Shown: piece by piece, positions 1-64,000 of the stretch | How the letters are laid out: each line of letters opens with the position of its first letter | Position numbering within the stretch: position 1 is the first letter of the stretch | Assembly: GCA_963767925.1 (NCBI GenBank) | Contig: CAVYGB010000008.1 | Span: forward strand, 2,144,001-2,208,000 | DNA from: an uncultured delta proteobacterium | Lineage (GTDB): Bacteria; Myxococcota_A; Polyangia; Fen-1088 | Reading direction: 5' to 3' | DNA: 64,000 bases | Program-made: the position numbers and the translations under genes | Notes under the pieces: generated by a model | Database searches by the model: none | Told to the model about the DNA's origin: nothing | The model's input: only the letters and a program-made list of their open reading frames with translations

Positions 1-520
1 TGCGGTACTGCTCGGTCTCCTCGGCGGTGAGCGGCCGGCGGTAGGCCCGCTTGCCGAAGTCCCGCAGGAGCTCGCCCAGGCACTCCGCCTCGGGGCGGGC
101 CGGCGGAGCGCAGGGGACGAGGCGAGCCATGTCGGCCACTGCCTTGGCGCCCAGGTCCTCGGCCACCTCGCGGTACTTCTCGAGCTGCAGCTCCTTGATT
201 GGCGCCTTGGCGTTGGCCGCGAAGCCACCTTCGTCCTCGTCGAGGCCGAAGCCGGCGGCGGGGTCGCCGCCGATGCCCAGCAGGTCGCGGACGGTGTTGT
301 TGTACTGGGCGCGGGTGAGGCGCCGCAGGGTGGTGGGAGCGAGATCGCCGCGCGCCTCGCCCGGCCGGGCGGGCTCCTGGCCGCCGCCGCCGGTGCCCCG
401 ATTCGGGTCGATCCCGCCCTCCCCGACCGGCCCGATGCTTCCGGTGCAGCCAGCGAGCGCGAGGAGCCCGAGCATGACCGGTCCGCGGTGCTGCCGGATC
501 ATGCAGAGACTTCGGTGCAT
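1..520 (-). CDS. DUF1587/DUF1595 (DUF1592-family) lipoprotein, 5' part only; the 3' end lies outside the window
   Basis: Not in the ORF track; translated by hand from the ATG at 520, which follows a GAGGT RBS. Reads MHRSLCMIRQHRGPVMLGLLALAGC (lipobox) ... LRRLTRAQYNNTVRDLLG (DUF1587-type) ... FGKRAYRRPLTAEE (DUF1595-type). Confidence 0.85.
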   Translation of the reverse strand, partial: MHRSLCMIRQHRGPVMLGLLALAGCTGSIGPVGEGGIDPNRGTGGGGQEPARPGEARGDLAPTTLRRLTRAQYNNTVRDLLGIGGDPAAGFGLDEDEGGFAANAKAPIKELQLEKYREVAEDLGAKAVADMARLVPCAPPARPEAECLGELLRDFGKRAYRRPLTAEETEQYR

Positions 521-740
521 CGAGAACCTCCTGAACGTTCGTCGGCGACCCTGCCGGGCCGGGGGAAGCTTCAGGCCCGCAGACGCGGACCTTGGTTAGA
601 TCTAGTGAGCCTGGGCGCCATTCGTCACCCATTTTCCCGCGACTCGGCTTACCTGCGCGGCTTGCCTGCGCGCTGGCCCGTTTCGATCCGGGATCTGACG
701 CACGCCTCAGATCCAGGAAAGTTGCCGTCGAACCGTTTTT

Positions 741-3700
741 CTAGTCGCGCACTTCGAGGCTGGCCAGCTTGCTCGCCACGAATCCGGGGCGGAAGGCCGC
801 AGCGCGCACCGTCGTCCCCGGCGCGACCCGGAACGCTCCCGTGTACCGGGGGGTCTCCGGCCCGGGGCCGGTGCCGTCGACCGTGTAGTGGATGGCGGCC
901 TCGGAATCGGGGTGGGCGAGCGTGATCTCGATCGGCCGCCCGCGCGGGCCGGGTGGCGCGCGGCGGATGGTGACCCCGGCCAGCGCCCCCGGACCGGGGA
1001 GCTCCTGGATCCAGGCGCGCAGCAGGTCCATCGCCTCCTGGTGCACGAGCAGGTTGCCGATCGGGGGCATCAACTTGCGCGACATGAAGGAGTAGACCCG
1101 CGAGCGCTCCGGCGAGCGGGGGTGGATCATCAGGTCAGCGACGTGGGTGACGTTGGGCCAGCGCACCGGCGCGCTGACCAGCGCCTGCCGGGCCAGCGGG
1201 ATGTCGTAACGGGCGTCGAAGGCGACCTGGGCGACCATGCCGGGCCGGTGGCATTGGGAGCAGTTGACGTCGAGGTACGAGCGCACCCGATCCTCGAGGG
1301 TGGCGGTTCGATCGCCGATCGGGACCAGCCTCCGGAAGCCGTGGATCTGCACCGGCTCGAGGGAGGTGTCGAGCAGGCCGCGGTCCTGGGCGAGAACGAG
1401 CTGGTTGACCCGCCCCTCGGCCACCGGGGCGTCGCGGTTCCACTGCCGGGTACTGGCGCCGAGGACGAAGCCGGCGGCGGCGGTGTGGCAGGCCGCGCAG
1501 TCCCCGTCACCCGGGTAGAGGTGATCCCGCACCTCACAGCGGATCGAGGCCTGGACGGTCGCCCGGGCGGGCGGACCCTGGCCGCTGGCGGCGGTGGACC
1601 GCAGCGCCGGGCCGACGAGGAGAGGCCCCTCCCCTTCTCCGGTCAGGGCCGCGGCCTCCTGCCAGAGGTGGCCGTCGGGGCCGGTGAACACCGTGAGGGT
1701 CCCGCGCGCGCGCTGCAGCCGGATCCACGACCCGGCGGGCGCCTCGACCTGGCTCACCGAGACGGGGCCGCCCGCGCGCTCGCGCCGCTCCAGCCGCAGC
1801 CGGCCGGCGCCCGGCTCCCAGGCGGCAAACAGGTGGGCCGCGGCGGCGGTCCGCTCCCGCCGGGCCATCAGCCCCACCGATCCGCCAGTGGCCGGCGCGA
1901 AGGCAGCGGCGACGTCGAAGTCTCCCGTCTCCGTGATCCCGGCGAACAGGGTGTCGCCCGGGGGGCTCTCGAGCTCCATCCGGCCGTCCGGGTTGGCGAT
2001 GGCGTCGCCGGGCGTCCCGCCCGTGAGGGTGGCCGCCTGCAGCGGTCCGAAGGCGCGCCGGGAGGTGGTGGTGAGGCGTTCGGTCACGGGCGCGGTCAGG
2101 AGGTCGGCGTCGCCTCCGTCGGCGCGCCACTTGTAGGTGCGACCGTAGACCCCGCCGGAGCGGTCGAGCACGAGCACCCGCGTCTCGAGGCGCCGCGTCT
2201 GCCGGACGTCGCGCTCGTCGACCCTCAGATCGAAGTGCTTGACCGCGACGGTGCCCGCCGGGAACGTCCAGTCCCCTTCGGCCCGGAAGCCGATCCGCTG
2301 GCCCGCCGGCAGGAGCAGCCAGCGGGTCTTGTCGGCGTGGTCCGACCAGAAGGGCGCGTTCACCTCGTAGGGGAACATCGCCGCCGCCGGCTTCAGGGCG
2401 GCGACGTCCTCGAACAGGCCGGTGTCCGACAGGGTGGCGGGGGCAGGCCGCTCGGCCTTCGGCGCCCGGACCAGCTTCTGCAGCGTCCCCGTGCCCCGGT
2501 GGTTGTCGCCGAGGACGCACAGGTAGGGCTCACCCTTGTCGTCGAGAGCGAAGGAGGAGAGCCCGGCGTAGACCGTCATGTGGATCGGCAGGCGCACCAG
2601 CGGCTCGACCGGGGCGGGGGCGGAGGCTCCACCGGCCAGCGACCAGATCTGGCCGCTGCCGTTGTCGCCGAACAGGTAGCGCCCGGTCAGCTCGGAGAAG
2701 GCGCCGCCCCGGTATACGAGGCCGCCGATCACCGAGCCGGAGGTCTGGTGGGTGAAGGTGAACAGGGGTCCGCGCTCGGCGCCGCGCAGGCTGGCCGGGC
2801 GGGGCCAGCGGGTCGGCTCGCTGCCCTCGAGGAAGTTCCACTGGTAGTTGCCGCCCCGCTCGACGACGTTGACCTCCTCGATGCGGCGGTCGCCGACGTC
2901 GCCGACGAAGATCCGGCGGGTGCCCGGGTCGTAGCTGGCCCGGTGGGGGTTGCGCAGGCCGATGGCGAAGAACTCCTCGAGGTGCGCGCCGCCGGGATGG
3001 AGCCAGGGGTTGTCGCTGGGGATGAAGTAGCCCTGGGTGCGCCCGCTCCTCGGCTGGCGGCGGATGGGGTGGCTGATGGCGCCGCCGCGGCGGTCGACGT
3101 CGATGCGCAGGAGGCCCGAGAGCAGGTCCCGGTCGATGCGCTGGGGATCGTCGGTCACCCCGATCCAGTAGTAGGTGCGGCTCTCGGTCAGCGGGTGGCC
3201 GCCGTCTCCCACCGCCAGGTAGAGGAAGCCGTCGTCGGGGTGGAAGAACATGCCGCCGCCCTGGTGGTCCGTGTTGCTGCGCGGCTGATCGATGAGGACC
3301 AGCTCCGACGCCGGATCGGCGGTGAGCGAGCCGTCTGGCAAGGTGAAGCGCGACAGGCGGTTGCTGCTGGGGTGGCCCAGGTAGGGCTGCTCGGGTCCCC
3401 GGGGCGCCTTCTCGGTGTGGTTGTACCAGATGTAAAAGTAGCCACGGTTGGGCGAGCCGGGCCGGCCGAAGTCCGGGTGGAACACGAGGTTGAGCAGGCC
3501 GCTGTCCTGCCAGCCGAGGGTGTGCGCCCGCAGGTCCAGGACGGCGTGTTTGTCCCGGGCGTCCTCCCGGTTCGCCACCGTCACGATGCGCCCCTCGCGC
3601 TCGCCGATGAACCAGCGCCCGGGGCTCCGGGGCGGCATCACCGCGAAGACCGGATTCTGGAAGCGGAGGTGCGGCAGCGCGTTCCGGATGGTGAAGGCCC

Positions 3701-3833
3701 GGTCCGGCTCGTCGAGCGGCATGCGCGACGGCGAGGGGGGCGGGCCGGAGCGACAGGAGGCCACCCCCAGGCCGGCGGCGAGGAGGACCGCCAGGGCGAG
3801 GTTCCAAAACGGCAGGGTCAACACGGCCGGCAA
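741..3833 (-). CDS. PQQ-dependent sugar dehydrogenase (GSDH/soluble GDH-type propeller) lipoprotein with a cytochrome-c region and a C-terminal chitobiase/Fn3-associated domain
   Basis: Lipobox VASC. GSDH motifs GLLNLVFHPDF, LYLAVGDGG, AIGLRNPHR, EEVNVVERGGNYQW. Motif PYEVNAPFWSDHADKTRW. Two CxxCH sites (CAACH, CSQCH). C-terminal IHYTVDGTGP...YTGAF...TVRAAAF. Confidence 0.85.
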   Translation of the reverse strand: MPAVLTLPFWNLALAVLLAAGLGVASCRSGPPPSPSRMPLDEPDRAFTIRNALPHLRFQNPVFAVMPPRSPGRWFIGEREGRIVTVANREDARDKHAVLDLRAHTLGWQDSGLLNLVFHPDFGRPGSPNRGYFYIWYNHTEKAPRGPEQPYLGHPSSNRLSRFTLPDGSLTADPASELVLIDQPRSNTDHQGGGMFFHPDDGFLYLAVGDGGHPLTESRTYYWIGVTDDPQRIDRDLLSGLLRIDVDRRGGAISHPIRRQPRSGRTQGYFIPSDNPWLHPGGAHLEEFFAIGLRNPHRASYDPGTRRIFVGDVGDRRIEEVNVVERGGNYQWNFLEGSEPTRWPRPASLRGAERGPLFTFTHQTSGSVIGGLVYRGGAFSELTGRYLFGDNGSGQIWSLAGGASAPAPVEPLVRLPIHMTVYAGLSSFALDDKGEPYLCVLGDNHRGTGTLQKLVRAPKAERPAPATLSDTGLFEDVAALKPAAAMFPYEVNAPFWSDHADKTRWLLLPAGQRIGFRAEGDWTFPAGTVAVKHFDLRVDERDVRQTRRLETRVLVLDRSGGVYGRTYKWRADGGDADLLTAPVTERLTTTSRRAFGPLQAATLTGGTPGDAIANPDGRMELESPPGDTLFAGITETGDFDVAAAFAPATGGSVGLMARRERTAAAAHLFAAWEPGAGRLRLERRERAGGPVSVSQVEAPAGSWIRLQRARGTLTVFTGPDGHLWQEAAALTGEGEGPLLVGPALRSTAASGQGPPARATVQASIRCEVRDHLYPGDGDCAACHTAAAGFVLGASTRQWNRDAPVAEGRVNQLVLAQDRGLLDTSLEPVQIHGFRRLVPIGDRTATLEDRVRSYLDVNCSQCHRPGMVAQVAFDARYDIPLARQALVSAPVRWPNVTHVADLMIHPRSPERSRVYSFMSRKLMPPIGNLLVHQEAMDLLRAWIQELPGPGALAGVTIRRAPPGPRGRPIEITLAHPDSEAAIHYTVDGTGPGPETPRYTGAFRVAPGTTVRAAAFRPGFVASKLASLEVRD

Positions 3834-3885
3834 TCTACTCCGCCGCCCGGCCGGCGCCGAAGGGGCGTTGCACCGGCCAGGCGGG

Positions 3886-4431
3886 TCATTCGGGCTTGCC
3901 GGTCTCGACGAAGCGTACGAGACGCGCCGCCTGCTCGCCGATGACCCGGTCGACCGGCCCGGCGAGCGAGGTCAGACCGTGGGACGGGTCGCCGCTGACT
4001 CGGTAGGTGACGATCAGGTTCGTCACCGCGGGCTGGTTGGCCGCCGCGGGGCGGGGATCGAGGTGGAAGGTGAGGACCCCGGTCACCGCCAGGCCCAGCA
4101 GGGGGCCCAGGGCCGCGCTCAGGCGCAGGAGCTTGTCGCGCTCGGCCTGCACCACCCGGCCGTGCTCCACGCTCCCGTCCTTCCAGCGCTCGCAGAAGCA
4201 GGCCCCCGCTTCGGTGCGCAGGCTGAGGTGGGCGGCGCTGCCCGAAAACGTGTGCTGGCTGCTCCACCAGCGGTCGACCCGGCCGAAGGCCCGGTAGACC
4301 GCGGCGGCGGGCGCGGTTGTCGAGAGCTTGTGGGCCACGGTCAGGGCGTGGGCGGCCGAGCTTGTCACCTCGGCGCGGGCGGCGGTCGCCGGCAAGATCA
4401 GCAGGAGGCAGAGGAGGGGGCGCGATCTCAT
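3886..4431 (-). CDS. Secreted SRPBCC/START-like (AHSA1-type) protein
   Basis: Signal peptide followed by VYRAFGRVDRWWSSQHTFSGSAAHLSL...GACFCERW...VEHGRVV...LLRLSAALGPL. Confidence 0.75.
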   Translation of the reverse strand: MRSRPLLCLLLILPATAARAEVTSSAAHALTVAHKLSTTAPAAAVYRAFGRVDRWWSSQHTFSGSAAHLSLRTEAGACFCERWKDGSVEHGRVVQAERDKLLRLSAALGPLLGLAVTGVLTFHLDPRPAAANQPAVTNLIVTYRVSGDPSHGLTSLAGPVDRVIGEQAARLVRFVETGKPE

Positions 4432-4471
4432 CCCAATCGTTTTATCACCCGCCGACCCCGCCCGATCGCGC

Positions 4472-4693
4472 TCAGGTCTTCATCGGGGGCGTCGGCTCGG
4501 GTGGGTCGATCGGCGGTTCGGTGGGCGGCTCGCGCGGCCACTCGGCCGGCGGCTCCCTGGGCGGATCGTTGCGCGGGGGCTCCTCCGGGGGCGGGTCGCC
4601 GGCAGGCGGCAGCACGGGGGGCGTCGGTTCGGGCGGATCCTGGATCGGCTCGGGGCCTGGAGGGCCGCCGGGGTCGCGGATGGGTTCGCTCAC
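4472..4693 (-). CDS. Small Pro/Glu-rich low-complexity protein
   Basis: 73 aa ORF made of repeated DPPEPTPP / PPREPP units. It fills the gap upstream of the SRPBCC gene in the same orientation. Confidence 0.5.
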   Translation of the reverse strand: MSEPIRDPGGPPGPEPIQDPPEPTPPVLPPAGDPPPEEPPRNDPPREPPAEWPREPPTEPPIDPPEPTPPMKT

Positions 4694-4962
4694 CGGGACA
4701 AGGTGGGTCCGCCCCGGGCCGGCGTCGACGACGCAACGCCGCTAGACCGGAGTCCGGGCAGGCGAACACCTGTCCAGGGAGACTAGGTGGGGCTCACCTC
4801 GCGCATGCACACCTGCCCTCGCAGCTCTCGGGCGAGCAGCCGCAGCGGGTGGCCATCTTCGTCGTCACCTGCCGCTTGCCGGACCCGCCGCAAGCGGCCT
4901 GACGACTCTCACCGTCGGGCCTGGCCGGCCCGGGCAGCCTGTGGGATACCGGATGGTCGACC

Positions 4963-7320
4963 ATGTCGAAGCACGCACACCACGGAGGCGCGCCCCTCTC
5001 TTCCCTGCCGACCGAGACCGATCCGGTGTGTGGGATGAAGGTCGCCGCCGACGGCCCCCTGCACACGACGTTCGAGGGCAAGACCTACCGGTTCTGTGGC
5101 CGGCGCTGTCTGGCCCGGTTCCAGGCCGATCCGCCCGCCTTCCTCCGCCAGGCCGAGGCGACCGCGCCGGCTCGCCCGGCGGCGGCGCCCGCCGCCAGCG
5201 CCGGCAGCGAATGGACCTGCCCGATGCACCCGGAGATCGTGCGGAGCAGGCCGGGGAGCTGCCCGATCTGCGGCATGGCCCTCGAGCCCCGGACCGTCGA
5301 TGCGAGCGCCCAGGAGAACCCCGAGCTGGTCGACATGCGCCGTCGCCTCTGGGTGAGCGCCCTGCTGACGGCGCCCCTGGTGGTCATCGCCATGGCCGAC
5401 CTGCTCCCCGGGGCCTGGGCCCACCGGTTGAGCGGGAGCCCCCTGCGGACCTGGACCCAGCTCGTCCTCGCGACGCCGGTCGTGCTCTGGGGGGGCTGGC
5501 CCTTCTTCCAGCGGGGCTACCAGTCCCTGGTCAACCGCAGCCTCAACATGTTCTCGCTGATCGCCCTCGGGGTGGGCGTGGCCTACCTGTACAGCCTGGT
5601 GGCGACCGCCCTGCCCGGCCTGTTCCCGGCCTCCCTGCGCGACCACGCCGGCCAGGTGGGCGTCTACTTCGAGGCGGCGGCGGTGATCGTCACCCTCGTG
5701 CTGGTGGGACAGGTGCTCGAGCTGCGCGCCCGGGGGCGGACCGGCGCGGCCCTGCGCAGCCTGCTCGAGCTGGTGCCGCCGCAGGCCCGGCGGCTGCGCA
5801 CCGACGGGACCGAGGAGGACGTCGCGGTGGCCGAGATCCGGGTGGGCGACCGCCTGCGGGTCCGCCCGGGCGAGAAGCTCCCGGTCGACGGCAGCGTGCT
5901 CGAGGGCCACAGCGTTGTCGACGAGGCGATGCTGACCGGGGAGCCCCTCCCGGTCGAAAAGCAGGCGCGGGCCACGGTCTCGGCCGGGACGGTCAACGGC
6001 AACGGGACGCTTGTCGTGCGGGCGGACCGGGTGGGGGCCGAGACGCTGCTGGCCCAGATCGTCCAGCTCGTGGGACAGGCCCAGCGCAGCCGGGCGCCCG
6101 TCCAGCGGCTGGCCGACCGGGTCTCGGCGATCTTCGTGCCGCTGGTGATGGCGGTCGCGGTCCTGACCTTCGTGGTGTGGGCCCTCGCGGGACCGCCGCC
6201 CCGCCTGACCTACGCCCTGGTCAACGCCATCTCCGTGCTGATCATCGCCTGCCCCTGCGCCCTGGGGCTGGCCACGCCGATGTCGATCATGGTCGCGGTC
6301 GGGCGGGCGGCCACCCTTGGGATCCTGTTCCGCAACGCCGAGGCGATCGAGGTGCTGCGCAAGGTCGACACCCTGGTGGTGGACAAGACCGGCACCCTCA
6401 CCGAGGGCAAGCCGACCCTGGTGGCGGTTGTGCCGGCGCGCGATCAGGACGAGCGGGCGATGCTGGCGGCGGCGGTGAGCCTCGAGCGGGCCAGCGAGCA
6501 CCCGCTGGCCGGGGCCATCGTCAAGGGCGTGGAAGCGCGGGGCATCGCCCCCGAGCCGGTGCAGCGCTTCGAGGCCATCCCCGGCCGGGGGGTCCAGGGC
6601 GACGTCGCCGGCCGCCGGGTGCTGGTCGGCAACCTCAAGCTGCTCGAGGAGCAGGGGATCGCGCTCGGTGAGCTGGCGGGCTGGGCCGACCAGCTCCGGT
6701 CCGACGGGAACACCGTCATGTTCGTCGCCATCGAGGGGCGGGCGGCCGGGCTGCTCGCGGTGGCCGATCCCATCAAGGCCTCCACGCCCGAGGCGGTCGC
6801 CGCCCTGCGGGCCGAGGGGCTGGACCTCGTGATGATGACCGGGGACAATCGCATCACAGCCGAGGCGGTCGCGCGCAAGCTGGGCATCGAGGTGGTGGTG
6901 GCCGAGGTGCTGCCCGCCGGGAAGGCCGGTCAGATCGCCCGCCTGCAGAAGGCCGGCCGGCGGGTGGCGATGGCCGGCGACGGCATCAACGACGCGCCCG
7001 CCCTGGCCCAGGCCGAGGTGGGGATCGCGATGGGCACGGGGGCCGACATCGCCAAGGAGAGCGCCCAGGTCGTCCTGGTACGGGGGGACCTGCGGGGCAT
7101 CGTGCGCGCGCGCCGCCTCTCGCAGGCAACCATGCGCAACATCGGGCAGAACCTGTTCTTCGCCTTCGTCTACAACGCCCTCGGCGTCCCCCTCGGCGCC
7201 GGGGTGCTCTACCCCGTGTTCGGGGTGCTGCTGTCGCCGATGTTCGCCGCGGGGGCCATGGCGCTCAGCTCGGTGTCGGTGATCGCGAACGCCCTCCGGC
7301 TGCGCGCGACCCGCGTCTAG
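4963..7320 (+). CDS. copA: Heavy-metal (Cu+/Ag+) P1B-type ATPase with N-terminal YHS and CPMH metal-binding domains
   Basis: DPVCGM...YRFCGRRC (YHS), WTCPMHPEI...[13 protein letters not shown], transmembrane CPC, DKTGT phosphorylation site, [16 protein letters not shown] and MALSS transmembrane motifs. Confidence 0.95.
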
Positions 7321-7437
7321 TGTCACACTAGCCGCCTCGAGCGACAGCGGTCCCCTCGAGGGATCGGGGCGCCGGCGCGGGCGCGTGGGATCCGGGCGAC
7401 GGCTGCGGGCACGCCGGCTGCAGTGGGCAGGGGCAGG

Positions 7438-8135
7438 ATGAAACCTGCCTGGCTCGTGATCTTCCCGTTCGCCGCGGCGATCGGGATCGCGCCCGTTCTA
7501 TCGACCCACGCCGCGCCGCCGGCCCCACCCCTCCACAGCAAGCCCGCGCTCCCCCTCGAAGCGGTGCCCTGGACGGAGCGGACCCGGCCGCGATCGGCCC
7601 GCCCCGCGCCCGCGCCGAGTGGGCCCCTGCTGACGCTCGACCAGTTCATCGGCCAGCGGCAACAGCAGATCCACCGCCTCAACCAGGTGGTGCTCGACAA
7701 GTTTCAGCGGCTGCTGCGGGTGACGGCGCCCGATGACACAAACCGGGCCGACCTGCACTACCGCATCGCCGAGCTGTACGCCGAGCAGCAGCGGCACCAC
7801 CGCTTCCTCACGCGGGCGATGGACCAGCCGATCTTCGAGGCCAGCGGGGCGCGGCGCGCGGCCTTGCAGGAGGAGCAGCGGCAACACGCCCGCCAGGAGG
7901 CGGCCTGGAAGATCAAGGCGGTCGAGTCGTACCTGCAGCCCCGCTCACCGCCGACGCCGACTTCACCCGGGAGATGGTCTCGATCCCTAGCGACGGCCTC
8001 GTCCGGGAGGCCAAGCGGCACGAGCGGGCGAAGAACTTCCGGGCCTGCGCCCGCGCCATGTTGCAGGCCGCCGAGTCGCTGCCCACCCACGCTCGCCGCG
8101 CCGAACGCCTGCACGACGCCGCCTACATGATGGCG
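7438..8135 (+). pseudogene. Truncated, internally deleted remnant of a large secreted TPR protein resembling gliding-motility GltD/AgmU-type proteins
   Basis: Signal peptide, then ...DKFQRLLRVTAPDDTNRADLHYRIAELYAEQQR... The homology-like sequence stops near 7935. A second TPR-like piece (DGLVREAKRHERAKNFRACARAMLQAAESLPTHARRAERLHDAAY) follows in another frame from 7974. The family match is from memory. Confidence 0.5.
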
Positions 8136-8467
8136 TTATTCGTCCAGCGCCGGGCGGCGCCGATCGGCTCGGGCCGCACCTCGTCGCGGGCCAGGGCCCG
8201 GGCCCGCACCCGGAGCTGGGTGTCGCGCTGGCGGAGGGCTCGGCGCAGGCGCCGACAGGCTGGGGAACCGGTCGCCCTGCGCGGTGGCCAGCGCCCGGTT
8301 GATCACCGGCCCGACCGGGGCAGATCGGCCAGGCCGATGGGGGTGAGATCGGCGCGGGTGGTCCGGGCGGAAGGAACGGTGGCGCCGCGGTGCGGGTTGT
8401 GTCCAGGCAGTCCATGGTCGACGGGGGTTCGTCTCCCTGGTGAGCGGACGTTTCTGGCACATTGTAG

Positions 8468-8683
8468 CCCAGGCGTGATGGCGGCCTGCGACGACTTTCT
8501 TGCCGCGCTCGCCTCCCGGGGCGGGACGCGGATCGGCGCGCCATCGTGCTCGAGGCGCTGGCGGCTTCGGGAGGGAATCAGAAGCTGCCGGCGGAGCACC
8601 TGGGGATCAACCGGCGGACGCTGCCGCGCTGGCTGGATCAGCTCGGCGTCGTTCGGCCGCGCAGCAGCGTGCGACACCCCTGA
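8468..8683 (+). pseudogene. Orphan Fis-type (HTH_8) helix-turn-helix fragment from a sigma54-activator C-terminus
   Basis: Hand translation of the frame open from 8468 to the TGA at 8681-8683: ...RRAIVLEALAASGGNQKLPAEHLGINRRTLPRWLDQLGVVRPRSSVRHP*. No in-frame ATG and no AAA domain. Confidence 0.65.
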
Positions 8684-8689
8684 GCGGGC

Positions 8690-9871
8690 TCAGCGGGTGT
8701 ACATCGTCACGACGCAGGCGCCGCCGAGGCCCAGGTTGTGCTGGAGGGCGATCGCGGCGCCCTCGACCTGGCGGCTGCCGCAGCGGCCGCGGAGCTGCTG
8801 GTTGAGCTCGAAGCACTGGGCCAGGCCGGTGGCGCCGAGGGGGTGGCCTTTCGAGAGCAGGCCGCCCGAGGGGTTGACCACCCAGCGTCCGCCATAAGTT
8901 GTGGCGTCCTCGTCCACCAGCTTGCCCCCCTCCCCTTCCCCACACAGGCCCAGGCCCTCGTAGGTGATGAGCTCGTTGGTGGTGAAGCAGTCGTGCAGCT
9001 CGATGACGTCGACCTCGTCGGGCCCCACTCCGCTCTCCTCGTACACCTCGCGGGCGGCCGCCCGGGTCATGTCGAGGCCGATCATCTTGATCATCGAGCG
9101 GGGCTCGAAAGAGGAGGAGAAGTCGGTCTTCAGCGCCATGCTGGCGATGGTCACCGCCCCCTCGATGCCGCGGCGGCGGGCGAAGTCCTCCGAGCAGACA
9201 ACGGCGGCGGCGGCGCCGTCGGTTGTCGGACAGCACTGGAACCTGGTCAGGGGGTCGAAGATCATCGGCGAGGCCAGGACCTCCTCCACGGTGCAGGCCT
9301 GGCGGAACTGCGAGCGCTCGTTGTCGACGGCGTGACGCCGGTTCTTGGCCGCGATCTTGGCGAGCTGGCGCGCCGTGGTCCCGTATTGCCGCATGTGCTC
9401 GCGCCCGGCACCCCCGAACATCTGCGCCGGGAAGGGGGCCTCGGCGTCCCCCTGCACCTCGTTCATGACCTCCATGTGTCGGTCGAGGGGGTTGGTCCGG
9501 TCGCCATAGCGGGTGGTGAGCGACCCCTTCTCCATCTTCTCGAACCCCAGGGCCAGGACACACTCCGAGATGCCCGACCCCACCGCCTGGTAGGCGAGCA
9601 TCAAGGCGGTCGATCCGGTCGAGCAGTTGTTGTTCACGTTGTAGACGGGGATGCCGGTCAAGCCGAGCTGGTAGATGGCCCGCTGGCCGCTCGTCGAGTC
9701 TCCGTACACGTAGCCCACGTAGGCCTGCTGGATCTCGTGGTAGCCCACACCGGCGTCGGCCAGGGCCGCCTCCCCCGCCTCCCGGGTCAGGGTGGGATAG
9801 TCCATCGTCCCGGGCTTGAAGAACCGGGTCATGCCGACCCCTGCCACGCAAACCTTGCGGGCGAGCTTCAT
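8690..9871 (-). CDS. SCP-x-type thiolase / lipid-transfer protein (Ltp family)
   Basis: Start taken at [17 protein letters not shown]. Motifs [71 protein letters not shown]. Confidence 0.92.
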
Positions 9872-9971
9872 GCCCAAAGGGTAGCACCCGACCGATCGGA
9901 GGCGGTCCGGTAATCCAGCAAAGGACTCCCGCGCAGGCGGGGGCGACCCCACCTTGCGGGCAGAGGATCAA

Positions 9972-11564
9972 ATGGCGAATCACAGCGGCTCCATCTGGGA
10001 CGACGACAGCGGCGCCGCCGCGTCAGGCCACCGGCGGTTGCACGGAGAAACGCGGGCCGATGTGGCCATCATCGGGGGCGGAATCACCGGAGTGACGGCG
10101 GCCCTCCTGCTCGGGCGGGCCGGCAAGAAGGTCGCCCTCCTCGAGGCGCGCCAGATCGGGGCCGGCGAGACCGGCCGCACCACCGCCCACCTCACCTCCG
10201 CCATGGACCAGCGCTACCACAGCATCATGGGCAAATTCGGCACGGAGGGGGCGCGGGACGTCTTCCGGTCGCAGCAGGAGGCCATCGGGCGCATCGAGGC
10301 CTTCGTCAACGAGCTGCGGATCGACTGCGGCTTCGAGCGCCTGGCCGGCTACCTCTACACGGAGAGCGCCGGACAGATCAGGGAGATCGAGCAGGAGGCC
10401 GAGGCCTGCCAGGAGCTCGGGATCCCCGTCAGGCTCACCGACCGGATCCCCCTACCCTTTCCCGTGCAGGGGGCCCTGCGCTTCTCCGACCAGGCGCAGC
10501 TACACCCGCGCCGCTACCTGCTGGCCCTGGCCGACGCCTTCCTGGCCGACGGCGGCCGGATCTTCGAGGACAGCCCCGCGCTGGAGGTGGAGGAGGGAGA
10601 GCCCTGCCGGGTCGTGTCCGAGGACGGGGCGGTGATCGCCGACCACGTCCTGGTGGCGGCCCACGTGCCGATCTCGAACCGGGTGTTTCTCCACACGAAG
10701 ATCGCCGCCTACCGCTCCTACGTGGTGGCCGCACGCGGGCAGTCGCCCGGGCCGGCGGGCCTGTTCTGGGACACCGAGGACCCCTACCACTACCTGCGCA
10801 GCCACCGCACCCCAGACGGCCGGGATCTCCTGATCCTGGGGGGTGAAGACCACAAGGTGGGACAGGAGCCCGATCCCTCGGAGCGGTTCCAGCGCCTGGC
10901 CGGGTACCTGCGCGAGCGCTTCGGCACCAGCGCCATCGAGTACCAGTGGTCGGGCCAGATCATCGAGCCGGTGGATGGGCTCCCGTACATCGGGCGCAAC
11001 GCCCTGTCGAGCCGCATCTACGTCGCCACCGGCTACGCCGGGCAGGGCATGACCAGCGGCACGCTGGCGGCGATGATCCTGTGCGACGAGGTGATGGGCC
11101 AGCGCAACCCCTACGCCTCGCTCTACGACGCCACCCGCATCAAGCCCCTGGCCGCGGCCCGGGAGTTCGTCCGGGAGAACGTGGACTTCCCCACCCACCT
11201 GGTGGGAGATCGGCTGCGCCGGCACGACCACGCCGCGGCCAACCTGCCGGCCGGCGAGGGCGCCGTGTTGACCCTGGGGGGAGATCGGGTGGCGGTCTAT
11301 CGCAGCCCGGGCGGCGAGCTGATCGCCCTGTCGCCGGTGTGCACCCACCTCGGCTGCCTCGTCAACTGGAACGGGGCGGAGAAGAGCTGGGACTGCCCCT
11401 GCCACGGCAGCCGCTTCGATCCGCGCGGGGCGGTGCTCAACGGGCCCGCGGTGGTAGGGCTGGAGGCCCGGGAGCTGCCGCTCACCCCCGCGCGCAGCGA
11501 GTCCGAGGACGAGGCGGCCGAGGCGGAGGCGGCCTCCCTGGCCCCCCTGCCCGAGCCGGCCTGA
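9972..11564 (+). CDS. FAD-dependent oxidoreductase (DAO family) with C-terminal Rieske [2Fe-2S] domain (YhfW-like)
   Basis: DVAIIGGGITG Rossmann motif, GETGRTTAHL, DGLPYIG. Rieske ligands CTHLGC...WDCPCHGSRF. GAGG RBS upstream of ATG 9972. Confidence 0.92.
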   Translation: MANHSGSIWDDDSGAAASGHRRLHGETRADVAIIGGGITGVTAALLLGRAGKKVALLEARQIGAGETGRTTAHLTSAMDQRYHSIMGKFGTEGARDVFRSQQEAIGRIEAFVNELRIDCGFERLAGYLYTESAGQIREIEQEAEACQELGIPVRLTDRIPLPFPVQGALRFSDQAQLHPRRYLLALADAFLADGGRIFEDSPALEVEEGEPCRVVSEDGAVIADHVLVAAHVPISNRVFLHTKIAAYRSYVVAARGQSPGPAGLFWDTEDPYHYLRSHRTPDGRDLLILGGEDHKVGQEPDPSERFQRLAGYLRERFGTSAIEYQWSGQIIEPVDGLPYIGRNALSSRIYVATGYAGQGMTSGTLAAMILCDEVMGQRNPYASLYDATRIKPLAAAREFVRENVDFPTHLVGDRLRRHDHAAANLPAGEGAVLTLGGDRVAVYRSPGGELIALSPVCTHLGCLVNWNGAEKSWDCPCHGSRFDPRGAVLNGPAVVGLEARELPLTPARSESEDEAAEAEAASLAPLPEPA

Positions 11565-11577
11565 GGGGAAGCGATCC

Positions 11578-13233
11578 TCAGGGGCAGAACCAGATCCCGT
11601 AGTCCTCGCCGCGGCAGGTGAAGGTGCTGGTGGGGTCGTCGTAGGCGTAGGAATAGGCGGTCGGGCAGGCCGACTTGAACGCGCGCGAGAACAGCGACGG
11701 CCCGCAGGTCTCGGGGGTGGCGTTGGCCCCCTTGCAGCAGAGCGCGTCGGTGCCGAACCGCTCGCAAGCGCTCAGGCAGCCAACCGTGCGGCCACCCTGG
11801 ACCACGCGCAGCTCGGGCGGGCAGGTCGCGTTCAGATCCGAGACGCAGGTGGGCGCCAGGCAGTCGTAGGCCCCACCCTGACTGCGCTGGAAGCTGCCCG
11901 GCAGGGGCGCCATCGCTATCGGCAGGTTGTAGCCGTCGACCAGGCTGATGTCGTAGAAGTCGGGCCCGGTTCCCGGGGCCGCCCAGGTGATCTCGGCGAG
12001 CGTGGCCGGCGTCTTGCCGCCGACCGGACCGCAGCCGAGGCGGCCGGCGCAATCGCCGGTCGCACACTGGCCGGTGGCCCCGTTGAAGCTGCAGCCGGTG
12101 CGACCCCAGAAGCGGCCGGACCAGAGCCCGCCCGGGACGCGGACGGTGCGGATCTGTCCGGCGTCGAGCTGGAAGCCACCGCCATCGGGGACCGCCATCT
12201 GCGACTGGATGGCCACCCAGACGGTCTCCTGGCACCGATTGATGAAGACCACCTGGCGCTGGTCGTCCCGCCGCCCCATCGGCGCGGGCGGGGGATCGGT
12301 CCCCTCGCTGTCCCAGACGATGCCGTCGACGTAGAAGGTCACCGGACGGCCCGTCTCCTTGTAGGTCCAGGCGAAGCCGCCGATCAGGGTGCCACCGGTG
12401 TCGCCCCCCGCGAGGTTCATCGAGATCTGCCGCCACTCGGGGGTGAGGATCTCGGTGTGCTCGGGCAACACGATGCTGTCGCGGTCGGTGCCGGCCCGGA
12501 AGCTCACCCGCGCCCCGCTCCCGCCGGAGGCGGCGTGGAAGGTGACCCGCCGGGCCCCCGGGGCCACCGGCAGCCCGGGCTCGAGGCCCCAGTTGGGATC
12601 GCCGGCCTGGGCGGGCGGCATCGCCTCGGGGTGAGACCTGCGCAGGGTCGGCAACAGGTAGATCCCGACGAAGGCGCCCAGCGCGGGCGGCGCGAACCCG
12701 GGAGGCGGCGTGTAGGTGAACTGCAGGCAGGCGCCGCGGGCCCCCGCCGGGCGGGCGGCGCACGGGCCGGTCGTGCTGACGGCCTCCTCGATGACCATCG
12801 AGCCCGCCTGGAAGTGGCGGGAGATCGTCCCGTCGCCGAACCATCCCCGGTTGGTGAAGTGATCGGTGACGACCAGGGGCAAGGGGATGGGCGCACCGGG
12901 GGCCGGCGGCAGCGCGCTCGGCCCGTCCGCGGCGCCCGCGTCGCCGGGCACCGGGCTGCCTGCGCCGGAGCCGCCGCTCCCGGGCTGACCGGATCCGCCA
13001 CCCGTCGCGAGCGGACCACCGGTCCCGGCGGCGGGGCCGGGGCTTCCGCCCGCGCCAGCAAGTCCGCTGCCCGCGCCGCCGCTGCCGCCCGCGCCGGGAG
13101 CAGGCGGGTCGGCCGGGCGGTTCGGTGCACAGGCCAGGGCCGTGCCCAGCAGCGAGACGATCAGCGGCAGCCGGCCGCGCGCGAGGAGGAGGCGGGAAGA
13201 GCCCGCGGTCAACGGAGCCGAGGTCATGCCCAT
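11578..13233 (-). CDS. Lipoprotein with a CBM-like domain fused to a thaumatin-like (PR-5/GH152-type) domain
   Basis: Lipobox ALAC and a Gly/Ala/Pro linker. Domain shared with two other lipoproteins of the locus. C-terminal FINRCQETVW...SGRFWGRTGC...CATGDC...PATLAEIT...DFYDISLVDGYNLP...FKSACPTAYSYAYDDPTSTFTC...FCP. Confidence 0.92.
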   Translation of the reverse strand: MGMTSAPLTAGSSRLLLARGRLPLIVSLLGTALACAPNRPADPPAPGAGGSGGAGSGLAGAGGSPGPAAGTGGPLATGGGSGQPGSGGSGAGSPVPGDAGAADGPSALPPAPGAPIPLPLVVTDHFTNRGWFGDGTISRHFQAGSMVIEEAVSTTGPCAARPAGARGACLQFTYTPPPGFAPPALGAFVGIYLLPTLRRSHPEAMPPAQAGDPNWGLEPGLPVAPGARRVTFHAASGGSGARVSFRAGTDRDSIVLPEHTEILTPEWRQISMNLAGGDTGGTLIGGFAWTYKETGRPVTFYVDGIVWDSEGTDPPPAPMGRRDDQRQVVFINRCQETVWVAIQSQMAVPDGGGFQLDAGQIRTVRVPGGLWSGRFWGRTGCSFNGATGQCATGDCAGRLGCGPVGGKTPATLAEITWAAPGTGPDFYDISLVDGYNLPIAMAPLPGSFQRSQGGAYDCLAPTCVSDLNATCPPELRVVQGGRTVGCLSACERFGTDALCCKGANATPETCGPSLFSRAFKSACPTAYSYAYDDPTSTFTCRGEDYGIWFCP

Positions 13234-13272
13234 GTAGAGGAGACCTCCCGGGCCGAACTTCCCGCGCGCCGG

Positions 13273-14967
13273 TCAGTCCGGTGTGGCCAGGCAGCGTCCG
13301 GACTGGCAGGTCGCGCCGGGGCCACACGACTGCGAGCTGCACGGCACCAGCGCGCTCCAGGTGGCCAGCAGGTTCTTCTGTCTGATGTCCTGGAAGGGCA
13401 GCCAGATCGGAGGGGTGGAGGGATCCGGATTGACGGGCAGCCGGCTCAGATCGATGGCGGTCATCCAGAGCTGCTGAAACCCGCCCTCGGCCGCGCCGGC
13501 GTTGCGCCGGAGCAGCCCGTAGTCCATCAGCGAGTGGAAGGTGACGAACAGGAGCTGGCAATCCTGCTGGCCGGTGGGGGCAAAGCGGGGAAAATTCGTG
13601 CCCGCCCCCACCGGGGAGGCGCGCCCCAGGTCGAGGATCGCGCCGCCCTCCCGCCGGACCAGGCGCAGGCGGGTGTTCCGGTTCCGGTAGCTCTCGCCAC
13701 CGACCGGCGAAGAGACGAATACGATCCACCGTCCGTCGGGCGACCAGGAAGGATGGGCGTGCACCTGCAGGGGCTCGTCCACGACGACCTCGGGCGCGCC
13801 GAACCTCCCCTGCGCGTACGGCATCACCACCAGGTGGCCGTCGAAGGCCGAATATTGCTTCGCCGGCTGGATGCCGCCGCGCGCGCGGGTGGCGACGATC
13901 TCCGCGCCGCCGGGGGACCACTGGGGAAAATCGATGCGCCCCTGCGTCTCGTCGATGCCGGCCTCCCAAAGGCGCGTGCCGGCGGCGTCGTAGAGCGCGA
14001 GGTCGCCGCGGACGCCATCGCGAGCCAGGATGCGGGTGCCGTCCGGGCTCACCGCGGGGGCCACCGCGTCGGCCCGATCGGGGGACGGCGGCGGCGGCGG
14101 ATTCACCGTAGGATGGTCGAGATCGCCGGTGCGGGAGACGGTGAGGTTGCCCGCGTAGGTGGCGGCGAACGCCAGGGTGGTGCCGTCGCGGCTGACCGAG
14201 TGGCAGCCGCCGCAGCCGGAGGTGTTGCGGGCCGTCGCGGGCGCCACCATGGCCTCCGCCCGGGCCGCTCCGAAGACGTGGCGGTGGATGCCGGCGCTGA
14301 TCGGCTCGGTCCCGAGATAGTAGAGCCCCCCCTCGATGGCAGCGGGCGAAAACCGGATCGAGATCGGGTCGGAGGTGGCCACCCCCGCGGCGGGATCGTG
14401 GGCGGCGACCCGGAGCCGGACCTCCTTGCCCGCGTTGCGCTGAGCGACGTAGCGCCAGACCGGCGCCGGCACCGCAAAGCTGGCGTCGAGCTCCTGGGCC
14501 ATGGTCGCCCCCGCCGGCTCGGCGTACGGCACGTACAGCTCGATCGGCACCTCACCGGGATCGACCGGCGCGATCTCGATCCGGAAGGTGCCCTGACCCG
14601 GGCTGCCGCGCCGCCACTGCAAGGTGATGTGCGAGAGGTTCCGCGGGTGGACCGAGTCGGCGGGCGGGTAGACGATGGCCGGACGCCGCAGCGGATCGGG
14701 ATCGACGGTGGCCCCCTCGAACAGCGCGGGCTCCGCCGGGGCCACGCTCAGGCAGCGATCGCGGTTCCCGCAGGTCCAGGCCGGCGCCGGGACCACCTGG
14801 GGCGGCGTGGTGGCGGGGCAGCCCGCGGCCGCCGCTGGCCCGGGCGTGTCCGGGGAGGCGCCCGCGTCGGCGCGGGGCGGAACGGTCGAGATGGATCCGT
14901 CGCCCAGCCGCCCGATGGGCTCGCTCCGGCGCGCACAGGCCACCGCCCCCAGCAGCGCCAGCCCCAC
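13273..14967 (-). CDS. TolB-like (PD40-repeat beta-propeller) lipoprotein
   Basis: Lipobox AVAC. Motifs IVYPPADSVHPRNL, CGGCHSVSRDG, PAVSPDG, FPQWSPGG, HPSWSPDGRWIVF, QLWMTAIDL, DPSTPPIWLPFQD. Confidence 0.8.
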   Translation of the reverse strand: MGLALLGAVACARRSEPIGRLGDGSISTVPPRADAGASPDTPGPAAAAGCPATTPPQVVPAPAWTCGNRDRCLSVAPAEPALFEGATVDPDPLRRPAIVYPPADSVHPRNLSHITLQWRRGSPGQGTFRIEIAPVDPGEVPIELYVPYAEPAGATMAQELDASFAVPAPVWRYVAQRNAGKEVRLRVAAHDPAAGVATSDPISIRFSPAAIEGGLYYLGTEPISAGIHRHVFGAARAEAMVAPATARNTSGCGGCHSVSRDGTTLAFAATYAGNLTVSRTGDLDHPTVNPPPPPSPDRADAVAPAVSPDGTRILARDGVRGDLALYDAAGTRLWEAGIDETQGRIDFPQWSPGGAEIVATRARGGIQPAKQYSAFDGHLVVMPYAQGRFGAPEVVVDEPLQVHAHPSWSPDGRWIVFVSSPVGGESYRNRNTRLRLVRREGGAILDLGRASPVGAGTNFPRFAPTGQQDCQLLFVTFHSLMDYGLLRRNAGAAEGGFQQLWMTAIDLSRLPVNPDPSTPPIWLPFQDIRQKNLLATWSALVPCSSQSCGPGATCQSGRCLATPD

Positions 14968-14990
14968 CGAGAAAAAGCGCCGGTCCGGCG

Positions 14991-16400
14991 TCAGGGCCTC
15001 CTCGGGCTGGCGGGCGCGCGCAGGCGCTGCTGCGCCTCGACCGCGTGGCGGCCCAGGGGGAAGCGGCCCAGGTAGGCCTTCATCGCGGCCGCCTGACTAT
15101 CTCCCTGTCGGTCCAGGCAGTCGGCCCGGTAAAACAGGGCGTCGTCGGCGTCGGCGCTGATGGGCGGGCCCTGCAGCGCCAGATCGTAGAAGCCGAGGGC
15201 CGCCGGGCAGTCCCCGGCATGGCGCGACAGATCACCGGCCACCCGGGCGATCTCGACCCGCCGCTCGCTGTCGGTGTGGCGCTGGAGGAAGGCCCGGGCC
15301 GCCTGCAAGGCCAGGCCCGCGTCGTCGAGCCCGGTGAGGGCCTCGATCCGCCACAGATCCGCCTCCGCCCGCAGGAGGCCCTCGGGATACCGCTCGCTGT
15401 AGCGCTGCCAGCTCCGGGCGGCGCGCCCCAGATCACCCAGCTCGCGGTGCTCGATCTCGGCGATACTGAACAGCGCCAGCTCCGCCGCCGGCCCACCCGC
15501 CTCGACCATCTTCTGGTAGCGGGCGATGGCCCTGACCGGATCGGCCGGACGGTCCAGGCTCACCCGAGCGAGGGCGCGGGCCGCGGCGGGATGGGCCGGC
15601 CGGGCCTGCGCCAGCTTGCGGAGGGCGGGCCGGGATGTCGGCCGCACCGCCCGGCGGGGTGGCGGGGGGCGCACGGCCGGTGGCCCGGCGGCCGGCTCGC
15701 TCGACCAGCTCGCCCCGGCAGGCAGCCGCTGCACGAGCCGATCCGAGGCGACCTCGTGGACCTCGACGGTGCCGCTCGCGACCGCCACCGAGACGCCCGC
15801 CTCCTCGACCGCCACGTCGAACACGGTCCCCAGCACCACCACCCGGAAGGCCCCCGCCCGGACGCTGAAGCGCTGGCCGGGGGGCTGATGGGGGACCGAG
15901 AAGCGCACCCGTCCCACCTTCACCTCGGGCGGCGACCCGTCCTCCCCTGGCACCAGCGCCGTGCGCGGCAGGAGCTCGGCGTCCACCCCCCGGGCCAGGC
16001 GGTGGCGCACCCGCTCGCCGGGCCCGGTGCTCAGGGCGGCGGGCGGCGCGGGCAAGGGGATCACCTCGGGCGCCAGCCGCGGGCCGGCCGCCGCCGGCTG
16101 GGCGGCGGGCGCCGTGGCCAGGGATCGGTCGCGGAGCAGGTTCGCGCTGCCAAGGACGGTCACGGTGGCGGCGAGCGCCACGCCGGCGCCGACGAGCAGG
16201 GGCGTCAGCCAGCCGCCGCCCCAGCGCGGGCTGGCCAGCCTGCCCGAGCGATCCCACCAGGGCGCCTGGACCCGGGGCCAGACCCGCTGCCGGGCGAAGG
16301 CCTCGTCGCCCGGTCCCGGCGACGCGTCGTCCAGGGCCTGGCGGAGCGCGCGGGCCCCCGGATCGGCGGTCTCTTCCAGCCAGCGCTTCGCCCCGCTCAT
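14991..16400 (-). CDS. FecR-domain anti-sigma/transducer with a C-terminal TPR region
   Basis: Start MSGAKRW overlaps the sigma stop (ATGA). One TM helix. FecR-type GRVRFSV...FSVRAGAFRVVVLGTVFDV...VAVASGTVEV. TPR helices YSERYPEGLLRAEA and YLGRFPLGRHA. Confidence 0.85.
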   Translation of the reverse strand: MSGAKRWLEETADPGARALRQALDDASPGPGDEAFARQRVWPRVQAPWWDRSGRLASPRWGGGWLTPLLVGAGVALAATVTVLGSANLLRDRSLATAPAAQPAAAGPRLAPEVIPLPAPPAALSTGPGERVRHRLARGVDAELLPRTALVPGEDGSPPEVKVGRVRFSVPHQPPGQRFSVRAGAFRVVVLGTVFDVAVEEAGVSVAVASGTVEVHEVASDRLVQRLPAGASWSSEPAAGPPAVRPPPPRRAVRPTSRPALRKLAQARPAHPAAARALARVSLDRPADPVRAIARYQKMVEAGGPAAELALFSIAEIEHRELGDLGRAARSWQRYSERYPEGLLRAEADLWRIEALTGLDDAGLALQAARAFLQRHTDSERRVEIARVAGDLSRHAGDCPAALGFYDLALQGPPISADADDALFYRADCLDRQGDSQAAAMKAYLGRFPLGRHAVEAQQRLRAPASPRRP

Positions 16401-17071
16401 CCCTGCCCCTCCTTGGCCATCTCCTCGAGCTGGGTCCGCGCCCGGTGGATGCGGGTCCAGACCGTGTTGACCGCGCAGCCACAGACCTCGGCGATCTCCT
16501 GGACCGGGCGCCCCTCGATCTCGAACATCACCAGCGCCAGCCGGCGCTCCGGCGGCAGCCGGCCGAGGAGCTGGGCCATGTACTGGCGGCGGGCCGCCTC
16601 GTTCTCCCCCCAGTCGCGCGGCAAGGTCGGGGTCAGCTCCCGCTTCCACAGGTCGAGCAGGGCGCGCTTGAGCCGCCTCCGCTTCGCGTAGCGGATCGCC
16701 TCCCGGGTCGACAGGCGGTGGATCCAGGTGGCCAGGCGGGCCTCGCCCCGGAAGGACCCGAGGTGGCGATACACGATGATGAAGATCTCCTGGCAGAGAT
16801 CGTCGGCCTCCCCGTCGACGATGCCGAGCGCATGGACCAGCCGGGCCACCTTGCCGAAGTGACGGTCGTAGAGGGTGCGCCAGGCGGCCGGGTCACGCAG
16901 CAGACAGCGGCGCACGAGCTCGTGCTCGTCCGCCACGGTCAGCTCGCTCGAAGGGGAGATAGGCCTCGGCATGCGGGTGGCGGTGTCGGCGCCCGCGGGG
17001 TCGAGCGAAGCTCCGTCCTGCCGTTCCGGGGGCCGTGACGGCCGCGAGCTGCGCAACATGGGCAAGTTCAC
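16397..17071 (-). CDS. ECF-type sigma-70 factor
   Basis: Region 2 ADDLCQEIFIIVYRHLGSFRGEARLATWIHR. Region 4 LPPERRLALVMFEIEGRPVQEIAEVCGCAVNTVWTRIHRAR. The true start may be a downstream Met. Confidence 0.93.
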   Translation of the reverse strand: MNLPMLRSSRPSRPPERQDGASLDPAGADTATRMPRPISPSSELTVADEHELVRRCLLRDPAAWRTLYDRHFGKVARLVHALGIVDGEADDLCQEIFIIVYRHLGSFRGEARLATWIHRLSTREAIRYAKRRRLKRALLDLWKRELTPTLPRDWGENEAARRQYMAQLLGRLPPERRLALVMFEIEGRPVQEIAEVCGCAVNTVWTRIHRARTQLEEMAKEGQG

Positions 17072-17099
17072 CGCCGCCCCTATGGAGGGGTGAGGCCGC

Positions 17100-18248
17100 T
17101 CAATTCTTCCACAGGGTCAGCCCGGTCTCGATGACGACCCTCAGATGGGCGGTGGGGGTCCGGAAGACCGGCGTCTCCAGGCCCGCGTCAAAGTCGCGCG
17201 GGGCCAGGGAGAAGCCGCCCCAGAGGGACCCGCGCACGAACAGCCGCCGGCCCGCGGCGCGATAGGCCAGCCCGAGCGCTGCGGACGGCTCGACGCGCAC
17301 CCCCCCCTGCGCGTCGACCAAACCGCGCGCCTGGAAGGCGAGCAGATCGACGTCGAGCCCCACCGCCGGCGCGATCACGCCGCCCAGCAGCGGCAGCGGG
17401 AACCCCAGCGCGGCCCGCAGGGGAAAGGCCCGCACGCGCAGGTCGGCCGACCCGCCCGAGCCGGGCACCTCGCGCGCGGTCTCGGAGGTGACGCCGCCCG
17501 CGAGCTCGACGCCCAGCCAGCCGCGCTCGCCCTGCAGGCCGACGAGCAGCTCGGTGCGCGCGCCGCCCGCCAGCCCGATTCGCGCGCCCCCGCCGGCGCC
17601 GAGGAAGAGGGCCAACCGCGGCCGGGCAGCGGGGACCGCGGCGATCGTGGCGGCGCTGGCGGCGCTGGCGGCCGGGAGCGGGTCGCCGGAGAGGGCCAGG
17701 CGATCGACGAGGGAGGGCGTCTCGCTCCGGGTAGTCGAGGTGGCGGGCGCCGGAGCAGCAGCATCGGTCGGGGCGGCAGGGGGACCGGCCGGCGGGGTCG
17801 CTTCGGCCGCAGGAGCGGGTGCCGGCTCGTCGGGCGGCCGCACCGGCCTGGGCGAGCGGTAGCCGATCTCTCTCAGGAAGCGCACCACAACGAGGGCTGC
17901 TGCTTCCGCGATCGCCTGGCACCCCTCGGGAGACCGCGCCGGGCCATGGGAAGCGCCGGGCACGGTGAGCCGCCGCTCCAGCACGGACCCGCCGCCCACT
18001 TCGCGCAAGCGTAGCAAGCGAACCTCGGCCGTCGCGCCCCGGTCGATCTCCAGGCGATAGCGAGGGCCGGACCGCGGCCCGGCTCGGGCGCGCGTGACGC
18101 CGGGCAGCCGCGCCTCCAGCCCCGACGACACCTGGCCGGCAGCGGGGCAGCCTCCCGCGGGAGCCTCCACCGAGATCGACGCCTCCGCGCCCAGCGCCGG
18201 GCCAGGCAGCAGAACGAGGGCGATCAGGGCCCGGAGACAGCCACGCAC
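17100..18248 (-). CDS. Secreted hypothetical protein of the myxobacterial ECF-FecR cassette type, with a C-terminal beta-strand-rich region
   Basis: Start taken at GTG 18248. Signal peptide ALIALVLLPGPALG, CPAAGQV...RRLTVP...CQAIAEAAALVV, Pro/Ala linker, then amphipathic strands ending ETGLTLWKN. Confidence 0.65.
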   Translation of the reverse strand: MRGCLRALIALVLLPGPALGAEASISVEAPAGGCPAAGQVSSGLEARLPGVTRARAGPRSGPRYRLEIDRGATAEVRLLRLREVGGGSVLERRLTVPGASHGPARSPEGCQAIAEAAALVVVRFLREIGYRSPRPVRPPDEPAPAPAAEATPPAGPPAAPTDAAAPAPATSTTRSETPSLVDRLALSGDPLPAASAASAATIAAVPAARPRLALFLGAGGGARIGLAGGARTELLVGLQGERGWLGVELAGGVTSETAREVPGSGGSADLRVRAFPLRAALGFPLPLLGGVIAPAVGLDVDLLAFQARGLVDAQGGVRVEPSAALGLAYRAAGRRLFVRGSLWGGFSLAPRDFDAGLETPVFRTPTAHLRVVIETGLTLWKN

Positions 18249-18349
18249 GGCCGCCAGTATGCCGCTGCCCGGGCCTCGCCGCCTGCCCCACCGCGGCGGT
18301 CGAGGTGGGAAGAATGCCGACCCCGCCCTCCTCCTAGCTTCGGATCGTG

Positions 18350-21300
18350 ATGGACACCGATTCGAAACCGACATTGCCTGGCGCGGCGGAACCCGGTGAG
18401 CTCGTCGACCTCGACGGCGGCCGCTTCTACCGCATCTCCCGGGTGGACGACCTTCCACCTTTCCTGGTCACGGTCGCCAGCGACGCCGACCACTGGATGT
18501 TCGTCTCCAGCTCGGGCGCGCTGACCGCCGGGCGGGTCAGCCCCGGGCGGGCGCTGTTCCCTTACACCACCGACGACCGCCTCCACGACAGCGGCGAGAT
18601 CACCGGCCCCCGTACCATCCTGCGCGTGCGCCATCAGGCAGGCTGGCACCTCTGGGAGCCGTTCTCCAGCCGCGGCGCGGGCGCCTTCCGCACCTCCCGC
18701 AGCCTGGCCAGGAGCGTGCACGGCAACCAGCTCCGCTTCGAGGAGACAAACCACGACCTCGGCCTGGGGTTCTCCTACGTCTGGATGCCGAGCGCCCGCT
18801 TCGGGTTCGTCCGGCGGGCCACCCTGCGCAACCTGGGGCGGCACCCGATCGACCTCCAGGTGCTGGACGGCCTGCAGAACCTCCTGCCGGCGGGGGTCGA
18901 GCCGCGCTTTCAGCTCGCATACAGCACCCTCGTCGACGCCTACAAGGAGCAGGAGCTCGATCCGGAGACGCGGCTCGCCCTCTTCCGGCTGGCCTCGATC
19001 CCGGCCGACGCGCCCGAGCCGAGCGAGTCGCTCCGCGCGAACACCGTCTGGGCCACCGGCCTCCTGCCAGAACACGTCTTGCTGTCGGCCCGGCAGCTCG
19101 ACCGGTTCCGGCGGGGACAGCCCCTCTCGACAGAGACCTCGATCCGCGGGCAGCGGGGCGGATACTTCCTGACCGCCGCTTTGACCCTCGCGGGCGCCGG
19201 CAGCCAGCGCTGGTACCTGGTCGCGGAGGTCGAGCAGGACGCCGCCGGCGTGGTCGCGACGTCGCGCCTGTTGCGTTCGACCGGCGACCTGCCCGAGCAG
19301 CTCGAACAGGACGTGGCGGCCGGGACGGAGCGCCTGCGGCGCATCGTGGCCAGCGCCGACGGCTTGCAGGCCAGCGCCGACGAGCTGCTGACCGTCCGCC
19401 ACCAGGCCAACGTTCTTTTCAACTGCATGCGCGGGGGCATCCCGGTCGACGGCTACCACATCGAGCGCCGCGACCTGACCCGCCACCTGGCCACCGCCAA
19501 CCGGCAGCTCGCCACCCGCCAGCGCGCCTTCCTGGAGAGCTTGCCCGAGCGGCTGGACCACCAGGCGCTGCTGGCCGCCGTGCGCGGCGAGGGCGATCCC
19601 GATCTCGAGCGGCTGACCCTGGAATATTTGCCGCTCACCTTCAGCCGTCGGCACGGGGACCCCAGCCGCCCCTGGAATCACTTTGCCATCGCCGTCCGCG
19701 ACCGGTCGGGCCGGCCGATCCTCGACTATCAGGGGAACTGGCGCGACATCTTCCAGAACTGGGAGGCGCTGGCCCGATCGTTTCCCGGCTACCTCGAGAG
19801 CATGATCGCTCGATTCGTCGACGCCTCGACCGCCGACGGCTACAACCCCTTCCGCGTCACCCGCGATGGCTTCGACTGGGAGGTGAAGGACCCCCACGAC
19901 GCCTGGTCGCACATCGGGTACTGGGGCGACCACCAGGTGATCTACCTGCTCCGGCTCCTGGAGCTGTCCGCCCGGCACAACCCGGGGCGGCTGACCCGCC
20001 TGCTCGATCGGGCCGTGTTCACGTACGCCGCGGTCCCTTATCGGATCAAGCCCTACGCTGCCCAGGTCGCCGATCCGCAGGACACCATCGAGTTCGACGA
20101 ACGCGCCCACCGGGCCACGCTGGCCCGCGCCGCCACCATCGGATCCGACGGCAAGCTGATCCTCGACGCCGGCCTCGAGCCCTACCGGGTCAACCTGGTG
20201 GAGAAGCTGCTGGTCATGATCCTGGCCAAGCTCGCCAACTACGTGCCCGAGGCCGGCCTCTGGCTCAGCACCCAGCGGCCGGAGTGGAACGACGCCAACA
20301 ACGCCCTGGTGGGGAACGGCGCCTCGATGGTGACGCTGTATTACCTGCGGCGTTGCCTGGGGTTCCTCAGGACGCTGCTGGCCGAAGACCGCCTCGCCGA
20401 CACCTTCCTCGTGTCGCTCGAGGTGGCCGACCTCTTCGAGCGCACGAGCGAGGTGCTCCGCCGCTTCGAGGGCCACCTGACCGGGCCCCGGTCGGATGGA
20501 CAGCGGCAGCAGATGCTCGACGAGCTCGCCCGCCCGTCCAGTGATTACCGCACCCGCCTCTACAACCAGGGGTTCGCCGGGACCCGCACGCCCTTGACCC
20601 GCGCGGCGATCGACGCCTTCTTCCAGTCGGCCCTGCGCCACCTCGACCACAGCATCCGGGCCAACCGGCGCGAAGATGGCCTGTACCACGCCTACAACCT
20701 CATCAAACGCGGCCCCGGCGGCATCCAGATCCGGCGCCTCCCCGAGATGCTCGAGGGACAGGTGGCGGTGCTCAGCTCGGGCGCCCTCTCCCGGGTCGCG
20801 GCGCTGTCGCTCCTGGATGCCCTGCGGGCGAGCCGCCTCTACCGGCCCGATCAGGAGAGCTATCTGCTCTATCCCGACCGCCAGCTCCCCCGTTTCCTGG
20901 AGAAGAACCGCCTGCCGCCGGAGAGCGTCGCCGCCTCCGCCCTGCTGAGCGCCATGGTCGCCGAGGGGGACACCCGCATCGTGAACCAGGACGCCGACGG
21001 CGGGGTGCACTTCCACGCCGATTTTCGCAACGCCCGGGCCCTCGGGCAGGCGCTCGACGCTCTGGCCGGCTCCCCCCACGCGGACCTGGCGGCCGCCGAG
21101 CGCACGGCGCTGCTGGATCTGTACGAGCGGGTCTTCGACCACCAGTCGTTCACCGGCCGCTCGGGCAGCTTCTTCAAGTACGAGGGGCTGGGCTGCATCT
21201 ACTGGCACATGGTCAGCAAGCTGCTGCTGGCGATCCAGGAGGTGCTGGATGGCGAGGGACGCCCGGGCGCCCCGGACGCCGACGGGGCCGAGGCCAGCGA

Positions 21301-21817
21301 CCTGGTGCCCCGGCTGCGCGCGCACTACCACGCCGTCCGGGAGGGCCTGGGCAGCCACAAGCCACCGGCCGTCCACGGCGCCTTCCCCATCGATCCCTAC
21401 TCTCACACGCCCGGCCACGCCGGGGCCCAGCAGCCGGGCCTGACCGGGCAGGTCAAGGAAGACATCGTCGCGCGCCTGCGCGAGCTGGGCGTGCGGGTCG
21501 AAGGGGGGACCATCCGCTTCGACCCCGTCCTGTTGCGAGTCAGCGAGCTCCTGAAGGCGCCCGGCCGCTTCGACTACCTCGACGTCGGGGGCACCTGGCG
21601 CAGCCTGGCCCTCCCCGCCGGCAGCCTGGCCTTCACCCTGTGCCAGGTCCCGGTGCTCTATCGGGCCGGCGAGCGCCCCCACCTGGCGCTCACCCGCAGC
21701 GACGGCACCTGTCTGCCGGCGGAGGGCAACGTCCTCGGGCCGGAGCCGACCCGTGCGCTCTTCGACCGGACGGGCGAGGTCCGGCAGATCGAGGTCTGGA
21801 TCGCGGTGAACCCATGA
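18350..21817 (+). CDS. GH149-like beta-1,3-glucan (laminaridextrin) phosphorylase
   Basis: ~1155 aa, no signal peptide. Motifs LPLTFSRRHGDPSRPWN, YQGNWRDIFQNWEAL, WSHIGYWGDHQVIYL, TQRPEWNDANNALVGNG, FTGRSGSFFKYEGLGCIYWHMVSKL, FPIDPYSHTP...GAQQPGLTGQVKED. Lies among beta-1,3-glucanase genes. Confidence 0.85.
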   Translation: MDTDSKPTLPGAAEPGELVDLDGGRFYRISRVDDLPPFLVTVASDADHWMFVSSSGALTAGRVSPGRALFPYTTDDRLHDSGEITGPRTILRVRHQAGWHLWEPFSSRGAGAFRTSRSLARSVHGNQLRFEETNHDLGLGFSYVWMPSARFGFVRRATLRNLGRHPIDLQVLDGLQNLLPAGVEPRFQLAYSTLVDAYKEQELDPETRLALFRLASIPADAPEPSESLRANTVWATGLLPEHVLLSARQLDRFRRGQPLSTETSIRGQRGGYFLTAALTLAGAGSQRWYLVAEVEQDAAGVVATSRLLRSTGDLPEQLEQDVAAGTERLRRIVASADGLQASADELLTVRHQANVLFNCMRGGIPVDGYHIERRDLTRHLATANRQLATRQRAFLESLPERLDHQALLAAVRGEGDPDLERLTLEYLPLTFSRRHGDPSRPWNHFAIAVRDRSGRPILDYQGNWRDIFQNWEALARSFPGYLESMIARFVDASTADGYNPFRVTRDGFDWEVKDPHDAWSHIGYWGDHQVIYLLRLLELSARHNPGRLTRLLDRAVFTYAAVPYRIKPYAAQVADPQDTIEFDERAHRATLARAATIGSDGKLILDAGLEPYRVNLVEKLLVMILAKLANYVPEAGLWLSTQRPEWNDANNALVGNGASMVTLYYLRRCLGFLRTLLAEDRLADTFLVSLEVADLFERTSEVLRRFEGHLTGPRSDGQRQQMLDELARPSSDYRTRLYNQGFAGTRTPLTRAAIDAFFQSALRHLDHSIRANRREDGLYHAYNLIKRGPGGIQIRRLPEMLEGQVAVLSSGALSRVAALSLLDALRASRLYRPDQESYLLYPDRQLPRFLEKNRLPPESVAASALLSAMVAEGDTRIVNQDADGGVHFHADFRNARALGQALDALAGSPHADLAAAERTALLDLYERVFDHQSFTGRSGSFFKYEGLGCIYWHMVSKLLLAIQEVLDGEGRPGAPDADGAEASDLVPRLRAHYHAVREGLGSHKPPAVHGAFPIDPYSHTPGHAGAQQPGLTGQVKEDIVARLRELGVRVEGGTIRFDPVLLRVSELLKAPGRFDYLDVGGTWRSLALPAGSLAFTLCQVPVLYRAGERPHLALTRSDGTCLPAEGNVLGPEPTRALFDRTGEVRQIEVWIAVNP

Positions 21818-23211
21818 ACACGAACAACGGGAAGCTGTCCTTGCAGGAGAAGGTGGGGTACGCCCTCGGTGACACCGCCTCGAACTTCTACTGGAAGACC
21901 TTCGAGTTCTTCCTGCTGATCTTCTACACCGACGTCTTCGGCCTCTCGCCCGCCATGGCGGGGACCATGTTCCTCGTGACCCGGGTCTTCGACGCCCTCA
22001 TCGATCCGGTGATGGGCGCCATCGCCGACCGCACCCGCACCCCCTGGGGCCGCTTCCGGCCTTACCTGCTCTGGGGCGCGTTGCCCCTCGCGGTGGCCGG
22101 CGTGTTGACCTTCACCACGCCCGACCTCGACGGCGAGGGCAAGCTGGTCTACGCCTTCCTCACCTACGGGTTCATGATGGTGGCCTACACGGTCGTCAAC
22201 ATCCCCTACTCCGCTCTCATGGGCGTGGCCACCTCGGACAGCCAGGATCGGACCGCGCTGTCCTCGATCCGCTTCATCGGCGGCTTCACCGGGGGGGTCA
22301 TCGTGGTGGCGGCCATGCCCTGGATGGTGCGCACCCTGGGCGCGGGCAACGCCGCCCGCGGCTGGCAGCTCGCCATGATCATCTGGGGCATCCTGGCGGC
22401 CGGGCTGTTCGTGGCCTGCTTCGCCCTCACCCGGGAGCGGGTCTCGCCACCCGCCGAGCAGCGGGCGGATCTCCGGCGCGAGCTCGTGGATCTGGTCACC
22501 AACCGGCCCTGGCTGGTGATGTTCCTGCTCGGCATCGTCACCCTGACCTCGTTCATCACCCGCGGCCAGACCACCGCCTTCTATTTCAAATATTACGTGG
22601 GCAACGAGGCCCTCACCGGTGTCTTCATCTCCAGCGGGATGATCGCCGGCATCGTGGGGATCGCGCTCACCGCGCCCCTGAGCCGGATCTTCGGGGGCAA
22701 GAAGAACCTGTTCTGCGTGCTGATGGCGGTGTCGGGGTCGCTCACCCTGGTCTTCTATTTCATCCCCCCCGATCGCCCGGGGCTCATCATCGGCTTCAAC
22801 ATCCTGATCGTCTTCATCCAGGGGCCGAACTCGCCGCTGGTCTGGGCCATGTATGCCGACACGGCCGACTACGGAGAGTGGAGCAACGGGCGCCGCAACA
22901 CCGGCCTGATCTTCGCGGCCGCCACCATGGCCCAGAAGGGCGGCGGCGCCCTGGCCGGGATGCTCAACGGGCTGCTGCTGACCGCCTTCGGCTACGTGGC
23001 CAACGTGGAGCAGAGCGCCCGCTCCCTGGCCGGCATCCGCCTCAGCATGAGCCTGGTGCCCGGCGCGCTCTGCATCGTGGCGGCGGCGATCACCCTCATC
23101 TACACCCTCGACGATCGCACCATGAAGCGGATCGAGCGCGACCTCCTGGCCCGCCGGGCCAGCGCACGCCCCGAGGATCCCGAGGGACCGCTGCGTCCCG
23201 TGGTCGCCTAG
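21814..23211 (+). CDS. GPH-family (MelB/XynP-like) glycoside:cation symporter, MFS
   Basis: ATGA overlap with the upstream gene. Motifs EKVGYALGD, FYTDVFGLSPA, DPVMGAIADRTRTPWGRFRPYLL, NIPYSALM, WAMYADTADYGEW. About 12 TM segments. Confidence 0.93.
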   Translation: MNTNNGKLSLQEKVGYALGDTASNFYWKTFEFFLLIFYTDVFGLSPAMAGTMFLVTRVFDALIDPVMGAIADRTRTPWGRFRPYLLWGALPLAVAGVLTFTTPDLDGEGKLVYAFLTYGFMMVAYTVVNIPYSALMGVATSDSQDRTALSSIRFIGGFTGGVIVVAAMPWMVRTLGAGNAARGWQLAMIIWGILAAGLFVACFALTRERVSPPAEQRADLRRELVDLVTNRPWLVMFLLGIVTLTSFITRGQTTAFYFKYYVGNEALTGVFISSGMIAGIVGIALTAPLSRIFGGKKNLFCVLMAVSGSLTLVFYFIPPDRPGLIIGFNILIVFIQGPNSPLVWAMYADTADYGEWSNGRRNTGLIFAAATMAQKGGGALAGMLNGLLLTAFGYVANVEQSARSLAGIRLSMSLVPGALCIVAAAITLIYTLDDRTMKRIERDLLARRASARPEDPEGPLRPVVA

Positions 23212-23305
23212 CCGACGCCGCCGCTCGGGAAGAAACCGCTCGGTGTCGGACCCTGAACATCCGGTCGCGGGGTCGATGGTGCCGCCGCGTCGAAAGGGGA
23301 TCGTC

Positions 23306-24076
23306 ATGACCGTGTCCAGGCGTCGCTCACACACGTGCAGATTTCTTCTGGCCTTCGCGCTCGCCGCTGCCGCCTGCGGTCCGGACGCCACCACCGGAAG
23401 CGAGCCGCTAGTGGGCGGCAACACCGGCAGCTCCGGCGGCGCTGGAGGGACTGCGCCCCCGCCGACCGGCGGCGCGGGGCCCGCCCCCAGCACGGGCGGG
23501 GTGGCTTTGCCGATGTCGGTCACCGCCCAGTTCCAGAACCAGGGCTGGTTCGCCGACCCGAGCGTGGAGATGTTCTTCGCGGGCGGGATGGTCATCCGCC
23601 AGGTCGACGGCACGACCGGGCCCTGTGCCGCCCGTTTGCCCCAGGTCCGCGGCAAGTGCGTGAAGGTCACCTACACGCCTCCGGCCGGGCTGGTGCCGCC
23701 GCCGACCGGCGGCTGGGTGGGCGTCTACTTTCTCACCACGGCGAACAACGATCACCCCGAAGCCACCCCGCCCGTCCGGGTCGGAGAGGCCAACTGGGGC
23801 ATCGAGCCAGGGCTCAACATAGCCCCCGGCGCGACGAAGATCTCCTTCCTGGCCGCGGCCGATGAGGAGGGGGTGGCCGTCTCGTTCAAGGCCGGCACCG
23901 ACAAGGACACCTTCACCGTCCAGGAGCAGCGCCAGGTGCTCGGCACGGCCTGGAAGCGCCACGAGCTACCGGTCAGCGGCGTCTACGGCAGCAGCGTGAT
24001 CGGTGGCTTCGCCTGGGTCCTCGGCGACACGACCAGGCCAGCGACGTTTTACCTCGACAACATCGTATGGGAGTAG
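23306..24076 (+). CDS. Lipoprotein consisting of a single CBM-like domain (paralog of the domain in the thaumatin fusion)
   Basis: AAAGGGG RBS, lipobox AAAC, Gly/Thr/Pro linker. Domain GWFAD...GPCAAR...CVKVTYTPP...NWGIEPG...FKAGTDKD...IGGFAW...TFYLDNIVWE. Confidence 0.8.
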   Translation: MTVSRRRSHTCRFLLAFALAAAACGPDATTGSEPLVGGNTGSSGGAGGTAPPPTGGAGPAPSTGGVALPMSVTAQFQNQGWFADPSVEMFFAGGMVIRQVDGTTGPCAARLPQVRGKCVKVTYTPPAGLVPPPTGGWVGVYFLTTANNDHPEATPPVRVGEANWGIEPGLNIAPGATKISFLAAADEEGVAVSFKAGTDKDTFTVQEQRQVLGTAWKRHELPVSGVYGSSVIGGFAWVLGDTTRPATFYLDNIVWE

Positions 24077-25323
24077 CAGCCCGCCCACCCGGTCATGGCT
24101 CGACCGGCGCCCTGATCGTCGCGATCATGTCCACGGCCTGCATCTCACCGCTCGAGGGGGTCGCCCGCCGCGGGGGGGGCGCGCCGGTCGCGCCGCTGCC
24201 CGCTCAGGATGCGGCGGCCACCCCCGGCCCCCCGGCCCGCCCCGGAGACGGTGGGCCGTCGCCGGCCGACGCCCGGGTCCCCCCGCCCATCCCGGGAGGT
24301 GACGCCGGCGCCGCTCCCCCATCCCCGCCGGCAAGCCCAACGGCGGAGGGGATCGCGTCGGCGTCGGTGGTTGGCTTCGAGCTGCTGGTCCGCTGGCGCA
24401 ACCCCGACGGCAGCGTCACCCCGCCGGTCCCCTTCGACATCCGGGGCGTCTCCTGGAGCCCCGCCGACCGGGGCAGCCTCCGGCCCCTCGAGGCCGACTA
24501 CCGGCGGGCCGCCGATCGCGATCTGCCGCTCATGCGGGCGGCCAGCATCAACGTGGTCAAGACCTACGGTCCCCTCGACGCCGCCACCCTCGACGAGCTC
24601 CTGGCCCACGGCATCTTCGCCATCATCACCGTGTTCACCGCCGAGGGGAACGTCTTCGAGCCGGTGGTGCAAACGCTCCGCGATCACCCGGCCGTGCTGA
24701 TGTGGATGGTCGGCAATGAGTGGAACCTGAACCGCCTCTACCAGACCTGCACCGGGGACGCCTGCTCCGCCCGCGTCGAGGCGGTCGCGCGGCGGATCAA
24801 GCAGCTCGACCCCCGCCACCCGGTGGCCACCTCCTTCGCCCCCTCCGGAGAGCTGCCCGGCGAGGCCGACCTGCGCCGCTTGCCCAGCGTCGACGTCTGG
24901 GGCCTCAACATCTACTCGCAGCCCGGGTTCTTCAACCGCTTCAACAACTGGCGCCTGCTCGCTCAGCAGACCGGGATTCGCAAGCCCTTCTTCCTGAGCG
25001 AATACGGCGCCGACGCCTACGACAACCTGAACGGGCGGCCCGACCTGGAGGCGCAGGCCCAGGCCCTGCGCCGCCAGACCGCGGAGATCCGGATCCAGCT
25101 CAGCGCCCACAACCCCGCCTTCCCTTGCCTGGGCGGCACCCCCTTCGAATGGAACGACGAGTGGTGGAAGCGGGGCAACCCCGGGGCCCAGGACGCGGGG
25201 GGCTTCGCCAACGACGGGGTGGCCGCCGACCGCTTCGCCAACGAGGAGTGGTGGGGAATCGTCGATGTCGAGCGCAATCCGCGTCCCGCCTATCAGGTGT
25301 TGAAGGAGCTGTACGCCAAATGA
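24067..25323 (+). CDS. Clan GH-A TIM-barrel glycoside hydrolase lipoprotein (GH2-TIM/GH158-like; candidate beta-1,3-glucanase)
   Basis: Lipobox STAC. IRGVSWSP, INVVKTY, acid/base motif WMVGNEWN, DVWGLNIY, nucleophile motif FFLSEYGADAY, FEWNDEWWK, NEEWWGIVD. Confidence 0.8.
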   Translation: MGVAARPPGHGSTGALIVAIMSTACISPLEGVARRGGGAPVAPLPAQDAAATPGPPARPGDGGPSPADARVPPPIPGGDAGAAPPSPPASPTAEGIASASVVGFELLVRWRNPDGSVTPPVPFDIRGVSWSPADRGSLRPLEADYRRAADRDLPLMRAASINVVKTYGPLDAATLDELLAHGIFAIITVFTAEGNVFEPVVQTLRDHPAVLMWMVGNEWNLNRLYQTCTGDACSARVEAVARRIKQLDPRHPVATSFAPSGELPGEADLRRLPSVDVWGLNIYSQPGFFNRFNNWRLLAQQTGIRKPFFLSEYGADAYDNLNGRPDLEAQAQALRRQTAEIRIQLSAHNPAFPCLGGTPFEWNDEWWKRGNPGAQDAGGFANDGVAADRFANEEWWGIVDVERNPRPAYQVLKELYAK

Positions 25324-25946
25324 ACAGGAAAAATCGTCGTGTCCACGCCCAGCCACTCGCCGCCGGGCTCGCCCTGGCTACCTTCGGAGCGATCGGCTGC
25401 GTGTCCCCCGCCGAGCCACCCCTCGAGCCGATCGAGATCCCCTTCGCGGTGTCCGACTACTACTCGCCCGACGGCTTCTTCGGGGACGGCGAGACCCGCG
25501 GCCTCATGGACGTGACGAAGGTCTGCCCGGATCGCGTCCCCGGCGCCCGCGGCGACTGTTACACGGTCACCTACCAGCCGGGCGCCCGCCGCTTCGGCGG
25601 CGTCTACTGGCAATACCCCCACAACAACTGGGGCTACTGGCCGGGCCACCAGGTGGCCGGCGGGGCGAACCGGATCCGGTTTCGCGCCCGCGGCGCCCGG
25701 GGCGGCGAAGGGGTGACGGCCGGCGCGGGACAGACCAACACCCCCAACAGCCACAACGACAGCTTCCGTCTGGAGGAGGCCACCTTCGCCCTGACTGACC
25801 GCTGGACCGAACACGAAGTCCCCTTCCGGGGCGCGGCCTACGGCGGGACCAGCGGCGTCATCGGCGCCTTCCTCGTCACCCTCATCGCGCCCGACGACGA
25901 CAAACCCACCGTCGTCCACCTCGACGACATCCGGTGGGCGCCATGA
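25320..25946 (+). CDS. Lipoprotein consisting of a single CBM-like domain (third, more divergent copy)
   Basis: ATGA overlap, lipobox AIGC. PDGFFGDG...CPDR...GDCYTVTY...GGVYWQYPHNNWG...IRFRARGARGGE...LTDRW...IGAF...VHLDDIRW. Confidence 0.8.
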   Translation: MNRKNRRVHAQPLAAGLALATFGAIGCVSPAEPPLEPIEIPFAVSDYYSPDGFFGDGETRGLMDVTKVCPDRVPGARGDCYTVTYQPGARRFGGVYWQYPHNNWGYWPGHQVAGGANRIRFRARGARGGEGVTAGAGQTNTPNSHNDSFRLEEATFALTDRWTEHEVPFRGAAYGGTSGVIGAFLVTLIAPDDDKPTVVHLDDIRWAP

Positions 25947-27787
25947 AGGAAGCCAAGATGAGCCGGGCGAAGATGAAGCGGGTACATGAAGGGAGGAGCG
26001 CGATGAGGGCGCGGCTCCCGAGGGCGGCGATCGCGGCGGTCGCGGCCCTGGTGGCCGCCCGCCTGGCGCCGGCCCAGGCCCAGCCCCCGCCCCCCCGGGC
26101 CAACCCCTTCGCCTGCCTGGGCGAGGGCGACGCCCTCTCGCGGGGGATGACCACCGAGGAGATGCGGTCCGAGATCGACAAGCGCCTGGCCCATCCCTTC
26201 CAGCCAGAGAGCGCCGGCCCCGAGGGGCAGGTGGAGGTGGCTCGCCACCACTGCGTGACCGCCGAGCTGATGCGCCGGGTGGGTGACGTGCGGGCCCCGG
26301 ACTATTACGCCCGGGCCATCGCCAGCGACCCCGCCGAGCCGGGCATGGACCTCTGGTACGGCTACTACATGCGCAACGTGCGCGGACCCCGGCACGCCAT
26401 GGTGGAGGAGGCGGAGCTGCACCACCACGCCGCCCTCGACAAGCTGCGGGCCCTGCGCGCGCAGAACGCGGCCCTGGACTTCGACGACGTGACCGAGGCC
26501 TGGGTGCGCCGCGGCCTCATGAACCTGTACCAGGAGGACGGGCTCCCGCTGCTGCGGGCCAAGGCCTTCCCCTACGCCCGCAACGGCGCCCGCCAGATCG
26601 GCGCCTCCCTCACCGCCATCTTGCGCGCCTCGGCCGACACGAACGAGTTCGGCTCGATCGACGACAGCCGGCGCTACGCCGCCGAGGCCCAGTTCGCCGG
26701 CTCCCCCCAGCGGCTCAACCGCCCGCTCGATCCGCAGGAGCTGCGCGGGATCATCCGCACGCCCTTCCGCTACGGGCTGTTCAGCCGCCTGCGCCTGCGC
26801 CTGCCCTGGATCGGGGCCCTCGACGCCAGCTACGAATATTTTCGCGCGCCCGACAGTCAGATCGGCGCCTACACCGAGCCGAACCGGTTCACCAACGTGG
26901 CGGTGGACAGCTTCTCGGTCGGCTGGAAACGCACCCTCGATCTCCACCCGGTGTTCGACCTCCTCCTCGACGTCGCCTACCGCCGGGTCGAGCGCACCGG
27001 CGTCGTGGAGTGGTATCCCCAGCTCCGCGAGGGGGTGAACCTGCTGGAGCTGCGGCCGGCGGTGGCCCGCTTCATCGGCCCCGACAAGCTGCTGCTGGGC
27101 ATGAACTACGTGTACATGCAGATCCCCACCGTCCCGGGCGGGGCGGTCTCGGACCGGGTGCGGGCCCGGGCCATCCGGGCCTTTTACGCCGACTACGCGG
27201 TCTACCGGCAGCTCCTGCTGCCCGACCCCACCACCTGGGAGCTGAAGCGACGGGCCACCCGCGGCTTGCACTTCTACGGAGGCTACGCCATGGACGACGA
27301 GGCCTTCGGCGTGCGGGTCTCCTACCGGCGCGACAGCTACGGCGGCATCAGCCTGCGCGGGGTGGGCGCCTTCGACTTCACCTTGCAAGGGAGCGTGCTG
27401 GCCTCCGACAGCACCGAGGACCGCCGCGGCGTCGGGGGGGACATCGTGCGGGTGCTGGACCAGGCCCAGGTGATCCGTCAGGTGCGCCCCACCTTCGTCC
27501 TGCTCTACCGCCTCCTCGACGAGGAGGCGATCCCCGACCTGCCCAGGACGCCCCTGGCGGGGCTCAACCTCGTCATCCCGGTGCGGGCCGACTTCGCCTA
27601 CCGGGGTACCGACGCGTTCGACAACGTTCGCGGCGGCGCCGAGGTCTGGAGCAAGCTCGTCAGCACCGGCCTGCGCGGGACCAACTTCCTGCTGACCGCC
27701 GGCTACGAGGCGCAGCTGTTCCATCGCCTGTCCCGGGTGATCCACATGGGCCGGGTCGAGCTGCGCATGGGCTGGGGGCGCCTGTGA
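25943..27787 (+). CDS. Hypothetical protein, predicted outer-membrane beta-barrel with an N-terminal helical/TPR-like domain
   Basis: ATGA overlap at 25943; alternative start at 26003 after GGGAGGAG. Signal peptide ending PAQA. Many alternating aromatic/hydrophobic strands (FSVGWKRTLDL, LLLGMNYVYMQI, LHFYGGYAMD, FDFTLQGSVL, LLTAGYEAQLF, RVELRMGW). Confidence 0.65.
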   Translation: MKEAKMSRAKMKRVHEGRSAMRARLPRAAIAAVAALVAARLAPAQAQPPPPRANPFACLGEGDALSRGMTTEEMRSEIDKRLAHPFQPESAGPEGQVEVARHHCVTAELMRRVGDVRAPDYYARAIASDPAEPGMDLWYGYYMRNVRGPRHAMVEEAELHHHAALDKLRALRAQNAALDFDDVTEAWVRRGLMNLYQEDGLPLLRAKAFPYARNGARQIGASLTAILRASADTNEFGSIDDSRRYAAEAQFAGSPQRLNRPLDPQELRGIIRTPFRYGLFSRLRLRLPWIGALDASYEYFRAPDSQIGAYTEPNRFTNVAVDSFSVGWKRTLDLHPVFDLLLDVAYRRVERTGVVEWYPQLREGVNLLELRPAVARFIGPDKLLLGMNYVYMQIPTVPGGAVSDRVRARAIRAFYADYAVYRQLLLPDPTTWELKRRATRGLHFYGGYAMDDEAFGVRVSYRRDSYGGISLRGVGAFDFTLQGSVLASDSTEDRRGVGGDIVRVLDQAQVIRQVRPTFVLLYRLLDEEAIPDLPRTPLAGLNLVIPVRADFAYRGTDAFDNVRGGAEVWSKLVSTGLRGTNFLLTAGYEAQLFHRLSRVIHMGRVELRMGWGRL

Positions 27788-30187
27788 GTCGCGCCCAGGT
27801 GGCCGCGCTGGGCGGGGCCCTCACCCTGCTCGGTTGCGCCGGAGCGAGCAGCGAGCGGGTTCCGGCTCGCCCGGAGCCGAGCCCCGACACCGTGGCGGTG
27901 GGGGCCGGCCGCTACACCACCGCGCGGCTGGCCGGGGAGAAGCCGCCCTCCAACCAGCAGGGCCGGCCGGTCGAGCCCAAGGTCAGCCCCGCCTTCACCG
28001 CGGGCAAGGCCGTCCCGACCTCCAACGACTGGTGGTCCTCGCTGATCTGGCAGTTCGACCGGGGCGGCAAGCCCAACCCCTACTCCGAGCCGCTGTTTGC
28101 CCACCCGCTCCACCTGCAGGCGCTGCCCGAGGGCCTCGGGCTGGGCTCGGCGGGCAAGCCCCAGGTCGCCTCCCGCACCTTCTTCTTTCCCTACGTCCAA
28201 GATCTGCGGGTGGGGATCGACGGCCTGGTGGCCCCTGCCGCCCGGGTCAGCGGGTACACCGACTGGACCGTGACGGCCGAGTGGAGCGCCGGCACCCCGG
28301 CGCGGGCCCTCACCGCCACCTTTGGCCACGGCCTGCCCTTCGCTTACTTCGAGGCCACCGGCGGGCCGGCGCTGATCGAGCTGGACGAGCAGGCCGAGGT
28401 GGCCGTGTTCGCCGAGACGCCCGGATCGCTGGGCATCACCGTGGCCGGGCGGCCCTACGGCCTGTTCGTCCCCAGCGGGGCCACCTGGACCCGCGAGCCG
28501 GGTAACCGCCGCTTCCGCAGCGATCTGCGCGGACGGGCAGCCCGCGGCGTCTTCTCGGTGGCGGTGTTGCCCGACGCGGTCCCCGCGACCCTGGCCCGGT
28601 TTCGCCGGCACGCCTTCGCCTTCGTCACCGGCGCGCGGGTCTCCTGGCGCTACGACGCCGCCCGGGCCGAGCTGCGGAGCACCTTCGACGTGGCGACCGC
28701 CCCGCGGGACCCTGCGACCGAGGGTGGCGACACGCCCCTGCTGGCCCTCTACCCCCACCAGTGGAAGAACCTCGGCAGCGAGGCCGGGCCGGCCTCCTAC
28801 CCCTCGCCCCGGGGCGCGATGAAGCTGCTGGCGACCGCGAGCTTCACCACCCGCCTGCCCTTTCGGCGGGGTGCTCCCGGTTTTGCCCCGGCCGCCCGAG
28901 GGCGCCTTCGAGGCCTCCGACCTGGCGGGCCAGGTGCGCGCCGCCGCCCGGGGCGAGCTGTTTCCCAGCGGCCTCGACGGCACCCGGGGGACCTACTGGA
29001 TCGGCAAGTCGCTGCAGCGGGTCGCCCTGCTGGCCTGGCTGGCCGAGCAGGTGGGCGAGACAGCGGTGCGCGCGCGGCTCGTCTCTGCGCTGCAGGGGGT
29101 CCTCGAGGACTGGTTCGACGGCGCCGCCCCGAACCTCTTCTACTACGACCGCACCTGGGCCACGCTCATCGGCCTGCCCTCCGAGTACCGCTCGGGCTGG
29201 GAGATGAACGACCACCACTTCCACTACGGCCAGATCATCTTCGCCGCCGCCACCGTGGCCCGCTTCGATCCGGCCTGGGCGCAGCGACACCCGCTGGGGG
29301 GGCATGGTCGAGCTGCTGATCAAGGACTGCGCCAATCCCGACCGGAGCGACGACCGCTTCGCGTTCTTGCGCAACTTCGACGCCTACGCCGGGCACTCCT
29401 GGGCCAACGGCCCGGCGCTGTTCCCCGAGGGCAACAACGAGGAGTCCTCCTCGGAGGACGTCAACTTCGCCAACGGCGTCCTGCTGTGGGGGACCTTCAC
29501 CGGACAGGCCGTGTGGCGCGACCTGGGCATCTTTCTGCACACCAAGCTCGTCGCCGCCATCGAGCAATACTGGTTCGACGTCGACGGGGACAACTTCCCG
29601 CCGGACTTCTCCCGCCCGACGGTCGGCATGGTCTGGGGCAGCGGCGGCAAATACGACACCTGGTGGGACCGCAACCCCATCTACGTGCACGGGATCAACT
29701 TCCTGCCCTTCACCGGCGGGTCGCTCTACCTCGGCCGGCGGCCCGAATACGTGCGGCGCAACTACCAGGCCCTGTTCGACGCCAACCGGGGCGAGCCGCG
29801 GCTGTGGCGCGAGATCATCTGGATGTTCCAGGCGCTCGGCGATCCGAAGACCGGCCCTCGCCCAGTACGAGAAGAACCCCCACTTCGAGCCGGAGTTCGG
29901 GGTGAGCCGGGCCTACGTCTACCAGTGGCTGCACGCGCTGGCGCAGCTACGGCCAGGTCGACGCCACCGTGACCGCCGACAGCCCGACCTACGCCGTGCT
30001 CCGCCAGGGCAACACCCGCCACCACGTGGCCCTCAACCCGGGTGCCCGGGACCTGCAGGTCCGCTTCTCGGACGGCACGTTCGTGGACCTGGGCCCCCAC
30101 GAGCAGAAGGTCGTGAGCACCCCCATCGCCCCGGCCACGGCCGCCGCGACCGCCGCTCCGACGGCCGCCCCGACGGCTGGCCGATGA
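27784..30187 (+). CDS. GH81 endo-beta-1,3-glucanase lipoprotein, interrupted by four +1 frameshifts (probably sequencing errors)
   Basis: GTGA overlap, lipobox LLGC. PTSNDWWSSL, ATFGHGLPFAY, ALYPHQW, GTYWIGKSL, NDHHFHYG, RNFDAYAGHSWANG, GNNEESSSED, YVHGINFLPFTGGSLYLG. The frame changes near 28862, 29285, 29853 and 29947. Confidence 0.9.
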
Positions 30188-31003
30188 CGGCGTCGACCTC
30201 GAGCCGCTTCGCCGTCCTTCTGGCGCTGGCCCTCGGCGCCCTCGCCTGCGGAGAGGACGCCGGGGGGGCGACCACCTGGCGGCTGGTCTGGGGCGACGAG
30301 TTCGACGGCCCGGCCGGCAGCCCTCCCGATCCGGGGCGCTGGACCCGGGAGGTGGGCGGCCACGGCTGGGGCAACCAGGAGCTGCAGCACTACACCGCCC
30401 GTCGGGAGAACGTCGCCCTCGACGGCGCCGGCACCCTCGTCATCACCGCCCGCCGGGAGCCGATGGGCACGCGCGCCTTCACCTCGGCGCGCCTGTCGTC
30501 ACGGGGGAGATTCGAGCAGCGCTACGGCCGCTTCGAGGCCCGCCTGAAGCTGCCCGGCGGGCAAGGGCTTCTGGCCCGCGTTCTGGATGCTGGGCGGTGA
30601 CATCGGCGAAGTCGGCTGGCCAGCCTGCGGGGAGATCGACGTGGTCGAGTCCCGGGGCGCGCAGCCCTGGCGCGTGTCGGGGGCCCTGCACGGCCCCGGG
30701 TACTCGGGCGGCAACGCCCTGGTCGGCGCCTTCGAGAGGCCGGACAAGCTCCCCCTGTCGGACGACTTTCACGTCTACGCCGTCGAGTGGGAGGAGCGCG
30801 TGATCCGCTTCTTCGTCGACGATCAACTCTACCACGAGGTCCGCCGGACCCGCCTGCCGCCCGCCACCACCTGGCCCTACGATCAGCCCTTCTTCGTGCT
30901 GCTCAACCTGGCAGTGGGCGGCACCTTCGGCGGCCCGCCCGACGACGGCACCCCGTTTCCCCAGACCCTCGTCGCCGACTGGGTGCGGGTGCACACCCGC
31001 TGA
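30184..31003 (+). CDS. GH16 laminarinase-type beta-1,3-glucanase lipoprotein, with one +1 frameshift near 30569
   Basis: ATGA overlap, lipobox ALAC. WRLVWGDEFDG, GWGNQELQHYT, YGRFEARLKLP, [G-L]WPAFWML once corrected, catalytic EIDVVE, FHVYAVEW, PFFVLLNLAVGG. Confidence 0.92.
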
Positions 31004-31007
31004 TCGC

Positions 31008-32282
31008 TCAGCGGCCCTTGCCGCGTTCGCGCCGCGCGGACCGGGCCTTCGCCGCGCCGGACGCGGCCGAGGCCGTGGTCAGCTTCCCGGGGGCCTGCGA
31101 GCCGTCGGCCGACGGCCGGGCCCGGATCATCATGATGTTCGGAGAGGTGGGCTTCCCGTTGACCGCCGCCACCTCCCCCTTGGGCCCCCGCGCCTCCACG
31201 TAATACTGGAGCATCCGGCCCGTGACCTGGGCCGCCGGGATGGCGGCCACGTACCAGCCCTTCTTCGATCGCTCCATCAGCAGCGAGTTGTAGTGGAGGG
31301 CGCCGCTCGGCCGGTAATAGAGGGCCAGCTCCTTGGCCTTCACCTGACTCTGAGCCGCGCAATGGACGAAGACGTCGACGCCCGGAGACCATTCGGCCTC
31401 GGTGGGACAGAACACCGGCTGGGGGACGCTGGTGGGCAGGACGGGACCCTCTCGCAGCTTGTCGCGGCTGAGCTTGTCCTGGCTGACACGCTCCTGACGC
31501 TCCCGGTCCTGGGTCTGGATCTGCTCCCGGCTCTCGCGCTCCTTCTTCTCCCGGTCCCGCAGCTCGGCGAGCTGCTTTTCCAGGTCCTGATTGGCCCGCT
31601 GCAGCCGGTCCTTCTCGTCGCGCTCCTTCTTCTCCCGGTCGCGGGCCTCGGCGAGCTGCTTCTCCAGCTCTTGCTTCTGCTTCTCCACCTGCTCCCGCAG
31701 GTCCCGCTCGCGCCGCTCCCGGTCCTGCAGCACGGCGAGGTCCTTGCCCAGCTTCTCGCGCTCGACCCGCGCCTTCTGCTCTCTCTCCTGGTTCTGCCGC
31801 TCCTGCTCGCGGAGGATTGTCGCGGTCTGCTTCTCCCGGGCCCGGGCCTCGGCCGCCGCCGCTTGCGCCCGGGGATCGACCGCCGGTGCGGGCGCTGCCG
31901 CGCCTTGCCGGGCCCGCTGCAAGGCCCGCTCGACGGTGGGCGTGGCCAGCGGTCCGCTGGCCCGGATGTCGGGCTGGATCCGCAGCGCCAGGCCGAAATA
32001 GCGACCGGCCTTCTCCTCGTCCTTGAGCCCCTCGGCCTGCACGGCGCCCAGGTGCAGGTACACCTGCGCCATGACGGCGTGGGTCTCGAGCCCATTCTCC
32101 TTGCCGATGACGATCGCCTCGAGGAGCTGGTCCTTGGCCCGGGTGGCGTCGCCGGCCTGATAGGCCGCCAGGGCCGCGCTGTCGGCGGCCTCGATCTTCT
32201 TCACCGCCCGCTCGTCGGCGCGGCCGGTCCCGACCAGCGAGATCGACAACAGAATCCCGGCGAACCATGCACGAACCGTCAT
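31008..32282 (-). CDS. Secreted protein with an N-terminal TPR, a central coiled coil and a C-terminal Ig-like domain
   Basis: Signal peptide, AQVYLHLGAV...FGLALRIQP (TPR), E/K/R/Q-rich repeats, LYYRPSG...LQYYVEARG. Confidence 0.75.
   Translation of the reverse strand: MTVRAWFAGILLSISLVGTGRADERAVKKIEAADSAALAAYQAGDATRAKDQLLEAIVIGKENGLETHAVMAQVYLHLGAVQAEGLKDEEKAGRYFGLALRIQPDIRASGPLATPTVERALQRARQGAAAPAPAVDPRAQAAAAEARAREKQTATILREQERQNQEREQKARVEREKLGKDLAVLQDRERRERDLREQVEKQKQELEKQLAEARDREKKERDEKDRLQRANQDLEKQLAELRDREKKERESREQIQTQDRERQERVSQDKLSRDKLREGPVLPTSVPQPVFCPTEAEWSPGVDVFVHCAAQSQVKAKELALYYRPSGALHYNSLLMERSKKGWYVAAIPAAQVTGRMLQYYVEARGPKGEVAAVNGKPTSPNIMMIRARPSADGSQAPGKLTTASAASGAAKARSARRERGKGR
31541..31752 (-). 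repeat. Imperfect intragenic 84-bp (28-aa) tandem repeat, about 3 copies
   Basis: Translates as LGKDLAVLQDRERRERD / LEKQLAEARDREKKERD / LEKQLAELRDREKKERE. The string ccttcttctcccggtc recurs at 31541 and 31625. Confidence 0.65.
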
Positions 32283-32418
32283 CAGCGCCTCCGTCAGGGT
32301 TTCCTGTGGGTGAAGGTTTCAGAGGTATATCCCGGGCTCCCGCCAGGCGATAGGGGGCCAACCCTGCGTTTCGCGCCGCCTCCGGCGCGTCCGCGGATGG
32401 TAAGCTGTTCCGTCACAC

Positions 32419-33837
32419 ATGGTCAGGCGGGCGGTCGCGATCCGGGCTCGGTCCTTGCTGCGCCCCTGGCACGTGCTGGCGCTGCCGCTGCTCGTCGGGG
32501 GCTTGCTTTCCTGCGACGAGCCGTGCTGCTCGATCGACAGCCGGCCCATCCCCCTCGAGAAGGGACCGGCCGGCGAGCTGCTGGTCCGGGTGGCCGGGCC
32601 GGGGGGACCCGATCGAGCCGCCTTCGACACGGGCACCCCGATCACGATCTGGCGCGCGGACGATCCCCTCGCGCCCGGACGGGTGCAGCGGCGTGACCTC
32701 GTGCTGCTGGGTCCGCCCGCCGCCCTGCAACCGGCGCCGACCCGGGCCCTGCTGCGCGGCGTGCTCACCATCGAGGCGCCCCTGGGGCCCCTCGGCACCG
32801 AGGCCAGCCCGATCACGCCGCTCGCCATCTTCGGCGGCGACCTCCTGAGCATGTTCTCGGTCGAGCTGGCCTTTGCCGCGCCGGCCGTCACCTTCTGGCG
32901 CTATCAACCGACCGGAGACGGGTTCCTGGCGGCGGCGGGCTACGCCGTCTTGCACCTACCCCGCCGGGGCGGTGGCCAGCTCGACGCCCTCGATCCACCC
33001 GACCGCCTGGGCCAGCGGGCACCCCATCGCTTCCCCTCGAGCCGCCTGCTGGTGCGGGCCTGCGCCGCCCCCGCTCGCTTCGCGCCGGAGGATCCGCTTC
33101 CCCTGCGCTGCTGCGCCGCCGACGAGGGGCGCCTCAGCTCGGGCGCCGACCTGTCGCTGGTGCTGGCCACCGGCCTCGGTCCGGTCGTGCTCGGGCGCTC
33201 GGCCTGGCAACGGGTGCTCGCCCGCTTGCCGATCGAGATCGAGCCCCTGCTGGTGGAGCGACCGCTCTACGTGGCCAACTCGGCCCGGCCGATGCCCGCC
33301 TCCTGGACGCGCTTGCCCGGCCTGGCCCTGGTCGACCGGGAGGCGGAGCTGGCCGACGATCCCGGCCCCTGCGCCGAGCTGGCGCGCGCGCGACGCCTGG
33401 AGCAGGTCGCCTTCCGCCAGCGCCTCTCCGAGGAGCGAGCGGCCTGCGCTCTGCCCTGCGACCTCGATCCCCGCGACCCCACCCGGGCCCAGAACAGCGC
33501 CGCCTACCTCGAGCTGGCCGCCGAGGTCGACGTCGCCATCGTGGACGATACGAACTTCCTCCTGCACGCTGCCCGCACCGAGGTCCGGCCGGCCGGCCCG
33601 GAGATCGACGGCTTCCTCGGCGCCGCCGCGCTGGCGCAGGCCCGCGTGGAGCTCGACTACGTCTCTCCCCAGCCGCGCGGCATCTTCTCCTGCGAGCCGG
33701 GCGCGCCACCCGCGCAGTGCCGCGCGGTCGCCCGCTGTCCGCGCCTGCCCGGAGCGGGCCAGCGCCGCGCTTGTTTCGGGCTGCCCGCACACGGATTGCC
33801 CAACCTGTGCGAAAATGCCAGTACGTGCGCAGACTGA
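32419..33837 (+). CDS. Cys-rich lipoprotein with aspartyl-protease (retropepsin)-like motifs
   Basis: Lipobox LLSC. AAFDTGTPIT...AIFGGDLLSMFSVELAF, then a second lobe LVLATGLGPVVL...IDGFLGAAALAQARVELDY. Confidence 0.6.
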   Translation: MVRRAVAIRARSLLRPWHVLALPLLVGGLLSCDEPCCSIDSRPIPLEKGPAGELLVRVAGPGGPDRAAFDTGTPITIWRADDPLAPGRVQRRDLVLLGPPAALQPAPTRALLRGVLTIEAPLGPLGTEASPITPLAIFGGDLLSMFSVELAFAAPAVTFWRYQPTGDGFLAAAGYAVLHLPRRGGGQLDALDPPDRLGQRAPHRFPSSRLLVRACAAPARFAPEDPLPLRCCAADEGRLSSGADLSLVLATGLGPVVLGRSAWQRVLARLPIEIEPLLVERPLYVANSARPMPASWTRLPGLALVDREAELADDPGPCAELARARRLEQVAFRQRLSEERAACALPCDLDPRDPTRAQNSAAYLELAAEVDVAIVDDTNFLLHAARTEVRPAGPEIDGFLGAAALAQARVELDYVSPQPRGIFSCEPGAPPAQCRAVARCPRLPGAGQRRACFGLPAHGLPNLCENASTCAD

Positions 33838-34679
33838 TAGCTCTCGTGGGAGCGTTTCTGGTGGCCGGCCCGTGCGGGCCTGAGGCAGCGGCCCAGAGCT
33901 CAGCCCCCCCGGCGGGGTCCGAAGCGGCGGCCGCGGGCGCCGCCCCGCCGCCAGCCGGCCCGACCGGAGCGGCCACCCTCTCCGCCCGCAGCGCCCGGCC
34001 CCGCATGGCCCTCGCGGAGTTCGCCCTGGAGGGCGACGGCCAGTCGCCGGGGATGGCGATGCAGCTCCGCGACGGCTTCCTGATCGGTCTGGTCCGCGAG
34101 GGAATCGACGTCATCGATTCGACCGACGTCGCCAAGCAGCTCGCCGGGTCCCCCGAGCTCAAGGGATGTGAGACCTCCCCCTGCCTCAAGCGGCTGGGGG
34201 AGATGCTCTCGGTCCGCTACGTGCTGCGGGTGAAGATCTCCCTGTCGGGCAACAGCTACCGGATGAGCGCCCGGATGTTCTCCACCGAGGGCGCGGCCCC
34301 CGCCGCCTTGCCGGTCGCGGTGCTGTTCCGGCCTTGCGACGTCTGCACGGTCAACGAGGCGCGTGAGCACATGATCCGCCTCGCCGAGGGGATCCGGTCA
34401 GGGCTCGACGAGCAGAACGCGCCCGCCCCGACACCGCCCCCCCCTCCCCCGCCGCCTCCCCGATCGCAGACGCCCGCCTTCGTCACCATCGCCGCCGGGC
34501 TGGCCGCCATCGTGGGCGGCGCCTTGCTGATCGCGTCCAGCCCCGAGGTCGGGCGGCGCCGCCCGGCGATCGGCGGCGCGGTGGTGGGGCTGGGGCTGGC
34601 CGCCTCGTTGATCGGCGCCCGCGCCACCTTCGAGCTCCGCTCGGCGTCGGCCGCCCCGCGGCGCCCGCCCGAACCGTGA
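33825..34679 (+). CDS. Hypothetical secreted/membrane protein (myxobacterial PEGA-associated type)
   Basis: GTG start overlapping the upstream gene, signal peptide, CETSPCLKRLGEML, CDVC, poly-Pro linker, two C-terminal hydrophobic helices. Confidence 0.65.
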   Translation: MRRLIALVGAFLVAGPCGPEAAAQSSAPPAGSEAAAAGAAPPPAGPTGAATLSARSARPRMALAEFALEGDGQSPGMAMQLRDGFLIGLVREGIDVIDSTDVAKQLAGSPELKGCETSPCLKRLGEMLSVRYVLRVKISLSGNSYRMSARMFSTEGAAPAALPVAVLFRPCDVCTVNEAREHMIRLAEGIRSGLDEQNAPAPTPPPPPPPPPRSQTPAFVTIAAGLAAIVGGALLIASSPEVGRRRPAIGGAVVGLGLAASLIGARATFELRSASAAPRRPPEP

Positions 34680-34874
34680 GGTCACCGCCCTCGGCGCGGG
34701 GTCGCAGGGCAACCTACGTTGTCGCCATCGGTCGCCGGCAGTCGCAGACACCCGCCGATGCGCCCAGGTTCACCTCGATGTGGGAGACAGGTGGCGTCGC
34801 AGGCGCGTACTTGACGGACCTGGGGCCCGCCGCGAAAGCTTGAAGAGGAGGCACGGGTTCGCCGCCTCTGCATC

Positions 34875-36506
<1,632 letters not shown>

Positions 36507-36515
36507 GCTCGCCGC

Positions 36516-37388
36516 ATGCGCGCGACCATGGCTTGCGCCGCCGGCCTGCTGCTCCTCCTGGAAGCGGCGGAGACGCAGGCGCAGACGGAGACCTGTCCCA
36601 CCGACATCCCCGCCGCCTCCCAGGAGCGGCGGGCCCGGGCCAAGGAGTGGTTCGGCCGCGCCGAAGCGGCCGAGAGCGCCGGCGAGCCGATCGCCGCGGT
36701 CAAGGCCTACCAGTGCTCGCTGCGGATGGTGCCGCACGCCTTCACCGCCTTCAACCTGGCCCGACTGGCGGAGAAGACCGGGGATCTCGAGCTGGCGGCG
36801 GAGTCGTACGACGCCTATCTCAAGCTCGCGCCCGAAGCGCCCGATCGAGCGGTGGTCAGCGGCAAGATCAAGATCCTCTCGGATCGGATCGCGGAGCTGC
36901 GCCGCAGCCAGGTGCCCGACCCTCCGCCACCCGATCCCCTCCCCGCCGAGGGCACGCCTCCCGTCGGGCAAGGGCCCACGGTCACCTCCGAGCCGCCGAC
37001 CGACCTGCCCTTGCCCCCGCCGAGCCCGCCCGACACCGAATCGCCGCCTGGGCTGGCCGAGACGCGCCGGCCGCATCCAGCGGTCTACGTGCTCGGCGGC
37101 GTGGCGGTGGGCGCGCTCACCGGCGGTGTCATGCTGAACCTCGGGGCCCGCACCAAGATGGACGAGTGCCGGCGCCTGGCACGCGAGGGCCAGAGCCAGG
37201 CCGCGGGGACCGCCTGCGATGCGGCCAGGCCCCGGGCTTACGCCTCGTACATCCTGCTGGGCGTGGCGGGGGCGACCGCCGTCGCCGATGCCATCTTGCT
37301 GCTCATGAGCACGCGCCCGTCAGAGAACCGGATCACCCTGGTGCCGCTTCCGGACGGCGCCACCTTCCTGGCCCGCCTCAAGTTCTGA
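36516..37388 (+). CDS. Secreted TPR protein
   Basis: Signal peptide, AFNLARLAEKTGDLELAAESYDAYLKLAPEAPDR, Pro linker, C-terminal hydrophobic segments ending ARLKF. Confidence 0.75.
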   Translation: MRATMACAAGLLLLLEAAETQAQTETCPTDIPAASQERRARAKEWFGRAEAAESAGEPIAAVKAYQCSLRMVPHAFTAFNLARLAEKTGDLELAAESYDAYLKLAPEAPDRAVVSGKIKILSDRIAELRRSQVPDPPPPDPLPAEGTPPVGQGPTVTSEPPTDLPLPPPSPPDTESPPGLAETRRPHPAVYVLGGVAVGALTGGVMLNLGARTKMDECRRLAREGQSQAAGTACDAARPRAYASYILLGVAGATAVADAILLLMSTRPSENRITLVPLPDGATFLARLKF

Positions 37389-37419
37389 GCCCGCGAGCGC
37401 CCTCGCGCCTCCGCGGCAC

Positions 37420-38409
37420 TCAGGGAGCCGCCGCGGCGGGCTCGCCGCGAGATCGCAAGGCGGCGGCAAGGACGGCGAGGCGCTGCGAGACCTGCTCGCG
37501 TTCCTCCGGGGAGATCGCCAGCTCGACGACGACGCTCGCGCCGAGAGCCTGGACCTGGGCCCGCTCGAGCACCGATCCCAGGCCCAGGGCCCGGACCGAC
37601 CGGCGCGCGCTGAGCGCCTCGAGCAACTGGGCAAGCTTCATCGCCAGGGCGGCGGCTTCCCCGTCCGCCCGCGTACGCGCCACCGCGATCGCGCGCGCCT
37701 CCGCGGCCAGGGTGAGGCGGGCCGCGATCCAATCGACGCCCTCGGCGTCGCCCACCAGGGCGGTCAGCTCGGCCCGGGTGCTGTCGTCCAGGCGCAACCA
37801 GAGCTCGACCGCGGCCCGGGGGCGGTCCCCGGCGGCTCCCCGGCGGGTGGTCTCCTCGAGCGCGGCCACCGCCTGGGCCAGCCAGGGCTCGGCCTTCGGC
37901 GCGCCGGTGCCCGCCGGCTCGGCCGCCCGCACGGCGGCCTGCACCGCCCAGATCGGCCCCAGCGCCACCGTGCCGCCCAGCGGGAAGGTGACCGCCGCCT
38001 CGGCGTCGGCCAGACCGGCGGCCCGGCCGAAGCGGCGCTCCTGGGCCGAGGGGTGGCGGTCGCGGAAGGAGGCCTCCACCCGCCCGCGATCGAAGCGCCC
38101 CCGCCCCAGCTCGAGCGTGCCGGTGCCGCTGCCCGCGGTCCGCACGTTCGCCAGCAGCCAGCGGTCGACGTCGCCGATCTCGTCGAAGCCCCGGCGCGCG
38201 CGGCCCTCAAGGGGCGCCGCCGTCTCGAGGACCGGCTGGGCCCAGGGCGACCCCCGGAGCTGGGCCACGTCGACCGCCAGCAGCGACTGCAGCGGCCCGG
38301 GCACCAGCGCCATCAGCTCGTCGCGCGGCGTCGCCACCTCCACCGGACGCGGCGGCAGCGGCGCGCAGGCCCCCGCGATCAGCAGGGGCAACAGCGGCCC
38401 GACCCTCAC
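37420..38409 (-). CDS. Hypothetical lipoprotein
   Basis: Lipobox AGAC. GTGA overlap with the tyrA stop. Codon usage typical for this genome. Confidence 0.7.
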   Translation of the reverse strand: MRVGPLLPLLIAGACAPLPPRPVEVATPRDELMALVPGPLQSLLAVDVAQLRGSPWAQPVLETAAPLEGRARRGFDEIGDVDRWLLANVRTAGSGTGTLELGRGRFDRGRVEASFRDRHPSAQERRFGRAAGLADAEAAVTFPLGGTVALGPIWAVQAAVRAAEPAGTGAPKAEPWLAQAVAALEETTRRGAAGDRPRAAVELWLRLDDSTRAELTALVGDAEGVDWIAARLTLAAEARAIAVARTRADGEAAALAMKLAQLLEALSARRSVRALGLGSVLERAQVQALGASVVVELAISPEEREQVSQRLAVLAAALRSRGEPAAAAP

Positions 38410-39296
38410 GGGAAGACCTTGCGGCGCGTGGCCTGACCCTGCGCGAGCAGGGCATGCAGGGCATCGGCGTCATCCCGTTCGAGCGCCGAGCGCAGCTCGC
38501 CCACGCAGGCCTCGAGCTGCTTGACCAGGGGGAGCAGGTGGCGGCGGTTCTCGAGCAGGATGTCCCGCCAGACCATCGGGTTGGAGGCGGCCACCCGGGT
38601 GGAGTCGCGCAGGCTGGTCGGGGGATAGGCGGCCGGCCCGCGCGAGACGAGCAGGTCGGCCTTCTCCTGCAGGCTCGCGGCGAGGGCAAAGGCACCGACG
38701 TGAGGCAGGTGGCTCCCCGCCGCCATGATCACGTCGTGTTCCTCCGCGCCGAGGGTCAACACCCGCGAGCCGAGCGCCTCCCAGAACCGCCGCGCCCGGG
38801 CGACGGTCGCGGGCGCCGCCCCCGGACCCGGGCAGAGAAAACAGGTCTTGCCCTGGTACAGCGTCTCGTCGGCGGCGCCGGGGCCCGAGGCCTCGGTCCC
38901 CGTGAGCGGATGGCAACCGACGAACCGTCCGGCCAGCACGGTCGCCTCGATGGCCGACACAACCGGCGCCTTGACGCTGCCGATGTCGATGACGAGCGCG
39001 TCGGGCGCCACCTCGCTGGCGACCGCGGCGGCGAGCGGCGCCAGGCTGCGCACGGGGCCGGCCAGCACCACCACCTGCGCGCCCCGGACCGCGTCGCTCG
39101 CCCGCGACGCCACCTCGTCGACGATGCCGCGCCGGCGGGCCACCGCCGCCGCCTCGCTGCTCACCTCGTACCCGACCACCCGCAGGCCGGGGAGCGCCCG
39201 CCGGGCCGCCAGGGCCAGCGAGCCACCCATGTACCCCACCCCGAGCAGGGCGAGCGGCGACCAGCTCTCGGCGCGATCGGAGGGCGGGGCGGTCAC
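38406..39296 (-). CDS. tyrA: Prephenate/arogenate dehydrogenase
   Basis: GVGYMGGSLA, DIGSVK, FVGCHPLTGTEASG, EEHD...SHLPH, LRDSTRVAASNPMVWRDILLEN. Confidence 0.93.
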   Translation of the reverse strand: MTAPPSDRAESWSPLALLGVGYMGGSLALAARRALPGLRVVGYEVSSEAAAVARRRGIVDEVASRASDAVRGAQVVVLAGPVRSLAPLAAAVASEVAPDALVIDIGSVKAPVVSAIEATVLAGRFVGCHPLTGTEASGPGAADETLYQGKTCFLCPGPGAAPATVARARRFWEALGSRVLTLGAEEHDVIMAAGSHLPHVGAFALAASLQEKADLLVSRGPAAYPPTSLRDSTRVAASNPMVWRDILLENRRHLLPLVKQLEACVGELRSALERDDADALHALLAQGQATRRKVFP

Positions 39297-39307
39297 GTCG
39301 GGCGCTC

Positions 39308-40036
39308 TCAGGTCGCTTCCCCGAGGAGCGCCTCGAGGCGGGCCTTGTCGAAGCCGATCAGCAGGCGGCCGCGCACGTCGAGGATGGGGACGCGATCGGC
39401 CGGGACGCCAAGGCGGCCAGCCTTCTCACGCAGCTCGCGCGCCGCCGCCGGGTCCCGCTCGATGTCCTTGTCGGCGAAAGGAATGCGCCGTTCCCGGAGG
39501 TAGCTGCGGGCGGATTTGCAGGCGCCACACCAGGACGTACCGTAGAGCGTCACCACGGCGGTGCCGCTGGCGGGAGCGGGAGCGGGCGAACCGGCACCCG
39601 GCGGGGCCGCTGGCGCGGGTGTCCCCGGCGGGGGCAGGACCGACGACGCGCCCGGGGCGAGCTGGGCCAGGGCGCCGGTCTCGAACGCCTGCCGGGACAT
39701 CCCCTTGGCCGCGACCTTTTCTTCGCGGCTCAGCCGGTCCAGGTCCAGCACGTAGACGGTGACACCGTCGCGCCGTTCGTGCGCGGCGCGCGACGGATCC
39801 ACAACCCGCACCAGGCGGCGCGAGCCGGCAGGCACCGCGCTGGCGTCGTCGGTGGTCACGAACCGGCCCGCTTCGTCGGCAAAGGTGAACAGCCACTTGC
39901 CCTGCCGATCGACCTGCAGCTCCGGCAGCGTCCGCTCCTGCACCGGAGGAACCTCCGGAGTCGGCTTCCGGCAGCCACCCAGCGCGGCGGCGAGGAGCAC
40001 GAGGACCAGGGCCCGATCGAGTCGCATGCCGGCCAT
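39308..40036 (-). CDS. Glutaredoxin-domain (NrdH-like) lipoprotein
   Basis: Lipobox LGGC. VTLYGTSWCGAC...IPFADKDIE...VPILDVRGRLLIGFD. Confidence 0.85.
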   Translation of the reverse strand: MAGMRLDRALVLVLLAAALGGCRKPTPEVPPVQERTLPELQVDRQGKWLFTFADEAGRFVTTDDASAVPAGSRRLVRVVDPSRAAHERRDGVTVYVLDLDRLSREEKVAAKGMSRQAFETGALAQLAPGASSVLPPPGTPAPAAPPGAGSPAPAPASGTAVVTLYGTSWCGACKSARSYLRERRIPFADKDIERDPAAARELREKAGRLGVPADRVPILDVRGRLLIGFDKARLEALLGEAT

Positions 40037-40047
40037 CTTAGCGCGCG

Positions 40048-40638
40048 TCACGGTGCGCGGCGCTGCCGGCGGCTCTCGTCGATCGGTTTGGCCCGGGGCT
40101 GCGAGAGCTTCCGCACCGCCTGGTCGACGGCCAGCTTGACCGCCTGCACCAGAGCGTCTTTCGTCAACGCCGCCGTCTCCTCGGGCAGGCGGCGCTCGAT
40201 CACCTCCGCCTCGACGGTGGCCTCCCCGTCACCCCCGAAGGCCAGCTTCGCCTCGGGGATGGTGGCGCCGAACACCGAGAGCTTGACCCCCACCGCGAGC
40301 TGCTTGAGCCGGCCGCCGGGCCGGGGCGGCTTGGGCTCGGTCCGGAGGTCCTCGAGCTTCATCGAGACGTTGAATCCTTGCAGCTTGCGACGCTTGAGCT
40401 CCGCAACCAGCGCGGGCTCGTCGGACACCTCGCCCACGTCGGAGGTGAACTCCTTGCGCCGGGCGAGCTCCTGATGCAGGACCGCCTTCGCCACCTCGAG
40501 CGTGGCCGCATCCGTCTGCGCGGCTGCGTTGACGTCGCGCACGTGAAAGTAATACCTCGGCCTGGGCGCGGCCAGCGCGGGCGCCGCCAGCGTGCTCAGG
40601 AAGCCGGCGAGCAAGGCCAGCGCGACCCCGATTCTCAT
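40048..40638 (-). CDS. Secreted hypothetical protein
   Basis: Start MRIGVALALL with a signal peptide ending ALA. Co-oriented with the downstream genes. Confidence 0.7.
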   Translation of the reverse strand: MRIGVALALLAGFLSTLAAPALAAPRPRYYFHVRDVNAAAQTDAATLEVAKAVLHQELARRKEFTSDVGEVSDEPALVAELKRRKLQGFNVSMKLEDLRTEPKPPRPGGRLKQLAVGVKLSVFGATIPEAKLAFGGDGEATVEAEVIERRLPEETAALTKDALVQAVKLAVDQAVRKLSQPRAKPIDESRRQRRAP

Positions 40639-40668
40639 GCGTGGCAGATTGTATACTCCGGCCGCCCC

Positions 40669-40869
40669 ATGGCCGCCCAGATCGCTCCCGCCCCACCTCC
40701 GCCTCGAAGAGATCGCACCACCCTGGTGGTCCGGCTCGGTCTCCTCGCTCTGTTCTTGCTGGGCGTGTTGACGGTCTTCGGCGAGTCGCTCGTCGCGGCC
40801 GTGTTCCCGCCGGGCGAACCGGCCACCACGAACGCCCCCGCCACCGTCGGAACAGAGCCCGGTCGCTGA
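40669..40869 (+). CDS. Small single-TM protein, Flp-pilin-like
   Basis: 66 aa: MAAQIAPAPPPPRRDRTTLVVRLGLLALFLLGVLTVFGESLVAAVFPP... Lies upstream of a CpaF-like gene. Lacks the canonical G|xxxxEY prepilin motif. Confidence 0.5.
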   Translation: MAAQIAPAPPPPRRDRTTLVVRLGLLALFLLGVLTVFGESLVAAVFPPGEPATTNAPATVGTEPGR

Positions 40870-41000
40870 GGGCGAACCCGATCGCGCGCAAGGTGCTCGC
40901 GCACCCCTCGATCCGTCGAGCGCCGACGGGAAATGGAGGGTCAAGGCGCGATTCTCAATTGACTTGACCGGGCTGATCGCCCGGCTTAGCGTCAAATTCC

Positions 41001-42746
41001 ATGGTGACATTGGTCCTCACCGAAAAGGGCGGCGAGACGAAGCAATTGAGCTTCGACAAGGACGAGGTAACGATTGGACGGGTCCAGGGCAACGATTTAG
41101 TTCTCCCGAAGGGAAATGTATCGAAGCGGCACTGCCGGATCATGGTCCAAGGTAGTCGCTTCTCCGTCGAGGACCTGAAGAGCACCAACGGCACCTACAT
41201 CAACGGCCGCAAGATCGGCGAGCCCACCGGGATCACCGGCGCCGACAAGATCTACGTGGGGGACTTCGTTTTGAAGGTGGAGAACGCCGAGATGGACGGC
41301 GGCGGCGTCAGCATCGCGGAGGCCGGTGCGCTCAGCACCGCCATCCCCCGCCGCCCCCCCCCGCCCCCCGCCCCCGGGCGCCAGACGGCCACCATGCGGG
41401 CGATGGACGAGGAGGCCCTGGCGGAGATCCAGGCCCGGGCCAGCGCGCGCGCCAACCTCCCCCCGCCCCCGCCGCTGGGCCGCCGGGACAGCCCGGTGTC
41501 ACTGCCTTCGCTCGGCGACGACCTCGGCGAAGACAACGACCTGGCCCCGCCGCCTCCCTCGGAGGTCGACCTCGACGAGGAGGCGCTGTCGCCGCGCCCC
41601 CGGCTGCCGGTCCCTCCGCTGAAGTCGCCCCGCCCCCTGCTGGGCGACGACGACGACCACCGGGACGAGCTCGGGCTCGAGGAGCCACGACCGCTGCCCC
41701 GGCGGGTGCCCACCCCCAAGCGGGCCCCCTCCCCGGTGCCGAGCTCGCCGGACGGGATCGCCGCCTGGATGCGCGAGCAGCTCGCCGGCGAAGGCGCCTC
41801 GGCGATCTACGTGACCGGCTCGCAGGTCGAGATCGAGCGCAACGGCCGCCGCGATCCCACCGACCTGCCGCCCGGCATCTCCCTCGAGGCGGCGGTGCGC
41901 GCGCTGGCCGCCGGGGGCAGCCCCCGCCCGGCCGCCGACACGCGGGTGGTCAACGTGCTCTTGCCGGAAAATGCCAGGCTGGCTGCGATCTTTCCCCCGG
42001 TCGCGACCGAGCTGTGCGCCACCATCCAGAAGCTCGCCCCCTCGGGCCACACGCTCTCCGACCTGGCCCTGAGCGGGGTGCTGTCCCAGGACGCGCGCGA
42101 GCTGCTCGAGGCCTGCGTGGCCACCCGGCGCAACATCCTGCTGGGCGGCGACGGCCGCGCCCTGCATGCGCTCGTGCAGGCCACGGCCGCCGCCATCCCG
42201 CCCCGGCTGCGGGTGGTCTCGCTGGCCGACGCGGTGACGCCGCCCCCCGAGGCGAACTGGATCAAGCTGAGCACCGAGACCCGCGTCTCGGACATCGTGC
42301 TGGCGGCGGCGTCACTCCGGCCCGACTACCTCGTGGTCGAGGTGACCGCGCCCGCGCTGGCGACGGACGTCCTCACCCAGTGTGTGCTCGGCCAGGAGGG
42401 CACCATCGTCGCGGTGGCCGCGCGCTCGGCCTCCGACGCCGTCCAGCGGCTGGCCGCCCTGGCCGGCCCGGCGCTCGGCGGCACGGCTCAGGCCCGTGAG
42501 CTGGCGGCGGACGCCTTCGACCTCGTGGTCTGCGCCGGGACGCTGGCCGACGGCAGCCTGCGGGTGCTGGAGATCGGCGAGCCCAAGTCCGACGGATTGG
42601 GCCACGTCACGGTGGCGCCGGTGATCGTCTGGGCCTCGGAGAAGGGGCGCGGCGGACAGTTCGAGGTGGCCGGCAAGCTCTCTCGCCTCGCGGGAACCCT
42701 GGGGTCGCGCGGCGTGCAGTTGCCGCGCAGCCTCGGCCGCAAGTAG
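41001..42746 (+). CDS. FHA domain + Pro/acidic linker + degenerate CpaF/TadA (VirB11-family) ATPase-like domain
   Basis: FHA: VTIGRVQGNDLVLPKGNVSKRHC...EDLKSTNGTYING. CpaF-like: VNVLLPENARLAAIFPP...TIQK...LSDLALSGVLS...LEACVATRRNILL...LRPDYLVVEV. Walker A GKT is absent. Confidence 0.8.
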   Translation: MVTLVLTEKGGETKQLSFDKDEVTIGRVQGNDLVLPKGNVSKRHCRIMVQGSRFSVEDLKSTNGTYINGRKIGEPTGITGADKIYVGDFVLKVENAEMDGGGVSIAEAGALSTAIPRRPPPPPAPGRQTATMRAMDEEALAEIQARASARANLPPPPPLGRRDSPVSLPSLGDDLGEDNDLAPPPPSEVDLDEEALSPRPRLPVPPLKSPRPLLGDDDDHRDELGLEEPRPLPRRVPTPKRAPSPVPSSPDGIAAWMREQLAGEGASAIYVTGSQVEIERNGRRDPTDLPPGISLEAAVRALAAGGSPRPAADTRVVNVLLPENARLAAIFPPVATELCATIQKLAPSGHTLSDLALSGVLSQDARELLEACVATRRNILLGGDGRALHALVQATAAAIPPRLRVVSLADAVTPPPEANWIKLSTETRVSDIVLAAASLRPDYLVVEVTAPALATDVLTQCVLGQEGTIVAVAARSASDAVQRLAALAGPALGGTAQARELAADAFDLVVCAGTLADGSLRVLEIGEPKSDGLGHVTVAPVIVWASEKGRGGQFEVAGKLSRLAGTLGSRGVQLPRSLGRK

Positions 42747-42761
42747 CGCTGGCAGGCCAAG

Positions 42762-43790
42762 GTGGCCGGCCGGCGTGCAGGAACCCCGCTCTACTTCGAG
42801 CCGCTGCGGACCGCCGCCGCTCGCCTCGCCGACGGGCTGGTGCGGCTCGCTCCGCCCGCGACCCGCGCCGAGCTCGCCGCCGCGGAGCGGGAGCTGGGAC
42901 GCCCGCTGCCCCCGGTCTACGCCGAGCTGCTGAGCTCGTTCAACGGGCTCGATCTGTTCGGCGAATCGATCGTCGTGCTGGGCGTCGGGGCGGCCCCCTT
43001 CGGCTCCCTCGTCGCCGCCAATCGACCGCCCCAGCCCGATCGGCTGGCGCCGGGAGAGCTCGTGTTCGGCCAGACCTCCGAGGGGGACCTGCTCGCGCTC
43101 GATCCGGAGCGGGTCATTCGCCTGCGCCCCGACGCCGACGAGCGCTGGCTGGAGGGGACCGATCTTCCCTGCTGGCTCGAGGCGAGCATCGCCCGCGAGG
43201 AGGTCGTCTACGACCGGGAGGGCGAGTTCAAGCTGGAGGCGTTCGAGCCCGACGGGGAGGTGACGGCCGCGTACGGGCTCAAGCAGGCCGAGCGCGCGGT
43301 CCGCAAAGATCCGGGCTCGGCCTTTGCCCAGTACGAGCTGGGTCAGGCCCTCCGGCGGCTCGACCGGCTGGACCGGGCGCAGGCCGCTCTCGCCCGGGCC
43401 GGGGCCCTCGATCCCGACAACCCCTGGCCCTGGTTCGACCTCGGCCGCACCCAGCACGCCCTCGAGGAGCACGGGCCGGCGGCGCAGTCGTTCCAGGAGG
43501 CCGCCCGCGCGGCGCCCGGACCGGCGGGCGCGCGTTTCCTCCTCTGGGCGGCCCGCTGCCTCGTCGCCCAGCGCGACCGCGCCTCCGCGGCGGCCGCCGA
43601 TGGGCTGCTCGCGGAGGCCCGCCGTCGTCACCCCGCGCTCGTCGATGACCTGCGCCTGGCGGCCGAAGCGGATCCCGAGAGCGACGCCCAGGAGCTGCTC
43701 CGCCTGGTGGAGGCCGACGTGCCACAGCGGCGCCGCTTGCCCCTGCTGGCCGACCCGCCGAAGCCACCGAAGCCGCCCACCCGCCGCTGA
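42762..43790 (+). CDS. SMI1/KNR4 (SUKH) domain protein with C-terminal TPRs
   Basis: PPATRAELAAAERELGRPLPPVYAELLSSFNG (SUKH core). TPRs AQYELGQALRRL...ALDPDNPWPWFDLGR. Confidence 0.85.
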   Translation: MAGRRAGTPLYFEPLRTAAARLADGLVRLAPPATRAELAAAERELGRPLPPVYAELLSSFNGLDLFGESIVVLGVGAAPFGSLVAANRPPQPDRLAPGELVFGQTSEGDLLALDPERVIRLRPDADERWLEGTDLPCWLEASIAREEVVYDREGEFKLEAFEPDGEVTAAYGLKQAERAVRKDPGSAFAQYELGQALRRLDRLDRAQAALARAGALDPDNPWPWFDLGRTQHALEEHGPAAQSFQEAARAAPGPAGARFLLWAARCLVAQRDRASAAAADGLLAEARRRHPALVDDLRLAAEADPESDAQELLRLVEADVPQRRRLPLLADPPKPPKPPTRR

Positions 43791-43794
43791 GCGG

Positions 43795-45255
43795 TCAGGG
43801 GACCGGAGCTTCGCCGATCGCGACGAGCGATCCGGCGGCGTCTTTGCCCCGCAAGACCGCCGCCACCCTCCGCACACCCGCTGGCAGCGCCACCTGGAAC
43901 AGGCTACCCGCCTCGAACGACCGGCGCTCCGATCCGGTGGGCACGGCGAGCGCGGTCCGCTTGCCGTCGACATCCTCGGTATAGAGGGTGAGGGTCCCCT
44001 CGGCCTTGCCCCCCGCCGGCCCCTCCAGGGTCACGTTCACGCGTCCGCCCTGGAAGCTGAAGGAGAAGCCCCCACGCAGCAGGTGATCGACCATCCCGGC
44101 GGCGTAGCCGGCGACCTCGGGCAGGAGTGCCTCGGCCGCATCGGCGTACACCCGCTCGTCGAGGAAGAAGTGCACGCGGTTGGGCAGCCGCTCGTAGGCC
44201 AGCGCCCGCCGGCCTTCGATCAGCATGTGCTGCGTGCCCGGCTTGCGCAGCTCCAGGCGCCCCAGGGTGGGATGGGGATATTCGAGCGAGGCCCGGGCTG
44301 CCTCCACCACATCCCGGGGCGTGCTGGCGGCGTCGACCGGGACGTCCTCGGGCAGGGTCCCCTCGGAGAAGAACCGGCGCTGCGTCCGGTCGGCCAGCCC
44401 CTCCCCGTCCCGGGCGGAGAAGAAGCCCTCGAAGCTCGGGCGCCCCACCACCTGGCGAGGCCCGGGCACCCCGATGCGTCCGAACCGATCGGCGACGAAC
44501 CGCTGGAAGGTCGAGGTCTCGTCCCCGTCGCCCCCCCGGCCCAGGTAGGCGGCCCGGAAGTCGTTGCGCACGTGGGCCGGCTCGCCCACGTCCTGCAGCG
44601 CTGCCAGTAGACCGCCCAGGGCCATCAGGGACCGCACCAGGGCCGCCTCGCGGGCGGTCGGATCGGGCGCCGACACGGCCTGGGCGAGCTGCTCCTCGAA
44701 GACCGGTAGCCCCTGGTCGTTCTGGGGCGCCTTGACCCACTCGAGGGCGGCCTTGCCCGTCAGATCGAACACCGTGCCGGAGGCCAGGCCCCGCAGGCTG
44801 CCCCCATCCTCGAGGGCCAGCCGGACGGCGTGGGCCGGCCCGGAGAGGCCGCCGCCGTCGTCCAGGCCCTGGCCGCTGCGCGGATCGAGGAAGTGGTTGC
44901 GCCCGCGTTCGGGCGGCGTCTCGGCCAGGACCGCGCCGGCCGTGACCCAGGCCAGGGCGGGGGCCATCCCGTCGGCGTCGGGCCGGTAGCCGCCCTCGGG
45001 ATCGAGGGCCATCAGCCGGGCCCAGAGCCCGCGGCGGCGCCCCGGCTCGAGCAGCCGGGAGTGCAGGCCGAGCGGCTCGAACCCGCCCAGCGATCGCCCG
45101 AGCCGGCGCGACAGCACCTTGTGAAAGCTGGAGGCAGCGAGCGCGCGCTGGGTGAGCCCGGCCTGGGTGGTGGCCGGGTCCCAGGCAAACGCGGGCGGGG
45201 CCGTCAGGCTGGCCGCCAGCCAGGTCGCCGCCAGGATCCTCGTCGACTTCCTCAC
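43795..45255 (-). CDS. Secreted protein with a phospholipase C / P1-nuclease-like N-terminal fold (metal ligands partly lost)
   Basis: GTGA overlap. Signal peptide ending AFA followed by W. Motifs RGRNHFLDP and ALGGLLAALQDVGEPAHVRND. Confidence 0.55.
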   Translation of the reverse strand: MRKSTRILAATWLAASLTAPPAFAWDPATTQAGLTQRALAASSFHKVLSRRLGRSLGGFEPLGLHSRLLEPGRRRGLWARLMALDPEGGYRPDADGMAPALAWVTAGAVLAETPPERGRNHFLDPRSGQGLDDGGGLSGPAHAVRLALEDGGSLRGLASGTVFDLTGKAALEWVKAPQNDQGLPVFEEQLAQAVSAPDPTAREAALVRSLMALGGLLAALQDVGEPAHVRNDFRAAYLGRGGDGDETSTFQRFVADRFGRIGVPGPRQVVGRPSFEGFFSARDGEGLADRTQRRFFSEGTLPEDVPVDAASTPRDVVEAARASLEYPHPTLGRLELRKPGTQHMLIEGRRALAYERLPNRVHFFLDERVYADAAEALLPEVAGYAAGMVDHLLRGGFSFSFQGGRVNVTLEGPAGGKAEGTLTLYTEDVDGKRTALAVPTGSERRSFEAGSLFQVALPAGVRRVAAVLRGKDAAGSLVAIGEAPVP

Positions 45256-46409
45256 GGGCGGGGCCCCTGGGGCGCCGGGTTGGCCGGCGTGGGCGGGGCC
45301 GGGGTGGCCGGCGCCGGCGCAGGTGGGGCGGGGGTCGCCGGCCCTGGCGCCTGCAAGTCGGGCACGTGGCTCTCGACCAGCTTGGCCAGCCGGAGCACGG
45401 CCGCCGGATCGGAACATTGCCCGGAGCCGCAGCTCAGCGAGGCCACCACGCCGCGCTCCCGCAGCAGGAAGGCCAGGCCCAGCACGTCCCCGGCCCGCGC
45501 CCGCAAGGAGGCATCTCCCACCTCGGTGCCGGGGGTGGCGCCCGGGAGCTCACCGAGCAGCTTGCGGAACTGCGCCTCGGCGCCGGCGGCCGGCAGGCGC
45601 CACAGCCGCAAGGCGACGTCGAAGCTCTCGGGTTGACCGCGCGCCTTGAAGTGGCGGCTGTCGTAGAACTCGGTCCGGGGCAGGTCGATCAACCGCCCCA
45701 CCTCGAACTCGCCGATGTAGCCGGTCACGCCCCGCACCTCCTCCTCGGACAGCAGGGGGGTGGCATCGAGCAGCGCCGGACCGCCCGGGACCGGCGTCCC
45801 GTCCGGGCTGATGGTCGGCCGCTGCCCCTCGAGCTCCATCGCCGCCGCCTGCACCTCTGGAAGGAGGGCGGTCCGCACCGTCGCCCCGCCGCCCAGGAAC
45901 ACGACGTGCTGCTGGTGCGAGAGGCTCTCCCGCCACTTCTCGAGCCGGACGCGGTTGTTGCGCTGGCTGAAGTCCCGGCGCGAGGTCCCCTCGGGGAAGC
46001 GGCGGTCGCTGCGCCAGCCGACGTAGCCCTTCTGGTAGACGATGAGGGTGAACCGGCGCACGCGCATCGACCCGCCCGAGGGCAAGCTGTCGAGGGCGGA
46101 GATGGCGTAACGTCCGTCGGCGCCGGTCTCGGTGGCGACCTCCACCGCGCCGGCGGGGCCCACCAGCCCGAGGCCGCGCTCGAAGGCCCAGGACCCGGTG
46201 ACCACCGCCCCCGGGATGGGCCGGTCGGTCTCGCCGTCGACAACCATGCCCTCGAAGGGGCCCAGCAGATCGCCCGGCGCCATGGTGTCGGGCCGGTAGG
46301 AGAACGGCGCCCGTTCGACCAGAGGACCGCAGCCACCGCTCACCGAGAGCGCGACGAGCGCGACCGCACAGCGAGAGCTCCGAGGGAATTTGCCTTCACG
46401 AACGCGCAC
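45252..46409 (-). CDS. Lipoprotein with a carboxypeptidase-regulatory-like (transthyretin-like) domain
   Basis: Start taken at GTG 46409. Lipobox SGGC. GMVVDGETDRPIPGAVV...ETGADGRYAI...IVYQKGY. Confidence 0.75.
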   Translation of the reverse strand: MRVREGKFPRSSRCAVALVALSVSGGCGPLVERAPFSYRPDTMAPGDLLGPFEGMVVDGETDRPIPGAVVTGSWAFERGLGLVGPAGAVEVATETGADGRYAISALDSLPSGGSMRVRRFTLIVYQKGYVGWRSDRRFPEGTSRRDFSQRNNRVRLEKWRESLSHQQHVVFLGGGATVRTALLPEVQAAAMELEGQRPTISPDGTPVPGGPALLDATPLLSEEEVRGVTGYIGEFEVGRLIDLPRTEFYDSRHFKARGQPESFDVALRLWRLPAAGAEAQFRKLLGELPGATPGTEVGDASLRARAGDVLGLAFLLRERGVVASLSCGSGQCSDPAAVLRLAKLVESHVPDLQAPGPATPAPPAPAPATPAPPTPANPAPQGPRP

Positions 46410-46515
46410 GTGCGGACCTGGTCTCAACACGTCTAACAACATCCCAGCAAGATGACAATCCCCATGCAAACCGCCCACCGCGCGCTCTTTTTGCGATAAG
46501 CTCCTCGTCGGAGAC

Positions 46516-47382
46516 ATGTCGAGTTGCCCGCGATGTGGAGGCGTCAACTCCGAGGCCGGACCCTACTGCCAGTTCTGTGGCGCCAGTCTCTCTGGCCCAT
46601 CGGCTCCGGCTGCTGCCGAGCTCGCCTGCGCGAGCTGTGGCAACCCCAATCCGGCCGGCACCAACTTCTGTCACTACTGCGGTAACCACCTGGAGGCCCC
46701 CGCCGCCGAGGCCCCCTCGGCGGGTCCTCGCCGCGACCGTCCTCAGGCCCGTCTGGTGGCGGTCCGGCGGGATGGCAGCGACGGCGACAGCTACAAGGTC
46801 GAAGGGGAGCAGTTCGACATCGGCCGCAGCGAGGGCGACCTGGTCTTCGAGGATCCCCACATGGCCCCCCGCCACGCCCGCATCCTCTTTCGCAACGGGC
46901 AGCACCTGGTGCAGCCCCTGGAGGTACGCAATGGCGTATATGTGCGCATCCGGCAGCCGGCGGAGCTGTTCGACGGAGATCAGTTCTTGATCGGCAAGCA
47001 GGTGCTCCGGTTCGAGGTCCCCTTCGAGGTGGAAAAGACGTTACGTCCTGCGGTAGAACACGGCGTAGTGTTTTTCGGAACCCCGGTGCTCCCCCCATGG
47101 GGCCGGCTGCGGCAGCTCACGGCAGCCGGGACCAGTCGGGACGTCTACCATCTCACCCGGGTGGAGGTGACCCTGGGCCGCGAACAGGGCGACATCGTCT
47201 TCGGCGACGACGAGTTCCTGTCGCGCCGACATGCCCAGGTTCACTACATCAGCAACCGTGTGACCCTCGTGGACCTGGGTAGCTCGAACGGTAGCTTTGT
47301 ACGCCTTCGCAGCCAGCACATGTTGACTCCGGGAGAACAGATCCGGATTGGCGACGAGCTGCTCCGCTTCGAGATAGGATAG
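46516..47382 (+). CDS. Double zinc-ribbon + tandem FHA domain protein
   Basis: GGAG RBS. CPRC...CQFCG and CASC...CHYCG. FHA1 DIGRSEG...HMAPRHA...NGVY. FHA2 TLGREQG...FLSRRHA...GSSNGSF. Confidence 0.9.
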   Translation: MSSCPRCGGVNSEAGPYCQFCGASLSGPSAPAAAELACASCGNPNPAGTNFCHYCGNHLEAPAAEAPSAGPRRDRPQARLVAVRRDGSDGDSYKVEGEQFDIGRSEGDLVFEDPHMAPRHARILFRNGQHLVQPLEVRNGVYVRIRQPAELFDGDQFLIGKQVLRFEVPFEVEKTLRPAVEHGVVFFGTPVLPPWGRLRQLTAAGTSRDVYHLTRVEVTLGREQGDIVFGDDEFLSRRHAQVHYISNRVTLVDLGSSNGSFVRLRSQHMLTPGEQIRIGDELLRFEIG

Positions 47383-47419
47383 AAAGAGGCTCGGAGCATG
47401 CTCTCGTCCCGGGCCCTGC

Positions 47420-48684
47420 ATGGATAGCCCCCCGGACATCAGGATCGCGGCGTTCGGCAAGACCGACGTGGGGTTGATCCGCGAGCACAACGAGGACAAC
47501 CTCCTCATCGCCGACGTCAGCCGGTCGCTGCGCCGTGGAAACACGAGCGAGCCGCTGGCCATGGACCTCGGGTCCAAGGGGGCGCTGTTCCTCGTGTGCG
47601 ACGGGATGGGCGGGGCGGCCGCGGGCGAGGTCGCCTCCCAGATGGCGGTCGAGGTCATCGCCGGGACCCTGGAGGCCGCCGACCCCATGGATCGGGACCG
47701 CTTCGCCCGCCGGATGCGCCAGGCGATCGAGGAGGCCAACGACCGCATCTTCGCCCAGTCCCGGGACAACCAGAACGAGCGGGGCATGGGCACCACCTGC
47801 ACCGCCGTCGGCCTCGTCGACGGCACCCTGGTGGTCGGGCAGATCGGCGACTCCCGCTGTTACGTCATGCGGGGGGGCCGGCTGGCCCAGGTCACCAAGG
47901 ACCAGTCCCTCGCCTGGCAGCTCATGGAGGCGGGGGCCATGACCGCCGAGGAGGCCAAGGGCTTCGAGCACGCCAACATCATCCTGCAGGCGCTCGGCGT
48001 GCAGGAGCGGGTGGAGGTGGTCATGTCCCAGGTCGAGCTGCGGCGGGGCGACCTCGTGCTGGTGAGCTCCGACGGGCTGCACGGCCCGGTGAGCGACGAG
48101 GAGATCCTGCAGGTGCTGCAGGAGGAGCGGGACCTCAAGCGGGCCTGCGACCGGCTCGTCGGGCGGGCGCTCGAGCGGGAAGGCCCCGACAACGTGACGG
48201 TGGTTGTGGCGCGCTTCGACGGCCCCGGTCTGCCCGACCCCCGCCCGGAGGAGCTCGTCGACTTCGTCCCCTACGACCCGGGCTACGATCCCTCGGAGCC
48301 ACCCCGCCTCCGCAACGACCTCGCCGAGAAGGTCACGGTCGAGGTCACGGTGCCGAAGGAGGCCATCCGGCTGACCGGAGGCGGACACGACGCCATCGGG
48401 GCCTCCCCCTCGGGCACGCAGCGGGGCCGGGTCGGCGAGGCGGCGGGAGAGGCCAACGCCATGTTGAGCTTCTTGCTGGTGACCCTGCTGGCGGCGACCG
48501 CCGCCGGGGCCTTCGTCCACTGCGATCGCAGCCGCACCCGCGAACGCGAGGAGCAGGCCGCGGCGGCCGGCGAGCAGGTCAAGGCCCAGGAGATCCGGGA
48601 GCGGGGGAAAAACGACCGCCGGCCAGCGACAAGCCGGCGACCGACACGGCGCCGGAAGCCAAGGCTCCGGATCCGGAGCCCTGA
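47420..48684 (+). CDS. PP2C/PPM-family Ser/Thr phosphatase (Stp1-like) with a C-terminal TM; probable frameshift at ~48603-48612
   Basis: TDVGLIREHNED, VCDGMGG, GMGTTC, IGDSRCY, SDGL, GPDNVT. The uncorrected frame runs implausibly across the kinase gene to 49993. A -1 shift in GGGGGAAAAA gives ...EKRPPASDKPATDTAPEAKAPDPEP* ending at 48684. Confidence 0.88.
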
Positions 48685-48698
48685 GCGCACCACCGGCC

Positions 48699-49856
<1,158 letters not shown>

Positions 49857-49868
49857 GCCGGGGGGCGC

Positions 49869-50830
49869 TCACTCCACGAGGGAGAAGAACCGGCGCCAGC
49901 GGATCGCGGAGAACCACTCCTTGGCCGCCGAGACCGAGGCCCCGCCGTTGGTGGGACCGCGCGACCACCAGACGATCAGCGCCCGTCCCTTGATCAGCTC
50001 CTGGGGAACCGTGCCCCACACCCGGGAGTCGTTGGAGTTGTCCCGGTTGTCGCCCATCACGAAGACATGGCCTTCCGGCACCACCTGCCCGCCCCAGTCC
50101 CCGCCGCCGTGGGGGTTGTGGATGGTGTTGTGCAGGCGCCCGTCGAGGTTCTCCAGCCAGCGCTCGCACTCCCGCTCGTGGCGGAGGCCGTCGACGGGAG
50201 GACCGTCCTCGTAGCGGCAGACCTCCTTGACGAACTCCCGGGACATGGGCCGGCCGTTGATGAAGATCTCGTTCTTGCGGACCTCCACCTTCTCGCCCGG
50301 GAGGGCCACCACCCGCTTGATGTAGTCGACGTCGGGATCGAGGGGGAAGCGAAAGACGATGATGTCACCCCGCTTGGGCTGACCGAACCGCACCAGCCGC
50401 TTATGGGTGAAGGGGATGCTGATGCCGTAGGAGAACTTTGAGACGAAGATGTGGTCGCCGATCTCGAGCGTCGGGATCATCGAGCCCGAGGGGATCTGGA
50501 AGGCCTCCACCACGAAGGCCCGCAGCAGCAGGGCGATGGCCACCGCCACCCCGATCGATTCGGCATATTCGCGCAGCGACGACTTGCGGGCGAAGGCCAG
50601 GTGCTCGTCCATCTTCTCGTCGAGGCGAGAGAGGGCCTGGCGGGTCCGCTCGTGGTCTTCGCCCTTGAGCGACAGCTCCACCTCGTTGACCGCCGACTCC
50701 ACCTCGCTCACAACGGCGTCGGGGATGCGGTAGCGCTTCTTCTTGATAATGCGCCGCGCTTCGTGCGCCAGATGACGCGCTTCTGCCTGCGCCCGCCGGC
50801 GGAGCCGCTGCTGCTTCCACTTTTCGAACA

Positions 50831-50834
<4 letters not shown>
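49869..50834 (-). CDS. lepB: Signal peptidase I
   Basis: [13 protein letters not shown] (catalytic Ser), [15 protein letters not shown] (Lys), [15 protein letters not shown] overlap with lepA. Confidence 0.96.
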
Positions 50835-52645
<1,811 letters not shown>

Positions 52646-52652
52646 GGGGGGC

Positions 52653-52838
52653 TTACTTGCGAACGACGTCCAGGCTCAGCTGACCAGGCAAGCGGTCGCG
52701 CTCCCGCTCGAGGACGAGATCGATGCCCTGCCGGATGTATTCGGCCACGGGAACCTTCGTCTTCTCGTGCAGCAGCTTGAGCAGCTCGTTCTGCTCCGGT
52801 GTGATGTACACGGTGGTCGAGATCTTCTTCCGCGCCAT
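52653..52838 (-). CDS. Ribbon-helix-helix DNA-binding protein
   Basis: [43 protein letters not shown] shows the beta-strand plus two helices RHH pattern. Confidence 0.85.
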
Positions 52839-53081
52839 CGGTTCGATGCCGAGACCATGCATGACCATATGTGGCTAGTCAATGACCGATGTCCCGGGCA
52901 GGAGCAAGGGCCTGCCCCGACCTCGCCCGACCGACGGTGCCGGGGTAATCCCCGAATCGCAGCTCTGCCCGCAGCCCTCCACACCCCCTCGCCCAGCTCG
53001 CCACCAGCGTGCCGGTGAAGCCCGGCCGGGCACGCGCCTACTCCCTTGAGTGAATTGCGATTTGCGTCTAACCTAATGGTC

Positions 53082-53837
53082 ATGATTCAATCCGCCCTTT
53101 TTGTGTCCGGGCTCCCTGCGAGGCGCCCCGCAGCCTGGTTGCTCGCTGGGCTGGGATCCCTCCTGGCCGCTCAGCTCGGCTGCGGCAGCTCCAGCGCCAA
53201 GGGCGGCGACTCCACCGCCGCCTCCGCCGCCGGCATGACCACCTCGGTGGACAAGTCCCGCTGCGACGACCGGGGCAAACAGGTGATCACCGCCGACACG
53301 AACGGAGACAAGAAGCCGGACGTGCTCAAGCTGTACGCCAGCGGCAAGGACACGCAGCAGCTCGTTTGCAAGCAGGTCGACCTCAACGGGGATACCAAGG
53401 TCGACATCGTCTACCACTACGGGGACGACAGCGCCTTGACCTTCGAGGAGTTCGATCTCGACTTCGACGGCCGCTTCGACCTGCGGGCGTTTTACCAGGC
53501 CGGTCGCAAGGTGCGCGAGGAGCTCGACACCAACTACGATCAGCGGGTCGACTTCACGAAGTACTACGAGGGCGACAAGCTGGTCCGGGTCGAGCGGGAC
53601 GCCAACAACGACGGCCGCGTCGACGAGTGGCAATATTACGAGGCCGGCAAGCTCGACCGGATCGGCTTCGACAGCACCGGATCGGGACGCGTCGACCGCT
53701 GGGAACGGGCCCCCGACGAGGCGGCCGCGGCCAGCGCCGCCGAGAGCGGCGGCGCCCCGCCCGCCGGCACGGTCCCCGCCGGCACGCCCCCCGCCGGGGC
53801 GCCCACCGCACCCACCGCGCCCCCACCTTCGAACTGA
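53082..53837 (+). CDS. Lipoprotein with repeated Dx[DN]xDG(K/R)xD calcium-binding-type loops
   Basis: Lipobox QLGC. Loops DTNGDKKPD, DLNGDTKVD, DLDFDGRFD, DTNYDQRVD, DANNDGRVD, DSTGSGRVD. Exact start uncertain (53046-53082). Confidence 0.75.
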   Translation: MIQSALFVSGLPARRPAAWLLAGLGSLLAAQLGCGSSSAKGGDSTAASAAGMTTSVDKSRCDDRGKQVITADTNGDKKPDVLKLYASGKDTQQLVCKQVDLNGDTKVDIVYHYGDDSALTFEEFDLDFDGRFDLRAFYQAGRKVREELDTNYDQRVDFTKYYEGDKLVRVERDANNDGRVDEWQYYEAGKLDRIGFDSTGSGRVDRWERAPDEAAAASAAESGGAPPAGTVPAGTPPAGAPTAPTAPPPSN

Positions 53838-53957
53838 GCGGCGTTGCCCCCAGGTGGGCGGCGGTGAGAGATCCGCCTGCCAGGTAGGGGCCCTCCCAGC
53901 TTGGTGTGAGTCAGTGTGTAACTGGCATTACAATCGAAAATAGAGATAATAAACGGG

Positions 53958-54311
53958 ATGTCCACCATGACGAAGGCGAGCGATCGGCGGTCGGCCCCCC
54001 GGATGGCGCTGGATGCGGCCGCGGTGATTCGGTTCGAGTCGGTGGGACCCGAGTTCCGCTCCCGGATCATCAATGCCAGCCGCAACGGCATCCTCCTGGC
54101 TATGCCCGAGCAGCGACCCCTGGGCACGCGGATGCACGTAACCGTGCGCATCGGAGATCCACCTTTCGAGATCAAGTTGAGCGGGCTGGTGGTGCACGTG
54201 GCCGACAACCCCTCGGCGCCGCCCGGCTTCACCACCCAGGTGGGTGTGTTCCTGACCGAGGTGGGCCCGGCCTGGGAGTCGCTCTGCCGACGGATCAGCG
54301 AGAGCCAGTAG
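53958..54311 (+). CDS. Single-domain PilZ protein
   Basis: DRRSAPR (RxxxR) and INASRNG ([D/N]xSxxG) c-di-GMP-binding motifs. C-terminal VGVFL. Confidence 0.85.
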   Translation: MSTMTKASDRRSAPRMALDAAAVIRFESVGPEFRSRIINASRNGILLAMPEQRPLGTRMHVTVRIGDPPFEIKLSGLVVHVADNPSAPPGFTTQVGVFLTEVGPAWESLCRRISESQ

Positions 54312-54331
54312 TCTGGGTCGATGTGGGTGGG

Positions 54332-54405
54332 TGGCGGATCAGGGAATCGAACCCCGGACCCGGCGCGTATGAAACGCCTGCTCTAACCATCTGAGCTAAT
54401 CCGCC
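54332..54405 (-). tRNA. tRNA-Met (CAT), elongator type
   Basis: Reverse complement GGCGGATTAGCTCAGATGGTTAGAGCAGGCGTTTCATACGCGCCGGGTCCGGGGTTCGATTCCCTGATCCGCCA. Paired acceptor stem with G1-C72, anticodon loop TTCATAC, T-loop GTTCGATTC. The discriminator is followed by CCCA rather than an exact CCA. Confidence 0.93.
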
Positions 54406-54469
54406 GTGCTTCGCGACCGGTGCTTCCAGGGCATCCTGGCTTCACCGTCGGGTTGTGTGGAGCCCGCCG

Positions 54470-54497
54470 ATTTTGCTCAGCAGCGCGGATCTGTCAA
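54470..54497 (-). promoter_or_regulatory. Candidate sigma-70 promoter for tRNA-Met
   Basis: Minus-strand TTGACA (54497-54492), 16-bp spacer, CAAAAT (54475-54470), about 65 bp upstream of the tRNA. Confidence 0.45.
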
Positions 54498-54546
54498 GCA
54501 CGCCCTTGCACAGTTGCGCCTCCTTGACTTTGTCAGCTTCGCCTTC

Positions 54547-54576
54547 TTGACTGTCCGCACAGCCTCCCCGTATAAC
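54547..54576 (+). promoter_or_regulatory. Candidate sigma-70 promoter for the DUF507 gene (near-leaderless transcript)
   Basis: TTGACT (54547-54552), 18-bp spacer, TATAAC (54571-54576). The ATG at 54589 has no obvious RBS. Confidence 0.55.
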
Positions 54577-54588
54577 CCCCGCCAGTCG

Positions 54589-55101
54589 ATGAAGCTCTAT
54601 GCGGGCAAGATACCGGTCATCGGCGCTGAGCTCGTGCGGTCGCTGATCGCAGACGGAGACATCGCCGTTCTCGACCGCGCCGAGGCCGAGCTGGACGTTC
54701 AGGCCGTGCTCAAGGAGTACCTCCGCCTGGACAAGGAGATCACGGAGAAGTCCAAGGACCTGCTCCAGAAGCGCAACCTGCCCTACGAGCAGTTCGGCAA
54801 GGTCAAGCGGTCTATCGCCCAGGAGAAGGGCTTCGGCCTCGGGGACGACGCCCTCGACTGGATGACCAACCAGATGATCGAGTCGTTCATGCAGTCCTCC
54901 CACATCGAAGAGGTGTTCGCGGAGGACGGCGTCTTGCGCCGGAAGATGACCGACGTGCTCAAGAAGCACATGATGGTCGAAGAGGAGCTCGACGCCGAGG
55001 TCCGCCGCCGCATCAAGAACCTGGAAGAGGGGACCTCCACCTGGGAGGTCGAGTACCAGCGGGCCCTCGAGCAGATCAAGCGGAACCGCGGCCTGGATTA
55101 G
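54589..55101 (+). CDS. DUF507 family protein
   Basis: MKLYAGKIPVIGAELVRSL...EEELDAEVRRRIKNLEEG...IKRNRGL matches the deltaproteobacterial DUF507 pattern as I recall it. Confidence 0.75.
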   Translation: MKLYAGKIPVIGAELVRSLIADGDIAVLDRAEAELDVQAVLKEYLRLDKEITEKSKDLLQKRNLPYEQFGKVKRSIAQEKGFGLGDDALDWMTNQMIESFMQSSHIEEVFAEDGVLRRKMTDVLKKHMMVEEELDAEVRRRIKNLEEGTSTWEVEYQRALEQIKRNRGLD

Positions 55102-55855
55102 CCCGCGGCGGCCCCGCGGACCTCCGGCCACCGCCGGGCGGGGCGCCCGCTTCGGGCGAAGGCGGACCGGGGGGCCGGTCCCGGTCGCGCGCCAGGTGGA
55201 CCACGGTGCGCACCAGCTTGTCGATGGCCTGACCGGCCTGACCGAGGTGGAGCTCCTCGTGGAGGAAGCCGCCGGTGCTGATGACCCGGCTCTTCTTGTC
55301 GATGAAGATGTCGTTTATCGCGCTGGGGCGAATGTCGGCGCCCATGACGGCGGCGTGTTTCGTGGCGGTCACGGTGCGGGGCCCCAGCGTGAGGCGCACG
55401 CCCGCGACCGGCCCCAGCACCCGCGCCGCCAGGACCGAGGCCAGCCCGATGAACCCCATCGGCCGGTGGGTGCCCAGGGCCGCCTTGAGCAGCCGGACAA
55501 CGTCGGGGTGGATGTCGCAGAGCTGGGCCTTCAGGGCATAGTTCGAGAGGATGGTGCCCACCCCGGCCCCACCGGGCACGATGAGGGCGTCGAACTGGTC
55601 CACCGCCGTCGCCCCGAGATCCAGGATCGGCCCTCGGGACAGGCGGGCCGCCTCGACCAGCGGCTGCCGGGTGGCCCCCGCCACCACCTGGTTGAGCAGG
55701 TGATCGAACACCGGCGCCAGCGGCTGCGCCGGCGCGGCACAGATACCCCGCGCACCGCTTCGCTCGATCGAGAGCAGCGTCAGCAGCGCCTCGTGGGGAT
55801 CACTGCCGTCGCCAGCGCCGCACCCCGACAGAAGCACGAGCACGCGCTTGGGCAT
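55076..55855 (-). CDS. elbB: ElbB/ES1-like DJ-1/PfpI-family protein lacking the nucleophile-elbow Cys
   Basis: RVLVLLSGCGAGDGSDPHEA, LVEAARLSRG, DALIVPGGAG. Reads PMGFIGLAS where the family normally has G-x-I-C-I-A-P. Confidence 0.75.
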   Translation of the reverse strand: MPKRVLVLLSGCGAGDGSDPHEALLTLLSIERSGARGICAAPAQPLAPVFDHLLNQVVAGATRQPLVEAARLSRGPILDLGATAVDQFDALIVPGGAGVGTILSNYALKAQLCDIHPDVVRLLKAALGTHRPMGFIGLASVLAARVLGPVAGVRLTLGPRTVTATKHAAVMGADIRPSAINDIFIDKKSRVISTGGFLHEELHLGQAGQAIDKLVRTVVHLARDRDRPPGPPSPEAGAPPGGGRRSAGPPRANPGRGSA

Positions 55856-55902
55856 CTCTCTTGGCTATCAGATGGGGCTTCGGCCGCCAAGCGGCGCCGC
55901 GC

Positions 55903-57021
<1,119 letters not shown>

Positions 57022-57025
<4 letters not shown>

Positions 57026-58149
57026 GCGTGCGCTCCTCCCCGCAGCAGCAACATCGCGTCGCCGTAGCTGTAGAACCGGTAGCCGGAGCCGATGGCCTCG
57101 GCGTAGGCCTCCATCACGCGCTCGCGCCCGGCGAAGGCCGCCACCAGCATCAGCAGCGTGGAGCGCGGCAGGTGGAAGTTGGTGATGAGGTCGGTGACGA
57201 CCTGAAACGGGCTGCCCGGCAACAGGTAGAGGTCGGTCGTGCCGCTGCAGGCCCGGACCCCGCCGGTGCGCGCCACCGCCTCGAGCGTGCGCACCACCGT
57301 GGTCCCGACGGCGACGATGGGTCGTCCCTCGCTCCGGGCGCGCAGGACCGCCGCCGCGGTGGCCTCGGGGATCTCGTAGGCCTCGGGGTCCATCTGGTGC
57401 TCCCTCGGGTCTTCGGCGGTCACCGGGCGAAACGTCCCGGGTCCGACGTGCAGCGTGAGGCGGGCCAGCTCGTGCCCGTCCCGCTCGAGGTCGGCCAGCA
57501 GCGACTCGGTGAAGTGGAGGCCCGCGGTGGGCGCGGCCACCGCCCCGGGCGCCCGGGCATACACGGTCTGGTAACGCTGCCGGTCGGCCGCGCCAGCCGC
57601 CGGGACGGGCTCTGCCGGGTCAGTCCGCTTGCGGGCCGCCTCTATGTAAGGCGGCAACGGGACCGATCCCAGCCGTTCACAAAGCCCCAGCACCCCGCCG
57701 GCACCGTCTCCGCGGATCCGGGCGAAAGCGGATCCGCGCGCACCCTTCTCGACCACGACCGCTTCCGCCCCATCTTCGAAGAGGATGCGCCCTTTCGCAC
57801 CGCCCCCCATACCTCGGAGCAGGACCTCCCACATTTCCTCCCAACTTTCTCCGGAGTGATTAAGATGCGGCGTGTTCTGGCCCTGCACCCGTCTAACGAG
57901 CAGCAACTCAGCGCGTCCTCCGGTTGGTTTTTTTCCCACCAGGCGCGCCGCGATGACACGGGTATCATTCAGGACCACGAGCGACCTTGGCCTCAGTAGC
58001 CCCGAAATATTACGAAAACTAGCGTGCCGCCTAGCGTTGGTGGGAATATCCAGGGTGAGCAGCTTGGCCGCGTCGCGATCAGCCATCGGGTGGGTCGCAA
58101 CGCAGCCCGCAGGTAATTCGTAGTTAAAATCTTGGATTCGCAGGTACAC
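57022..58149 (-). CDS. queA: S-adenosylmethionine:tRNA ribosyltransferase-isomerase
   Basis: [33 protein letters not shown]...[52 protein letters not shown]. Start uncertain (GTG 58149 after AAGGAA). Confidence 0.96.
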
Positions 58150-58172
58150 TTCCTTGATCGGGGAACTGCAGA

Positions 58173-58863
58173 ATGCCTGGCATTCCTTCAAAATCAAGCG
58201 CCGAGGGCCGGGGGCAAAACAGTGCCCCCGTGGAGCTAGTCCTTCGGAGCCGGCAAGAGTTCCTCGCCGGTTACGACGCCACCTTGCCGTACGGAGGGGT
58301 CTTTTGCCCTACCCGCCGCAAGGCCAACAAGGGTGCTCCCGCCACCGTCAAAGTCAATCTGGGCCGCCGCCAGCCACCGCTGGTGATCGCGGGCCGGGTG
58401 GTATGGCGTCGGCCCGGCCGGCACCTGCAGAAGATCCGCGCCGGCATCTGTGTGGAGTTCTCGGCCACCGAGAAGGCCAAGATCGACTACCTGCTCGACC
58501 TGGCCAAGGCCGGCGAAGCGGTGCGCAGCCGGCGCCGGCACGAGCGGTTGCCGGTCGAGATCCCGGTCAACTGGCATCTGCCCGGGGTGGGCGCGCCCGC
58601 GCGGGGCGTCCTGCGGGACATCGGTCGGGGGGGCGCCTTCGTTCGCTCGAGCTCGCCGGTCGCCGAGTGACGCCGAAGTGGTCCTCGAGCTGTCGCCCCC
58701 GGGCGCCCAGGTAGCCATGGCGTTCACCGCCCGGGTGGCCTGGACCGCGGCGCAGGGGCCCGAGGCGGGCTTCGGCGTGGAATGGCGGGCCCGGGACGCC
58801 GGCGGCGGCAAACGCATCCGCGAGCTGGTCCGACGCCTGACCTCCGCGGTCGGCATCGTCTGA
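58173..58863 (+). CDS. Tandem PilZ-domain protein (TIGR02266-like), with one +1 frameshift near 58660
   Basis: PYGGVFCPT...GRVVWRR...GICVEF; RRRHER...RDIGRGGAFV; then in the next frame ARVAW...GFGVEW. The start may be GTG 58230. Confidence 0.8.
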
Positions 58864-58898
58864 CCGTCCGATCCGGGTCGAGGCGGGCGTCCCGCGCG

Positions 58899-60077
58899 TC
58901 AGAAGTTGATCCCGAGGGCGTAGACCGTGCCGCTGTTGGCCAGCGCGAACACGGTGCGGCCATCGGCGCCCAGGGTCGCCCCCGCGCACATGCCCCGCCC
59001 GGGGTTGAAGATCTCCAGCAGGCGCCCGTGCTCGCGGTCGACGATGAACAGGCCGGCGCGGCTGCCCGAAAACAGGAGGTAGGGTCCCACGCCGAAGGGC
59101 GGCGTCAGATCGCCCGCCTCGGCGAGCGCCTGGCGCCACAAGATGTCTCCCGAGGTCGTGAGCGCGGTGAGGCCGTCGCGCGGCGCGGAGAAATACAGCC
59201 GGCCATCGATCACCCGCACGCTGCTGGCACCCTCGACACCCAGTCGCCAGCGGACGTCCCCGTTGCCGACCGTCAGGGCATACAGCCCGCCCGAATAGGA
59301 GGAGGCCAGCAGGAGGTCCTCGCCGAACAGCGCGGGCGTCGCGTCCACGTCGACGTATTGCTCCGAGGCGGTGGCCAGCGAACGGGCCCACACCAGGTCG
59401 CCGGTGCCGGCGTTGAGCGCCACCAGGTAGCCGTCGGAGAAGCCGGTGTAGACGAGGCCCCGGTGCAGCTTGGGACCGGCGTGACCGTGGATGGTGAAGC
59501 CCTCGGGCGAGTCGCGCTCGTATTGCCAGAGCAGGCGGCCGCTCCGGGGCTCCAGGGCGACGACTCGGTCGGTGGCGGAGGCGACGTAGATCGCGTCTCC
59601 GCCCAGCTCCGGCCGGCGCTCGATGGCGCCCTGGCCCTTGTACGACCAGCGGACCGCGCCGCTCTTGGGATCCAGGGCATAGACGAGGCCGTCGTCGGTC
59701 CCGAGATAGACCTGCCGGTGGACGTCGTCGTAACGCGCCTCCGAGTCGATCCCACCCGACAGCGGCGTCGACCAGATCTGGTGGCCGTCCCGGAGATCGA
59801 GGGCCACCACGTTCCCGGCGCGCGAGCCGATGACGAGCTGATCGCCGATGATCACCCCGCTGGCGCACTCCTCCGGCCGGGGCTCGAACAGGCCCCGCTG
59901 GTGGATGGCGGTCCGCCAGCGCAGCGTGGTCACGCCGGCCGGGTAGTCCCGCTCGGGAGCCTCCGCCCGCCGGGCGGTGGCGCCCGCACATCCGAAGCCA
60001 GCGGCGACGAGGAAGGCCAGCAGCCCGCTGGCCACCGCACGAGGGGAACGCAGCAGCCGGCGCGCGTTCACGGTCAC
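58899..60077 (-). CDS. bamB: PQQ-like beta-propeller lipoprotein (BamB-like)
   Basis: GTGA overlap, lipobox GFGC, repeated YALDPKSGAVRW-type blades, DVDATP. Position after der-yfgM matches the conserved gene order. Confidence 0.75.
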   Translation of the reverse strand: MTVNARRLLRSPRAVASGLLAFLVAAGFGCAGATARRAEAPERDYPAGVTTLRWRTAIHQRGLFEPRPEECASGVIIGDQLVIGSRAGNVVALDLRDGHQIWSTPLSGGIDSEARYDDVHRQVYLGTDDGLVYALDPKSGAVRWSYKGQGAIERRPELGGDAIYVASATDRVVALEPRSGRLLWQYERDSPEGFTIHGHAGPKLHRGLVYTGFSDGYLVALNAGTGDLVWARSLATASEQYVDVDATPALFGEDLLLASSYSGGLYALTVGNGDVRWRLGVEGASSVRVIDGRLYFSAPRDGLTALTTSGDILWRQALAEAGDLTPPFGVGPYLLFSGSRAGLFIVDREHGRLLEIFNPGRGMCAGATLGADGRTVFALANSGTVYALGINF

Positions 60078-60829
60078 TTGTTCTCGAGGACCGCCAGGCG
60101 GGCGTTGATCTCTTCCTTGAGCGCGCTCTGGGGGACCTCGCTCAGGATGCTGCGGTAGAGCTTCTCCGCGTCCTTGGGCGAACCCTTCCGCTCGAGGACC
60201 CGGGCCTGGTTGAACAGCGCCCGGTCGCGCAGGAAGTTGCCCTCCTCGCGCGCGTGGTCGGCCAGGCGGGAGAACCCCGCTACCGCCTTGTCGAGCTGGC
60301 CGCTGGCCTCCTGGGCGTAGGCCAGGCCCTCGAGCGCCAGGAACCGCAGCCGCGTGTCGATCGATCCGACGAGCTCCGAGTAGATGGTGACCGCCTCGCC
60401 GGCCCGATCCAGCCCGACCAGGTAACGCGCCTTGAGCAGGAGCGCCTCGTCGCGCAGGGAGCTCCCGCCGTATTGGCCCAGGAAGGTGTCGGCCTCCTTG
60501 AGGGCCGCCGCCAGCCGCTCCCGTTCCGTCTTGAGCGTCGGCAGATCGGGATCCGGCGCCGACTCGGCCGGAGCCGCCGTCACGCCGTCGGCCGGGGCCA
60601 GGGGCGCGTTGGCGATCCGGTGAATCCGGGAGAAAGCCCGCGAGGCGGCCTCCGCCTTGCCCGTGCGGAAGGTCTGGGCCCCCCAACCGAGCGCGCAGAG
60701 CGCCGCCAGCCCCACCAGGCCCAGGGCGACCGCTTTCTTGCGCTCACCCAGCCAGGTGCCGGCCCGGCCCCAGAAACTGACGAACTGGTCCGGGCCCTTG
60801 AGCTCCTTGTTGATCTTCTTGGACGCCAC
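60074..60829 (-). CDS. YfgM-family membrane-anchored TPR protein
   Basis: KELKGPDQF, a single N-terminal TM helix, TPR helices. Lies between der and bamB. Confidence 0.8.
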   Translation of the reverse strand: MASKKINKELKGPDQFVSFWGRAGTWLGERKKAVALGLVGLAALCALGWGAQTFRTGKAEAASRAFSRIHRIANAPLAPADGVTAAPAESAPDPDLPTLKTERERLAAALKEADTFLGQYGGSSLRDEALLLKARYLVGLDRAGEAVTIYSELVGSIDTRLRFLALEGLAYAQEASGQLDKAVAGFSRLADHAREEGNFLRDRALFNQARVLERKGSPKDAEKLYRSILSEVPQSALKEEINARLAVLENK

Positions 60830-60890
60830 GGCCTGGAGATAACAAAGCGCAGGGGTCCGGTCAATGTGGCCCTCCCACCTCCGGGCCTTC

Positions 60891-62432
60891 CTAGTCGCGG
60901 CTCGGCTTCTTGTGGGGCCGCAGGATCACCCGGATCGGGCTGCCGGCGAAGCCGTAGATGTCGCGGAGCTGGTTGACCAGGTAGCGCCGATAGGGAGAGC
61001 CCACCGCGGCGGGGGCGTTCGCGCTCACGTAGAAGGTGGGGGGGCACACATCCGCCTGGGTGGCGTAATACAGCTTGACGTGACGGCCTCCCGGGCCCGA
61101 CGGGGGCGGCCGCCGGGTGACGATCTCCTCGAAGCGTTTGTTTAGATCCGAGGTCCCAACCCGGCGGCACCACTCATGAAAGGCCCGCTGACAAGCGCCC
61201 GGGAGGTCGACCACGCCCCGGCCGGTGCGGGCCGAGGTCAACACCGTGGTCGCGTAAGACATGAAGGCCAGCTCTTTCCGGGCAGCCTCGATGCGGGCGT
61301 CCAGCTCGGCGCGCGGGATGAGGTCGCTCTTGTTGAGCACGATGACCGTGGCCCGGCCCGACTCCTCGATGATGTTGGCCAGCTTGGCGTCCTCGGCGGT
61401 GGCGCCCCGCTGGATGTCGATGACCAGGGCGGCCACGTCGGCCCGGGCGAGCTGATCCCGCGCCATCTTGGCCGCGACCGCCTCGGTGAGGGTGTCGATC
61501 GACCGGCGGCGCCTCACCCCGGCGGTGTCCACCAGGACGAAGTCCTGCTCGCCGATCCGGAAGGGGGTGTCGATCGGGTCGCGGGTGGTCCCCGGCTCGT
61601 GGTGGACTAGCACCCGCTCCTCGCCGAGCAAGCGGTTGACCATCGAGGACTTGCCCACGTTGGGCTTGCCGACGAAGGCCACCCGGATCGGGCCGTCGGG
61701 GGGACGCCGGGGGGCGCGTCTGCCCGCCCTTTCGGCTTGCTCCTCGCCTTCCCCGGCTTGCTCCTCGCCTTCCCCAACCTCCTGGCCCTCGGCGGTCTCT
61801 TCGACCTCCGCTTCGCCAGGCTCCGCGTCGTCCGCCGGCGGTTCGCCGTCGTCACCCTCGAATTCGTCCTCGGCGGGGGCGGTCTCCTGGACGATGGCCG
61901 CCGGCCCCAGCTCGGCGACGAGGGCGTCGAGCAGATCGCCAATGCCACGGCCGTGGCTGGCGGAGACGGGATAGACCCGCTGAAAGCCCAGCCGGTACAC
62001 CTCCGCGACAGCGGCGGTCCGGGCCTCGGAGTCGGCCTTGTTGGCGGCGATGAAGACCGGCTTGCCAGTCCGGCGCAGCACCTGCGCCACGTCCTCGTCG
62101 ACCGCGGTGAGGCCCTCGCGGACGTCGACGACGAACACGAGGATCGCCCCCTCGTCCACCGCCCGCAGGGTCTGGGCGCGCATGGCCCCGAGGATCCCGA
62201 CCGCCGAGGGATCGAGGCCCCCGGTGTCGACGATCCGGAAGCGGGCCCGATCCCACTCGCAGACCCCGTAGCGCCGGTCGCGGGTGACGCCCGGGACATC
62301 TTCCACCAGCGCGGGTCGGCCACCGACGAGCCGGTTGAAGAGGGAGGACTTGCCCACGTTGGGGCGGCCGACGAGGGCCACCAGGGGGCGGTCCTTCGTG
62401 TCGGGCGCTTCGGGTTTGTGACGGCGGCCCAC
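60891..62432 (-). CDS. der: Ribosome biogenesis GTPase Der (EngA)
   Basis: Two G domains: GRPNVGKS/GVTRDR/DTGG/NKAD and GKPNVGKS/GTTRD/DTAG/NKSD. KH-like C-terminus with YRRYLVNQLR. Confidence 0.97.
   Translation of the reverse strand: MGRRHKPEAPDTKDRPLVALVGRPNVGKSSLFNRLVGGRPALVEDVPGVTRDRRYGVCEWDRARFRIVDTGGLDPSAVGILGAMRAQTLRAVDEGAILVFVVDVREGLTAVDEDVAQVLRRTGKPVFIAANKADSEARTAAVAEVYRLGFQRVYPVSASHGRGIGDLLDALVAELGPAAIVQETAPAEDEFEGDDGEPPADDAEPGEAEVEETAEGQEVGEGEEQAGEGEEQAERAGRRAPRRPPDGPIRVAFVGKPNVGKSSMVNRLLGEERVLVHHEPGTTRDPIDTPFRIGEQDFVLVDTAGVRRRRSIDTLTEAVAAKMARDQLARADVAALVIDIQRGATAEDAKLANIIEESGRATVIVLNKSDLIPRAELDARIEAARKELAFMSYATTVLTSARTGRGVVDLPGACQRAFHEWCRRVGTSDLNKRFEEIVTRRPPPSGPGGRHVKLYYATQADVCPPTFYVSANAPAAVGSPYRRYLVNQLRDIYGFAGSPIRVILRPHKKPSRD
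61733..61774. repeat. Perfect 2 x 21-bp tandem duplication in the acidic linker of der
   Basis: cggcttgctcctcgccttccc occurs twice in tandem, in the stretch encoding GEGEEQAGEGEEQA. Confidence 0.85.
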
Positions 62433-63497
62433 TCATTCCCCCTGTTGGTAGCCGACGCGGGCCAGGCCCTGCGGCGTATCGGTCCAGTCGGGAGCCACCT
62501 TCACGTGCAGGCGCAGGTGCGCCGGGCGCCCCAGCAGGGCGGTGATCTCGGCCCGGGCGGAGGTCCCCACCTCGCGGACCATGGTGCCCCCCCGGCCGAC
62601 GACGATCGCCTTCTGGGGCTCTCGCTCGACGAGGATCGAGGCGTCGATGACCACGTCGCCGCCCGACCGCTCCTCCCACTGATCGATCACCACCGCCACC
62701 GCCCCGGGCACCTCCTGGCGCAGGCGCAGGAAGAGCTGCTCCCGGATCAGCTCGGCGGCGAGAAAGCGCTCGCTCCGATCGGTCAGGGTGCTGGGATCGT
62801 GCTGGGGCGGGCCCACCGGCAACACGCCCAAAAGCTCGGCGATCAGGTCGTCGACGCCCACCCCCTGGGTGGCCGACATCGGCACCAGGGCGGCGAAGGG
62901 GCCCCGGGCCGACCAGGCCTGCAGCGCCGGCAGCAGCGCCTGCTTGTCGCGAACCCGATCGACCTTGTTGAGGGCGAGCACGACCGGTCTACCCGATCGG
63001 AGGCACTCCGCGAGCAGGCGGGCCTCGCCCGGGTCCTTGGACCGGGCACCCTGGGCATCCACCACCATGAGGATGGCGTTGGCGTCGCTGAGGGCGGCCA
63101 TCGCCTCCTGCACCATGAAGCGGCCCAGGGCCGAGCGGGGATCGTGCATCCCGGGCGTGTCGACGAAGGCGATCTGGCCACCCCGACCGCCAGGGAGCTG
63201 GCCGTTCCAGACGCCCACCAGCCGGGTGCGGGTGGTCTGGGCGCGCGGGCTGACGATGGCGAGCTTCTCGCCCAGGATCCGGTTGAGCAGAGTCGACTTG
63301 CCCACGTTGGGCAGCCCGATGATTGCAACAGAGCCCGCGACCGAACCGGCGACCGATCCAGCATGCCTGGCAGCGGGCGGAGCTGCAGCGGGCGCAGCGA
63401 CCGGGCCGGGCTCCCTGCCGGCGTGCGTCTGGTCGGCGGGCCCGGCCGGTGCCGCGGGGTGAAGGGGACGGTTTTTCGGCATCGGGCGCGCTTTCAT
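62433..63497 (-). CDS. era: GTPase Era
   Basis: GLPNVGKSTLLN, AQTTR, DTPGMH, NKVD, KH domain QKAIVVGRGG, LRLHVKV. The start may be 63482. Confidence 0.96.
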   Translation of the reverse strand: MKARPMPKNRPLHPAAPAGPADQTHAGREPGPVAAPAAAPPAARHAGSVAGSVAGSVAIIGLPNVGKSTLLNRILGEKLAIVSPRAQTTRTRLVGVWNGQLPGGRGGQIAFVDTPGMHDPRSALGRFMVQEAMAALSDANAILMVVDAQGARSKDPGEARLLAECLRSGRPVVLALNKVDRVRDKQALLPALQAWSARGPFAALVPMSATQGVGVDDLIAELLGVLPVGPPQHDPSTLTDRSERFLAAELIREQLFLRLRQEVPGAVAVVIDQWEERSGGDVVIDASILVEREPQKAIVVGRGGTMVREVGTSARAEITALLGRPAHLRLHVKVAPDWTDTPQGLARVGYQQGE

Positions 63498-63600
63498 AGC
63501 ACGCCGCCGCCGTCCACATCGTGACGCGTGGGCGTTCCGCCTTCACCGTCGGTGAAAAATCAGTAAGCTCGGCCCCTTCCACTGCCGACGAGGCCCGACG

Positions 63601-64000
63601 ATGCCAACGCCCGACGATCTCCGCAGCCGACTCACCGGGGTGCTCGCCTTCCCGGTCACGCCCTTCGCCCCCGCCGGCCTTGCGGTCGACCTGGATGGCC
63701 TGCGCAAGAATCTGCGCCACCTCGCCCGCTTCCCGTTCTGCGCAGTTGTCGCCGCCGGGGGGACGGGCGAGACCTACTCCCTCGACCCGGACGAGCACCT
63801 GCGCGTGGTCGAGGAGACGGTGGCCGCTTTCGAGGGGCGCTGTCCGGTCATCGCCGGGGTGGGCGGCAGCCTGCCGGTGGCGACCGCGATGGCCCGGCGG
63901 GCGGCCAAGGCCGGCGTCCAGGGCATCCTGGCCCTGCCCCCCTATTACCCGGGCGCTCCCGACGAGGGCCTCGTCGACTACTACCGCGCGATCGGCCAGG
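63601..64000 (+). CDS. DHDPS-family aldolase/dehydratase, most like 5-dehydro-4-deoxyglucarate dehydratase (3' end outside the window)
   Basis: Hand translation from ATG 63601: MPTPDDLRSRLTGVLAFPVTPF...VVAAGGTGETYSL...PVIAGVGG...GILALPPYY. Confidence 0.8.
   Translation, partial: MPTPDDLRSRLTGVLAFPVTPFAPAGLAVDLDGLRKNLRHLARFPFCAVVAAGGTGETYSLDPDEHLRVVEETVAAFEGRCPVIAGVGGSLPVATAMARRAAKAGVQGILALPPYYPGAPDEGLVDYYRAIGQ

Follow-up and report, generated by a model that had tools for sequence, protein, structure and literature searches.

Organisation of the locus

The window analysed here, the whole stretch of 64,000 nucleotides, comes from an uncultured soil Myxococcota and holds a β-1,3-glucan locus at positions 11578-31003. 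The locus consists of two divergent, translationally coupled arms, with the following genes, given for each arm in the order in which they are read. The names cbmA and cbmB denote two lipoproteins which, with the N-terminus of the thaumatin lipoprotein, make up three proteins or domains of a common CBM-like fold, and p617 denotes a barrel protein of 617 amino acids.

Left arm (minus strand)
17100..18290 (-), hypothetical exported protein, family restricted to Myxococcota; start codon uncertain
16397..17071 (-), ECF sigma factor (Sigma70_r2, E 2.3e-11; Sigma70_r4_2, E 1e-16)
14991..16403 (-), FecR-type anti-sigma factor with C-terminal TPR (Pfam FecR 39.4 bits, cut-off 24; TPR matches weak)
13273..14967 (-), TolB-like PD40 β-propeller lipoprotein (Pfam PD40, E 2.6e-10; conserved CxxCH motif; lipobox LLGAVAC)
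11578..13233 (-), thaumatin lipoprotein, N-terminal CBM4-like domain (about residues 116-308) and C-terminal thaumatin domain (residues 332-551); lipobox LLGTALAC

Right arm (plus strand)
18350..21817 (+), GH149 β-1,3-glucan phosphorylase, predicted cytoplasmic, 1156 aa (NF058639)
21814..23211 (+), GPH-family (MFS_2) sugar:cation symporter (PF13347, E 1.3e-100)
23306..24076 (+), cbmA, CBM4-like lipoprotein (lipobox LAAAAC)
24067..25323 (+), clan GH-A lipoprotein (TIM barrel), distant GH158 relative, putative endo-β-1,3-glucanase (lipobox IMSTAC)
25320..25946 (+), cbmB, CBM4-like lipoprotein directly upstream of p617 (lipobox FGAIGC)
25943..27787 (+), p617, predicted outer-membrane protein, TPR-like helices at the N-terminus and then a 16-stranded β-barrel (AlphaFold2 model; alternative start 26003)
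27784..30187 (+), GH81 endo-β-1,3-glucanase lipoprotein (PF17652 in two frames; lipobox LTLLGC)
30184..31003 (+), GH16 laminarinase-type lipoprotein (PF00722; EIDVVE motif; lipobox LGALAC)

All the parts that the original prediction had assigned to the two arms are there at the coordinates given, and so are the ATGA/GTGA overlaps. We read six of these 4-base overlaps from the sequence, at GH149/GPH (ATGA), GH158-like/cbmB and cbmB/p617 (ATGA on both sides of cbmB), p617/GH81, GH81/GH16 and ecf/fecR (ATGA), while the cbmA and GH158-like genes overlap by 10 bases. The start of fecR is likely the ATG that overlaps the stop codon of the sigma factor gene. Lipoboxes were seen in seven of the encoded proteins when their N-termini were read.

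Enzymes and transporter

The phosphorylase, previously described as 'GH149-like', proved to be a full GH149: it scored 1536.7 bits with the NCBIfam model NF058639, passing the equivalog cut-off of 1150, and matched the solved β-1,3-glucan phosphorylase PDB 6hq6 over residues 18-1152 (E 0, 1138 bits). No signal peptide was visible at its N-terminus. The symporter reached 402.5 bits with TIGR00792 (cut-off 231). For the clan GH-A lipoprotein the best solved matches were GH158 enzymes (PDB 9oro, E 3.3e-11; 6pal, E 3.2e-4), and the glutamates of its NE and SEYG motifs, both catalytic positions, align with the GH158 templates. A piece of GH81 matched PDB 6fop (E 2.3e-57) and also BH0236, and the best solved matches of a GH16 piece were laminarinases (PDB 3azx, E 2.4e-46). 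The enzymes therefore do belong to β-1,3-glucan families, as had been proposed (GH149, GH81, GH16 of the laminarinase type and a distant relative of GH158), and the locus is a real β-1,3-glucan catabolic cluster.

A family search of the window found no TonB-dependent receptor, Plug, TonB_dep_Rec or SusD match, which agrees with the predicted lack of SusC/D and of a TonB-dependent receptor in the locus. The same held for TonB receptor and SusD families in a scan of 121 flanking proteins from 20 related loci, one of which, the GH149 contig of genome G012, is a non-barrel locus. The genome as a whole has 27 TonB-receptor matches, all of them outside the window: the two closest to it are on its own contig, at distances of about 354 kb and 564 kb, and the only SusD match is on another contig. 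The lack of a TonB receptor applies to the window itself; uptake may still depend on a receptor encoded elsewhere, as the genome carries these 27 matches.

The barrel protein p617 and the CBM4-like domain

The outer-membrane component of the cluster is an undescribed, previously unnamed barrel protein, with no TonB-dependent receptor. Its AlphaFold2 model, built from an alignment of 49 sequences, has a pLDDT of 92.3 and a pTM of 0.87. The modelled fold appears to have its nearest counterparts in the exopolysaccharide export porins PgaA, PelB and BcsC: VIA-align gave Z 18.4 with the PgaA barrel (4y25) and Z 15.6 with PelBC (9h80), and porins of this kind lead the Foldseek ranking, with BcsC as the top match. 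In the protein atlas, the features of p617 pointed to the NfrA and PgaA clusters at 0.93, with a recognition value below the mark. To our knowledge, this class of TPR-barrel fold is known only in exporters (PgaA, PelB, BcsC). Sequence homology between p617 and PgaA was not detectable (hhalign probability 0.16), and none of the 49 family members matched a Pfam barrel family, including DUF560, PgaA_barrel, BCSC_C and NfrA_C.

The N-terminal domain of the thaumatin lipoprotein can be aligned with cbmA and cbmB. The profile of the domain alignment A2, of which cbmA is a member, matches xylanase module chains of 167-176 residues (E 1.9e-4), covering only the C-terminal half of the module, and Pfam gave no CBM_4_9 match for the domain, so that its assignment as a CBM is a weak one. 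Of the 21 genome loci in which the flank is present, 15 have a cbmB homologue no more than 400 bases from the barrel gene, and from one subfamily to the next it is the CBM4-like domain, either alone or fused, that constantly accompanies the barrel. Its fusion partners are Peptidase_C14 (5 loci), a GH17-like protein and thaumatin; otherwise it is a lone lipoprotein. In fusions it forms the very C-terminal part of the protein and closes with a conserved YxDDIxW/Y-E ending.

In 5 loci, distant homologues of the barrel (27-38% identity) adjoin secreted caspase-like peptidases whose C-terminus is formed by the CBM4-like domain, with clostripain and CHAT genes, and no glucanases, nearby. This suggests that the barrel may serve the domain rather than the glucan; p617 may import glucan or may display proteins. 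The original view of the barrel as an import channel was not borne out, as the fold matches exopolysaccharide exporters and the distant homologues stand beside CBM-tagged peptidases. It is quite possible, if a little short of probable, that p617 lets glucan chains or oligosaccharides through as a passive conduit; a role as translocon or anchor for proteins with the CBM4-like domain is a more tentative, but still serious, candidate.

In its full form the latter reading would have p617 place the CBM4-like-domain proteins on the cell surface, by analogy with Slam/type 11 secretion or a two-partner system, with glucan still being degraded and the oligosaccharides entering through general porins or through a TonB receptor encoded elsewhere, for which the 27 matches in the genome would offer candidates. 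The constancy of the domain beside the barrel whatever its fusion partner, and its sorting-domain-like position and ending, speak for such a role, and the architecture of TPR, barrel and adjacent lipoprotein presumably resembles that of Slam. However, the domain is missing from the best-conserved neighbours in the close subfamily, GH81 and GH16, the 16-strand model is nearest to a glycan-conducting protein, PgaA, and DUF560 is among the families that no member matches. Furthermore, CBMs are commonly C-terminal in secreted enzymes. We regard this account of the locus as somewhat unlikely.

Conservation of the module

The synteny sought in relatives was found: 13 of 23 species loci share the gene order CBM-like lipoprotein, barrel, GH81, GH16. 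Counted gene by gene, the barrel gene is directly followed by GH81 in 13/23 species loci, with GH16 after GH81 in 10 of these. The 13 barrel-GH81 loci are mostly from Myxococcota (Polyangia, Kofleriaceae and Polyangiaceae among the lineages), the others being one from Pseudomonadota and one from a Krumholzibacteriia MAG. The nearest relative is a Myxococcota, which supports the description of the locus as myxobacterial. In metagenomes, where many loci are short, GH81 adjoins the barrel gene in 10 of 74 loci, and a search of 89 genomes within the order found 18 with GH81, including all 10 with the barrel.

Membership of the GH149-GPH pair in the conserved design was not supported, since the pair is joined to the barrel-GH81 module only within this genus (G000 and G001). 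In the same-genus genome G001 the genes are spread over two contigs, one with GH149-GPH-cbmA and the other with GH158-like-cbmB-p617-GH81-GH16, and in G012 the pair sits among housekeeping genes. Other barrel loci exchange their inner-membrane and cytoplasmic parts and stay catabolic: a ROK regulator occurs together with an Opp-type ABC system in both L022 and L024, and a GH1 is found in L029. In L036 and L028 the barrel has a GH17 as a neighbour.

Frame changes in GH81 and GH16

The locus had been called complete. Its parts are all present, but as assembled here GH81 is broken in four places, each time by a net +1 frame change (near 28861, 29281-29285, 29847-29857 and 29944), which we located against the single-frame orthologue from the same genus, and GH16 by one (near 30559). 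Both genes are intact in all other loci examined (GH16 for example in L019). The assembly, 83.8% complete in 13 contigs, contains 888 frameshift-like junctions in 9.34 Mb, about 95 per Mb, and contigs of relatives contain 1 in 221.6 kb (4.5 per Mb), a rate about 21 times lower. These junctions are clustered, with 274 neighbour gaps not exceeding 1 kb against an expected 79, and the housekeeping gene tgt is also split, in the middle of its domain. Because of the difference in junction rate and the split tgt, assembly error is the likely cause of the breaks; consensus errors in a long-read assembly most likely account for all five frame changes, and GH81 and GH16 are thus probably intact in the organism.

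True pseudogenes, with the capture half of the system decaying and the locus incomplete, are improbable. In favour of decay, the uncompensated single-base frame changes, five in 1.7 kb, are dense even for this assembly, none of them falls in a long homopolymer run and the remainder of the 19-kb locus is free of them. The reads examined did not extend over these five sites. Against this, junctions also cluster strongly elsewhere in the genome, and each broken piece keeps a strong coding signal, without in-frame stops and with 68-84% identity to the intact same-genus orthologue.

Left arm

The thaumatin domain is complete (PF00314, E 3.8e-74, profile positions 1-209 of 209), and an orthologue of this lipoprotein adjoins the module in L019. 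Homologues of the PD40 lipoprotein, whose C[GE]GCH motif is present in 7/7 homologues examined, flank the module in L020, L023, L027, L029, L032 and L039; of these loci, L020 and L023 have the full ECF-FecR-PD40 set next to the capture genes and the other four have the PD40 lipoprotein alone. The sigma factor scored 70.5 bits with TIGR02937 (cut-off 42.9). The protein encoded at 17100..18290, a homologue of which precedes ecf-fecR-tolB in L023, had no match in Pfam or NCBIfam; in the protein atlas it reached 0.97-0.98 with unnamed Myxococcota clusters and only 0.86 with OMP_b-brl, and it possibly ends in a small outer-membrane barrel. As to the idea of ECF control, the regulators recur beside capture genes, but their link to the right arm is one of adjacency, and a simple scan for a GGAAC...CGT ECF promoter found nothing.

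Discussion

We think it fairly probable that this cluster is a β-1,3-glucan utilisation system of uncultured Myxococcota which leads from surface capture through the GPH symporter to GH149. Judging from family membership and gene order, the glucan would be held by the three proteins with CBM4-like domains, one of them a thaumatin fusion, and cut at the outer membrane by the lipoproteins GH81, GH16 laminarinase and GH158-like; oligosaccharides would then be carried over the inner membrane by the symporter and converted to glucose-1-phosphate by GH149 in the cytoplasm. The divergent ECF sigma/FecR/PD40 operon, given its co-conservation, is the likely sensor and regulator. The weakest step of this pathway is the role of p617.

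That the barrel and the lipoprotein glucanases instead export and trim a self-made β-glucan exopolysaccharide, as PgaA/PgaB, BcsC/BcsZ and PelB/PelA do, is very improbable: although all fold neighbours of p617 are exopolysaccharide export porins, the atlas points the same way and a processive-type GT2 is encoded near one homologue (L037), a GT2 synthase is absent from the locus genes of the window and from the GH81-type loci scanned, the first genes of the operon are those for a catabolic phosphorylase and a symporter, in related loci there are ABC importers, GH1 and ROK repressors, and kinship with PgaA escapes detection by sequence. Like PgaA, PelB and BcsC (PDB 4y25, 9h80, 9b8h, 6tzk), p617 is predicted to have a 16-stranded barrel preceded by TPR-like helices in the periplasm, but it lacks demonstrable sequence-level membership of these families, its genomic context is catabolic, and its locus has no synthase, c-di-GMP receptor or polymer-modifying partner.

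The proposed utilisation pathway has partial counterparts elsewhere. Kuhaudomlarp et al. (2018, PMC5827456) read GH149 clusters of Proteobacteria and Bacteroidetes as serving uptake and phosphorolysis of external β-1,3-glucan, and describe a type I with an ABC transporter and LacI or AraC, a type II with a TonB-dependent receptor, GH16, GH17, MFS and a two-component system, and, as a third setting, Bacteroidetes PULs. What the present locus shares with these is the clustering of GH149 with a transporter for sugars and with glucanases that act outside the cell, GH16 for example; it differs from the types described there in having no TonB receptor or SusC/D, in its Myxococcota host and in its combination of GPH, GH81, GH158-like, thaumatin, CBM4-like lipoproteins, TPR-barrel and ECF/FecR. 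As in the SusC/SusD laminarin PULs of Bacteroidota, lipoprotein glucanases and glycan binders are encoded beside an outer-membrane barrel, and a binder gene adjoins the barrel gene. Unlike in those systems, p617 is no TonB-dependent transporter, energy coupling is not evident, and the binder, in place of SusD, is a β-sandwich-like domain of roughly 170 residues.

Myxobacteria are also known for β-glucanases used in predation. The review accounts, as far as available to us, describe GluM, a β-1,6-glucanase reported as an outer-membrane barrel, LamC (printed IamC in a review) and AcGlu13.1-13.3 (PMC10800785, PMC10971235). These resemble the present system in being β-glucanases that include an outer-membrane barrel protein and target fungal or oomycete walls; they differ in being single secreted or outer-membrane enzymes of Myxococcaceae and Archangium, for which those accounts mention no linked phosphorylase, symporter or regulator module. 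For the cluster described here, the candidate substrate would be the β-1,3-glucan of fungal, oomycete or algal walls.

A two-armed cluster for β-1,3-glucan catabolism

Two divergent arms of genes occupy positions 11578–31003 of the window, which was taken from a 9.34 Mb source assembly in 13 contigs (G000:C8:2144001-2208000). Because the G+C content of the window is 72%, genes were called by third-position G+C together with a codon log-odds scan.

Genes of the two arms, window 11578–31003.
minus strand: hypothetical exported protein
minus strand: ECF sigma factor (Sigma70_r2 and r4_2; TIGR02937, 70.5 bits against a cut-off of 42.9)
minus strand: FecR anti-sigma factor with TPR
13273–14967, minus strand: PD40 (TolB-like) lipoprotein
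minus strand: thaumatin lipoprotein, 551 aa, with a complete thaumatin domain making up its last 220 residues
plus strand: GH149 phosphorylase, 1156 aa (NF058639 and PDB 6hq6)
plus strand: GPH symporter, in the arm with GH149
plus strand, in this order: cbmA, clan GH-A lipoprotein, cbmB, p617, GH81, GH16

The gene description given in the original prediction is correct, since the family matches, lipoboxes in seven proteins (N-termini read by eye) and seven overlapping gene junctions (six four-base ATGA/GTGA overlaps and one of ten bases, read from the sequence) were all found in the two arms. The phosphorylase, which had been called GH149-like, proved to be a full GH149 member: it scores 1536.7 bits against NF058639 (curated cut-off 1150), with profile positions 7–1133 of 1134 matched, and is homologous over nearly its full length to the solved enzyme Pro_7066 (6hq6_A, E 0, 1138 bits, residues 18–1152 against 42–1169). 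It is predicted to be a β-1,3-glucan phosphorylase, which would release glucose-1-phosphate from β-1,3-gluco-oligosaccharides. The GH81 gene matches PF17652 over profile positions 28–136 and 141–325 of 349, split over two reading frames, and a piece of it matches solved structures (6fop, E 2.3e-57; BH0236, E 1.2e-46) with the catalytic C-terminal domain present. The GH16 protein, which carries one frame change, belongs to the laminarinase subfamily by its fold (PF00722), by its ExDxxE catalytic motif, which reads EIDVVE, and by its nearest solved relatives, which are β-1,3-glucanases (for the piece searched, 3azx, a laminarinase, E 2.4e-46, then 2vy0 and 2hyk).

The best solved matches of the GH-A lipoprotein are GH158 enzymes (9oro, E 3.3e-11 over 116 of 418 residues; 6pal, E 3.2e-4), and the glutamates of its NE and SEYG motifs line up with NE and TEFG/TEWG in these templates; because the coverage is partial, its membership of GH158 is unproven, and we refer to it as a putative GH158 relative. 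The thaumatin domain is a family member over its whole length (PF00314 positions 1–209 of 209, E 3.8e-74, 249 bits against a cut-off of 27.4). β-1,3-glucan is the substrate or ligand of GH158 and thaumatin-like proteins. A limited full-text search returned nothing relevant on thaumatin in Myxococcota, which does not imply absence from print. Judging from its families and gene order, we regard the locus as a real β-1,3-glucan catabolic cluster. The original prediction had called it complete, and all the parts it named are indeed present, but the GH81 and GH16 frames are broken in the assembly, so that the locus is complete only if the five frame changes are assembly errors, as they probably are.

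Interrupted frames of GH81 and GH16

In the source genome GH81 lies in five frame segments and GH16 in two. GH81 has no single uninterrupted frame there, and a DNA alignment to its intact, single-frame orthologue in the same-genus genome G001 reveals four net +1 changes, at about window 28861, 29281–29285, 29847–29857 and 29944; GH16 changes frame near 30559, and is intact in L019 (a module locus of the relative G012) and in other loci. One read run, sharing 11% of sampled words, gave 13 of 20 contigs at least 99% alike, and its listed pieces cover window 27935–28141, 28211–28361 and 29385–29634, with the five frame-change sites outside them; two further read runs gave short, partly fitting pieces only. 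Because the reads did not reach these sites, errors were assessed across the whole assembly. A codon-score scan found 888 frameshift-like junctions in 9.34 Mb (95 per Mb), as against one in 221.6 kb of contigs from 15 relatives (4.5 per Mb), and the junctions of the source genome are clustered, with 274 neighbour gaps of at most 1 kb where 79 were expected. The housekeeping gene tgt, for queuine tRNA-ribosyltransferase (window 55906–57025, minus strand) is split in mid-domain near 56580, with PF01702 positions 2–143 in one frame and 144–354 in another, and the assembly is 83.8% complete with only 13 contigs. It is possible that GH81 and GH16 are true recent pseudogenes; nevertheless, given the rate and clustering of junctions, the split tgt and the level of completeness, their breaks are most likely consensus errors of the assembly. 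As a frameshift-like junction occurs about every 10 kb, apparent pseudogenes in this assembly should not be trusted at face value. Further such junctions lie in the window near 7938 and 45345.

Receptors and regulation

The original prediction also held that the locus has no SusC/D or TonB-dependent receptor, and neither the 27 genome matches to the TonB-receptor barrel family PF00593 nor the single match to PF07980 falls inside the window; the nearest PF00593 matches on the same contig are approximately 354 kb and 564 kb away. At E ≤1e-5, TonB-receptor and SusD families were also absent from 121 flanking proteins of 20 related loci, a set that includes the GH149 contig of G012, which is not a barrel locus. 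The only SusD-like match of the genome is in L041 (G000:C10:1622001-1642000, genes at about 10489–14846), where its neighbours are a Met-zincin (DUF4953) and a SusC-like TonB receptor built of CarboxypepD_reg, Plug and barrel domains; the 20 kb inspected there hold no glycoside hydrolase. SusC/D-like pairs are unusual for Myxococcota. Whereas a SusC/SusD-type polysaccharide utilisation locus has adjacent genes for a SusC-like transporter and a SusD-like lipoprotein, the present locus has neither.

The ECF-FecR-PD40 arm is co-conserved with the module formed by the CBM-like lipoprotein, barrel, GH81 and GH16: the full set is found in two related loci (L020, with tolB-like, fecR, ecf and a second tolB-like gene, and L023, with hypothetical, ecf, fecR and tolB-like genes), and the PD40 lipoprotein alone flanks four others (L027, L029, L032 and L039). 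FecI/FecR/FecA-type signalling uses a cognate STN-bearing TonB receptor, whereas here sigma factor and FecR occur with no TonB receptor in the window, and the PD40 lipoprotein holds the conserved third place beside ecf-fecR. Classical FecA-type signalling is unlikely at this locus because FecR has 12 matches in the genome and STN just two, both far from the window. A c-type haem or metal site in the PD40 lipoprotein, a putative sensor, is suggested by a CxxCH motif near residue 252 (C[GE]GCH[AS][VI]S), which is conserved in all seven homologues, drawn from six loci. Since the arms are divergent neighbours and the regulatory genes are co-conserved, we infer that the right arm may be under ECF control. 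The promoter GGAAC-N14-19-[CG]GT was absent from 10 upstream regions (window, L020 and L023); since this motif is naive, its absence does not count against ECF control.

Among the other genes of the window (47378–49853 and 34815–36503) are a PP2C phosphatase, whose open frame overruns its coding signal far into the gene of the adjoining zinc-ribbon Ser/Thr kinase, and, elsewhere, another Ser/Thr kinase. Eukaryote-like kinase/phosphatase signalling is typical of Myxococcota.

Recurrence of the CBM-like, barrel, GH81 and GH16 genes

The record closest to the locus is titled "MAG: Myxococcota bacterium", and G001 has the same gene order, spread over two contigs. A synteny search, proposed with the original prediction, showed that the module recurs in related loci: GH81 directly follows the barrel gene in 13 of the 23 species loci holding the latter (L018-L020, L022-L024, L026, L027, L029, L031-L033 and L039), GH16 follows GH81 in 10 of these, and in 15 of 21 loci with the flank present the barrel has a CBM-like gene no more than 400 bases away. 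Barrel loci come from records titled Polyangia, Kofleriaceae, Polyangiaceae, Myxococcales, Deltaproteobacteria, Pseudomonadota and Krumholzibacteriia. Among 89 genomes of the order, 18 are GH81-positive and all 10 barrel-positive genomes fall among those 18, counts that are given without a statistic because the genomes are kin and not independent. In one genus barrel and GH81 are not direct neighbours but divergent genes with about 4 kb between them. Across the phylum, with three candidates scored per genome, the barrel was found in at least two of 401 sampled genomes, the source genome counted. In metagenomes GH81 adjoins the barrel in 10 of 74 loci, many of the others being too short to judge, and GH16 lies within a few kb of the barrel in four other loci. 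GH17 adjoins the barrel in L036 and is near it in L028.

The inner parts of the cluster are swapped elsewhere, for a ROK regulator and an Opp-type ABC system in L022 and L024 and for GH1 in L029. GH149 and GPH are joined to the module only in the source genome and G001; GH149 occurs in three of 41 relatives, the source genome included, and the copy in G012 sits among glycolysis genes. A second, diverged CBM-like and barrel pair (39% identity to p617) was seen in L019 (G012:C64, 8314–10796), 2 kb downstream of the first module and followed by a PA14 protein and a thaumatin fusion.

Family and fold of the p617 barrel

The 617-residue protein p617 has no sequence match in Pfam, NCBIfam or PDB (the last searched up to E 10). 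A word-based search gave 77 homologues, every named one of which is annotated as hypothetical, and a full profile search among 1.84 billion representatives gave 320 clusters (50% identity) at E ≤1e-3, without spilling into large families. A first fold from the single sequence was unusable (pLDDT 40.5) and was replaced by an AlphaFold2 model built on a 49-sequence alignment (pLDDT 92.3, pTM 0.87), in which helical repeats (residues 36–175) are followed by 16 long strands (residues 200–589). The top VIA-align match of this model is the PgaA barrel (Z 18.4, rmsd 3.3 over 265 of 290 residues), with a Z about 3 units above generic 16-strand porins, followed by PelBC (Z 15.6), which spans both helices and barrel (model residues 82–592); BcsC, PelBC and PgaA also rank high in Foldseek, and protein-atlas features point to the NfrA and PgaA clusters with a recognition value under its mark.

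The model shares the architecture of the PgaA/PelB/BcsC porins, which have an N-terminal TPR and a 16-stranded barrel. In sequence, however, none of the 49 family members matches PgaA_barrel, BCSC_C or NfrA_C up to E 1, and an hhalign comparison with E. coli PgaA, used as a single-sequence template, gave a probability of 0.16; p617 thus shows no membership of these porin families at sequence level. The operons of those porins contain a glycosyltransferase synthase, whereas the genes of the present locus and the scanned GH81-type loci are without GT2, which was seen near a barrel homologue only in the genome locus L037. The Slam (type 11 secretion) systems place a TPR and DUF560 barrel beside lipoprotein cargo, and adjacency to lipoproteins is present here as well; the Slam barrel has 14 strands and the p617 model 16, DUF560 has no Pfam match in any of the 49 members, and no solved Slam structure is among the fold-search lists. 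Among 14 weaker or longer family members Pfam found nothing relevant except a sub-threshold GH17 stretch in one 873-residue protein.

The CBM-like partner of the barrel

The lipoproteins cbmA and cbmB each consist of one CBM-like domain of approximately 170 residues, ending in FYLDDIxW, which they share with the thaumatin protein, where it lies in the N-terminal half. Built from 27 copies, a profile of this domain matches five xylanase-labelled chains of 167–176 residues (E 1.9e-4 to 7e-3), along their C-terminal half alone; the chains include 3jxs, 1k42 and 2y64, and we take them to be the CBM4-2 module of a Rhodothermus xylanase. The Pfam family CBM_4_9 matches none of the 27 copies, CBM30 matches two of them weakly, and a sequence search of cbmA against solved structures gave nothing meaningful. 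Because the profile match is of half length and Pfam gives just weak CBM30, "CBM4-like" is a lead rather than a membership, and the domain is a putative binder.

Distant homologues of the barrel (27–38% identity) adjoin a secreted Peptidase_C14 protein with the CBM-like domain at its extreme C-terminus (metagenome loci L052, L054, L057 and L060 and genome locus L035), and clostripain and CHAT-TPR genes are close by. Since these barrels sit beside C14-CBM-like proteins and not beside glucanases, the invariant partner of the barrel is the CBM-like domain. The pair fits equally well a binder with its channel or a cargo with its translocon; modelling p617 and the cbmB domain as a complex gave a score of 0.00, which counts neither way. 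In six loci (L052, L054, L057, L060, L067 and L035) we also observed a recurring cassette of clostripain (C11), TPR-barrel homologue and C14 with a CBM4-like end, often with a CHAT-TPR gene alongside.

Discussion

Most of what is understood about outer-membrane glycan capture comes from SusC/D systems, which are TonB-dependent, and from a small number of specific porins, and we know of no described route by which predatory or saprophytic Myxococcota take up the wall glucan of fungi or oomycetes. The passages on GH149 clusters in Kuhaudomlarp et al. 2018 (PMC5827456) distinguish three settings, namely type I, with an ABC transporter and LacI or AraC, type II, with a TonB receptor, GH16, GH17 and MFS, and Bacteroidetes PULs. 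The cluster described here differs from all three as another type, and with it GH149 phosphorylases are known from a fourth genomic setting. Review passages on myxobacterial predation (PMC10800785, PMC10971235) describe secreted β-1,3- and β-1,6-glucanases, including the outer-membrane barrel GluM, and within those passages there is no operon like this one. Among the papers listed by our full-text literature searches, none describes this module.

The locus and its recurrence in several lineages provide a concrete candidate module, consisting of a CBM4-like lipoprotein, a TPR-barrel, GH81 and GH16, and the most interesting part of the cluster is the unnamed TPR-barrel and CBM-like pair. We tentatively propose, while regarding it as somewhat doubtful, that the p617 family and its obligate CBM4-like partner may form an undescribed TonB-independent outer-membrane system of soil bacteria, in which the glucan-linked subfamily would thread β-1,3-glucan inward, as chains or large oligosaccharides, to the lipoprotein glucanases, and in other subfamilies the pair would serve CBM-tagged peptidases. 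If this is true, the glucan-linked p617 subfamily would represent the exopolysaccharide-secretin fold working in reverse, in place of SusC/D.
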